Positions 1 to 64,000 of a DNA stretch of 64,000 nt are shown here, one piece after another (position 1 is the stretch's first letter; each line of letters opens with the position of its first letter). The translations under genes were made by a program, and so were the position numbers. This DNA comes from Tubulanus polymorphus. Taxonomy: Eukaryota > Animalia > Nemertea. A model generated the notes under the pieces. It saw nothing but the letters and a program-made list of their open reading frames with translations. It was not told where the DNA came from and ran no database searches. The DNA lies in contig NC_134032.1 of NCBI RefSeq assembly GCF_964204645.1, positions 4,116,175-4,180,174 of the forward strand. Reading direction: 5' to 3'.

Positions 1-967
1 TTCTTAAGATTGTTTTTGATTTTTCTGAGTTCTGAAGCAAATTTTATTGATCTGGTTTTTATTTGAATTTTGCCCTCTTCCCACCATTCAATAATTGAGT
101 CGTAGAATAGTTTGTGATTTTGCCATTGTGTCCAAAAGTCTGTTATCATAGTGATGTAATTAGGGTTCTGCAGTAGTTCTTTGTTGAGATGCCAGTATCC
201 CTTGCCACGTTTACCTTGAGAGGAGTTAATTACTAATTCGACGATCTTGTGATCGGAATGAATAGAGTTGACATGTTTCACATGCTCTATGTCTGGCTGT
301 AGAGTGTCTGATACATAAAATCGATCTATTCTTGTTTTAATTACATTGTTATTTCGTTTTGCTACTCTAGAGAATGCTGGTGTGTCTGGATTTTTAAGTC
401 TGTAGGCGTCTGCTAATCTGTATTGTTGACATAAGTTTGCTAATTGTTCTGAACCACTTCTTATACTCGACGAATTGGCAGATGTTGATTCTCGATCTAA
501 AGGACTCTCTATACAATTAAAATCTCCAGCTATTATTGTATGTTCATTTTGATTGAGGTTGAGATAATTACTGATATTGTTTATAAAATTTTTCCTATAG
601 CGCTCTTTATTCGGGGCGTAAATATTGACAATGTTATAAATTTGACCAGATATAGAGATTTTCAAAGCCATTAACCTGCCTTGTGTGTCCGTTGAGTTAC
701 TTAAAATTGAATAGTTTAAAGATCTCCTAATGCCAATAGTTACTCCACATTTTCTCTCATTCGTAAAGTTAGATAATATCTCAAAATTCCTCGATAAGGG
801 TTTAAATTTCTTTGAATTTCGTAGTCACTAGATAAATGGGTTTCTTGTAGTAAGAAGATATCGTGCAGCTTAAGTTTTTCAAAAATGCTTATAGTTCGAG
901 AGTTAGAGTAGGCTAAGCCATTGCAATTGAGTGATAATAATCTTATACGTCCTAATGTATTCGCCAT
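1..967 (-). mobile_element. L1/Tx1-clade non-LTR retrotransposon ORF2, N-terminal APE endonuclease (frameshift near 780; runs off the window start)
   Basis: SLNCNGL...LQETHL in ORF 740..967. In a shifted frame it continues NIYAPN, IAGDFNC, TRIDRFYVS, HSDHKIV, GKGYWHLN, the canonical L1-type endonuclease motifs. Confidence 0.9.
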
Positions 968-1008
968 GTTTTCAGTACCTACATAATAAGTGGAAAATAT
1001 ACATCACC

Positions 1009-2058
1009 TTAGGTCGTTCTCTTGTTTTTTGGCTTTGCTGTCCCGGTTTTGGGTTGAGTTTTCTTCTGTGTCCGATTCACTTGTGGTGGACTCGTTTTCG
1101 CGGGTTCGGTCGTAGCCACGCTTCCATCATCCATCGCGGGTTCATCGTCTTTGTTTGGCGTCTGTGTTTTTTTTGTCGTGGCTACCGGAGCCTCATTGTC
1201 AGTGGTAGATGTAGGGATCCTCTGAGACTTCTTCGGTGTCTGTGGCAGCTCAGTAGGAGAGGACGGTCTCTTCCTGGTTTCCTCGGGTTTCGAGTTGGTC
1301 TTGGCCGCGACAGTTTCCACAACCCTGGTATCTGGAACTTTACTGGTAGTGCTTGCTGCTTCTGCTGGTGTTGGATTGGTCTTCCTTATACTTTGCGAAG
1401 CCATATTCTGTCGATGATGAATTTGTCTGCAGCGATCCGGGGTGTGTGTCGGATGCGAACACGTAACCTGGCATTCAACCCACGTGTGGTTGAATTCTCC
1501 GCAAATCGCGCAGTGATCTGGCTGACCGTTGTAGTATACTCGGATGAGTAAAAGTCCATAAAGTTTTGATTCTAAAGCAATGTTCCTCGGGATCGGCTAG
1601 GAAATAACTACTTCCAGGACTCGCTTCTCACCGTTACGGAAGTTTGTTTTGCCAAGTGTTGGGTGATAAGACCCTGTCAGAATGTTTCCATATCGTTTTA
1701 TGATGCTGTCAACTACATCATGTGGGCAGTCGGTCGGGACACCTTCTATTCTTAAAATTGTTGGAGTTTCAAGCGCTGATCTAAATCTTACTGTTGCTCC
1801 TCTGTGACTGATTGTATGTTTCTTCAAAATATCGTATTTGTCGGATGAACCACAGAATACACCGACATTGTACGGGTTAAAATCAATAACTTTTTCGATG
1901 CATTCACTCGATGTTCGGTTGTTGTGTAGAATTTCACAAATCTGGTTTATGTCCAATTTGCTGTATTGTACTCGAATCTTTGGTACGAGCAAGAAGTTTT
2001 TAAAGTCTTTTGCCATCATGTTGTTGTATCGGAAGGTTCTAGCTTGTTGAAGATCCAT
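1009..2058 (-). mobile_element. L1/Tx1 ORF1 (gag-like), broken by frameshifts
   Basis: ORFs 1597..2058 (LRIEGVP...RNGEKRV, RRM-like) and 1009..1404 (low-complexity tail) are linked by a CCHC knuckle CAICGEFNHTWVEC at ~1471-1512. It lies directly upstream of ORF2. Confidence 0.8.
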
Positions 2059-2065
2059 TGTTTAC

Positions 2066-2270
2066 TGTGCTGACCAGTCTAAGACCAACTTAGTTCTATA
2101 GCTAATCTAACAACTTAAGACCAATCTAAGCTCATTTTGGTTCTATAACCAATCTAACTACATAAAACCAGTCTAAGACCAACTTACTTCTATAGCCAAT
2201 CTAACAACTTAAGACCAGTCTTAAGATTTAAGACCACTTTTGGACTCAAATAATGACTATGCAACTGGCC
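2066..2270. repeat. Dispersed MITE-like repeat with internal 'gaccagtctaagaccaacttag' subrepeats
   Basis: Ends in gactatgcaactggcc. A related copy starts gggccagttgcacagtc at ~58236. Confidence 0.65.
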
Positions 2271-2866
2271 GGGGGGGGGGGGGGCGGAGGCTGTAGCAGC
2301 TTGTTAAGATGGATAAAGATAACCGGTGGATAAATAGCATACATAGTAACAATAAACTTTTAATTGTCACTATCAATAGTCAACTATCCACTGGTTAACT
2401 ATAACAACCAACTTAGAGGCAACTGACTCCTGCACAGTCATAAAGAAACATTAGAAACATATTACAAACATACCAATATTAGACAGGTAAATACTTATTT
2501 ACAATTCATTATTATCTAAAGAATATGATGTCTTGATTTTTATGAAATTCTACTTGGATTATTATTATTAGGCCTATTATCATCATTATTTTTTGTCATT
2601 ATTATTATCACTTTATTTCCTGCAAAAATTATGACATAGTATAATCCTATACATCAGTTTTCTAAGACAGAATATGATTATATGATCATCATAAAAATCT
2701 TACAATATATCAGTGGGACAACATACAGGGGGACAGCTGACCGAAAAATAAAAAATAGTTACAGATAATAGATAGAAAAAACAAATAACACAAAAAGAAA
2801 TGAGAAAAGAAAATTAAAAATAATAGGAATTGATTGTCGCGATTGGCAGATTATAATTCACTGGTT

Positions 2867-5800
2867 TCAGTGTTTGTTTAGTTCTGTTAAAGGTTTCGCA
2901 GGTCGACTGAAGTCTAACTCACCGTACAATCCGACATCTTCCTCGGCGCCTAGGACCATTCGTGGAGCAGTACGCCCCCTAGAGGTGCTCGGTTGAAGCC
3001 TCGCGGGTTCCGGTCGGGACACGTTGTCTAGTCGTGCATAGATCGTCCCATCTTCACCAATATCCTGAAGAAGAAAAGATGTTTAATTATCTCGCAATTT
3101 ATGCGGGTATCAACAACCTAATAGTCGGGACCCCCTACCGCCCTCAGTGTGGACCCCTCACCCTTCAGTCTAAAACCTGCACCCCTCAGCCAGAAACTTG
3201 CATTACCTTCAGCCTTGACCCTGCATTCCCTTCAGATTGTTGAAGGGTTGGTTCCATGCTATAGATTGAGGGGTAGTGGGTGGTTCCACGCTATAGATTG
3301 AGGGAGTGTGGGTGGCTCCAAGCTATAGATTGAGGGGGTGTGGGTGGTTCCACGCTATACATTGAGGGGATGTGGGTGGCTCTAAGCTATAGATTGAGGG
3401 GGTGTGGGTGGTTTCACGCTAAATATTGAGGGGGTGTGGGTGGTCCTATGCTATAGATTGAGGGGTGTGTGGGTGGTTCCATGCTATAGATTGAGGGGGT
3501 GTGGGTGGTTCCATGCTATAGATTGAGGGGTGTGGGTGGTTCCATGCTATAGATTGAGGGGGTGTGGGTGGTTCTAGATCGGGATGGTTCGATACAAACC
3601 TCAATATAAACACTTCCAGCCGTGAAATCATCGTCTTCAACATTCTCAACTAGAAATAAAAAACACATTTCAGAAATAGAATCAGTTTAAGAAATTCGAA
3701 ACGGATTCCGGCTGGACGCGTGGACATGCGTGCGCACCTTCTTCAATGAACCCGACACCAGCAGCAGGTGGAGCAGCTGGAGTAGATGGAGCGGGTGGAG
3801 CAACAGTTCGTCTGCCGATCCGAGCTACAAAACACAGAGAAATATCGCGTTATCACGGACAATTCCGACAGAGTCAGTTACGTCATTTCAAACATGTTAA
3901 AACACGAGTTACCACTAGCGCCAACAGAACATTCATTCTAAGAGTTTCACCGTATTTCTCATCAACAGTAAACTCTTTTAGGTCAAGGACTCGATGAGTT
4001 TTAGGAATAGTTTGTTTCGGAATAAAGGAAGGACTAGTACCGGTACTAGTACTGAACTGTTCACTGCACTAGCCAAATCTACGGATTAGAACCTACAGTT
4101 TATAGTTAATTTACGGTTCATATGGTTGCCAGTTATTAAGAGTAAGACAAGACAATAAGATAAAAACCCACTATTTACAGATTAAAAGAATTTTAGAACA
4201 AAAATTTATTTATTCAATCTAAAATATATAGAATACACGACGTTTCAATCTCACCCTAGATATCATCGTCGGGTGTCTGAGATCGAAACGTCGTGTATTC
4301 TATATATTTTAGATTGAATAAATAAATTCTTGTTCTAAAATTCTTTTAATCTGTAAATAGTGGGATTTTATCATATTATCCGTTCACCACGTTTGAGTGT
4401 GGTTATCGTTCTATTACAAGAAGTTTTGAGGACCAAATGATAGAATGATATCGGGTATTGTAATCAGGTCATCAGACCTGACTGGTCACCACTCGACTGT
4501 GATGATTGCTTAGGGCTAATTCCACACGTCTATGTTTTGCCTAGAACATAAATATTTGGTAATAGTCTTCGAGTCTGACAAATTCATATTTCCAATTCAA
4601 TATACTAAGTATAAGTCATCATTTGTATGAATCATCAGCATCATTATCGGGTTCCTGACTAGTATAGAAAATCTCTAGATATAAGAATAATCTATGCATG
4701 GAATATTCAATTGGTTCTGATGCTGCTAAAACTGGATTTACAGCAATATTACGACATTGAGTGACGAGTTCTCAAACCCCCTGTAAAATATAAACAACGA
4801 ACCAGTAGTATTTCTGTTATACATGTTTCTGCGGTGTACATACAACACGACCGTTACTACGATAACGATTGCAATCACAATTGAGAAACCGATTGCACTG
4901 CCAACTGTTGCCCAGAAACCAGCCACCGTGTACGCAGGACCAGCATTTTTAGAATCTGCAATTATATAAAACTCAACTGTATGTCAACAGTTTCAAATTC
5001 ATTATTTTCGTGGCATTTTTGTTTCAAAAAAGTTTAAAGAGTAAAATGCTTTAATCAGGGTATTTATTTCGCATGAAATGAATGTACACTTTCTAAAACT
5101 TTGGTGATCAATAGAAATAACTCACTTGACGTTGAGGTGGTTTCTGTGACTTGTGTCACTGTTGATGGTCCTACAAATATAAATATATATGTTTGTTCAA
5201 TTTTCAAATGGTACCTAACCCAACCTGCAAGGGGCTCGTGTAACCAATTGATTGTACACTTTTTAAACCTTCTGTAAAAATAACTCACTTGACGTTGAGG
5301 TGGTTTCTGTAACTTGTGTCACTGCTGATGGTCCTACAAATATATATTATCGATTTTGAATATGGTTCGACTCGCGGTGCCGCCGTGTTTTAACTGAAGT
5401 TCAAGCTACAGGACTTAGATTCAACTCCACACAATCAAACAAACTAACAACTTACGCAACCATTTTCGGGCTTAAGAAGTCACAACTGTGCAGGTTTACA
5501 GGTTGTGCTACTCACCAAAATCTACAGTGTTTAACTTGAGGTACTCATTGTGGTACTCACCAAATTCTACAGTTTTTAACTCAATAACAGCCACTTGATT
5601 CGATCCAATGTATGTGCTGGTGGTTGAGTCTGACATCGTTTTTGTTGTGTTAGCGACAAATTGTTGATTCGGGAAAATCTTACTGGAGAACATTGTGAAC
5701 TACAACGAGAAAATCAGAGATAGATTGTAAAAACCTGAGAGAGGTGTGAGGGGTGAGGAGGTGAGAGAGTTAGTGAGGAGGTGAGGGAGTGAGAAATGAG

Positions 5801-8800
5801 AGGGTGTGAGGAGGGTAGAGTAGAAGGGGAGATTGTGAGGGGTGAGGCGGACAATGAGAGGGAGAGGGGGAAGGAGGGCAAGGGGAACCTGTATTGATTA
5901 TTTCAATCAATTCACCTGTAAAATGTAAATCACTGATGATCCTCGATTCCAGATAGCGACGCGAGTAGGATGACCTACATCATGAGTAGGATGACCTACA
6001 TAATGAGCAGGTTGACCTACATTACGAGCAGTTTAGGACTTATTGACAACTTACTTGTTTTAGCAACCACCATTTTTCTCTATTTCCGGATTCGCGTTTT
6101 ATTTTTACAGTTTTAGGTTTTCCAATATTTCTCGTGAAGATGATCACATCTTTTCGTTCTCTGTGTTCCCCGAATTGTGAACCTAGATATGTAAACTGTG
6201 ATTCATTTCGGTCACCGATAATCTGAATATCAACTCTTCCACTGGTATAGTATAACCTGGAACTATTCCACTTGATTCCACTAAAAACAGTGATCTGCCA
6301 TTTAACTAGAAATAACAAGAAAAAATATGACTTTTCACACTTGACCGCAATCTGTGAGGAGGGACCCTTTTACGACCTTTGAGGATAATTCAAACACGGA
6401 TTGGAGCGGATAATCATCATTATCATCAGCTTTCAGCGTGGAGCCTTAGTAGACTTTACACCTAGCCCGCTTGAGGCGTTAAGTTGCTCATAACTCAGGT
6501 TTTAAAAGAAAAGGTTTGTTAGCCTAGGCTTACCGCCACAGTCTAATTATAAGTTCAGTTCATAAGGTATTCTGAGTTCAATAATACGTTTTAACGAACC
6601 TGGTTTATGAATTTCTGAATGATAATTACAAGTCTGTGTGTTTGTGTGGCTCTTACTGCAGTTATACATGTACACAACATTGTCACCATCTATCACACCT
6701 ACTAGCGCCACCTATTGAATTTAAATATATGAATATATGAGTTAATATCAAATTCACACCGGCCTCTCTCTCCACTCCCTCTCCATATTTCTATAACCTG
6801 GATGACGCGCCAGTTTGTATTCCGTGCAGATTTCAACATGAGTTTTCTCGGTGGATGTGGATTTGTGATGTTCACTGGTAACAACAGTTCGTGAGTCTTG
6901 TTTGATCCGGCCTCGAACTCGATTCCCAGGTGGAAGTACGTGATGTCACTACCTGTCTCACCGAAACCTATCCTGACTGTTTGTATTATAATACCTGTAC
7001 GCCCTGTAAACACTATCACCTGCCAAACTGAACCTGAAAGAAATAACAACTGATTTATGTGGTATCCATGGATCTCATCAATTTCAGAATTTCGTTCAAA
7101 TATTTCATTTTTCTACCATTTTTATTGATAAACTATCTTAACCTTTACCTCGTACAAACCGCCAGTACAGTTTGAACCCGACATAGTTTCTATTACTGTC
7201 TGATGTAAACTGTATTGTTATATTTCCAGTGTATAATCGTTTACCAGGAGCTGTCCAGCCACAATATTGATTACTCCCTGATGAAGAAATAAATCTGATA
7301 AAACTTTATGAATCATAAAAAATCATTCACGGTGTGAAGTGTGTTTAGATCTTTACCGATTTCACTTCCTATCGTCAACTTGTCCCAGCAAACACCTTTA
7401 TAATTGACATCTGTACTTTCCTTTATATGAAAATTCTTGTCAAATGATATTTCAACCAGCTGCAAAAATATATATATACAAACTTAGAATTGAATTATCA
7501 TTCATTATCTATTTCAGGAACCGTTTATTTTGATCAGTTTTAACTTAAACCCGGAATTATCGGTTAAACTAAATCCAGGGATAAAGTTAGACCTAATCTT
7601 AGCCCCATTGAGTTTCTACTAGTGCAAATATTACTCACTCCTGAGACCTGCTCGTGCAGAAATTGCGACAATATCATTTTTTTTCTCTAGGATCAACATT
7701 TCACAAATACACAATGTAGATATTTACCATGTTTTCAGGGGTTTTAATCACAATGTATATATTTACCTTGTTTTTTGGAGTCTCAATCCTCCATTTACAA
7801 TCAAGGTGTTCACTATATTTGTCCGGATATTTAGGACTGGTGATGTAACCTGATGTATCATCCTGTACTCTAGGTTTCTTACTACAAGTCGAATCAACTA
7901 CAAATAAATATTGAATTGAATTGTTTTATATGTGATCTACTGATTCCATGATAAACTTCTCATTATGAGCTACCTTTTAATATCCTCCAAATCAGTTTAA
8001 ACCCTTTATACGTGTAGTTTACACTGTTGTCTGATATAAACACATCACCGGTATAGTATTGTGTAGAGGGCGCTGTACTGCCACAATATCCAATTCCACC
8101 TACTGTAATATAACAATCATAATGATTCTAATATATCTTTATTCATCTCCACTTTTACTAAATAATTATTATATAAATACTGATAAAAGATGAAAGTTAA
8201 AAGTACACAAATATAATTCAGAGTTCAGTTTCACTGATAAGATTTAAAACCATTCTAATGAGTGAAGACTATTTTTGGACTCATGCGAAATTAAATCATG
8301 TTTTGTTTCGTTAAAAGAAAATAATGAAGAACGTGATTCGATTCTTACTCGCTATATAGTCAACGCAATTCCCTCCGATATTTGGGGGCTGCAGGCTGAA
8401 TGTTTCAAACAATATTTCAACTTTCTGAAATAGAAATAATTTAGATGTATCGTTATTGAAATGTGTTCACATCATTCTAACTGGTTGTAATCATTAAGGG
8501 TTATTGATAATGAGTGATGTAATGTAATAGTTAAACAGTTCAGCACCCGATTGTCGGGTTCAAAGAGAAATAAAAGTTCTGTTCGACACTCGTACAAAAT
8601 GTGCTGACAAAAATATTCTTCCTAAAGCCCGGCGCCCGATCGATCGTATGATCGCTTCATCGCATGGTTTTATCGCGTCGTCGTAAAGGTATGCCGTGGC
8701 ATCCGGAGCCGATTACATCGCATCATCGCAACAAATCAAACATGTTCGATATTTTCGCATGCCATTTTTCCGTGCGATAAAAATCGTAAAGGTCTGCGGG

Positions 8801-11800
8801 CTACGCTGCCGATTTTCCGAACGAAAATGTTTAGTAGCCAATCAGAATTAAGGATGAAGCAGTCACGTGATGCTCAAAATGGCGGCTCAGTCACGTATTT
8901 GAGGCCTTCATAAAAATCGCTAAGGTATGCGGGGATGATGCGATTTTCATTGTGTCATCGCATACGATGATATGATGATCGTAAAGGTGTGCGCACCCGG
9001 TTTAACAGTGAATATTTCTCACTCCTGAGATTCACAATTTCCTGTGTTTTATATTTACCGTGTTTACAGGTGGAACAATCTTCCATCTACACCACAGGTA
9101 CGCACTATAATTGTCCGGATAACTAGGAGTCGTTATGGTACCTGATCTACCGGTCTGTAATCTGTATGACCGACTGCAAGTTGAATCTGTGTTCTTGTCT
9201 GCTAATATAGAAAACATATCAATGAATGTACAGAAACCGGTCTGTAATCTATATGACCGCCCGTTACTACAAATTGAGTCAGTTTTAACATCTGCCAATA
9301 TAGAAAAAATGTCAATGAACTTATACAGAAACTGCTGCCGCCTGATATCATGGCGCGGAGTAAAAGATTCCAACTTTATTTGACTGCCACGGTCGTCTAG
9401 TAGTAAGTAACTGTGCCAATGCTCGCAGGCCTTAGTTTCAATACTGTTCTCTTTTCTCTCCGCTGTATTTTCTCTACACATTTTTAAAGTCGCGCACATC
9501 AGTACGCATGCGCGGTGTAAATTAGCCAATCAGAGCGAGTTATCGGCAAAATAGTGTTTACAGGAATAATTATGCTACGTCGGTGAATTATCGCTCGCCC
9601 CCAAAAACTGACGCGTTCTGAATAAAGATGGCCGACTAGTGGCCACTTTTCTTCGCCGAAATCAGCACTTTTTATACATTCTAAAAATGTTCAAGGGAAA
9701 TTTTAAAGTTGCTTTGATCAATTCATCTTTCTTACATGTGTATCTCCCAAGGGCTGATCAGCTCAGAAATGGGTTGGTCGGCTGTGTGTGATTGTTTTGT
9801 TCCCAAAAAGGTCGACTGATTTTGGTTTCACCTTTTGCTCTACGATCCTTTATCGGACACTAGGTTCGCGGTGTAATTTATGCCTGAATTCAGAGACCTT
9901 CATCTATTCCTCGCTTGCAAGGGTTTGATTCCCTACCGCTAACACAAACTCTTCAATGAACTACTATATTGCCTATGCTTTATTGAAATAAAAGAACTGC
10001 CCATGAAAACTGCTGGCTACAGGTCCGGAACAACGCGTCATATTGGCCATTTACTGAAGTAAAAAGTCATAGTTTTAACTGATGTCAATGTGTAATGTAT
10101 AAATGCTTCACGTCAAAATCTAATCTATTAATAGATTTACAATCAACTTCCTATTTGATGTGATATATACGAATATGTGCTTGAAATCATAGACAAAAAT
10201 CACTTCAAACTGTTTGGAATCTTGTGTTAAAATTAGCAGGACTGCAACCTCTAAAAACTGTTATCAGTAACAAGTTGAATTTTCTATTGAAATATGAAAG
10301 AAAATTAATCAGTAATCGACAGTAAGACCCTCAGTAACACCTTTCATATCTCTGTTCAAATTAATCAGTAATCAACAGTAAGACCCTCAGTAACATCTTT
10401 TATATTTCTGTTCAAATTAATCAGTTATCAACAGTAAGACCCTCAGTAACATCTTTCATATGTCTGCACAAATTAATCAATAATCAACAGTAAGACCCTC
10501 AGTAACATCTTTCACATTTTTGTAAGCATCAAACAAATCAAATCAGTATTTCTCTGGATAAAGAAGTAACAAATACTGAAAATGTAGAACAGTTCACAGT
10601 TCTGTATTAGTTCATCATCAATGATTTAACCCTAGAATCATAAACTCAAGTGGAACTATGGAACTGGATCCTGATAATTATTAATCTAAATCTTTGAATA
10701 GAAGCCTGCACCAGTGGGGGGAGGGTTTATGAAGAGAGGATGCTACAGTATCCTATCACAACCATGGAGGAGGGCGTGTTACAGGGGATCCACACATCAG
10801 ATATACTTGCAGTCTTCTATATCGTCTTAGGGGACTCTGGCAATTTGAAAATTGATCATCAAACCCGACCCCAAATTTAATCATTAAGTGTATAAAATAA
10901 ATCCTGGACCTTCATAATCTGAATTGAAATACTCTATGACAAAGGAAAGATGACTGGATATCTACCAGAATCTATTTATCATCTTGCCTTCCTCGTAAAT
11001 GGTCACTATTTTCGAAATAACTTAAAGCCCGGCGCACGCAAGTATTGGAGTAAACGAATCAACCTTTTTTGATCTCGTGACAAGTCGGGCAGCAGAGTTT
11101 TGGATAAGCTGCAACTTTTTTTATATTGTACTGACTTGTACCAAGGAAGAGACTATTGCAGTAATCAAGTCTAGAAGTTATAAAACAATGAACTAATCTT
11201 TCCGTGATTGGATTATTTAAAAAATGTCTGGTGGTCATATTGATGTCAAAATAATCACCCAGATTCCGTACCACTTTGCTAGGATGTATTGCACAATCTC
11301 CGATTTGTATAAACTCTAAAAACTCTGATCTACTTTTACTTTGAAATATTGAGGTAAAAACCATTAATCATTAGATCATTAGACAGTAGATCATTAGACA
11401 GTAGATCATTCGAACATTGAAAAGTTCATCATTAGATTATTAGACAGTTGATCATGAGTGGAAAAGGATAAAAAAAGGATATTATTAGGATAAAAAAATA
11501 AATAAAAAAATTAAATAAAATAAATAAAATAATAAATAAAAATAATAAATAAAATAATAGAACAAGAAAATTAACTTTAATGAATCATTTGACGCCTGCG
11601 AAAAAATGTAGATTTTCTGGGAGAAGCCAATGTGGAATTGCAAATTTGAAATCGAAGTTCTAAGAAATTTGGGGAATTATGAGATTTGGCGATTGGGTAG
11701 ATGATACAGTCTTCAATTGGTCTAATTTAAAAAAAATTGTCAACTTGTGACCGACTTCGATTCACTTTTGCCTCTAAGCTGGTCTGCAACTTCATTGCCT

Positions 11801-13587
11801 CCATGGTTGAAGAAAGAGTTCTTTGGATGTTTGATTCATCATGACGTTGAGCATATCGTGTAGCCAGCCGGCCCGGTCCTGGGGCCCGGTTTGGCTGTCA
11901 CTCGATATCCTAGACTTGAGTCTGGGTTGAAGTAGACATTGTCATTTAAAGAACTTATTCATGTTATTCTGTATGAATTAACCGTGTGTCTTGTATTTTG
12001 TATTTCATTATTTTAAGATTTGTAAGTTTTTTAAATTTTATCCCGGAATTTCAATGTAATAAGGATCAATAAAGTATTGAATTGAATTGTCACCTTATAC
12101 ACATGCCATCAATGGACGCGGAGCCGTATATGACAGCTATGCTATTATAAATTGCTAATCTCATGAAACTTGCATACCCCTTATATCGAACATATTTTCT
12201 AAAACATTTGAATATTGAAATTATATGTTTACACGTTTTTATATAGACCGCTTGTAGCCACCGATGAAATTCACGCCGGCCCTACTCAGATCGTAGATAG
12301 CTTCGTCATTCCACTAGCATCCCCATGTCAGGGTCTGACTTTTATATCAGACTTCCAAATCGTGTATACATCCGCCATTTAACCGAATAGTCCGATTTAC
12401 TTATCATTTCTATTTATGCCTGCCGCTTTTGATATAATCATACATCCTTTACTATTACAATACGTCTTCTCATGATATTCAATGCAATATAACATTTCGA
12501 CGTTCAAATAGACGTCATTATATAATCACAGGGAGCCATTCTACATCTTTATCAATAATATTTTGCCAAATAGCTTGTATGTGTACACATAAACCTGTGA
12601 CGTTTTGCACATCGATTTACGGTTGTCGTTTGTAAAATGACGCTGAATGGTTAACATTGTTTAGGTTTCATAATGGTAACGTTTTATAAGGCGTCAAAAA
12701 AAAGATCATTAGACAGTAAATCATTAGACAGTTCGTCATTGAGACCATTGGGCAGTTCATCATTAGATTATTAGATTATTAGTTGATCATGAGATCTTGG
12801 ACAGTAGTTGGAAGCTAGAACTTTACTTCGGGTTTGAAAAACAGTATCGTTACTATCATAAGATTATTAGACATTTAAATAGCTGGAACAGGAAACAACA
12901 AACAACAGATTATTAGAACATTAGACATCAGATTAGACAGTTGATAATTGCATTTTTAAAATATGGATCAAAAATTATGAATCTCTTCTAGAGTAACAGA
13001 TTATTAGAACATTAGACATCAGATTAGACAGTTGATAATTGCATTTTTAAAATATGGATCAAAAATTATGAATCTCTTCTAGAGTAACAGATTATTAGAA
13101 CATTAGACATCAGATTAGACAGTTGATAATTGCATTTTTAAAATATGGATCAAAAATTATGAATCTCTTCTAGAGTAACAGATTATTAGAACATTAGACA
13201 TCAGATTAGACAGTTGATAATTGCATTTTTAAAATATGGATCAAAAATTATGAATCTCTTCTAGAGTAACAGATTATTAGATCATTAGACATCAGATAAG
13301 ACAGTTGATAATTGCATTTTTAAAATATGGATCAAAACCTCTCCTTATCGTCTATAGTTCTAAAGTATATGTGACTTGCATTTGAATACATCAATTAATT
13401 ACTCTCAGAAAAATGATGTAGATAATAAGGAAAGTGCCTCCTAGGTCGTCGGAGCGTTGAATCCAACGTGAGAATGAATCCATTGACATCGATCGCCCAG
13501 AGATATTGATATAAATATGCGCTTACCTAGAGAATTCCCGATGTATAAAAATACAGCGACTACAAACAAACTCTTCATCGACGCCAT
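2867..13587 (-). CDS. Spliced type I membrane receptor: signal peptide-CUB-CUB-PLAT/LH2-PLAT/LH2-S/T stalk-TM-Tyr-motif tail (copy A)
   Basis: Phase-compatible GT-AG exons: 13527-13587 (MASMKSLFVVAVFLYIGNSL); CUB1 at 9059-9201, 8349-8424, 7974-8102 (GTITTPSYPDNY..CRWKI, YCG, GFKLIW); CUB2 at 7767-7897, 7357-7459, 7149-7277 (GYITSPKYPDKY..CKWRI, YCG..QFTSD..GFKLYW); PLAT-like at 6798-7033, 6657-6711, 6055-6305, 5561-5699; stalk at 5289-5333, 5126-5170; TM at 4803-4955; tail at 3738-3824, 3600-3649, 2867-3064 (ends TGA). Small extra exons cannot be excluded. Confidence 0.8.
3245..3575. repeat. ~32-bp G-rich intronic minisatellite, ~10 copies
   Basis: Unit ccatgctatagattgagggggtgtgggtggtt. Confidence 0.95.
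4157..4375. repeat. ~95-bp-arm inverted repeat, probably Penelope-like terminal repeats in inverted arrangement
   Basis: 4157-4252 is the near-perfect reverse complement of 4278-4373. The centre contains a cgacgtttc/gaaacgtcg hammerhead-like core. Confidence 0.7.
8624..9004. mobile_element. Intronic non-autonomous DNA element (PIF/Harbinger-like MITE)
   Basis: Starts taaagcccggcgc and ends gcgcacccggtttaa, with internal atcgtaaaggt repeats. The same terminus occurs at ~11023. TIRs are imperfect. Confidence 0.45.
10302..10516. repeat. ~57-bp tandem repeat, ~4 copies
   Basis: aaattaatcagtaatcaacagtaagaccctcagtaacatctttcata repeated. Confidence 0.9.
11059..11364 (-). mobile_element. L2/CR1-group non-LTR ORF2 post-RT fragment
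   Basis: VVRNLGDYFD...ERLVHCFITSRLDYCNSLFLG. Confidence 0.8.
11775..12700. mobile_element. One-ended copy of the ~1-kb TIR element at 61597-62610 (opposite orientation)
   Basis: aagctggtctgcaacttcattgcc...ggcgtcaaaaa is the reverse complement of ~61597-62444. Confidence 0.8.
12903..13337. repeat. 91-bp near-perfect tandem repeat, ~4.7 copies, in first intron of receptor copy A
   Basis: cagattattagaacattag recurs at 12906, 12997, 13088, 13179 and 13270. Confidence 0.95.
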
Positions 13588-13878
13588 ATTGAGACTTATC
13601 GATACTAAACAACTAACTGTGAACCACTAACAAAAACTGTGTTTATATAATATTCACACGGACACCGATATCATCAACTTTATAAATCAGAAAACTGCGC
13701 CGCACTGTGCGTTAACTATTAGGAAACCAACGTTTTTATATGAAAATTTCACTTCCATCTACAAAAAACATGTCCATATAAGGAAGAATCATCGTTTTAC
13801 AACTATCAGGGCGGATATTAATAAATTAGACGAGAAGATTCACAATATCCGTGTATGATGATGAGAGAAATCCCACAA

Positions 13879-14042
13879 GGGATCATTCATTTATAACGTA
13901 CGCATAAAATTTGAAATGTTCAACCCCCCTCCCCCCAGTACGCAAAATCAGCAATTGTTCATATACATTAAGCATTACAGTACGCAATTGCACTGACCCC
14001 CTCCCCCTCCCCTAATGCGTACTTAATAAATGAATGACCCCC
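13879..14042. mobile_element. Short MITE (Harbinger-like termini)
   Basis: gggatcattcatttataacgtacgca ... tgcgtacttaataaatgaatgacccc inverted termini. Confidence 0.7.
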
Positions 14043-14044
14043 AA

Positions 14045-15470
14045 TAATGAAGCTAAGATTGAAAAATTGGTTAAACTTCACATTTGAATTGGAAGTTGAT
14101 GGAAAAATCCCATTTTAAGATGTGTGCATTCATAATTATTTGTCGTGTTTCTCAGTTTATAGGAAACCCACTCATTCTGGATCCTACTTGCATTATTTTC
14201 CCATTACCACTTATAGCATAAAACTCGGTGTTGCTCAGGGATTATTTCTTCGTGCTTTTAGGATTTGCGACCCCCTTTTTCTCGATGATGAACTCATGGA
14301 ACGAATAGACGTTAATTGTATTTTCGTCCGATTCCATGATCAGCAGAAAGGTTGTCATTTCGTGCCGGTCGACCAGTTGATACCGTGCGTATATTGTAGA
14401 GAGACTATTAGAGAGTTGTGCTCTACTATCGGAAGCGATCATTTGTCGAACGTCTCTTAAAATCCGAACCCAGACGAGGAGAATACTAACTAGTATATTT
14501 TCGATGATCTGACGAGAATATTATATATCTGATGTATGTCAAAGCTCGCGACTCGCAGGTCGGCCCTGTTCTGATCTGATCTATCCTGAACTCAACTGAA
14601 CCGAACTGGGCTTTCTGAACTATCTCAAAAATGTTAATTAGGTATTTTTAAGTGATGACTAGAGTTGACACTAAGCGTAAAACTGACATGTGAGAGAGTG
14701 CCAAACTTACAATAATATACTATTCAGAACTATGATGATATTAATTATCTTTCTCCAAAGTTGGTAATTACTAAATCAATAGAGTATCTACTACAATTGT
14801 TATTTTACTGATGATCATAAGATATACATCTGACATTGAAACTATAGTGTAAAATCCTCAATTCATAACACTCACTCAGATCAGGAATTCCCCTTAATAA
14901 GTAAGCTAATCCTAACGACTTTTTGAATAAAGCTCTTTTTCGAGCCCGTCGCACTCATTTTTGTAATTCTCGAGTTTCGCGCCCTCAGAAACAGCCAATC
15001 GTCGTACCTTTTGTTCCTTTTTTGGAAAAATCAAAAACTCATTAACAAACAGCTCATTTACACTTACAATAATAAACTTAGTCATAACTTAACTCACAAT
15101 TCCTGCAAAACGGAACCTTTAAACATTGGTGTATACAAGATACCTTGTAAAGTATGTAATCAAATATATATTGGTGAAACTGGGCGTGATTTGAATAAGC
15201 GCCTCAGAGAACATAAAAATGACGTCAAAAATTTCAAACCCGAAAGTGGACTAGCTAATCACGTTTATGAACGTCTAGTCACAATTTTGATTTTGATTAT
15301 GCCGCTATAATCTTTCCCTGTCCCGATAAAACCAAACGTCACATTACGGAATCTGCCCTAATTATTGAAAATATGGATAAATGTGTTAATTTGAATAACA
15401 GTTTTTCTCCTCACAATATTTTGATCTCTAAATTTCTCACTTCACTTGTACCCTCATTATTCTAATCCTG
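14045..15470 (+). mobile_element. Penelope-like element remnant (RT thumb plus GIY-YIG endonuclease), interrupted by another repeat at ~14300-14880
   Basis: SVYRKPTHSGSYLHYF...LFLRAFRICD and GVYKIPCKVCNQIYIGETGRDLNKRLREHK. Confidence 0.88.
14300..14715. repeat. Dispersed repeat family nested in the Penelope-like remnant
   Basis: Reverse-complement homologs at ~35020-35365 and, more diverged, ~37880-38140 (e.g. cgactcgcaggtcg, gaacgtctctt, aaactgacatgtg). Confidence 0.6.
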
Positions 15471-15493
15471 TTAGCTTGTTTTCCTCCGTTTGA

Positions 15494-15636
15494 CACTCCC
15501 TCCCTCACTCCCTCCCTCACTCACTCCCTCCCTCCCTCACTCACTCACTCCCTCACTCCCTCCCTCCCTCACTCACTCACTCACTCACTCACTCACTCAC
15601 TCACTCCCTCACTCACTCACTCACTCACTCACTCAC
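15494..15636. repeat. (TCCC/TCAC)n microsatellite
   Basis: Direct read. Confidence 0.95.
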
Positions 15637-15689
15637 TTATTTAATCACTTAAATCTTAATCCTTTAATCTTAATCATTTGTCGTATCAC

Positions 15690-16144
15690 CGTCTTGAGAA
15701 AAATATTTTCAATTATTCTGAATACACGCATTATACAATGGTTAGAGGCACACCAAGTATTAAATAATGCACAGGCCAAATAATGGTACTATAAATCAAT
15801 CCTTTGTATTATCTTCAATCATCGACCACTGTATAACGAAGAAAATGAAAAATGCGTGTATGGCATTCGTAGATTTTTCTAAGGCCTTCGATTATTTGAA
15901 CCACGACATTCTCTGGAAAAAGATCCTGGAAGCTGGTATCACTGGCAAAGTTTATAACATAATTAAATCTATGTATGCTAACAGTGAATCATGTGTCAAA
16001 AACAATGGGTTCATATCTAGCTTTTTTGACTGCACCGTCGGCGTAAGGCAAGGCGACTGTATCTCGCCTGTACTTTTCAATATCTATATAAATGACATGG
16101 AAGAATTTTTTATAAACAATGGCAGTTCATCTACTGAACATTGA
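15690..16144 (+). mobile_element. Non-LTR reverse transcriptase core fragment
   Basis: KIFSIILNTRI, AFVDFSKAFDYLNH, GVRQGDCISPVLFNIYIND. Confidence 0.88.
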
Positions 16145-16145
16145 A

Positions 16146-16420
16146 ATCAAATATCTTCCAACAGATCTAAGTTTTCCGATTGAATTAGTAGTTAGAAGTT
16201 GAATAAATTTTGCCATGCTAGGATGCGTTCTAAAATAACGAGGTAAGAGATTACTTCGAAGCGAGTTGTATGAGGGGCAGGACATGAGAACGTGATATTC
16301 GTCCTCAATTTCGTCAGTGGAGCAAGTTGTACAAACTTAATCTTGGCTTCATTATTGCGGGATTTCTCCCATTAATAAATACTTAAACGTGTATAATCTT
16401 CTCTGATTGAAATATCTAGA
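16146..16420 (-). mobile_element. Non-LTR ORF2 C-terminal CCHC fragment
   Basis: Minus strand reads IEDEYHVLMSCPSYNSLR. Confidence 0.6.
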
Positions 16421-16849
16421 GGGGTAGGTCTGAGGGGTAGGACCAGGAGAAGTCATATATACCCTAGGGGAGGTTGGGGTAAACCTTCAGACGATTTGCG
16501 ATCATTTCAGAGATTGAGATCTTTTTATTTAAATGAAAAAACTGCGTTGTATCATAGCATAGTAGACCATCATTTTTTGACAGATAATTTCACTTCCTTG
16601 AACGAGACGTTATTTTGTGAATGATCGGGATCATTATCTCTCTCTCTCCTCTATTGACGCACTCTGATAAACTATTGAAAACTAGAATACATAAAATTGA
16701 GAGAGGGTTAGATTTAACTTTGTCATATTCATCGGGATCTAAGATCTAAGAAAATAATTTTTCAACCTTTATCCAATTTTGAAATTTCAACCGATTTAGA
16801 TTTTTGGAGTTTTCGTTAAGCGAGGCAATGGGGTAAAAATAACGGATGT

Positions 16850-17442
16850 ATGGTCAAGGAAAAAATGGCCACGAAAAAAAGGCCAAGGAAAATGTATGTG
16901 AACTACTGCCAATGTTAATAAAAACATTAAACTTTCAATTTAAAGACATCATATATTTTTCATGGGGCTTAAAACAATTAATATCGGTAGTAATGAGTTC
17001 AGAAATGTGATGAACTTACATTTCATTTCATGACATATAATGAATATATCAAGAACTATCCTGCAAGTGGTCAATGGATAAACTTACTAGCGATGAACTT
17101 AAACTTAATAAGATAACTAAATTGATAATTGAAAACATCTAAGTAAGCTATTAGGGCACAGACTGTCATAAATCATCAAAGGTAAATGCATCGAAATTGT
17201 GTGATATAGCAAACTGGTGCAGTGTCTGATAACATCAAAGTGAGATATGATCAATGTAAATTTACCTAAACTAATTCAGGAATCGGTCTAATAATCTCGA
17301 AAAGTGACATGCCAAAACATCGGAAAACATCAATGCAATTGATTTCGTGTTAGTTAATAAAATGACAGTCAGTTTTCCATTTAATCTTCCTTGGCCGTCT
17401 TTTCCGTGGCCATTTTTTCCGTGGCCATTTTTCCCATTCACC
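16850..17442. mobile_element. Non-autonomous element with inverted subterminal aaaaatggccacgg repeats
   Basis: 16851-16893 is inverted relative to 17389-17442. Confidence 0.55.
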
Positions 17443-20080
17443 AAAATAAACTCGTTTTGAGTTTGAAACAAATCAGCTGAATGTTCATAAATATGACATT
17501 ATATGTTTTTGAATGAGAAAACTGCGTTGTATTATAGCATATGAAACCATCATGACAGATAATTTCACTTCCTTGTACGAGACTATTTCGAACACTTCGA
17601 GAAACTTGAGAAAAAAATAGATTTTGATTAGTTTCGTTTTTAGTAAATTCGTCGAAATTAAGAACACTCGAAAAAATCGAAAGAAAAAAAATCATCCAAT
17701 TAACAATCAACTAACGAGGCTAAAATTTGTAATTTTCTGAGAAAGCTTGTAAAACCGTAGGAAATATTTTGAACACATTTATCCAAGTTCTTGCCTGGTA
17801 AATTGTATGGTTTATGTAAAGTCCACGAAGACAATTTTCTATTCAGATCGGCTGAATAAAGCTAAAAATATCTGCACGAAATTATCAAACCACATAATAC
17901 AACAGTTATTTCATGCTAGACAGTAACTGAAAATTTCTGGAAAGACTCAAAAGTTTTCCAGAAAATTTCACCCTTTCGATATAGGCCTACTGTATCAGTT
18001 ATGATCTCCGTTCACAAACCTGCGTCGCTTAAAAAAAAAAAAACTACGTTCACCCAAATTCAGATTATATTTATAACTCAACATTACAAACCCTCATATG
18101 ATACAAGAGCGCATTTAAAGAACTTCTTAAAAACGCTACGTCCGGGATGTTTAATGCGGCGACAATCGCCTATATTTAAAACGAGATGATGGTGTAACCA
18201 CGCGTAGCCAGTTAGACCCTACTCTAGTAGCCGAACTCAATCCGGCAAATTCTGAGAGTTTGTTTTATTTCCAAACTCAAACCGGCATCGTACCTTAGAA
18301 AAGTCGATGATATTTGTGTCTATTTTTTTGAACTAATTCTAATTACTAATTTGCACGAAGATATTTTATTATTACTAAACTAGAAATATTTGCTAATAGA
18401 AATTTTTAAAACTAGGATAATATAATTTCTGATACATGTATCGCGCGTGTTGCTTGCCGAGTCACAGAATGACGTCATTTTTGATGCGAGTAGCTAACTA
18501 AAAGTCACCGATTATCCAAGGCGAATATTCGGAAAAACGCCGCGGAGAATTTGACGTTTGAAACTAATCAAGTTTTCCGACGTAAGAATATCGCAGGTTC
18601 AAACACGCGTTCAATGCAGAGTTTTCCCGCGAAACCCGAGTTTTAGAAACATCGCATTTTTGCTGGTGTAGACAGTAAACCGGGATAGGTACCGGGTCTT
18701 GAGCGTTAAACACCTACGGAGTGAATGATATAAAATCACCGGTGTTAGATATATTGCTAACTCATACTATTCCTGTTTTCAGGTGGTAGAATAAGCAAGT
18801 TTTCGCGGTAAATTGGACAGAAACGGATCGGGCCATTAACCGGTGTTTGGGATAACCGGAGAAATTTAGATGGATGGACTCATCTTACAGCAGTTATCAG
18901 CGGGAAACACGAATAACCAGTTTTCAGAGTAGAATTCCGAGGTGTAGATTCATTCTATGATATTGAGTCCCAGAATCCAAATTTAGAATTCTGGAGAAAC
19001 TTTCCATCTGCGATATTTCATCAGATCCTAACCGCTCTTTCAGGGTTAACGATGATACATTTGATGGATTTACATATATCCGCTATTTCTGATATTTGTT
19101 TCCGATATTTTTGTACTAAAACTTGTGTGAAATAAGCTTCAGAACAACATAGCATACAACTATTAGTGTTCCGTTTATAAGGATTGGTCTATGTTTCTAA
19201 GGATTATCTGGTCGAGGTTGTTCCAGGATTGACAGTAGTTCCAATTTCATGTAGTCATAAGGTGGCTCATTTCATATTCTGTAGTTCAGTTTTCTCACTT
19301 TGTTTCTAGTCTCTTTCTAGTGTCTGTAAATCTTACTGTGAAGTTGTGACTTGCAGTGTATTTTTATGAGTGTTCTCAAACGGTGGATCATTTAGTGAGT
19401 TGAATTGACTGTAGACGGCAGCACTAGCTGGTTAATGCATAAATATCTCAAAACATCCTACAACCCAGTCAAATAAATTCATCAAAATAGGATTAGATGT
19501 TTATAGATCCCTCTAATAGTTGATATATTGTAAATAGTGGATGTTTGTATCATTAACAACTTTGTTATATTTTATCGAGAAAAGTTCCTAATTCCTAATA
19601 CATTATTTTACCTATTCGATTCACTCATCATTCGATTCAAACATCATAATTTTATTGGCGTTAACTGATAAAATTTGGATTTCTTGCGATTTGTTTACAA
19701 ATATTTTCACGAATTAAGAGAAAAATAAAAACATTTCAATGAAAAACATAACAAGGTTATTTACAATATATACAAATACATGTACTATTTACTAAAACAC
19801 ACGACAGACAGGGGGATAGAGATTAGACTGGTTGCCGGTCTCTTATTACCGATTAGATTTATACAATTAAACCAGTCTTACCTGTGTTTGAGGAGATTGA
19901 GATCCACTTACGTCCAGCACTATTCACAGAAGGCGAAATCAATTGACAGATTAAACGTCTGAATGAGTTGTCAATCATAAATCAAACTCCGCCTAAAATA
20001 GAAAATCATACATAACACAATGAGAAATGCTAACACACGAGAGAGGGCCGTAATCTGGCGTGGACGTATAATTTTGATAT

Positions 20081-20271
20081 CTTTTTTTCAACCCGCTAAG
20101 CGCCACGCAGGGCATTAAAAGCGGGTTCGACGTTTCTTTCTCCCGATGGGGTAGAGACCGGAGAAGAACCTTCGACCGATAAACTCTGTCGCCACCGGGG
20201 TTTGAACCCATAAACCCTGGATTGACGAGACCAGTGACCGGCGGCTTAAACCAACTCGGCCACTGCGTCGC
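20081..20271 (-). mobile_element. tRNA-derived SINE
   Basis: A box tggccgagttgg and B box gggttcaaaccc, followed by a non-tRNA body and a short A tail. Confidence 0.7.
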
Positions 20272-21931
20272 TTGTATCATTCCTCGTGTTTGTGGTCATT
20301 CGTAGAATTACCATCAAACTTCTCCTTATACGGGTAAGTCTCAGTTGTAGATCAGGCAATAATTGATAGCTAAAAAGTTAATCTAAAATATTAGAAATAT
20401 TTCGGGTTTCTTCGGTTTGAAAATGCATATTTCTAAACCATAGAAGGATCTTAGCAAACACCTGCAATATTTCTAATATTCTAAATAAACTCTTTAGGTA
20501 TCAATTCATTTATTGTGGAATTTTACAGGTAAGTCTTGTTTAATTGTATAATTCTACTCATTTCCACAATTCACACGCAATTCTACGAGATTTCGAATGA
20601 AAAATTCATTTCGTCGATGAATAAAAAGTCCGTACCGACTACAGTTGTGCAGATCCTCGCCAGAGTATTCTCAGAAGTTCCGATTATCGGCTTATTATAA
20701 AACTGTGCAAACGTGTCTTCGCAGTACGACCATCTGAAAGTGTTCGCGTCGAGCTGCTTCAACAGCTGAAGCAACCGCTGCCTGAGTTGAATGACTCCCA
20801 CATCTAGAAGTATCAGTTCCTGTATCCGACAAAACATCTTTCATTCACGATGTATATATTGTGTCTCCCGATACCCCGGCATCAGGCTCGATACGACCTA
20901 TAAATAATTGATCGCAAAAACCGGCTCGATTATTAGCAGACGATAGTCGAATAGAACTCAAAATTAGCAGACGATAGTCTAATAGAACTCAAAATTAGCA
21001 GACGACAGTCAAATAGAACTCAAAATCAACTGATTCAAATTGTCCGAGAGTCACAGATCCTGTAAGTTACCTCTCACACGCCACACGTCAGCAGGCTCCG
21101 CATCTCGAGATCAATTTCTTCCTGCAAGGTTAAACGTAAACTCGATTATTACACATTCTCATCAACTCGCGATACCAGACCCGAGTAGTATATATTAGAC
21201 AACTCGAGAAGAACGCCCTACTTTCCCGGTTCCTTGAAACAAATCCGTGTTTAATGAATCAGTTTAGTTCAACTGTTTAGATTTATTTTACTATCAATCA
21301 ATCAATACGCTCTGTTAGGAGCTGAGTTAGAGAGCTACTGTAGTTAACCTTAGTCTGATTTGTGAACAAATTATGTTTTATCGAAGCCAGTGAAAAGAAT
21401 AACATTCGAATAGATCGTTTAGAACCAATCAAACTGACGTCTCCGGCTCTCCTGGAACCAGGGCAGGTTCAAATCCCAGAAAAAAGGCCATTTTTCATAG
21501 GCACACAGGAGCCTCGAAGCCCCTAAGAAGGTCTGGGAATTTTTCGAATTTTAAAAGCCTCATTTGCTAGAAGCCGTTTCCTGCATTCTGAACCTTGGAA
21601 TATGAACAAGTTACTCACCACTTACACCGCTATTGTCTGTGTCTCCGTCAGAAAACTTTTAAACTGAAGCACCCCGAGGAGGATGATCATTCTGTATTGC
21701 TTGCCGATTGTGAACAGTATTGAGATCATTTGTCTGTTGTATCAGAAGTGTAATAGGATCAGCTACATCATTTGGCTGTGGTCGATTGTCAGATGATTGT
21801 GGAATTGGATTATCGAAACATCAGACGATTGTGGAATTGGTTCATTAACATGATTTGGCTGTGGTCGGTTGTCAGATGATTCTTAACTGAAATTATAAAT
21901 AAACTAGAATTGTAAAAAATCTTTGAAGTTA

Positions 21932-22135
21932 GGCTAAAAAGGAAAATTGATACCTTGTTTCTCTGCTCTGCTGAGCAGATAAGTTGACCCGGCTGGCCGC
22001 CTATCTACCCTGTACATTACTTTTTTTTTGAAATTGTGATTTTACCATCCGGCCGCTATAGAAATGAACTGTTTACATATTTTACAAAAATGACCCGGCC
22101 GCTGCAGAGAAACAAGGTATCATTTTTGTTTAGCC
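21932..22135. mobile_element. MITE with TTA target-site duplication
   Basis: tta|ggctaaaaaggaaaattgataccttgtttctctgc ... gcagagaaacaaggtatcatttttgtttagcc|tta. Confidence 0.75.
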
Positions 22136-23375
22136 TTATCTAAAAAAACCGATTCATGTAATTTCATTCGAAAGTAAGGGGAATCTTGTTTTAATAAGAA
22201 AGGCAATTGACCGGGATGAATTACTACCTAAAGACCCTGTATTAATGGACGACACATATCGGCAAAAAGAAGGTTTAGGATCTTAAAATCTAAATACTGA
22301 AGACAGCATGATTTTATTTTGTAATTTTCCGCAATGCGAATGTCAGTAAAACGGCTGCTGCAGAAAGAGGCGTCTAATGGGATGAATTAAGGCTAAACTA
22401 GAGGCGCGTGATGGGACAGCGAGCCTCACGAGGGGAACTTTCCAAAAGTAGCAACTTTGAAGGGAATGTAAATCATTGTTGAAACTAAGCTTAAAACAAA
22501 TCAAATGCATTATCATTTAGTTATTATTATTAGTATTATTATTATTTCCAGGTTTATGTTTCTAAACTGATTAATGTCATGAAGATGCTATTTTGAATTT
22601 AAGAGGCCAAGTTTGATTTTCAGCTATTCTCTTTATGAAATTGATAACAGATAAAATGGTATTTATCATCGTAATTTAAATCAATTTGCGATCTAGCCTC
22701 AACTTTGCCCGCGAGTGCTACGAGTGTAATGATCTTTACATTTTTAGTCTATATCCACGAGTTCAGGAGATATTGAAGTTTGTTTCTATGAAATATTGCC
22801 TTCTTAAGATCATTGTATTGAAACGTGAAGTCGACACTATTCGCTGAAATTTTCAAACTTCAGATCGCGATAGGCCTATCTCGAAAACTACCGAAGATAT
22901 TTCAAAAATGTGAAAAGCATATCGTTATTCGAGCCCACCCTGTTTTGTTAGTTTTTATTTTGGTAAGATTTTTTTACAGAGGCTAGAACAGCAGAGACCA
23001 GCAATTAGTCTATAAAATCAAAATCTATCATTTAATTTATCATCACTAAACGATGAAAAGATTACTAGCGACACCTAGCGGATTCAACAGGAGTCAGCGG
23101 CTCTGACAGTTCTATGAATAGTCTATATGTACACGTGGCGATTTGAACACAGACTACACTGGACATTAAAATAGTGGATAAAAAGCGTCTTTTTGCAAAA
23201 TTGACGGGGAAAATGCTGATGTTTTTACATTTTGCTGCTGCTTTTACTTGTTCCTTGTCTTACGCCGAATCGAGCGGTCTTTAGTCGGCAGTTTTTATGT
23301 TAAAATCCTGATTTTATGCGCAGCGAAACAGAAATCAAAACAAATCCGCGCCATCCATTTCAAAGACTGGTTGCC

Positions 23376-24053
23376 TGTTCTGGAATTTTCTCAATACTAA
23401 AATCATTTGATCTTCATGGTGTTTGGTCTAATCATGGCTCCAACCACCCCAATAAAATTATCAAACTGCTCCAGTCTAAAATGTATCTTTTATATCCTTC
23501 TTCGTGGCTATTTTAAATCAACGAAAGTAATTCCAACCCCAAATTAAGAACTTACAAACTTTTTAAAAAACGCTTTGAACTAGAAAAATATATAATTTCG
23601 AACTCTTTCCTTAAAAGACGCGAATTTTCCAAACTGCGTCTCGGTTCCCATCGGCTTAGAATCGAGACGGCGCGTCACTGTCGTCCATTTTTACCAGCCA
23701 ATGAGAGATTTTGCCTCTACTGTACTGTAAATAAAGTCGTTGAGGACGAATCCCACTTTTTACTCATTGTCCCTCGTTTCATCCTGCCAGAGTTTCCATT
23801 TTATCCTCACTTGTATGTTTCACTGAGTTTGAGTCTTTTTGTGTTTTCGATAAATTCTTATTTTTGATGTCTTATAACAACGGAGACTATGAAATTGCCA
23901 GCCGTATGTGTAACCTAGTTAACTCTTTACTTCAACACTTTGATTCTTTTTATATTATATTCACTTGGTTGTATCGCCACCTAGTTTCCTTGCTGTAGTA
24001 TTATATTTTGTTTTACATTTTACATATTTTATTTGCAAATATTCTCTATTCCT
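23376..24053 (+). mobile_element. 3' end of a non-LTR retrotransposon ORF2 plus 3' UTR
   Basis: KLRTYKLFK...FSKLRLGSHRLRIETARH...ERFCLYC...VEDESHFLL. Confidence 0.8.
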
Positions 24054-25944
24054 ATTGTAGCGGAAATTCCTGTTAAATAGTTTAAAATGTTGTCGTTATA
24101 ATGTATAGTTTCTGTTTTTCCGCTGCGGAGCCCTCCTCATTTTTTTTAATTGTAATGTTTTTGGGCGATAATTAGCTCGCGCCTTTCATTTCACGTTCTG
24201 TGCACCTCATTTTCTCTGCATATAGTAATTTAATTAATTTCAGCTTTTAATAATCAAAACTGTAGGTTGATCACTTTTCGCTCTCACCTTATTTTACTAC
24301 GTAAGATCCCGATTTACTATTTGTATAGTCGTCTAAACTTTTAAACTCGGAGCTTTTGCGCAGCGGCCATTTTTTGTGCTGTGTGACATCATCTTCCATG
24401 CACGATGACGTCACACTGCGCGGATCTATAAAAATGGGTCAGCGCGCGCAAACGTCACTCTCGTCTCGACCTACATTGATTAGAGGTAAACAACAATGCG
24501 CGCTCTCCTGGCCTGGGGCAACCCAGGTCAGGCCGGGCTCTGACGTCAGTCAACTCGACGATATGTATCTATTTTTAATCCATCGGGAATAGTCAACCTG
24601 GCGGCTTTTTCCTTTCGGATGAGACGTGTCGTGAGATCTGTCTCTGAAACCTTTTTAATTTTATGCCATGGGCATTATTTTGGGTCTTCGTGGGCCTAAA
24701 TTTAGCGACCATTGAGTCATTAATCGCGGATTTTTGCAAGGACAGATCCTTGCACTAGCCTCTTTTATAGATAATAGATTATAAATAATAAATAATTCAT
24801 AACTAAGATAGATTATGATTTTTTTTTTAGACCATTTATTTAACCTTTTTATTTGAATGAGGTGTACAATTCAATTATTGTGATAAAAACTTCACGTGCA
24901 ATATGTAAATATGTATACAAATTATACAGTAGTTATTCGTTTCTGAAATAATAATTTTCTATATTATTCAATACAAGACTTATCACTATCGTGGGGGGGG
25001 GGGGGTTGCGTTTGGACGAAGTAGGATCCACTTTCTTGAGGCCAGGTCCAAAAAAATCTAATTCTTTATGAAGTGGCGAGTGTCGGGGTGTCTTTAGACA
25101 CATAGATGGGGGCAAGATACTACGCCAGGACGAGATCGTGCAGGGAGGCACTCGATATGATGTTACACCGTGAGGACCTGAGGAAAAGATGCGCCGGAGC
25201 TCGGGTGACTGTGAGGTTCCGACATCGAGTCAAGGGCCCTGACTCGATAGACCTCATGGCGGACACCTGTCCGGTCTGGTCCGGGTAATTGGGTCAATAG
25301 TTAAGACTCTGACACTTGCTTCCTTCTCCCCTATTCCTTTTTTACGAACTATAAACTTTTTGTCTCTGAAGCTGTCCATCCCTTCGGCGGAAACTTTCTG
25401 AGGATTTCCCCTTTGTAGTTCCACTCCCCGGGACTACAGGACCAAGGCGGACCCCCTGTAGCCACGCTTATTGATAAGATAGATAAGATAATTTATTACT
25501 CTCCAACCATTTCCATGGTACGTGGAGGAAAAAAAAGATTTTGTTTACAAATATTCACATATCGAGAGAATAATAAAAAATATTTTAAAAACATAAGAGT
25601 ATTTACAATATTGAGGAGATCTGATGATCACGACACCTATCGGTCGCTACCAGAGGATGACACTAAATCGCGGACGCGTACCGGCTACACTATGTTATCC
25701 ATTTGCCCTCTCTTTATTTGACCTCCGTTCAACACTTTGATTATTTTTATATTATATTCACTTGATTGTATCGCCACCTAGTTTCCTTGCTGTAGTATTA
25801 TATTTTGTTTTACATTTTACATATTTTATTTGCAAATATTCTCTATTCCTATGTTATCCATTATAAAAGCGATTATAAATGTATGTCAACTCTCGTACTG
25901 TTTTTCCTGTGTTTTGATGTTAATATTTTATTGCATGTTATTTC

Positions 25945-28764
25945 CTATGTGACACCTGCGAAAATGTAGGTATCTTCTGTAGGGGTCGTGACACCTGCGA
26001 CAACCTCTGTACGGTACCTGATGATATCTACATCATCGTAGTCATCATCATCATCATTTTCGATGTCTTCATACACGTCGTCCTGAGTTTGATAGATAGG
26101 GTCAGCACGACCGGCAGTTGTAGGCTGATAATAATTCAGAGAAACACAAATATTCCACACGTGGTATAAATAAAGGGACATGATTGAAAATAACGGAAAT
26201 GTATTGATATGAACAAACCTGAAGGTAAATATCCCCGGGATCGGGATCAGTCGTGTTGTTACCTGTATATACAACAATAGAAAATACTACATGAATTCAA
26301 AGAGTTTCTGATTATATTCTCATAGACCCAGTAACACTGTTATCAAATTTTACACCTCCCCCGCTTAAAATCCCCCTCTATTTAAAACACCCTATCCCCC
26401 TCTCAACACCTCCCCCCTCGGAGTAAGATGATAAATAACAAACCAGTATTTCTGCGGCGTCTGAGCAACACGACTGTGGCAACGATTGTTATCAGAGTTA
26501 CCAAACCGATTCCACCACCGACTGCTAACCAGAAACTGAGTCCGTTAATACCAGCCGCAGTATCTGCAAAACCAATTTTTTCATATGTACCCGTTATGTT
26601 TCTAAATGAAATTTACCTATACAGTTTCAAATTCATTTTCGTGGCAATATATGTCTCAAAAAATGTTCTGCGATAAAGTAATCATTTTGCAAAATAGAAT
26701 GAACACTTTCTATAAAAATAACTCATTTGATGTTGAGGTGGTTTCTGTGACTTGTGTAACTGTTGATGGTCCTACAAATATATATTATCAATTTTGAATA
26801 TGGTTCGACTCGCGGTGCCGCCGTGTTTTAACTGAAGTTCAAGCTACAGGACTTAGATTCAACTCCACACTATCAAACAAACTAACAACTTACGCAACCA
26901 TTTTCGGGCTTAAGAAGTCACAACTGTGCAGGTTTACAGGTGCTACTCACCAAATTCTACAGTGTTTAACTTGAGGTACTCATTGTGGTACTCACCAAAC
27001 TGTACAGTGTTTAACTCGGAATACTCATTGTGGTACTCACCAAATTCTACAGTGTTTAACTCAATAACAGCCACTTGATTCGATTCAATGTATGTGCTGG
27101 TGGTTGAGCCTGACATCGTTTTTGTTGTGTTAGCGACAAATTGTTTATTCGGGAAAATCTTACTGGAGATCATTGTGAACTACAATGAGAAAATCATCAC
27201 AGATAAGTAAATTTAAAAACCTGAGAGAGGTGTGAGGGTTGAGAGAGTTAGTGAGGAGGTGAGGGAGTGAGAGGGTATGAGGAGGGGAGAGTAGGAGGGG
27301 AGATTGTGAGGGGTGAGGAGGACGATGAGAGGGAGAGGGGGGAGGAGGGCAAGGGGAACCTGTATTGATTATTTCAATCAATTCACCTGAAAAATGTAAA
27401 TCGCTGATGATCCTCGATTCCAGATAGCGACGCGAGTAAGATGACCTACGTAATGAGCAGGTTGACCTACATTACGGGTAGGTTGACCTAGATCACGAGT
27501 TTTGGTGGTTAGTGTCTGTATCTGGTAACCTGTAGTGATGCGACCGAGTCGACTGTAACCAGATTGAACTCCATTTGATCCAAACAGATTCACATAAAGC
27601 TCCTCAGTTTTTTTATCAGTTTCAATCTTGATTCTCCATTCAACTGAAACAATTAAAACTGTCATTAACAATCATTGTGTTTATAACTGATAGAAATATT
27701 CAATATTTGTGTCGACAAATTCATTAAATTCAGATCTAATTTTGCACCTTCTCTGGTTGTATTCGGGAACAGAGAAACTTTGTTGTTATCCTTTCTATCC
27801 AAGAGAACATTAAAACCGAAATCCGTTTCAGTGACGTCATCAGATTTGAGTTCAACCTGAAATTATATGCATAAACAAGTGTACAAACGACTGTGAATTA
27901 ATTTTACCAGTCCGGACTACAGTTTAGGACTTATTGACAGCTTACTCATTTTAGGAACCACCAATTTTCTCCATATCCTGGTTTGCGTTTTATTTTTACA
28001 GTTTTAGGTTTTCCAATATTTTTCGTAAAAATGATCACATCTTTTCGTTCTCTGTGTTCCCCGAATAGTGAACCTAGATATGTAAACTGTGATTCACCTC
28101 GGTCACCGATAATCTGAATATCAACTCTTCCACTGGTATAGTATAACCTGGAACTATTCCGCTTGATTCCACTAAAAACAGCGATCTGCCATTTAACTAG
28201 AAATAACAGGAAAAAAATATGACTTTTCACACTTGACCGCAATCTGTGAGGAGGGACCATTTTACGACCTTTGAGGATAATTCAAACACGGATTGGACCG
28301 GATAATCATCATTATCATCAGCTTTCAGCGTGGAGCCTTAGTAGACTTTACACCTTGCCCGCTTGAGGCGTTAACTTGCTCATAACTCAGGTTTTAAAAT
28401 AAAAGGTTTGTTAGCCTAGGCTTACCGCCACAGTCTAATTATAAGTTCAGTTCATAAGTAATTCTGAGTTCAATAATACGTTTTAACGAACCTGGTTTAT
28501 GAATTTCTGAATGATAATTACAAGTCTTTGTCTTTGTGTTTGTGTGGCTCTTACTGCAGTTATACATGTACACAACATTGTCACCATCTATCACACCTAC
28601 TAGCGCCACCTATTGAATTCAAATATATGAATATATGAGTTAATATCAAATTCACACCGGCCTCTCTCTCCCCTCCCTCTCCATATTTCTATAACCTGAA
28701 TGACGCTCCAGTTTGTAATCCGTACAGATTTCAACATGAGTTTTCTCGGTGGATGTGGATTTGT
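25945..28764 (-). pseudogene. Second copy (B) of the PLAT-stalk-TM receptor; 5'-truncated, with a different cytoplasmic tail
   Basis: Exons 28696-28764, 28555-28609, 27946-28196 (ends TGA where copy A has CAA), 27748-27856, 27387-27643, 27041-27179, ~26726-26770 (donor GT>AT), TM 26444-26563, tail 26219-26262 and 25945-26124. Confidence 0.8.
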
Positions 28765-29394
28765 CAAAATCAAAGGTAGAATGTTTACGTAGACAACGAT
28801 CAGAGAGAAATATGTTATTTGCTCAAATAATTCCCAGTAACATCCTAAAAAGTGGTCGATGTAATGCATCGACAAAACAGGCGTGAGATATAGAACCAGT
28901 AAATTCACTGCAGTAATTATCAATATAGTAAATCTAGCGAATCTCGGTGTGCATATCAAACGAGATGTGAACGGGAAGAGCACAATTGCCGCACGTTCTT
29001 GAGATATCGCTACTATCAACCACGAACTATTGCTGCATGCAAGAATCATTAAAAATTCATATATTTGACAACTGATCAGTGAATTCATCATGAATATAGG
29101 ACCGTCTTTAACTTGATAGAGAACAAACTGTAAAACGGGCATCAGAGTGAAATTGGTACAGTACATAAAATCACTAGCAGACAGAATGATCAGATAGTTA
29201 GCGTACGATAAACTGCGGAATCTGCGACTAATCATTATCAGGAAAGTAGCCGAATTTCCGAATGCTCCTAACAGGAACCAGACGGGCAAAATGACCAGTG
29301 ACACAGTACGGTAGACTCCAGACCTGTTCACTACAGACATGAGAACGATGTAACCAAGATAAGGTCGACCAATTTGCATCTGAGAAGAATTCAT
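28600..29394 (-). CDS. Chimeric ORF: class A GPCR TM1-TM5 fused in frame to a PLAT exon of receptor copy B
   Basis: Residues 1-~210 align by eye to 48273..49232. From TNPHPPRKLMLKS onward the sequence matches 6702..7049. The junction is at 28764/28765. Confidence 0.75.
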   Translation of the reverse strand: MNSSQMQIGRPYLGYIVLMSVVNRSGVYRTVSLVILPVWFLLGAFGNSATFLIMISRRFRSLSYANYLIILSASDFMYCTNFTLMPVLQFVLYQVKDGPIFMMNSLISCQIYEFLMILACSNSSWLIVAISQERAAIVLFPFTSRLICTPRFARFTILIITAVNLLVLYLTPVLSMHYIDHFLGCYWELFEQITYFSLIVVYVNILPLILTNPHPPRKLMLKSVRITNWSVIQVIEIWRGRGERGRCEFDINSYIHIFEFNRWR

Positions 29395-29424
29395 GATTCA
29401 TGCGGATCAAATGATAGTGTATTA

Positions 29425-29560
29425 CTATCTGAGAGTGTACTGACAGTCTGAGAGCTGTACTGGTTGTCTTGAGAGTGTGCTGACTGAGAGTGTGCTGCCT
29501 GTCCTATAGTGTACTGTCTGTCTGAGAGTGTACCGACTGTCTGAGAGCTGTACTGGCCGT
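29425..29560. repeat. Short degenerate tandem repeat just upstream of the chimeric ORF
   Basis: ctgagagtgtactgacagtctgagagctgtactgg motifs repeated. Confidence 0.7.
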
Positions 29561-29794
29561 GCCTTCTCGCGCATTGCAAATTGAATTAGACTCTAATATA
29601 AAGGTATCATTGTAGTGTTTATTGGAGCCTCGGTTTGTTTGTCAGATTTATTGTTCGCGTCAAATGAAGAATCAATTCTCAGAAATCTGAGAACGAGAAC
29701 GATTTTCAATGCAAATACAAAATACACTATATATATTAAATTAAATTCAAAATACGTTGAATTCATCGAAAATCCTGAATTATATTACAGTAAA

Positions 29795-30030
29795 ACACCC
29801 GCCGTAAAAGGTAGTGAAGAGACACCACTGTCCCCCACACTCGCGGTAAACGGTAGTGAAGAGACACCAGTGTCCCCGACACGCGGTACACGGTTATGGA
29901 GAGACACCGGTGTGCCCGACACCGGTGGTACACGGTAATGAAACACAATGTTTTCGATCCGACACCCGCGGTAAACGGTAGTGAAAAAACACTGGTGGCC
30001 CGGACACCAGTGGTAAACAGTAGTGAACCT
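29795..30030. repeat. ~40-bp degenerate tandem repeat
   Basis: cgcggtaaacggtagtgaagagacaccagtgtccccgaca-like units. Confidence 0.8.
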
Positions 30031-30854
30031 CTTGAGTAGTAGAATATGTTTAACACTTAGTGAACTTGGAACAGAAAAATGATAAATACCTGGTGTCAAA
30101 AAACTTTATACATTGTAAAGGAGATTATGGTTTTTTGCTGAATTAATTTAAGTATTGGTTACGTGTTACATAATTTATGTTTTGTTTGAGGAATAACGTC
30201 AATACTTGCCAACAACAAAAAGATAATAGGCTCGTAATTTCTGCATTGTGTAAATTATTTGTTGTGTTTTAACACCAATATACATTACGTCACCGCCGTC
30301 ATTATGACCCAATACTTTATAGAAACGTGATATTTCGATTTACGAGTTTAGTAGTAAACATTTTCTCTAAATGTGCTCGATGTAAGAATTAAGGCAGATT
30401 TCTTGTAAAAAGATGAATAAACGTTTGTAAAGTTAACGTTACTAAAGCGATCAATCTCTCATTATGTATATCATATGACGTTCACGATTCCGGAATTTCT
30501 CGGCTGAAAATAGTTAGAAATACAGCTATCATTCTGAATCTATTTGTAATGTTACATCTGACCTTTCGGGTTTTTTTTAAATTTTCTGGTTAAATGTCTA
30601 ATGCCTGGTGTTTGCGATGCATTTTCAATTGGAAATGTCTTGGATGAACACATGTGGACGATAAATAATCGGTTTGTCGAGTCGACGACTTGTTCAGTTC
30701 TCGATTTGAAGGAAACCAATAACTAAATTGCTTCACTAAAGATAGGTAGAGTTGATAATTAAATGCCCATTCCAATTGTCCATGCCATTGAGGTCCAACC
30801 CTTTAAAGGATCCTAGATCCGAGCGTGATGGACGAGTGCTAGACGAGTAAGCGA

Positions 30855-31535
30855 AATGATGATAAGGTACGGTACTCGGAAAGCTTCCGTATCGAAATGA
30901 TGATTACGTACAATACCCCGGAAACTCCCGTACGGCAAAGATAATTGCATAGGGTACCCAGTGAGCTTCTATATCGCAAAGATAATTGCATAGGGTACCC
31001 AGTGAGCTTCTATATCGCCAAGATAATTACGTACGGTATCCAGGAAGCTCCGTATAGCGAAGATAATTACGTACGGTAACGTGAAGCTTCCGTACCACAA
31101 ATATAATAACGTACGGTGCCCAGCAAACTTCTGTATCGAAAAAATAATTACGTACGGGACCCAGGAAGCCCCGTATAGCAAAGATAATTACGTACGGTAA
31201 CCGTGAAGCTTCCGTACCACGAAGATAATAACGTACGGTACCCAGAAAACTTCTGTATCGAAAAGATAATTACGTACGGTACCCAGTAAGCTCCAATATC
31301 GCAAAGATAATTACGTACGGTACCCAGGAAAACTCCGTATCGCAAAGTTAATTACGGAAGCTTCGGTACCGCAAAGATAATTGCACACGGTACCCATTAA
31401 GCTTCCATATCGCGAAGATGATTATGTACGGTAACCGCGAAGCTTCTGTATTGCAAAGATGATGAAGAACGGTACCCAGGAAACTTCCGTACAGCAAATA
31501 TAATTACGTACGGTACCCAGGAAACTTCCGTATCG
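30855..31535. repeat. ~42-bp tandem array, ~16 copies; related units at ~58460-58580
   Basis: gataattacgtacggtacccaggaagcttccgtatcgcaaa units. Confidence 0.92.
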
Positions 31536-31699
31536 ATAAATCAATTCGATAATAAATTGAATTAATATTACACAATTGATTAATGATTGTTAAGACTTTT
31601 GTAATCTAATTCAGCTATCACTATGAGCACTTATACATACTGATCACACAGTAATTTTGTTGTTTATTAAGTTAACTTATGTCACCTACATATTATAAA

Positions 31700-33020
31700 C
31701 GTATCTAATACTGAGAATTTACTGCTCTTGAACAGAAATAAGTACATCCAACTCTGTTGTCGAATGGTGATAATCTAAGAACAATTTTTGATATCCTTAC
31801 ACTTTGCTACAAAGCCTCTGCAGGTTTGGGAGTCAACAAAGATAAAACATTTTGTCATATGGGTTGGCAACAAAATGCTCAGTTCTGATGTATTATGCCC
31901 AGAACTAAATTTAGATTGGTCAAAGTTCAGATTTAAAATATTAGGTATTGATTTCAATTTCGCGGAAAATGATATAACTCGGTGTAATTATGCATCAACA
32001 CTTTGCAAAGTCAAAAGTATTTTAAATAATTGGCAGTTTAGAAAATTATCACTTATGGCTAAGCTAACAGTAGTTAAAAGCTTAGCCTTATCAAATCTTA
32101 AGCACCTTTTATGTCTCTTCCATCACCGAATAAAAATGGATTTAGGATCTAGAAAGTATTTTTTTTAGATTCCTCTGGGATCGGGGTAAAGATAAGATTA
32201 AACGCTCTACCATATATGGTTCATATAGGGAAGGAGGACTTAAGATGCCACACATTCCATCTTTTATTAAAAGTCTGAAATGCACCTGGATTAAGCGATT
32301 AATCCATCCACTTATAACTTCCGATTGGAAAACTTTGTTTATCGACTCGCAGGAAAAGGCGTATGGAAAGGAAATTTGGCATCTAGGCTCAGACCAGCTA
32401 GTTAACCTTGCCAAAGTAAAACATTTTAACAATTTTTGGCAAGACGTTATCAAATCATGGGCTGAAATTGAGAAGAAAGATCCACGTAAATCAATCAAAT
32501 ATACATTAGGTCAAGGTCTATGGTTTGATCAAAATATTTGTATAAACAGGAAACCAATTTATTATACAGACTGGTTAGCAGCAGGTATTGCACATGTAAA
32601 TGATTTAATTGATAGAAATGGGCAATTTATTAGTTTCCAAACATTCTTACAAAAACTGGTTCCGTAACTGCAAATTTTCTACAATTTTACGGCGCACTTT
32701 CAGCAGTACCGAAGACCTGGAAAGTTACTATCAAGGATTTCGGTGATAATCTAGTATCTGTTGATGATTCCAGTAATTTATCAATACTTAAAAGGACTGT
32801 TAAGCCGAATGGATACTTTTATACTAAAATGGTAAAGAAACATTTGCAATGCCCAACTTCAATTTCAACATGGCAAGGAAAAGGTCTTAATTTGGTTGAA
32901 AACTGGAAGAACTACTCTTCTTTATTTTTCAGTCGGACTAATAATAACAAAAATAACAAAATACGTATGACCCAGTTCAAGTTTTTACATCGTATCCTAC
33001 CTACTAAAACCTTTTTATAA
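31700..33020 (+). mobile_element. L1/Tx1 ORF2 post-RT half, frameshifted
   Basis: FKILGIDF, NNWQFRKLSLMAKLTVVKSL, EGGLKMPHI, WIKRL, FWQDVIKSW, QFKFLHRILPT. Confidence 0.85.
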
Positions 33021-33225
33021 ATAGCTCTAAATCTGACTTTTCGAAATGCTTGTCACGCAACTCCCCAATTAAGGCATTTTACATCTTATAATAATGATAA
33101 TAATTTATTTCCACTATAAATTACAACATACAATAAGGATATACAAAAAATAAATAAGTATGGGACATTTTAACATAACGTGGGGGAGATTAGATGAAGC
33201 CAACAAAGGCTTATAATAGTTTCTA

Positions 33226-33293
33226 ACACACACACACACGCACGCACGCACACACCACACACACCACACACACCACACACACCACACACACCA

Positions 33294-33335
<42 letters not shown>
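33226..33335. repeat. (CA)n compound microsatellite with CACACAC heptamer block
   Basis: Direct read. Confidence 0.95.
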
Positions 33336-33337
<2 letters not shown>

Positions 33338-33808
33338 GGGTTTAACTGTACTTTCGAGGACTAGACCAGGGTCATGCATAAAGGTGACTTCCGAGGACTT
33401 GTAGAAACCGCCTGCGTTTACCTTGCTACACTTATGAGCCAGGGTGTGTATGAAAAAGTGAGGACTTGCACAACCAAACGAGGACTGTCCTCACTGCTAT
33501 CGTGAGACTAGATAAAATGAGTGTAAGGCCTTACACAAACAACTGAGGACCGCTCACTAGTATAGTAGGACAAGAGCAAATAGTGTGTACGGACTTACAC
33601 TAAAACTGAGGACCTCTCACTAGTATAGTAGGACAAGAGCAAATAGTGTGTACGGACTAACACTAAAACTGAGGACCTCTCACTAGTATAGTTGGACAAG
33701 AGCATATAGAGTAAAAAGATACACAAACAACTCTTGTTCTACTTTACTAGTGAGAGGATCTCAGTTATTTGTCTAAAGTCCTGGTACTCTATTTGCTCTT
33801 GTCTTTCT

Positions 33809-34047
33809 ACAGTAAACCTTGTAAAAATCGGATCTTTTGGAACCAAAAAGCCCTCCGACTTTTGGTGAACGATTTTAACTGATTCTTAGTTAACTACGAG
33901 GTTGGCAAGTTGCAGATTCATAACATCCGACCTTCAATATAAATTTCATTGATAAAAAGTAGGAAAAACAGGAACCATTAATATTCATCCGATGTAGTTA
34001 ATGATTATCCAACTTTCGTCCGTTCGACTTATGCAAGATTTAGTGTA
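33809..34047. mobile_element. Tc1/pogo-type MITE, degenerate
   Basis: ta|cagtaaaccttgtaaaaatcg ... cgacttatgcaagatttagtg|ta. Confidence 0.55.
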
Positions 34048-34099
34048 GGCTTATAGTAAGAATACTGATATCGATACTATTACTAGTCTAATAGCAATA

Positions 34100-34594
34100 C
34101 AGTCAACCCCGCATAAGTCGTCATCGAATTAGTCGTATCATCACATCTCTCGTATAATTATTTTGGTCCCGATTTTCTTCTTCTTTAAAACTTATGAAAT
34201 TATGCTTATAACTCATACTTCATGAGTCGTATCAATTTTAGAAGCCAAACTAATTCCATTCAAAATACATCGCGTAAGTCGTAGCCCGAAATGCCGGGAG
34301 GATAAAAAATACGCTACAATATTGGCAGTTTAAGTGTTCAGACAGTAACAATGTAATTTTCTTGTGACGCTGTCTGTGTGGTGCACGTGGCAGCTTTAAT
34401 GGATTGATTGAGCGATATAGGATCTGCTCATGATACGACCGGGAACATGACGAACCATGCTGGAATCTGAGCGTCGTATATATCGTATTTTCACGGGTTA
34501 TTCGCGGAACCACGACTTATAGATAACTCGTACATCACGTAAGTCGTAGTAAAATCATCAGTACCGAGGACTACGACTTATGCGGGGTTGATTG
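34100..34594. mobile_element. pogo/Tigger-type MITE with TA TSD
   Basis: ta|cagtcaaccccgcataagtcg ... cgacttatgcggggttgattg|ta. Confidence 0.88.
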
Positions 34595-36068
34595 TAATAA
34601 AGGCCAACTGGCAGTGGCGGTGCGAGTCCCTATGGGTGGCGTGGGAAGAAGTTTTTTACCCCTCGGAAGCGCGTTCTCGGGCAGTATGGAAGCCTTGTGT
34701 TTGACAGAGTAACACGTCAGTTTTGTACAAAATGTATATCTTTAAATAATGCGTGCTGCTCTTATGAAATAAGGCTTTTACAGTTTAGTTTCAATAGTCT
34801 AATTTGTATTTCATGGTTATCTGTAAAATAACATATTCAAGCAATATGAGCTGGTTTGTAATAGACTCAATATTGATTTAATAATTACCAACTATGGAGA
34901 ATGGTAATTGATATCGAAAAAAATATTTTTCATTCTCTCGATGGCAAAATCATCAACTGGTTGATGGTGGCCATTAATTGGTAGAGTTAGAAGTACCATC
35001 ATAGTTTCGAATAGTTAATTGTAAATTTGGCAGTCTGTCACATGTCAGTTTAATGCTTATGTCAACTCTAGTGATTCATTATAAATATCTAGTATAAACA
35101 TTTTAAGAAGGAGACACAGAGAGTTCGAGTCAGACACGCCAAATAAGTCTAGAAACCGAGAAAGGTCGACCTGCGAGTCGTGAGCTAGGATTTACAGAAA
35201 ATATATAATAATATTCACGTCTTACATCATCGAAAATATAGTATAAAGTATTTTCCTCCATTTAAAGATTTAAAGAGACGTTCGACAAAAGATCGCTTCC
35301 AAAAGAAAGCAGGCAGGACTTCTTACTAGCCACTCTACAATATACACATGGTATCAACTGGTTTACTATGGCATAGATATACTGTCAAAATGAAACATCC
35401 AATTTACTCGTCAAACTTTCATTTTTTACCCGTCAAAACTTAACATCAGATTTACTCGTCAACTCAACATAAAATGCTCGTCAAAGCATCGTTTTTGACG
35501 CGTTAAATATGATCTCGGATATACTGACAAAACCAAATCGCTATCGTAGACATACCGTCAAAACTCATTATCATTTGACGCGTCAAAATCGCTATCGTAG
35601 ATATTATGTCAAAATGAATATTGTCAAAATAATATGTGGCTTTTCAGTCCACGTTTCACCTTCGTTCGAACATTTTGTTTTTGATACAAATAGTCACTAA
35701 GGAGAAGAGCAAATAGAAAGCTGCACTGTTGCTCTTGTCCTAGTATAGTGAGAGGTCCTCAGTTGTTTGTGTAAGTCCTTGCACTCTATTTGCTCTTGTC
35801 CTACTATACTAGTAAGAGGTCCTCAGTTGTTCGTGTAAGTCCTTGCACTCCATTTTCTCTTGTCCAACTATACTAGTGAGAGGTCCTCAGTAATATGCGC
35901 AAGTCAATGCACTCTATTTGCTCTTGTCCTACTATACTAGTGAGAGGTCCTCAGTTGTTTGTGTAATTCCTTGCACTATGACAGCATAGCTATGCCCTTT
36001 TCAAAGGTTTTGCTAAACACAAAACAGCACAGCATATAGGCCTATTCGCCTAAAATTTCCAAGTTCTA

Positions 36069-36703
36069 CAGGGTGTCTCAGAATACTTTTGTCATTTTTT
36101 AATCACTAATTAAGGTATCAATTAGAAATATATTTAAGGATAATAGGGGTTAATTAGATTAAATAGGATGTCAACATCATAATGACAAGGTTTCAGATGA
36201 CTGCCTTCATGCTCGAGTGAACAACGCCCGTCCAACCAAAGAGTGTCACTTATGAGCTTTGAACAACCTTGAACAGCTTTGATGATTTGACCACTGGGTA
36301 GATTTCTCTCTGGAAATCTTTCATGGAAACGTCTACGGATTTCAGCATTATTGTGTCCTTCCTGCAATAGCAGGACCATGAACACCCTCTGTTCTGTGGT
36401 GTAATCAATTCACCATGGCTGACCATAGGACACCTAGGATACTAATGGTATAGCACAAGCATTTCGTAGCTATCAAAATGTGCATGATCCAAGAAATGAC
36501 ATGTTGTTAAACTGCTGAACAGGTCACTCCTTACTTTGACAATGCAAACGCATTCATGTGCGACCACTTTGATGCAATTCAACTATGCATGGAAAGAAAA
36601 CATCCTAGGCTATCATTATCAACCAAAATTTTCACTATTATAATTTTAAATGATACCTTAATTAGTGATTAAAAAATTGACAAAAGTATTCTGAGACACC
36701 CTG
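36069..36703 (-). mobile_element. Internally deleted Tc1/mariner element with TA TSD and transposase N-terminal HTH remnant
   Basis: TIRs cagggtgtctcagaatacttttgtca... at both ends. Internal YTTEQRVFMVLLLQEGHNNAEIRRRFHERFPERNLPS. Confidence 0.88.
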
Positions 36704-38285
36704 TATTTCTAGGCTTCAAAATGAAGTTTGAAGTTTCAAGAGGAAAAACGTTTCAGACTTGAAAGGAGAGGGATGAAAAACACACAAAAAACTCATTAAT
36801 GGCTTGCAGCACTTTGCTTCAGACTACAAAGTACGCTCCCGTTCCTTCGGATACGCTTTTGAGAGGCATCCTAAGAATTCTCTGGTAGAATTCTCGAAGC
36901 AATCTTTTCAGTGGCTTTTTTTCTAACATTCCTGAAAGCCGGGAGGGCACATTTGATTTTTCAAGGGGGTGGACTGGTCCACCCCCCTAGATCTGCCCTT
37001 GTAGTGAGAGGTCCTCCGTTGTTTGTGTAAGTCCTTGCACTCCATTTTCTCGTGTCCAACTGTACTAGTGAGAGGTCCTCAGTGTAAGTAATTGCACGTT
37101 ATTTTCACTTGTCCTAGTATACAAGTGAGAGGTCTTCAGTTGTTTGTGCAAGTCCCGGCACTATATTTGCTTTTGTCGTAATACACTAAACCGTGTACAA
37201 ATCGGATCCTTTGGGATCATTTTGAGCGATATTTTGAATGAGTTAACCTTTCATTCAAAGAATTTCCGTACGACATACATGGCTGCTTCTATGTGTATTT
37301 CTTTTATTAACATCTCACTAATAGCGCGGGAAATGTTTTAAGCATATCAGGGGCAGATCTATAAATTTTTAAAATTTCAATGGGTTCTTGGGGCATCTGA
37401 GTCCCATTTTGCGAAAATATTTTCTGGCCCCGACGCAGTTCACGGGACCGTGACTTCGAGAAAAATCGAATCCTAACCTAACCCCCCTCCAAATTTTTTA
37501 ATGCAAATTTGAACGAATCAGAAGAACCACCTTGGTAATTATTGGTCCGTCATATGTCGGACCAACCGCACCGGTAGCTGCGCAGCCGTCTATATTCACC
37601 CCACAGACAGTCAGTCTATCATCCTTTAAAAAAATGATCGTCGAAATCCTCACATGAAAAAGCGAATAAGCGGTAAGAGTGAATAGGTTTCTGAACAGGA
37701 ATTGTTTATCTTCTTGTACATCAAGTAAAACTCCCAATCAATCAGCTTACTTCAAAAGATAAAACAAAGATGTAGACAATAAGATAAATACCGACTATAT
37801 ACAGATAAAACGTTTTAAAATCGAAAATGTATTCAAATCAAACATTTACCATAGAAGCTTAACCTGTTCTCCCCTATAAATATCTAGTAAACATTTTGAA
37901 AAGTAGAGTTGCAGTAAGAACCAGATAGGCCGTCTAAGTCTTGAGACTCGATCTGTTACAACCGATCAGAGCCGAACTGCGAGTCTTTAGCTCCGGATAT
38001 AATCGCATAAAGGCTGACCAGCGAGTCCTTGGACATAGTAAAATAAATATTCACGGCACATCATCGAACATGTACTAGTAAGTATCTCCTCGTCTGGATT
38101 CTGATTTAAAAAGACGTTCGTCAAAGGACAGCTTTCCTTATAATCACTTCATAAAGCTTTCGTTTCAGGTCCTCAGTTGTAAAAGTAACTCTTTCCACTA
38201 TATTTGCTCTTCTCCCACATACTTATGAGAGGTCCTCAGGTGGCTGTGTAGTACGTCCTTACACTAAATTTGCTCTTGTCCTACC

Positions 38286-38403
38286 ACAGTGGAACCTCGT
38301 TACAGCGAACCTCACGGGACCAGAAAATCAAAATTCTATATTTGTTATATCCGATGAATCATTGTCTGACAGAGTTTTCGTTATAACGACCGAGGTCCCA
38401 CTG
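38286..38403. mobile_element. Tigger-type mini MITE
   Basis: cagtggaacctcgttac ... gttataacgaccgaggtcccactg|ta. Confidence 0.7.
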
Positions 38404-38909
38404 TATACTAGTGAGGGTACTCAGTCCTTGCGCTCTAGTTTTGGTCTCCACCTTGCAATTAGTGGCGAGAAGTCCTCAGTTGTTTGTGTAACTCATTGTA
38501 CCGTATAGTAGAACTCACTATATTCGGATGAGAAGGGACTGCCCAGATTTCACCGAATTAAGTATTTTCTGAATTATGAATGCTGGTTTACAAGATTCCC
38601 GGATGGACCAAATATTTCAATGTTTCTGAAAATTCAAAGATCCGAATTGAGAGAGTTCTACTGGACTATACTAGTGAGAGGTCGTCGGTTGTTTGTGTAT
38701 GTTCATGCACTACTTAATCTATTCCCACCTGCCGAGAGGTCATCAGTCGCTTGTGAAAATCCTTGCACAGCGCAAGTCCTTCCACAAACCACCAAGAACC
38801 TCTTACTAGAATGAATAATACGAAATACAAACATCACAAATAACGTAATTACTATTTATTAGTCGACTAAAATACAACAGTTTCGATTTCTTGTTTCTTA
38901 TTAATACCG

Positions 38910-41900
38910 TTATAATTTTTTGAACATGTTCTTAACTTTAAATTTGATATGTGACCAGGTTCGCCTTTGAAGAACTGGTTCAGCTGACTTCGCCTTTAGG
39001 CAATCACCTTTATTCGGGCATCTGCGAAGACGGATAAGCTTTCCCAATTGCCTTTCAACAGCTTCCGTTTCTGCATCGGTCCAGGGAATTCTTTCAGAAC
39101 CTAAGTGTTATGAATATTAGATTGCAATTAGAGCAAGGTACAAACACATATTTACTTCACATTTTCTGGCATTTTCTATAACTTTTTATGGAAAACGTTT
39201 TTTACCTTTCTTCTTTTTCACAGGGGGTTCATAATCACCATCATCATTGTCATCAAAGTCTTCGATGCCATATTGCACTGAAAATAATGAATAACTAGGA
39301 TAATGCCCACTGTGCGAATATAGACACTCTCAATATTCAACATCTCAATGAACCAATACAGTATGTACAGCCGATGACCTTAAAACTGAGCACACAAAGA
39401 ATTTGTAATGAGATACAGTTTTTTATGGTGGCAGATTTGGGCCATACTAAAAGATTTTTCTCTACAGATATATCGATATACATGTGTATATACATAAATA
39501 TAAAGTTTATTTTTGGACCAAACGATTCTATCAAGCCCACGAGCTCATTTTTGCAGGATATGGCTTAAGTTTCAAATCCTGAATATGTAACAATCTAGCT
39601 CAAATAAATCCACATGCGTAATGAAGCTTACCTCCACTGGACGAAGATGCTGGAGTCAGTTTGTTTCCTTCTTCGTCATCGTGATCCTCTTCGTCAATTT
39701 CACTTTCACTGGATACTTCTGTTAATGGAGTTCAAATGCAAACTTTATGTAAAATGAGTATACTATATAATATTGTAAGTAATAATACAGGACTCCAAAA
39801 ACTTTCAAATGAATCAATTATAAGGTGTTGTCTTGATACATCTGTGTTGGAAAAATATAAGACCGAATATTTTGCAATGATACAAATCTTAAATATTAGT
39901 ATTCCTTATCCAAAATTGCAGAGACAAAATAGTATGGAATAAGAAGACAATGAAATGCATTTCAAGTATTTACATTCTTTTCAGGTACGTAACAGAATCT
40001 TAACATCAGAATCGTTAGTATCTATGTACATGTATATATTGAGGACAAATGCATTTCATTGACTGCAGGATAGAATGCAGAAATCTTACCATCTTTATCA
40101 TCAAGCTCTATCTCATCCAATGACTGTCCCTTGTACTTATGAATTGTACCTTTTTCAATTGTTAACAGTATTTTTGACACTTTGGCCATCTGGAGGGTAT
40201 CTTGAGGGAGTCGGTAGAAATTTCGATGAACGTTGATGTCATGTCCCATGAAACCAGCCAGTAAGTCCAATTCATTCTTTTTCAAGTTTAACAATTGACA
40301 AAGAGTTGCAACATGTTTTCTTAAGGATGTTGACGTGATATTTTGTGGAAACTAAGCTCCACTTTCTTTGGCAATGTTTCGAAGAGTATCACTGCTTCTA
40401 TACGGAGTACTAGTTTCTTTCAAAGTGGCTCGAGCGAATACAAAAGGATTTTCTGAAGATACAATTTCATTCCTGTATTCCAATAGAAGATCAATATAGC
40501 TTTTCATCTTTTCGGTCAATAATACTGGTACAATTCTATCTTTTTTGCCAATTATTTCAATCCTCAGCAGACTTTTGCACAACTTCTGTTCAAACACTGA
40601 AAGGCTTTTGAGTACTGTATCACTGAAGTCCCGTTTATTTTGATTAAGTTTTGCATCATTATATGTTTCAATCAAAAGACGTGAAGCCTCTCCCCCTCTT
40701 CTACGATTGAATAGTACAACGGCAGTAAGGGTTAATTGGCACAATTTGCCCCAGTCATCCCTGGTGAAATTGTTTTCCTTCAGCATTTTTGCTATCTTCT
40801 CCATATTTTCATTCAGATAATCTTGAAGTTGTTTCACATCTGACGCTAATGGAACGAGTTTGGGTTTGTTTAGCTTATCATGTTTTAAAGTCCTAAGGGC
40901 ATGAGATGATATCTCATCAGACCATTCGTATTCCAGCAATCTTTTTAATTCTCCAACTAACTTGATCGTTTGGTCATCTGAACACTGTATAGACTCGCTT
41001 TCGACTATACTACAACATTTTTTAAGTGAATGCCCAATTTTCAGAGCCAATGAAGGTACTTTGAATTTATGACTAACATTATCGAATCCACATACCATTC
41101 GGACGGCTTCTAAGATATATGAGTATTTTGTTGGAGAAAGGCAATCACGCAAGGAAACGATAGTACTATATTCTTTCCGAGCCTCAATCAAGAACCGTGA
41201 CAATTCCCTCATCTTCTGCGATATGTAAACATGAAGATGAGACTTATGGCCCAGTTTTTGATAAAGCTTACTTCCAAACTTACAAATTAAATCGTCACTC
41301 AGTATTACTTTTGTTGCTCTATCTTGTACCATCTTTGTCATGACATTAGATTTGAGGCCTTCACTGACTGAATCAGGAATTGGTAATAACATTGCACTAC
41401 TAGCTTGAACATGACAATCTTTCTCAACGCAGTACGCACAATTTTTCTGATGCTTCCATAGTAACGATTTCATGAACCATCCGTAACAAAACTTGCAGGG
41501 AAGATATTCCTCATGTGATTCTGGATTGGATGGCCGGTGCACAGGAATAATAACACCCTTTCCTTTCTTCATTACATCACAATTATGATAGTGATTTCCT
41601 TTGTTGACTAACAACTGCATTTGAGCTCCCTTTTCTTTAGACTTTTTAGGAAATGACAAGAATTCAAGTACTTCTTTTTCAGAGCCATGAACTTGTTCTA
41701 GATGACGTGTGATTTTGGAGTAAGGCTTGTGACAATAAACACAGAAATTCTGCTTATCCCAAACCCTTTTTTCTCGCGTGTTAGACGAAGTAGCGACAAC
41801 GATTTCTGCAATTCTTTCGGGGTCTTCTTGTGAATGAATTGATTTAGATGTTTTTTGGATAGCCTTTTTACTCGAGTTCTTTTCACCATTCATGGAGTTC

Positions 41901-41944
41901 TCAGACTCTGCTCCAGAAATTGGGTCATAATCTGGATCGTTATC
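38910..41944 (-). pseudogene. Spliced tyrosine-recombinase gene of a Crypton-like DNA transposon; single in-frame TAG at 40352-40354
   Basis: Exons 40090-41944, 39632-39718, 39206-39277 and 38910-39100 are phase compatible. N-terminal Cys/His fingers (CVYC..RHLEQVH, CKFC..KHQKNC), YR catalytic motifs (FNRRRGGE, IIGKKDR, TSTSLRK, FMGH, HRNFYRL), and a C-terminal WTDAETEAV...RTWSHIKFKVKN helix bundle. Upstream exons (e.g. 43498-43551) are uncertain. Confidence 0.82.
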
Positions 41945-43629
41945 CTTAAAAAAGAAGACTTGAATGTAAATAATACACATCTGTACATTAGATAATAAGG
42001 GTTCTTTCTATGCATAAGCTATATGTATCATAAAACACTCCTCATCAAGAGAATTTTCAAGAGCCCCAATATTAACATTTCAAATAGTTTGATTATAACA
42101 AAAATACAAATATTGATAAGGTCAACCCGAGTAAAAAAAAACTATATTGGTTCATTTTAATGTTTTTTTTTGTGGTATTCAAAATTCAATTTCAAGAATA
42201 TCATTCATCATTTAGAATTAAATTTGCATCTATAATGACTTGATTAATTCATCCCATCTTAAGCCATGTAAGTGCTGATTCGGTATAAATAAATTAGCTC
42301 CATTTTAAGTAATAGCCGCAATCCTACAGAGATTTGGCCCGGGCCAAATTGGCGGTACAGAAGAGGCCCTAATTAGAGAGCGCACTCACACGTAAACCAC
42401 TCATAATTCCTTGATATTTCCCTGTTCCTGATCTCAAATTCCCGGATTTGAAATCCTGATTTCTCCAAAAAATGTATTGGTCAAGTATCGGAGTTTCCTG
42501 AGATATACATCTGTGTTTCAGATGATTCATCATCACGAGGCCTATGCATGAAATTGAAAGGTTCAAGACCAAGAATATTCAGAATTCCCTGATAATTCCA
42601 GGATTTCCATGAGAAAATGGCCAGGACCCGGTTCCACAGTTCCGAATTAAGATTAAACTCTGAGTTAAAGCATTGAAAATTAACTAATTTTAACTCTAAT
42701 TCACAACTGTGGAACCAGGTCCAGATTTGCTGATTTCCCTGCAGGGAATTTGAAATCCTAAATTCCCTGATATTCCCTAATCTGCAGGAACCTTGCAGTT
42801 GATACTAAAGACCGCAACTAAACAATGCTCAAAGCGAAGTGAGTCACTTCCGGAACCTATAACAATTCACAGGCAATGATACGCATGGCCCGTGTGCTAA
42901 AATTTGACTCGAGCCTGGGAAATCATAGCTAATGTTATTCCCTTTAAATTTCTGTGTCGCATATGTACTCCGCGATCCCCATTTTCAATGAATAATTTTC
43001 TAATTAATCTTCTCTCAGGCAAGCGATTTCAAGGGCAGTGGTTTTAGAAGTCAATAGATAAAGAAAATTTTAGAAATTTTGTCCAAGTATGCAGTATTAC
43101 AATCTGTTCTGGGGAAAGCACAGTATATCTGCTTACATCAATGTTCTAATGTCTCCATGTGCAGTTCTCTCATTATCAAGCTCCTCCATTCAACAATGGT
43201 TCCTGGTTTTGTATTGCCTTCAAGTGTTTAATTGTAGCCACATTATTTTGAGTAGGCAATTTAAACATTCAGAAAGCAGCTATTATATAGTCTTTGTGCT
43301 TGCACCAGTTGAAAACCAGTAAACTTAGTTGATATGGATTATAATTAATTTGTAGAACTATGGATTATCTGTTATCCATACACAGTGTCCGCACATCACT
43401 ACATCCGTACTAAAAAGCTCAGTCCCGAGTTATAGGGAGTAACTAAGGTTGACTGTACTTAGTACATTTGCATGCCAAATAATAAAGCAAAACTTACACT
43501 TCCGGAAGAGATTGTTTCTGATAATTCATCAAGCAAGATAGTCTGTCGTTCCTTTGTTAACAAAATAAAAAATTTAAAAAAGAATTAGAATTGGGGCTAA
43601 AGATTTTGATTGAGATTTTAGTACTCTGA

Positions 43630-44200
43630 ATTTTATGTTGTGGTCATCTGAAATTGAGTTTTATTAGTTTGGAATGATCTCACTATGGTATAGACATTGG
43701 CTATTCCAGTCATCTTAAGTTTACACTGTGGTCCTCTGAAATTGTGTAAGTTAGTTTCTAGATTGAGATATAATAGACATTTGCTATTTCAGTCTTCATA
43801 AGTTTACACTGTAGTCCTCTGAAAGTGTGTAAGTTAGTTTAGATTGACTGTAAGAGACACTTGCTATTTCAGTCCTCAATACGTTTACACTGTGGTCCTC
43901 TGAAATTGTGTAAGTCAGTTTCTAGATTGAGATATAATAGACATTGGCTATTCCAGTCCTCTTAAGTTTACACTGTGGTCCTCTGAAATTGTGTAAGTTA
44001 GTTTCTAGATTGAGATATAATAGACATTTGCTATTTCAGTCTTCATAAGTTTACACTGTGGTCCTCTGAAAGTGTGTAAGTTAGTTTAGATTGACTGTAA
44101 GAGACACTTGCTATTTCAGTCCTCAATACGTTTACACTGTGGTCCTCTGAAATTGTGTAAGTTAGTTTCTAGATTGAGATATAATAGACATTTGCTATTT
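43630..44200. repeat. 81-83-bp tandem array with 247-bp higher-order period
   Basis: gtttacactg at 43719, 43802, 43883, 43966, 44049 and 44130 (spacings 83, 81, 83, 83, 81). Confidence 0.92.
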
Positions 44201-47200
44201 CATGTTATGTATTTTTCATTTCCGGGCTCTATCTCATGGATTGAAGATAATTTGGTGCCATTTTTGGATGGTTTATCTTAAAGACTAAGAGTAACTGATT
44301 ACATTTCGGGTCCTGTAGGTCGAAGGTCAAGGTCCCAGAACCTGTTTTGTATCATTCACGCTTGTCAGTGTAAACGCTATCTTAATTTTGGCATTGATTG
44401 CGATTAAATGTTCACGAATTGGTAAAGGTCGTTAATCAAAAAGAATCAAACACGTTAGAGTCAAACACGCTGCCAACACGTTAGAGTTACCGCACGCGCA
44501 TTGAGGATGTCGTTCGGCCTTGTAGCTCCATTTGTCACATCCGAATCATTCATATTTTTCGAAAGCCTGCAGTGGGCTGGGTTTTGAATAATCTATCTTT
44601 CGCGAACTCTGAAAATATCGGATATTGACTTATCGCTATGAAGCAGCCCTGGTTAGAAAGATGGAAGGAGAATGCGCTTTCAATGTATCATTTTCAATTG
44701 TTATGTCTCCACCATTCATCTGTGTATGCAAATTAGGCTCGCACTACACCATCGTCCCATCTAAAATTGATCATCTTTTTATCAATTGGTTTACGATTAT
44801 AGACGTCGTCGTCATGATGGTATAAACACTTCTGCGAGAAGTCTTGAATGTAATTGCCATTTTATAAGATTGGTAACAAGCACATATACTGTTCGCAAAC
44901 AAGTAATTTACACGACGGACAATCGAAGTTTTTAAAGCCCCCATTACATTTTGTTGTGTTGTACTGCGTGTCTCCAACACCGACGGGCAGACGAATTCAG
45001 ATGTGTGGACGGCCTCTATCACAGCATGTTACACTATCTCAGAAAATGTATTACCGAAGCCTAAAAATCAATCATTCATTAAATAAAGTTGAAATATTTT
45101 TTGTGGGCATCTGTTCCTAATGCAAACTAGCGACACGGTGCATCCTCACTTGCCACAAATGGAATTATAATATCACAAAACATGTGTAACCGGTTGGATC
45201 CCGGCTTGCCTCAATCGAAAGCCTCGATTTCTACAATAGAACGTGGTGTCACTTCGGTTCTCAGTGATAGTACGGCCTGGGTCAACCTCGAGCGAGTTGC
45301 AGATGGTGAACAGCGCACCACACGCCTTGAAATATAATCGTTGAACTGATACAGATAAACATAAACTGTCCAGGAAAGTCTCTGTCTTATCATCTGGGTC
45401 ATGGCACCTCACTTCCCGCAGGTGGTTATTTTTCGCAGTTAATGAGGGTATCTGCTTACATAGTAAGTGCTAATGCACAAACATATTTTACTACTGTTTG
45501 ACTGAGTAGAATCAGGGAAGTAATGAGATTACACCTCCCTGGTAGAATCGAAACACATCAACACAATACTAGTGACAAAATCCAGGAAGAAAGACACTAA
45601 ATATTTGGATGGATATATGAAAGCTGTGGGTACTGGAGTTTGTAATGGGTAGTGTAGTGTGATCTGTGTGCATTTGTGGCCAGCACACAAATCACATTGT
45701 TCAATGGGGTTTGGTCCAGGACTCGCGAGATTTTCAACAACACAAAAGTAACGTGTAATAAATGATGACTAGAATTGCATGACTACCTACCACCCCTCAT
45801 TATTGTTGGAAAACTAAACGTTCGGCACTGACTAAAAATTAGTAATAACATTTTAGAAATGGCCAGAATTTTAACTTAGGTTCTATCTTATTTTTATTAT
45901 ACAATTGCGATTGGTATAATTTTTTTTAAACGGCCGTTAAGGCTACTACGCACATTTCAGTGTTTTTGGCAGCTGTACACTCAATCGGCACCGTTCGTGA
46001 CTAGCTTCACTGCAGAATTATCATTAATTAACATCGCCATATCACATCATCAACTTATATTGTGCCTTAAAACCCTAACAGCCGAAATAATTGAAATGCA
46101 CACACGATTGCTATCATTGAAAATTGAGAGAGTGGCCATGTTTGTGTTTGCTGCTTCGCGTAAATCCCGCACGGTGGCGGAACCGCGCGGAGTGGGGCCG
46201 ATACGTCAAGATATCTTTCATTTTCATCGTCACAATTAATAAGACATTGAATCGACATATAATAATTAATTGATAACAATTTGATAGTTTTGATTTGATT
46301 TATCAAATTCATCTTTTATCAAAGGATTCATTTATCATTAAAATTATATAAACGATTTTATTCTATTTAGAACCGATATCAATCATAGCGAGTATAACTT
46401 AATTTTGGTTAAACAATTTTAAGTTTTATGTTTAAAAACCTAACCCGATTCAGTTTATTTATATGATATTCAAGTTTTTTGGCGTCACTTTTCGTGTGAT
46501 CGCGTCTTGATAAAAAACAATTGACTTGTGAAATCTGCAGAATCGACGAAGCTTCTTCAGAAATGTTTCTAGCTATCGTATCAACTCCGGCCACGAGGAT
46601 TTATAGGACCCCTAGCAACTTAAGGTGGTGTTCGAATCGCCGAAATAAATGTAAAACATAAATTTGCTATTGAGATGGAAGAACGATCCGACTAATAAAA
46701 TTAAATACGACGTAATTATTGACTGTTTAACTCGTAGTTACGTTGCTCCGCTGGAATTTACGCCAAAGTAAGTGACGATTCTGCCAGTTCGATAAGATAT
46801 TAGACAAACAGGTAACAGAATAACATTCTAACGAACGACGAATTCACCAACGTGCTTTAAAACGATAAATAATTTCACTATAGCGGTAAAAATGTCCCGT
46901 CATTAAATTTTATTCATCATTATATTCAACTGCCGCGATTTGGTAATTCAGCGAAAGTTCAAACACATCTGGCTCTCACCAGTTCTACACAGTACCATAA
47001 TGACGATTCAAAAAAACTTTTTTCATATATCTTTGAAATCATTTTGATCATGTTCTCTATCTTAGTTATATTTCACTGATTCCATGGATGTTTTTTTGAT
47101 AAAAATTCCTCCAGTAATAACGGATTTGAACATAAAATCCGTATTTTCAATATATCAATTTTTGTTCAATTTCTATGAAATTTTGACAAAAACATTGCTG

Positions 47201-48272
47201 ATAGGAGCTTAGATGGTATTGAAATATTCAGTTTTATACAATTTTTAGGTAAAAAGTTTTCTGACCCCCAAAGTATGCACTAGAGCTGCACCTGTTTGGT
47301 TTTTGGTTTTATGACTCAAGGTTACTGTGTGAAGTTTGTTGCACCGCTTGTGTCCCGGTACTATGTAGAGTATTTCCAGGCAGTTCGCGCGAGCTACCGT
47401 ATGTAGGCCAGCTCTCGGTGACCTTTCTCTCCCTGCAACCAGGAAATTTCACGTTATTGATACGGAATCACTAAAATTACTAATATAGCGGGATTTTATA
47501 CGAATAAGATTTCAACTCTTCCATTTCTTCAAGATTTCAATCTTAATGTAGAAAAACCGGGAATTCATAAACCAATCATCTGTTCAGTTATGGTTCTGTC
47601 AGTAAATAGCCATTTCGAGGCTAAAGTACTGAATTAATCATTCCGACCTACATATTTTTCCAGGATCTTTTAGAATAGTGTAGGTTGGAGCATTGGAAAC
47701 ATAAATCAACTCGTGAACTTTAATAGGAAAATCCCGCTCATTTTTTTCTGAGCGACGGAAGTTTTCGGGATAGATTTTTGCAGCGCAAATGATGATCTAT
47801 CTGAAAACAAATTACATACACAGATAGCCCAAAATCTTCTTCTTTCCATAAAGCAAGAATTAAGAGAATCGGATGAATAATAACGAAGTTACGACCATTT
47901 TAAATAGACAAGACGCGCTCTGCAGCGCACTATACATTGACCCGCGCCGTACCTACTATCACTGAGTTTTTTGTGCGTATTTCAGAAGTTTTCCCGTCAA
48001 GCTCGATGCATTTCCAACTGTGTGATTTTGAACCATTTAATTCGTTGCTTCAAACGATAAACTGTTCACGAATCTCAGTGTATTGTGTTCGATATCTGAG
48101 AATTGATTTTTGATTTATGCGTCAAATTTGGAGTTAATTTTATTTCGTGGCTGAACAATTGTTGAATGGCTGCTTTCATTCAACAGATTGTATCAATATA
48201 TAGATGCGTATTTCTTATAATTCACTTGAATAGACGACAATTCGTGCATCTAAACGAAGCATCCAATCAATA

Positions 48273-49232
48273 ATGAATTCTACTCTCATGCAGATTGCGA
48301 GACCTTATAACAGCTATATCGCTATCTTGTCTGTGGTGAACAAGTCTGGTATCTACCGTACCGCGTCACTGGTCATTCTGCCTATCTTTCTACTGTTAGG
48401 CGTTTTTGGAAATTCGGCAACTTTCCTGATAATGATAAGTCACAGATTCCGCAGTTTATCTTACGCTAACTATCTGATCGTTTTGTCAATCAGTGATTTT
48501 GTGGTTGTCGTCAGTTTAAGTCTGATGCCTGTTTTACAGTTTGTTTTCGGGCATCTTCACATAAGTGCTATCGACGCTACGCTCTTGATAAATTCACTGA
48601 TCAGCTGTCAAATATATGAATTTGTCATATCACTTTTGATTGCCTGCAGTTCATGGTTCATAGTAGCGATATCTATTGAACGTGCGGCAGTTGTGCTCTT
48701 CCCATTCACATCTCGTTTGATATGTACTCCTGGATTCGCCCGATGCGTCATTGTTATCATTTTCATCATAAATATTTTAGTTGCTGGTATTTCCCAAGCC
48801 GTATTAATTAAGTTTTCGGAAAAAATTACCGGATGCTACTTAGAAATATCTAACCAAGCCGAAATTTTCACCACATTTGTCATTCATGTTTATTTTCTGC
48901 CTTTAACGGTGATCATCGTATCAAATTCTGTTATAATAATTCAGTTATTCAAAGGTACGAAAATGGTGTCGTCTGACAAGAAAACTAGAAAAGCAAAACG
49001 TACAACAATTATGCTTGTAACAGTTTCACTCGCATTTGCAATATTCACTCTTCCAACCTCTATTACAGCATTCCAAACAATGCCTGTGGACCAAAAACAA
49101 TTAATGTTAGACATCTGCACCCATATCCAAATTTGTAACTATGTCGTTAATTTCTACATTTATCTTTTACTGGGACGAGAAATTCGTGAATATTTCTGTG
49201 CAGTTATTTCCTGTAGAAACTTGTCGAAATGA
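48273..49232 (+). CDS. Intronless class A (rhodopsin-like) GPCR, peptide-receptor/chemoreceptor-like orphan
   Basis: 319 aa with seven hydrophobic segments. TM1 GN, TM2 LSISD, TM3 ISIERA followed by LFP, TM6 FTLP, TM7 NYVVNFYIY, and the TM3/ECL2 cysteines. Confidence 0.92.
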   Translation: MNSTLMQIARPYNSYIAILSVVNKSGIYRTASLVILPIFLLLGVFGNSATFLIMISHRFRSLSYANYLIVLSISDFVVVVSLSLMPVLQFVFGHLHISAIDATLLINSLISCQIYEFVISLLIACSSWFIVAISIERAAVVLFPFTSRLICTPGFARCVIVIIFIINILVAGISQAVLIKFSEKITGCYLEISNQAEIFTTFVIHVYFLPLTVIIVSNSVIIIQLFKGTKMVSSDKKTRKAKRTTIMLVTVSLAFAIFTLPTSITAFQTMPVDQKQLMLDICTHIQICNYVVNFYIYLLLGREIREYFCAVISCRNLSK

Positions 49233-50779
49233 TTATCAACGTTACTCTATGTCCAATTATTAAGTGGTAAGAATGTTGTAGAATGATGTGTGTTGTTTGT
49301 ACTTTAGATGGAATTTGAACTATAGATGGATTGAAAAAGGATTTACGTTCATATCTCGTGGAGAGAGAAGTTGAGCTATATAAAAATTGGTCCAATAATT
49401 TGGAGGCAAGAGCAAGAATGAAATTTGCAGATAAAAGGGCAAGTCACATTGAAATGGTGATGCGTGCCTATGGTAAAACTTTGACAAAAACTCCTCAGCG
49501 AAAATATGCAAAAGTGGGCGACAAAATGCTACACACGTTGCTGAAGAGAATCGTAGCAAGCATTGTCGAAGACCACTTGGTAGATTGTGCTAACTTGTGA
49601 TGTGGGCTCTTATGAAGCAAAAAATGGATGCCTTCTTAAACTGCAAATTACATAAATTTTCTGATTTAGCAATGGAATTATACGTTGTGCAGTCACATTG
49701 CAAAATCCGCACAGTAGAAAAGAAAGCCAACAGCCAGCTGTTGTTACTGTCGACGACATTACAAAGGTATTTCAACGGTGATCGAGCTAATCAGGGCGTG
49801 TACATCTACAGCAAAATTTCAAAGGTAATATAAACACAATAGACATTTCCATCCGGTATCATCACTGATCGCACAGTACTGACCTTATTTCACAGCAACG
49901 CTGCAGATGCGATATCGTATAGCGATAAACACAAACTGGTGTCTATCCGGTATCGAATTTGAAATACAGGACCTCGAGGAACAGATAATTAGAAATAAAG
50001 AGAAAAATCATTACATCGAACATAAGCTAACATTTTCATATTCATCTCAGAACTGGAAAGACCGACGATTTGACCTGTCAACGAGGATATGATTCGAAAA
50101 GTAATCGCTGCATCTATTCTCCTAACAATGATGATAATGTGAATTATTCGAAATACAACCCTACAAGTGCACAATGCCATCATTTAATGTCACAATCATT
50201 TATATGTACTACTATCGACACTTTAATGTAATGTAACTAAAGATTTTGATAGACATTGGACTGGTTCACACTAATAAACATGTCTGCTTCGTGCAGTATT
50301 ACTGGCGAATAGGTGTTGGCAATTGTTTTGGCCGCCGATATTCTGGCACACAGGTGTATAACATCCGTGGAAAATATTTGGACCAGCTAGATTTGAAATG
50401 CAATTTTGAATGCAGTGTGCTTCGTGTAATGGTGTAAACAGGGATCTACCAACGAAAGACATCGCTAGCAATACGGGATATCGACAAATTCAAGTTCTTG
50501 AATTACTCGTTTGATGGCGCTAGTCAGAACCGCAAATTGGAACCTAAATCCGCCATGTTCTAGTTCATTTGCAATAAAAATCTATCGCTTCAAATTTTTA
50601 GTTAGCGATATTTTACTTAATATACATAGGCAAGCATAATCCTTTAAGTATGATATCCTGACAATGTGCTGAATTCGATAAAACCTCACTTTCAATGCAA
50701 AAGATCACTAGAAATGTCAAAAAACTACCAGATAAACAGACACACGGCTACTATCCAGATCCGGGCGGAACCAACCAAC

Positions 50780-51020
50780 CACGTTAAAATCAAAAAAGTG
50801 ATATTAATTAAACCATTTGTTTATAAGTTATATGATTTGCAAAAAGAGGAAATATTAGGTTATTTATATAAAGAAGAAGTAACATTAGTTCCTGATATAG
50901 ATAATATTGATTATAAAATAGAACAAGTTTTAAAAACAAAAAATATAGCTTAGTCAAATATAAGTCTAATCCGGTAAAATTAACGAGTGGTTATTATCAA
51001 GTAAAATAAGTAATTTATAA
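50780..51020 (+). mobile_element. Maverick/Polinton-type integrase C-terminus with chromodomain-like end, decayed
   Basis: KPFVYKLYDLQKEEILGYLYKEEVTLV...YKIEQVLKTK..VKY..NEW. Confidence 0.7.
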
Positions 51021-51029
51021 TCTTAATAA

Positions 51030-51650
51030 ATGGATAGAAGTTTCATTTTTATTAGAGCATCATAACACCTTAGTAAGTGGCGTCACAAATTGTAGAAAAA
51101 CACACTTTATTATAGATTTATAAGAAACTATATATAAAAATGTATATGATAATATTGTTTTATTCTCCCCAACATATGAATTTAATAAAACTTATCATTG
51201 AGATATTGTAACTTAAAATAAAAAGTTCATAATATTAAATCCTAAAGTCGTCAAAGATAACTTAGATAATTGTATAGCAATTGATATTCATGAAGGTTCA
51301 AACACATTATTCATTATATATAATTGTGCAAATCTTCGTGATTCAAAAATACGAGAAACAGAATTATGTTATTTAGCATTTAGTGGGAGACATTATGGGA
51401 TTACAACATGGGTTTTGAATCAAAAATACTACCCGATTGTTAAAGATTATCGTGAAAATATAAGGTTTTTAATATCATTTTTTTAATAAGGATAGAAAAT
51501 CTATGAAACAAGAAAAAAACAAGCATTAAAAGGAAATCAAATTATACCTAATCAATTACATAATAAATATATGGCGAAATTAAAAGATAGCAAAAATTCT
51601 AAATTGTTATTTAGATTACTATATCTTTTTAAAGTAGTTTTTCTCAAATA
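51030..51650 (+). pseudogene. A32/FtsK-like DNA packaging ATPase of a Maverick/Polinton-like element, with stops and frameshifts
   Basis: Degenerate Walker A SGVTNCRKTHFI, NIVLFSPTYEFNKTY, Walker B-like LFIIYNC, and AFSGRHYGITTWVLNQKY..IVKDYREN. Confidence 0.78.
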
Positions 51651-52189
51651 AATTTGAAAAGAAATATAATAACTTATAATTATTATATTTTCATGTAATT
51701 TTATTTGTATCCTAGTTAAGGTGTAATGTATAATTGCCAAATAGATTTTAAAAAGAATTGAAAAGAAATACAATAGTTTAACTAGAAATAAATTGGTAAT
51801 TTTTTGGTAATTTGCCAACGAATAAATGACAGATGATAAAGCAATTGAAAAAAAACAATAGCAGATTTAGGTATAGAGTCACGATTAATTGATAACCCAC
51901 CATCAGATGTTAAAATTAAAACTGAAGAAATAAATATTGCGCAGAAAAAAGTAGTGTTAATTATGAATATTTTTTTTTTAATACTACTAACGAAATAAAT
52001 ACAAACTAGTTCGTTAGCTTACAATAATTCAAAATGTTTGATATATTGACCGCAAAATTAGGAAGTATCCCCATGGCCAATAGAGACAGTGTGGTATCTA
52101 TTGGGAGAACAAAGACAACCTGTGCCCGTCACTGACTATTTTAGTGTTTGAAAATCGCTTATAGAATTGAGTCTCTGGCTCCAATAGTC

Positions 52190-53370
52190 GATGAAACTTG
52201 CTCCTAGCGTATGAAACTGGCTCCTAGTCTATGAAACTGACTCCTAGTCTATGAAACTGACTCCTAGTATATGAAACTGACTCCTAGTCTATGAAACTGA
52301 CTCCTAGTATATGAAACTGACTCCTAGTATATGAAACTGGCTCCTTGTATATGAAACTGACTCCTAGTCTATGAAACTGACTCCTAGTCTATGAAACTGA
52401 CTCCTAGTATATGAAACTGGCTCCTTGCGTATGAAACTTGCTCCTAGGCTATGAAACTGACTCCTAGTATATGAAACTGGCTCCTTGCGTATGAAACTTG
52501 CTTCTAGGCTATGGAACTGCCTCCTAGTCTATGAAACTGACTCCTAGTATATGAAACTGGCTCCTTGCGTATGAAACTTGCTCCTAGGCTATGGAACTGC
52601 CTCCTAGTCTATGAAACTGACTCCTAGTATATGAAACTGGCTCATAGCGTATGAAACTGACTTCTAGTCTATGAAACTGACTCCTAGTGGATGAAACTGA
52701 CTCCTAGTGTATGAAACTGACTCCTAGTCTATGAAACTGACTTCGAGTGTATGAAACTGACTCCTATTATCTATGAAACTGGCTCCTAGTATATTAAACT
52801 GACTCATGGTCTATGAAGCTGACTCCTAGTGTCTATGAAACTGACTCCTATTCTATGAAGCTGACTCCAAGTTTATGAAACTAACTTCTTGTCGATGTAA
52901 CTAACTCCAATCAATGACACTGATTTTTATAGTCTATCAAAGTGACTCCTAGTAAATGAAACTGACTCCTAGTGTATGAAACTGGCTCCTAGTGTATGAA
53001 ACTGACTCCTATAGTCAAAGAAACTTGCTCCTAGCGTATGAAACTGAATCCTAGTCTATGAAATTGGCTCCTAGTCTATGAAACTGACTCCTATTATCTA
53101 TAAAACTGGCTCCTAGTATATGAAACTGACTCCTGGTCTATAAAGCTGACTCCTAGTGTCTATGAAACTGACTCCTATTCTATGAAGCTGACTCTACTCT
53201 TAGTTTATGAAACTGACCCCTTGTCTATGGAACTAACTCCAATCAATGACACTGATTTTTATAGTCTATCAAAGTGACTCCTAGTCTATGAAACTGTCTT
53301 CTAGTCTATGAAACTGGCTCATAGTCTATAAAACTGACTCATAGTATGCTAAACTGACTCCTTGTCTGTA
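52190..53370. repeat. 20-21-bp minisatellite, ~1.2 kb
   Basis: tatgaaactgactcctagtc units, more degenerate toward the 3' end. Confidence 0.96.
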
Positions 53371-55321
53371 AAACCATGGACTCGCAAATTCTAAAACTGT
53401 TCGTAGAGTCCACGATGAAACTATAACTCTAGTCTATGCCGTACTTACCTTCAATTTGTAGCTTGTAAGACGTCTCTGTTTCTCAACACTTCTCAACACA
53501 ACAACTTCCCTTCAGAAAATGAACTGTTTTATTCATTTTACGAATTGCATATTATTTAATCAGACGTGAACAAACTTAGAATGGATCTCCGGGAATCTAT
53601 TGTATGTTTAAATATTGACAATGTACAAAACTAACATGAATTTATGTGGAAAGCCAATGTATGGCAACTGCAAATGTAGAAACAACTGCGGTTTGTTCAG
53701 GTATATATTTTTCTTCTTCGTCGAAGACGCGTATTTACATAGCTCTGAAATCCATCTGATTTTCAAAATGCAGTTGTTTTTACGAAAGAGGCACAACCTG
53801 CAGCTTTGTTTGTACTGCGAGTGCTTTATAATTCTATGGCTCAATGATGGTTGGCAATTGGGACAGTAGACTATTACCATATTATTCACCAGAGGCAATT
53901 TTAGCATAATGAACTTAAGATATGGTCCTGAAAGTGTAAACAACGAAACGATAACAGCATAAGGTCAATGTAGGTAGTTTATTTATTACAATCGGATTAG
54001 TAGTAGTTACTGAGTATCATTGAGTGGTTACTAATTTGCCGAGTGTGAGCAACAGTCGGCAACTTCTACGCGAATTTAGGACACATGACCTGTGTGCAAT
54101 ATTAATAATTATAATAATCATAATGATAATAATTATGATTATTATTATAATGATGATTATGATAATAATGGCGATGGCAAAAACTTAGTATGGTAACTTA
54201 GGTTGACTAATTCAAAAACTTCGAGGATTCGAAGTTTAAGTGCCTGTTCATCTCGGGAGCGATCCCATCCAGTTATTAAACTATACTTGAAATATCGATT
54301 CATTTCGCTGGAATTAGAACTTGTAATGCATAACATTGTTGTACATATACAAATGAAAACCCTTGACCATTTTGGGTTCAAATCCCAGTATTTCTGGGAG
54401 GGGGGATCGCGTCACCCCAGTCGCATGAGTGCGGAGGTTGTGACTGGGAGAGGCGTTTTGGTCGCATGGCAGTTGCAAGAGCACGCACGTAGGACGGCTG
54501 CAGTGAATCGCGTCGTAAGGCGTCGACCTACATCTGCCTCGATATTAACATACTGACTCGATAAGCTTGTCTTCTTGACATCACTGACAGCCATCTTTGC
54601 AAATCAACCAGGGCCAAGTTACACGAACAATGTTTTGGAAAATTTATCAAATTAAAAAATTAACTGAAGTTTTGACAAGGGTCTTTGTGAACGTGGCGGA
54701 CATCTAGCTGGTCGCAAAGAGTGATAACCATCTCATCAGTAAAAGTCTAACCTCCATTCAGTTTTAACCGTTGTTGGGTCAGTTGTTATGTATTTACGTA
54801 TCCATTCCATCTTGATCTTGATTGTACAAGATTACTGGTGTCGTTCTTTAGTATAAATCCTACATAGAGATATAAGCTACAACTCTTTCTTTCTATAATC
54901 AAGCCTCTTTATTCAACACACTTCTCTCATTTCTTTCCCTACTCCCCTCTCTCTCTAAACCCTCCCTTCATTTATTTGTTTTTACTTTTTAAGTGACGCG
55001 TGCAGGTTCTGCACAGATGGCTTTCTTTCACGCCACAACATTCCACCGACCCATGTATGGCGCACTTACGTACCTACGTACACATGTCACGATTGACTAA
55101 CTTTTAGTTTTTCACCAGCTAGAGCACAAGACCCCGGTTAACACAGCCTCTCGGTTAACACACCTTGCTTTCAATATGGGGAAAATAAATGTAAAATACT
55201 ATTTTTTCATTCTTGTTTCCGATTTTGAACATAATTGAAGAGGAGAATAGAAACGACGACGAAAAGAATGGTTCAATGTCGTTTGCACTTCTTTTAAAGT
55301 TGGCACTCTAGGGTTTCAACA

Positions 55322-57982
55322 CGGTTCCTGAACTTCGCTGAAAAAGCTGAAACACTGAAACGCTGAATCGCTGAAATAAAAACGCTGAAATTTCAGGGAA
55401 TTTCCGAAAAACGCCGAAATTTCAGGGAATTCCCGAAAAACGCTGAAATCGTGCTAGGTACCGACAATACACGTTTTGAAATAATATCCGGGCCGGTATC
55501 CGCTGCCGAGTCCTGAACCGTCTTTTAGTCTCCACCTTCGGTTACAGAGACATGCATGGGCAGTATGTGTGGAGTATACTTCTAGAGGGCCACTTGTTGA
55601 ACAAATTAATTCGCTTGAAATCCGGATTTTTAATGCATACAGGCAGCATGATGAGGAAAACCCATTCACAAACCGTGCAAGCCAACTTAAACACTATGCT
55701 CAATATTCCAAGATATGGTTTACTTCTATCGTTCATGTATAAAACAGGATTATAAGCAACTTTTCTTTTGTCAACACGTTGATGGGCGACGGACTATGGT
55801 ATTCTCTGAAGGAGGTAAATTAAATTTGACAGCTAGTTATATAAATGATGCAGCTTTTGGACAAAAGGGATCTAACTAAATTTCTTTTTAATTCACCGTG
55901 GAATGGAATGGATTGACGCCAATGACATGCAGTAGGCCCCTACTTATAGGTCATACTAATTAGCGTCAACCAATTAATCTAAATCGGGCAAACCATTCAA
56001 CAACTGTAATTTATTTGCTGTGTTGTGATAATAATAGGTTTTTTTTTTTTAAATGACATACCAACTGTTAGAAAAATGTACCGATTCTTATTTTTAGACT
56101 ACTACGGTATCTATAAAAGGAGGAGTCATAGATAAAGTTGATTTGCTCAGCTGGACACACTTCTTGTCAAGTACATCATCTCAAGTATTGGGTGTTTTGT
56201 AAGTTTGATTTCAGTATTTATTTACTAAGTGCTGTTCCCTCGGACCTCAGTGCTTTCAAACTAGGCCCACCCCATAGGCTATATCTCCAGAGTGTGTTAG
56301 CCACTATTCTTTTATTTCCTACTTTAAATGCACTTTTTTTCTATTTTTAGACTCGGCCTAAGAATGTGCAAATTTGAGATACTGAGAAATCAGATGGCAC
56401 TAGTTAACTTGAACTGCGAAATTTGCAGCAGGATAGCTGAACGACACAATTTTTAAAAACAAAATGGCTATTCGAATGCTATTTCAGTAATAACTTGATT
56501 CAACCAGAGAGAAATAAGTCAATTGGGGATGTACAGTACACCCACTTTACTTCCCCGTTTTCCTGGTACCAAATTTTTTATCTTAAGCTAAGCAATATTC
56601 TAAGGTATGCTAGTGAATTTCATTAGAATATAAAGCAATGGAACCAGAATTCAAGCCCGAGTTAAGCGAACTATTGATTCTGATATAATGTAAGAACTGA
56701 TTTCTTTTGTGTATTCTTATAATGTGTTAAGTATTATTTTAAGCTGTTAAATAATATAATTAGACAAACGTCAAATTATTGGATCTTTCTTGTTGACTCG
56801 TTTAATTTTGTGAGTTTAGAGTTCCAGTCAATCCACAATGTGCAGTGCCTAGCCTTCATCTAGTACTAAAGCCAAGCCTGTGTATGGGAAAACGTTGTTC
56901 GACTCTCATAAGCCAGACAAATAAAAACTTGCAATACATTGCAGATAGTAGTCTCCAGCAAGTAGACAGAGAAAGTAAACCAGGTTTTACCCCGTACCCT
57001 ACCCGGCATCTTCACCTGTCAAGGGATTCGAACCCACTACACTAAAGCTGTTCTCCGAACCGCTTGACCTCGAGTCGTTACTAGCCGACCAGAATCAGGT
57101 CGGGCCAATCACAGCGCTTGTTACAAACGACATTTGGCATCTATGGAATTTCCAGGTAAATGGACCAATCAGCGAACACGTAGCGAAAACGGAAGTATTG
57201 TCGCGTGTTGATATATGACGTCATTCGCTAAAACGCCGGTAATGAAATCGCGCGTCGTGAGGCCAGGGGGCAGGTGGAAGCGAGTTTGGGAGCGATACTG
57301 GTCTCCTGGCAAGCGAGGATGCCTACCCGGGAACGAAAGACACTCCAAGACTCCTTCCTTGAAGAGATTGTAGAAATATGGCACCCAATCGTAGTAATGC
57401 TAAGTACAGTATACTATGACGGTTGAACCTTTATTCACACCAAAATAGAATCAAAGTAGTCATAAGTTCCATGATAGCACTTAATTTGGGTTATCAGGTT
57501 CAGCCTTACTAGCTGTACTTTCATTCAGCTACTACTTTTGTATGAGACTTGGCAATGATAAGTTGGAAGAAATCACCAAATATAAGAAAAAATATTGAGA
57601 ATTAATATTACTGTAATTAAGAATTTATTCAAATGAAGTGATAATTTCATTGTTAGATCGTACCGGTATATGCGCATAAAACAAAAAACACATCTAACAA
57701 TCCACGCAATCCGCAATCGATCAAGTCGAACATGACGACGACCTCAAGGCATGTCTCTGTAACCGAAGGTAGAGTCTAAAAGACGGTTCAGGACTCGGCA
57801 GCGGACACCGGCCCGGAAAGAATTTCAAAACGTGTATTGTCGGTACCTAGCACGATTTCAGCGTTTTTCGGGAATTCCCTGAAATTTCGGCGTTTTTCGG
57901 AAATTCCCTGAAATTTCAGCGTTTTTATTTCAGCGTTTCAGCTTTTCAGTGTTTCAGCTTTTTCAGCGAAGTTCAGGAACCG
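55322..57982. mobile_element. Non-autonomous Mutator/MULE-like element, ~235-bp TIRs, 10-bp TSD
   Basis: ggtttcaaca|cggttcctgaacttcgctg ... cagcgaagttcaggaaccg|ggtttcaaca. Confidence 0.88.
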
Positions 57983-58235
57983 GGTTTCAACATGTATAAT
58001 TCGAACTATGACGCACTGTACTTCGCTCAACTCATAGATACTTCAAGAAATCATCAAATCTCGTATGGAGACCATATGTCACTGTCTCATTTATGTGCTA
58101 CATGGTATGAAAAAAAGCTTTCAATTCACATCAACTTGAGGTGAAGAAAGGCGAAGTTTAAAAAGAGAATTAGAAACAGAGAAAACATGCATTAATTGTA
58201 ATGATAGAATATCCAGTATCCTAGAGACGTACCTA

Positions 58236-58432
58236 GGGCCAGTTGCACAGTCGTGACTTTAGTCCAAAATTGGTCCTAAATCTTAAGACTGGTCTCAAGT
58301 TGTTGGATTGGCGTTAGAACTAAATTGGTCTTAGACTGGTCTTAAGTCTAAGCCATGACTGCACAGTTGTGACTTAAGTCTAAAAGTGGTCTTAAATCTT
58401 AAAACTCTTTAAGTTGTTAGATTGGCTATAGA
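58236..58432. repeat. Copy of the 2066-2270 repeat family
   Basis: gggccagttgcacagtcgtgac...ttggtcttagactggtc. Confidence 0.65.
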
Positions 58433-61400
58433 AATATGTTGGATTTGATTATTATGATCGTATTGCGGCACCCTGGAAGCTTCGGTGCTGCAATGATAAT
58501 TACGTACGGTACACAGAAAGCTTCCGTGTCGCAAAGATGCAATTAAGTACGGTACACAGGAAAGGGTCAGTATCGCAAGGAATAAAAAAGAGTCTGAAAT
58601 GTTCCCTTGAGCTAGTTGTCTATTCATCGGCTATATCATGATACTATTCTAGTCAAAAGTGTTGTGTAATGGATAGATTATGTATTTGTACAATAGCTTA
58701 CACTTCGATTGTATTAGATGGTTACAAATCCTAAACGAAATCAAACTTGATAAATTTAGATTTAGGTTAAATTTTCCTTTCAGCTATCTCCGCGTCGGCT
58801 GCGCGTTTGTTCGTCCGTGTGATCGTTGTGCGCGGTAGGTCACCGAGCCGTCCGAGTTCAGGAAACACCGACAGTTGCTGCGTTAGATTCCTCTCATGAC
58901 GCACGGGAAATGACTCCAGTTCATCGCGACGCACGTGCTATGAGCCGTGATACATTCTAACAGAATTGACGTGCTAACAGAATTGACAACGGTACCTGTA
59001 TCAGAGAAAGTTTGCGCAATAAAATTGAATTTGAATTTGCATTTGTATCTTACCGATTAACTTTCCTTTTATCTGCAAATTTAAAAATATAAAGTCATAT
59101 TTAGTAAATATAGGATGTTTGTCATTTTGCTGTCAGACGTGCTGCAGTCGTTCCCTCCGACCAAATTTATTTAATCAAAATGAATAACATTGAACTGATA
59201 GACGATTTTCTTTCAAATCCCGAGGTAAGGAAAACCATTCTGGTATTCAATTATTAGTATCTTTTAAAGGGCCAAGAATTTGATTTGTTGACTGATTACT
59301 TGAGTAAGTTTCCATTTGCTATAAAATTTTTGAAGTGTTCATAATCAAAAACTTTAAGATCTGTTTTTTTAGATGCTGTCAACGATGGACACAAATGGTA
59401 CATACTTGATTTATAATATTTTCACCAATATTTCAACATCGCTTTTTCTTTTGTTAATATTAATTTTGTTAACTTAATTATATTTCAGCCATAACCCAAA
59501 TGTTTGATGATGCCGAGCCTGAGGTCAATGAAATAAATACTGAACCAAAAAATAACAGCACTTACAAAGAAAAGAAATAAATGTTAGTATTATGATTACA
59601 AGCAGACCTAATACCAAAGCAATGAAACAAAAATTCCCAAATAAAACAAAATCCCTCATACTAGTGTCCCAAAAACGGATAATGGATGAACATAACATCG
59701 GAATTGAATGTCCTTTAATCAATTGATTTCATGCCATACTAAGAACCGCAATTGAAATCCACGGCCTAACGGAAGAAAATTTTAAAACGAAAGTAAAAGA
59801 AACAGTTGAAAGAGTATGTTAATTTTATAAAGGCTCCCTACATGTTGAATATGTTTGATTAAATTTCTAGCACTACTGATGACAATTCACCTTTTTGTAG
59901 ATTGAAACAACCCTAGCTAAAAATCAAGTGACGTTTGATGTGAACATCATAAAGGAAATAAAGACAAAATTGAAAAATGAGCGCGATTACGAAAAGAGGT
60001 AGGCCTATAGAAATTCAAATCAAACATCATGACAATGCAGTTAATTATTCTGATGTTCTTGTATATATACAAAACAACGAAATTCACAAAAATCAAACGG
60101 AGAATATATAACACATAAAATCGTGCACGCATTGGGGGTAATTGGAAGAGTTTTGAAGATAAAAGGTATTGTAAAGAGTTTCAAACAATGTGATACTCAT
60201 GATCATTAGAATTAATCAAGCCTTGATTCTTTGTCTTCAAACCAATATTCTTGCGATATCAAATTGTTCGATAATAGATATTTGAAATTTAACAAACGTT
60301 TTCAGAGCAAACAACGTTAGTTATAATAACAACAAAAACGACATTGGGAGATAATTTGAAAATCTCTGCCGACTGGAAAGTAGGGAATCGACGATCCATT
60401 CCAACAGAACATCGCTGACGTGCTATTCCAACTAAATAGCTGGTAGGAAGAGCCCACAAAATGACGTCATTTATAGGAATGCAGCGCCGCCGCTAAATGA
60501 CGTCATTAAAGAGCGAAATCGAGGCATTAGGAATTCCGGAATCGCTAGCCTCGCTTTTAGAACAGTGAGTCGAAATCGAGGCCAAATGAAACCCGGTTAG
60601 TTTTCCGCTCAAAAACCGCTAACTAAACCCAGCAGAAAATGAGTGGAAAATAAGCGGAAAGGGGGACACGTTTCGCTAAAATTCCGCTCATTTTCCGTAT
60701 GCTACAATGTTAAATTCCGCTTGTTTTCCGTGAATTTCAGCTCAAATTCAGCTGTTTGGCTAACCGTTTTATCATATAGAGGAGAGCGCCACCTAGCGAA
60801 TAAGTAACAAGAAATGGATCAGACATTTCAATAGGTAACAAGGCTTTTGAGGGGTAATGAAAGGTCATCTGTATTTGATACTAGAGGACGCACCTTACTG
60901 CAACCATAGTGTTGGATCAAGTGTTTAAGTGAAGTCTAAGTGGTAGGATTAGTAAACAGATTATCAGTTAATTGTAAATCACATCAGCCGTCATCACACA
61001 GAGGCCAATTGGGCACGGGTCAAATTGGCCGTGGAACAGGCTACCGCCAAAAAATTGGCCCCGTGCCTGGAACACACGTAAACCACGCTCACCGTATACT
61101 ACAAAAAAGCAAAGAGTGGCACTTCCGGAACCTCTAGCCCGTGCTAGATTTGGCTTGAGCCTAGTTCAGCGTTTTTATTCAGAGCTCATTTGGCACCCAT
61201 GAAAACAGTTGTTACGGGGCAATTTGGCCCGTGGGAAAACCCCGTTTACTATTTATAGTAAAAATGAAGAAATTCCGCGTTTTTGGAAAATTCCGCGATT
61301 CCGTCTTTCCGCGATATGACAACACCGGGGATTCTCACGTTCTCATTGAGCGGTGATGAGTGATAACAGATATCAATTTATTCACATGGTCAGCTTTTCC

Positions 61401-61596
61401 GATATCATAATAGTAGGTCAGCATCATTGCTTGGTGACGTAGCTACGATAGTCCCAGTTGATTGCGTCATCACGTCTGGCGCAACCTCGTAATCCTCTCG
61501 ATGACAGACTCTGTCCAATAAACATCGGATCGCCTCTCTGGTGCCATACTTAGCTGGGTTTGATAGCTGCCCACTCTTGCTTCAGCGTTTCAAACG

Positions 61597-62610
61597 TTTT
61601 TTGACGCCTTATAAAACGTTACCATTATGAAACCTAAGCAATGTTAACCATTCAGCGTCATTTTACAAACGACAACCGTAAATCGATGTGCAAAAATGTC
61701 ACAGGTTTATGTGTACACATACAAGCTATTTGGCAAAATATTATTGATTAAGATGTAGAATGGCTCCCTGTGATTATATAATGACCTTTATTTGAACGTC
61801 AAAATGTTATATTGCATTGAATATCATGATAAGACGTATTGTAGTAGTAAAGGATGTATAAAAGTCAGACCCTGACATGCGGATGCTAGTGGAATGACGA
61901 AGCTATCTACGATCTGAATAGGGCCGGCGTTAATTCCATCGGCGGCTACAAGCAGTCTATATAAAAACGTGTAAACAAATAATTTCAATATTCAAATGTT
62001 TTAGAAAATATGTTCGATATTAGGGGTATGCAGGTTTCATGAGATTAGCAATTTATAATAGCATTGCTGTCATATACGGCTCCGCGTCCACTGATGGCAA
62101 GTGTATAAGGTGACAATTCAATTCAATACTCTATTGATCCTTATTACATGGAAATTCCGGGATGAAATTTCCAAATTCAATAAAGTTACACATTTTAGAA
62201 TAAGAAAATACAAAATACAAGACGCATGGGTAATTCATACAGAATAACATGAATAAGTTATTTAAATGATGATGTCTACTTCAACCCAGACTCAAGTCTA
62301 GGATATCATCGTATCGAGTGACAGCCAAACCGGGCCCCAGAACCGGGCCGGCTGGCTACACGATATGCTCGAAGTCATGATGAAGCAGACATCAGAATAG
62401 CTCTTTCTTCAACCATGGAGGCAATGAAGTTGCAGACCAGCTTAGCCATTCTACATCTTTATCATTAATATTTGCGAAACAGCTTGTATGTGTACACATA
62501 AACCTGTGAGGTTTTGCTCATCGATTTACGGTTGTCGTTTGTAAAATGACGCTGAATGGTTAACATTGTTTAGGTTTCATAATGGTAACGTTTTATCAGG
62601 CGTCAAAAAA
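61597..62610. mobile_element. ~1-kb non-autonomous element with ~165-bp terminal inverted repeats
   Basis: ttttttgacgccttataaaacgttacc... (61597-61765) is inverted at 62445-62610 (...ggcgtcaaaaaa). No clear TSD. Confidence 0.8.
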
Positions 62611-62832
62611 TCATAAATTACCCCTTTGAAATGAGTAGAAACTGAGTAAACAGTAAGCTTTCAACAGAGATGACGTCAGGATAAGCGATAGCAGATTTCA
62701 GTAGTTTCACAGTTGCTATGCAACCACAGTAACCATTGGATTAGAATACATATGAATATATTTACCTACACTACAACCATTTCTTCCAAATTATCCACAT
62801 GTTTTCGTTTACTAGTATAGTTTAAAAAATTA

Positions 62833-63255
62833 CTAATTAGTAAACTTATAAGCAACAAATATAACAATAACTGTTCCACCTAAAATCCATATTATTTCAT
62901 ATTTCTTCTGTTCATTACTTGGGGTATAATAATCTGATAATTTGGGTTTGTATAGATGTAATTTTTCTTTATTGGTTACCGCGTTATATAAACTCATTGC
63001 ATCATCAACTGATTGAAAATCTCTATGTGAAATCTTCTGATCATATAATTCCTTGTTAATATAATCCATATAGTTTTGCCTCTTTTCTCTATATTCTTCT
63101 GCTGCTTTATTATATTTCTCTAATGCTAAGTTATGTCTTTTTCATTCTGTTAATGAACCCTTTTTATCAATATGCTTGAATAAATAACCACCACCAGTAA
63201 ATGCTAAAGCGTTAACAATTGCTGATCCTATAATAGTTATAATTGCAGAAGCCAT
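62833..63255 (-). pseudogene. Small Maverick/Polinton-type ORF with hydrophobic N- and C-termini and a coiled middle; TGA at 63142-63144
   Basis: MASAIITIIGSAIVNALAFTGGGYLFKH...*KRHNLALEK... is in frame with ORF 62833..63069. Confidence 0.6.
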
Positions 63256-63279
63256 TTATTTAGTAAAATAATTACGCAT

Positions 63280-63501
63280 TTATATGGGAGGAATATATTT
63301 TTGTTTTTCCAAATAATCAATAGTTAAATTAGATAAAGTAACTGCTAATGTTAATTTTAAAATATCATTTATATCAAATCTATCAACATTAACACTTCCC
63401 ATTTTGAATATTTTTTTTAATACCATTGAATAACCAACAGTTCCAACTGATAGTAATGCTCCATTATATAATCCAGTTATTATCCACTTATTATCGCTCA
63501 T
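63280..63501 (-). CDS. Small hydrophobic ORF (73 aa) of the Maverick/Polinton-like block
   Basis: Intact ORF with AT-rich codons and an AATAAATG start, tightly packed between neighbours. Confidence 0.6.
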   Translation of the reverse strand: MSDNKWIITGLYNGALLSVGTVGYSMVLKKIFKMGSVNVDRFDINDILKLTLAVTLSNLTIDYLEKQKYIPPI

Positions 63502-64000
63502 TTATTCATCAAAAAAATTACTATCTTCAAAATATTTAGTTAACTTAGTTATAATTATTTCAACATTTATTTCATTACTAGTTTCATTTGTATATATTTC
63601 AATTATTATTTTTTTAATATCATCGATGATAAAATCTTCATCTAATTCATAAAATCTTAAAGATTCTCTAATTAAATTAGTAATCTTTTCTACATTTAAA
63701 GTTTCTTTATCTATTGTTGTTTCATACTCAAATGTTGTTTCATTAGAAAATGCAATATTTTTTGATATGTGTAATTACATCATTAACGTTAAATTTCATT
63801 TCTTTCTCACGTTTAAAATAAAACCCAAAACATATACTCGGTCCAACAGTTATATTCATTTATATAGTGAAAAAAATTACTCTCTACATCTTATAACTAA
63901 TTCATAAATTACAGGAAAGTTATTCAAATCAATTAGATAACCATTATGATTTCTTATTTCTAATTTAAAATTATTAAATTTAGGAATGCAAGGTTTGAAA
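63502..64000 (-). mobile_element. Maverick/Polinton-like block: minor-capsid-like C-terminus (~63880-64000) plus a frameshifted acidic ORF (~63502-63859)
   Basis: FNNFKLEIRNHNGYLIDLNNFPVIYELVIR resembles the terminal strands of Polinton minor capsid proteins. The next ORF starts with TAAATG. Confidence 0.55.

Follow-up and report, generated by a model that had tools for sequence, protein, structure and literature searches.

Two transmembrane and tail classes beneath related CUB-PLAT ectodomains: a possible paired-receptor family in the nemertean Tubulanus polymorphus

Do two gene copies lying 20 kb apart in a 64,000-nucleotide stretch of the Tubulanus polymorphus genome (the window) belong to a family of paired receptors, in which like ectodomains are carried over opposing tails? 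A sequence-only reading had proposed this for copies A and B: near-identical ectodomains shuffled over unrelated tyrosine-bearing tails, inhibitory-like in A and acidic in B. Gene A, for which the match is a T. polymorphus (nemertean) protein, encodes from N to C terminus a signal peptide, two CUB domains, two PLAT-like domains, a stalk, a TM segment, and a tail with TIYARL and GLYGEL. Its features are as follows.

13587-2867, minus strand: gene A, 17 exons, 694 aa
19880..19978, minus strand: alternative first exon with a GT donor, upstream of gene A (tblastn 100%, translation)
13527..13587, minus strand: exon 1, with ATG and signal peptide
7974..9198, minus strand: CUB1 (exons 9198-9059, 8424-8349, 8102-7974)
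7149..7897, minus strand: CUB2 (exons 7897-7767, 7459-7357, 7277-7149)
6600..7033, minus strand: PLAT-like domain 1 (exons 7033-6798, 6711-6600; spliced contig)
5561..6305, minus strand: PLAT domain 2, a hybrid (exons 6305-6055, 5699-5561; relic exon end 6028-5916)
5275..6866, minus strand: homogenised block, with its partner in B at 26712-28764
5126..5333, minus strand: stalk, two 45-nt Ser/Thr exons (5333-5289, 5170-5126)
4803..4955, minus strand: TM exon, with GxxxG and no charged residues
3913..3934, minus strand: relic of a tail exon that is whole in A paralogs, with its 3′ half remaining (ECSVGAS)
2867..3824, minus strand: tail exons (3824-3738, 3649-3600, 3064-2867)

Gene A is itself imperfect. 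A 420-bp deletion at 6028/6029, removing 1.5 exons that are present in B (27500-27920), made its second PLAT domain a hybrid and keeps the frame; the 5′ half of the small tail exon is also missing (relic 3934-3913). P0001, the RefSeq model of this copy, skips two CUB1 exons and lacks the tail. A 32-nt repeat in the last intron (3246-3576), with PSIYS-like units, was rejected as coding because its frame shifts at every unit.

Domain assignments rest on profile and fold matches. CUB (PF00431) was found in two stretches of each of the annotated paralogs P0004 and P0009 (E about 1e-31, above the Pfam curated cut-off), and window exons matched it as well. The PLAT-like domains share one exon layout (236/251/257 + 112/109/139 nt, phases 1-0-1); Pfam returned no match for single PLAT-like exons or for the tails, and the second domain scored 22.9 bits against a PLAT cut-off of 23. 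In a model of the P0009 region (mean pLDDT 54), this second domain has the PLAT beta-sandwich fold: residues about 115-229 match the PLAT domains of lipoxygenase, lipase, and Rab6IP1 with Z 10.3-12.4 and rmsd 2.3-2.9 over 105-110 residues, and the atlas leads for the fold stand at 0.89. Foldseek gave lipoxygenase N-terminal domains at probability 1.00, and nothing reached an E value of 0.001. The first and third PLAT-like domains are all-beta, with Z under 8 and only to other sandwiches.

Copy B in the window comprises the following.

28765..29397, minus strand: truncated intronless rhodopsin-type GPCR (about TM1-TM5)
27041..28764, minus strand: PLAT-like exons (28764-28696, 28609-28492, 28196-27946, 27856-27748, 27643-27387, 27179-27041)
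26727..26771, minus strand: stalk exon, donor AT instead of GT
26444..26563, minus strand: TM exon, with GxxxG and no charged residues
25945..26262, minus strand: tail exons (26262-26219, 26124-25945), carrying YEDI-x7-YDDV

This copy is a pseudogene, in agreement with the initial impression that it was damaged. Signal and CUB exons are absent, the GPCR fragment is joined in frame to the remainder of the first PLAT-like exon, exon 28196-27946 ends in TGA, and the stalk donor is dead. The GPCR fragment is 59% identical to an intact GPCR at 48234-49232. Between the window copies, 26 changes give a pN/pS of 0.94, which fits a dead copy. The TM exon matches that of P0004, an intact paralog, at 41/42 positions.

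We compared the two copies segment by segment. Between A 6866-~5275 and B 28764-~26712, exons are identical at 587/616 positions (95.3%) and introns at 805/831 (96.9%), so the near-identity claimed for the pair, introns included, stands for the PLAT-like/stalk part that the shared block covers; it does not extend to a working pair, B being dead and devoid of CUB exons. The claimed fall at the TM exon was also seen: identity drops to 110/133 (82.7%) in the intron preceding TM and to 86/119 (72.3%) in the TM exon itself (Fisher p 7e-9 and 1e-12). Divergence is therefore not uniform. The description of the tails as unrelated was right only for the whole cytoplasmic peptides, which align no better than chance (365/2000 shuffles); the TM exons with the first 50 aligned bases of the following intron show 72% identity, and a pair of small phase 1-0 tail exons, picked by eye, scores above 1999/2000 shuffles. 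The tails are probably distant homologs by these alignments and resemble old paralogs more than foreign endodomains brought in by shuffling; a search for a foreign donor of either tail found none.

Could the duplication be an artefact of assembly, from uncollapsed haplotypes or a misjoin? The window A copy and P0005, 94-100% identical over the ectodomain, could be haplotypes, and no bridging of the GPCR-PLAT junction (28764/28765) by reads was seen. Against this, A and B are 4-5% apart and differ by a 420-bp indel and by their tails, raw reads from a different sample and study (X5) contain each indel form and each tail, and the annotation includes a distinct, intact B that bears a full ectodomain. 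An artefact is thus largely refuted for A versus B, and we regard it as highly improbable.

The same 16,677,571-bp sequence carries one intact annotated B-tail paralog and four further A-tail loci, giving seven loci with a tail (five A, two B). Loci of the family bear the identifiers LOC141909485, -489, -575, -709, -754, -829, and LOC141910058. Related ectodomains thus sit on two distinct TM/tail classes in linked genes, as in paired opposing receptors. The possibility that tail B belongs to an unrelated neighbor does not hold outright: public annotation joins the intact B tail to a full CUB-CUB-PLAT ectodomain (P0004/P0012), and the splicing of TM-B to tail-B is based on splice sites and that gene model. 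In the runs searched, no RNA contig spanned TM and tail in either class; the last exons of both were found in one run (X8) that contains spliced contigs, while X6 and X7 gave 0 records and X9 gave two. When the B TM plus tail was searched among other ectodomains (proteins of 413-1316 aa), P0004 was the sole match. The A-tail search among proteins of 30-453 aa gave none, even P0006, a weak blank since P0006 is a cluster member and not a representative. For the PLAT region, six of seven matches were from T. polymorphus and the seventh was an unrelated repeat protein, with no ortholog outside the species; P0017, a beetle repeat protein, was discarded as spurious.

Across the family, the number of domains ranges from 1 to 3, secreted isoforms are annotated in both classes (P0011, P0018), and 420- and 933-bp skips appear in independent DNA reads. 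Broken or rearranged copies include window B, P0006, P0013, P0019 (TM absent), and the relic exons in A. The 5′ ends are common to A and B loci: 19-20/20 residues of the signal-peptide exon recur in three A paralogs and the intact B paralog, and 32-33 residues of the upstream first exon are the annotated N termini (100%, tblastn) of P0007, an A-tail paralog, and P0012, a B-tail one. CUB1 is the most variable domain. At the protein level, at which paralogs were compared, intact B is 59-70% identical to A copies in CUB1, 70-81% in CUB2, and 83-93% in the PLAT-like domains; A copies are 61-70% identical to one another in CUB1, except for the window A/P0005 pair (94%). A shared ligand is not evident because the CUB1 of intact B is no closer to A copies than these are to each other.

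Ectodomains and tails tell different histories. In the quartet of window A and P0009 against P0004 and window B, every informative site of the TM and tail (49/49) sorts by tail class, versus 4/13 in the ectodomain, three of these four at the stalk edge; 8/13 ectodomain sites instead pair window A with window B (p 3.5e-8). Since TM/tail sites always track tail class and ectodomain sites mostly do not, ectodomains appear to have been exchanged over an old A/B split. Ectodomain triplet sites cluster in runs (59/112 same-type neighbors, permutation p 5e-5). Trees were built without the fragments P0013, P0016, and P0006, and rows of <45% coverage were removed per segment. They disagree: TM plus tail unites the B copies at 99%, but the four ectodomain trees holding both never place the B copies as sisters, with ectodomain supports mostly weak (22-94%). 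The outgroup, P0015, lies on another chromosome. A and B are 86-93% identical in PLAT2 (49-53% to P0015) and 48-55% in TM (33-48% to P0015), differing little in the one and much in the other relative to the outgroup, which points to an old tail split under young ectodomains. Relationships conflict by segment, and the ectodomain patchwork likely arose, judging from these site patterns, by gene conversion or unequal crossover. Homogenization confined to the ectodomain over an old signaling split is again a feature of paired receptors.

We then asked what the tails might bind. The tyrosine motifs quoted at the outset all lie within canonical, phase-compatible exons. No canonical ITIM (S/I/V/LxYxxI/V/L) or ITSM occurs among the five A tails, and no tail of either class has a canonical ITIM, ITSM, ITAM, or hemITAM, or a charged TM residue. 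As to the label inhibitory-like, neither of the two motifs of A qualifies as a canonical ITIM. TIYARL (TxYxxL), retained in 5/5 A tails, matches the library motif for the SHP2 C-SH2 domain. It also resembles TIpYATI, a 600 nM peptide in the available part of PMC12878756. The acidic motifs ascribed to B are present; DTYIF is confined to the window copy, as the intact B paralog ends in a different frame. B lacks a strict ITAM and has a relaxed YxxI-x7-YxxV; YDDV in ADAP is a demonstrated Nck/SLP-76 site, according to the accessible part of PMC2908683. Two acidic YxxI/V sites were seen in 4-5/5000 shuffles, and the enrichment of motifs picked post hoc is modest (4-6% of shuffles contain the TIYARL pattern and 2.6-3.3% a relaxed ITAM). 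These motifs predict an SHP2-type phosphatase as the likely partner of the A tail and, through YEDI-x7-YDDV, Src/Syk/Nck-type SH2 proteins as the likely partners of the B tail.

These data bear on the proposal of a paired-receptor family in part: copy number, two tail classes, and the segment-wise tree conflict agree with it, and the noncanonical motifs and CUB1, the likely ligand-binding domain and the least homogenized part (59-70%), do not. The reading we favor, although we consider it evenly balanced, is a single-pass CUB-CUB-PLAT family with two deep TM+tail classes and patchwork ectodomains (likely from conversion or unequal crossover), acting as a likely brake (A, SHP2-type) and accelerator (B, Src/Syk/Nck-type). 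CUB heads would bind variable ligand, and clustering by ligand would lead to tyrosine phosphorylation. The two tyrosines of A, 38 residues apart in TIYARL and GLYGEL, would recruit the phosphatase through its tandem SH2 domains; YEDI-x7-YDDV in B would drive actin or phagocytic signaling. The near-identical PLAT/stalk block would serve as an exchange platform moving variable CUB heads between both tails, shared 5′ exons would keep A and B expression coupled, and window B would be debris left by this recombination.

The same patchwork could be a by-product of unstable array turnover, with recombination wherever copies are alike and A and B as separate receptors with separate ligands; exchange would halt at the stalk because divergence keeps the TM/tail halves from pairing, rather than because of selection for opposing outputs. 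The many broken copies, pN/pS near 1, a GPCR-PLAT fusion that looks like blind rearrangement, and the fact that the best-homogenized part is membrane-proximal rather than the variable CUB1 head speak for it. However, intact motif-bearing tails are kept in both classes, an intact B exists, and blind exchange alone would not yield identical 5′ exons across classes beside diverse CUB1. Nor is B a lone relic, because the B and A tails have similar DNA depth in an independent individual (as ratios only, with no single-copy control). We judge this explanation possible, if doubtful.

A further alternative is that both outputs are positive or non-opposing, in adhesion, guidance, or sensing outside immunity, with A activating Ras/ERK through SHP2 and B acting through Nck and actin, a mode conceivable for CUB receptors of the neuropilin or CDCP1 type. 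SHP2 is capable of positive signaling, and the A motif matches SHP2, not the canonical ITIM. The closest solved CUB relatives are cubilin and neuropilins. Acidic tyrosines are present in P0015 too (DEEYEEL), which may make the B style ancestral; the comparison of B with P0015 gave 11/1000 shuffles. We think this alternative unlikely. Expansion restricted to one lineage, turnover in copy number, secreted isoforms, and a hypervariable domain at the N terminus would typify receptors of conflict recognition rather than conserved developmental ones.

How would a brake/accelerator family compare with known systems? CEACAM1/CEACAM3 and SIRP/Siglec have Ig folds, and their near-identical parts are N-terminal domains; the intrinsic noncanonical ITAM-like, Src/Nck-binding tail of the activating partner is the closest functional model for B. 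Merohomogenized pairs (KLRC/NKG2, KLRB, Ly49, PIR, DCIR/DCAR), as far as the available part of PMC3210942 describes them, likewise have an old signaling-half split, patchwise ectodomain exchange between classes, and clustered genes. In KLRC/NKG2-type pairs, however, the ligand-binding domain is homogenized and the stalk is not, the reverse of the homogenized PLAT/stalk and diverse CUB1 in Tubulanus, which also differs in having no ITIM, no charged-TM adaptor route, a non-Ig, non-lectin fold, and no cross-species orthologs by which the split could be dated. The Botryllus Fester family and fester coreceptors, on the available part of PMC12582321, are likewise invertebrate type I proteins with ectodomain/endodomain tree conflict through intergenic recombination and noncanonical tyrosine motifs. 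Intact B has one match (DVYDDV) to the Fester core-2 motif and lacks the pairing of such motifs 29-33 residues apart; the Fester proteins differ in their Ig superfamily fold, canonical ITIM/hemITAM in some members, separate sensor and signaling genes, and demonstrated allorecognition role. Hydractinia Alr (bioRxiv 10.1101/2022.03.04.482883, in the part available) is also clustered and single-pass, with tails diverging more than ectodomains and ITAM- or ITIM-type motifs, but is cnidarian, with Ig/Fn3 ectodomains and canonical motifs. In Biomphalaria, likewise a spiralian, the PTC1/GRC, PTC2, and LG5R clusters encode variable single-pass TM proteins with links to recognition; the CUB-PLAT architecture is not seen in the accessible part of PMC13712769, which does not deal with opposing tails either. 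PMC12297450 makes no mention of ITIM or ITAM.

More tentatively, the family may form an independent non-Ig, non-lectin spiralian paired immunoreceptor system, in which shared promoter and signal exons, hypervariable CUB heads, and a PLAT recombination hinge would feed phosphatase-docking and ITAM-like tails, with A-B pairing through GxxxG and secreted decoys. Activating/inhibitory receptor pairs are known from vertebrates, a tunicate, and a cnidarian, with Ig folds in the latter two. If true, the nemertean CUB-PLAT version would reach the same logic through a different fold, noncanonical motifs, and inverse homogenization, with a variable head on a shared stalk. With one intact B, several A, and an outgroup, this small, testable family could show whether selection favors the exchange of ectodomains over fixed tails or whether it is a by-product of array turnover.

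We modeled gene A, the minus-strand receptor gene with the TIYARL/GLYGEL tail, from its splice sites and from paralogs bearing the same tail exons. Its 17 exons run from an ATG at 13587 to a stop at 2867 (694 aa in minus-strand reading), all introns are GT-AG and in phase, and the product comprises, in order, a signal peptide, two CUB domains, two PLAT-like domains, two Ser/Thr stalk exons, a transmembrane (TM) segment, and a 122-residue tail. In RefSeq, the Tubulanus polymorphus (Nemertea) protein LOC141910058 matches one of the PLAT-like exons at 100% identity; its model skips two CUB1 exons and stops right after the TM, without a tail. Gene A is eroded too: 420 bp found in B are missing in frame, which makes A's second domain a hybrid, and one tail exon has lost its front half. 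Immediately 5′ of exon 9198, a partial tandem copy of the 5′ part of the first CUB1 exon (9332-9236, minus strand), bounded by AG and GT, is possibly an alternative or relic exon. The intron after the TM exon holds a high-copy, MITE-like inverted-repeat element (4151-4380; 103-nt arms, 95% complementary; read depth about 2000–2500).

Copy B, the minus-strand relative with the YEDI-x7-YDDV tail, had been called damaged, and it is indeed a pseudogene in this assembly. Ten exon remnants (28764 to 25945, minus strand) lack the signal and CUB exons, a TGA (27948-27946) replaces the Arg of paralogs, the stalk-exon donor is AT, and, in this assembly, the first exon fragment is joined in frame to a truncated GPCR (29397-28765). 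This GPCR (minus strand) and an intact one at 48234-49232 (plus strand) are intronless, rhodopsin-type, and 59% identical. DNA read depth peaks at about 1000 over the truncated GPCR versus 35–80 over the receptors, which suggests a very large, young GPCR expansion.

Other elements in the window
40022-42007, minus: 551-aa ORF plus continuation, with small exons near 38910-39700
1-2061 (minus), 31779-33020 (plus), 15764-16144 (plus), 14119-15465 (plus): decayed non-LTR and Penelope-type retroelement pieces
50654-51900 (plus), 62833-64000 (minus): AT-rich runs of short broken ORFs
3246-3576: tandem repeat array, unit about 32 nt
12904-13337: tandem repeat array, unit about 91 nt
30850-31546: tandem repeat array, unit about 41 nt
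43615-44202: tandem repeat array, unit about 83 nt
52142-53374: tandem repeat array, unit about 20 nt

The retroelement pieces at 15764-16144 and 14119-15465 gave RVT_1 and GIY-YIG matches. No confident Pfam match was obtained for the 551-aa ORF, which we take to resemble a tyrosine-recombinase (Crypton-like) element, or for three ORFs tested in the AT-rich runs, presumably Polinton/Maverick-like.

Across the PLAT-like/stalk block shared by the two copies (A 5275-6866, B 26712-28764), 587 of 616 exon and 805 of 831 intron positions are identical, versus 110/133 in the next intron and 86/119 in the TM exon. Divergence is thus not uniform, and the sequence-only reading was right to describe a near-identical ectodomain stretch, introns included, that ends in a fall at the TM exon. 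Its view of the tails as unrelated and not alignable stood only in part: blastn (E 1e-5) found no match between tails, and 365 of 2000 shuffles did as well as the alignment of the whole cytoplasmic peptides, a chance-level result, but intron DNA just past the TM is alike at 36 of 50 positions, a short intron segment outscored 295 of 300 shuffles, and a single tail exon pair of phase 1-0 outscored 1999 of 2000, a value weaker than apparent because the pair was picked by eye. On these alignments, old paralogy is the best reading of the two tails.

That the duplication is an artefact is very improbable. No listed read or contig result bridges the GPCR/receptor junction, and no listed contig bridges TM to tail. 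The X5 run comes from a different sample; raw DNA reads from about 12% of it, taken at 88% likeness, cover the two tails to similar depth (B TM/tail bins 36–52, A TM/last-exon bins 36–59) and the first PLAT-like domain to 67–79. At least 5 reads make a 420-bp skip, the skipped part itself being covered at about 42–45, and at least 10 make a 933-bp skip that agrees with the one-domain paralog. Another run, X8, contains a contig in which PLAT-like exons are spliced together. The last exon of A also occurs in X8, at 9 differences, as does that of B, at 10 gap letters, the latter in keeping with the different ending of the intact paralog.

Family members from homolog searches, on one 16.68-Mb sequence except the distant paralog
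P0002/5: A tail, two PLAT-like domains
P0003/7-10: A tail, three PLAT-like domains
P0014/19: A tail, one PLAT-like domain, no TM in model
P0006: A fragment
P0013: ectodomain fragment
P0004/12: intact B-tail gene with signal peptide, two CUBs, three PLAT-like domains
P0011, P0018: annotated secreted isoforms
P0015/20: distant paralog on another chromosome, with four CUBs, two PLAT-like domains, short acidic tyrosine tail

A PLAT-region search of 1.84 billion representatives returned 7 matches, 6 from Tubulanus polymorphus; the seventh, a repeat protein, was dismissed as spurious. The modeled second domain takes the PLAT fold (Z up to 12.4, mean pLDDT only 54); domains 1 and 3 are PLAT-like, their fold putative. 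The P0015/P0020 tail is of a third type, ending in DEEYEEL (hemITAM-like), and this paralog is a natural outgroup and a possible third signaling class.

We hold the genomic anatomy and the exchange of ectodomains with high confidence. All 49 informative TM/tail columns track tail class; 4 of 13 ectodomain columns do so, and 8 of 13 unite the two window copies. Along the ectodomain of three intact types, stretches with one nearest partner give way to stretches with another (p 5e-5). The TM+tail tree joins the two B copies at 99%, and they are sisters in 0 of the 4 ectodomain trees holding both, where most supports are weak. Judged against the outgroup, A and B have old TMs and young ectodomains. 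A and B loci share the signal exon and an upstream first exon (19978-19880), and CUB1 is the most variable part between shared flanks (59–70% among four intact head types, regardless of tail). Exchange may have proceeded by conversion or by unequal crossover, modes that protein comparison does not separate. That the A/B arrangement is a by-product of array turnover is a somewhat unlikely account.

Canonical ITIM, ITSM, ITAM, and hemITAM motifs are absent from every tail examined, and the TMs examined carry GxxxG (6/6) and no charged residue. GLYGEL lies 38 residues beyond TIYARL, a distance that would suit binding by tandem SH2 domains. TIYARL is kept in 5/5 A tails and, in the part of the source consulted, is accommodated by the SHP2 C-SH2 library motif (PMC12878756). 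YEDI-x7-YDDV in the B tail has ITAM spacing with V in the final place, a pattern that arose in 526 and 651 of 20000 shuffles; the YDDV of ADAP, in the portion consulted, binds Nck and SLP-76 (PMC2908683). As fits to vertebrate data, both assignments are predicted docking.

In working, the family resembles merohomogenised paired receptors, as far as the consulted part of PMC3210942 describes them, and the Botryllus FF/FcoR and Hydractinia Alr families, on similarly partial accounts. However, because it fails the canonical-motif tests and its domain pattern is the inverse of that in PMC3210942, we do not class it with those systems. Open-licence papers yielded no literature on CUB-PLAT receptor architecture or such nemertean receptors. 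Non-opposing outputs from A and B are rather improbable; at about even odds, the A and B receptors may act as brake and accelerator.
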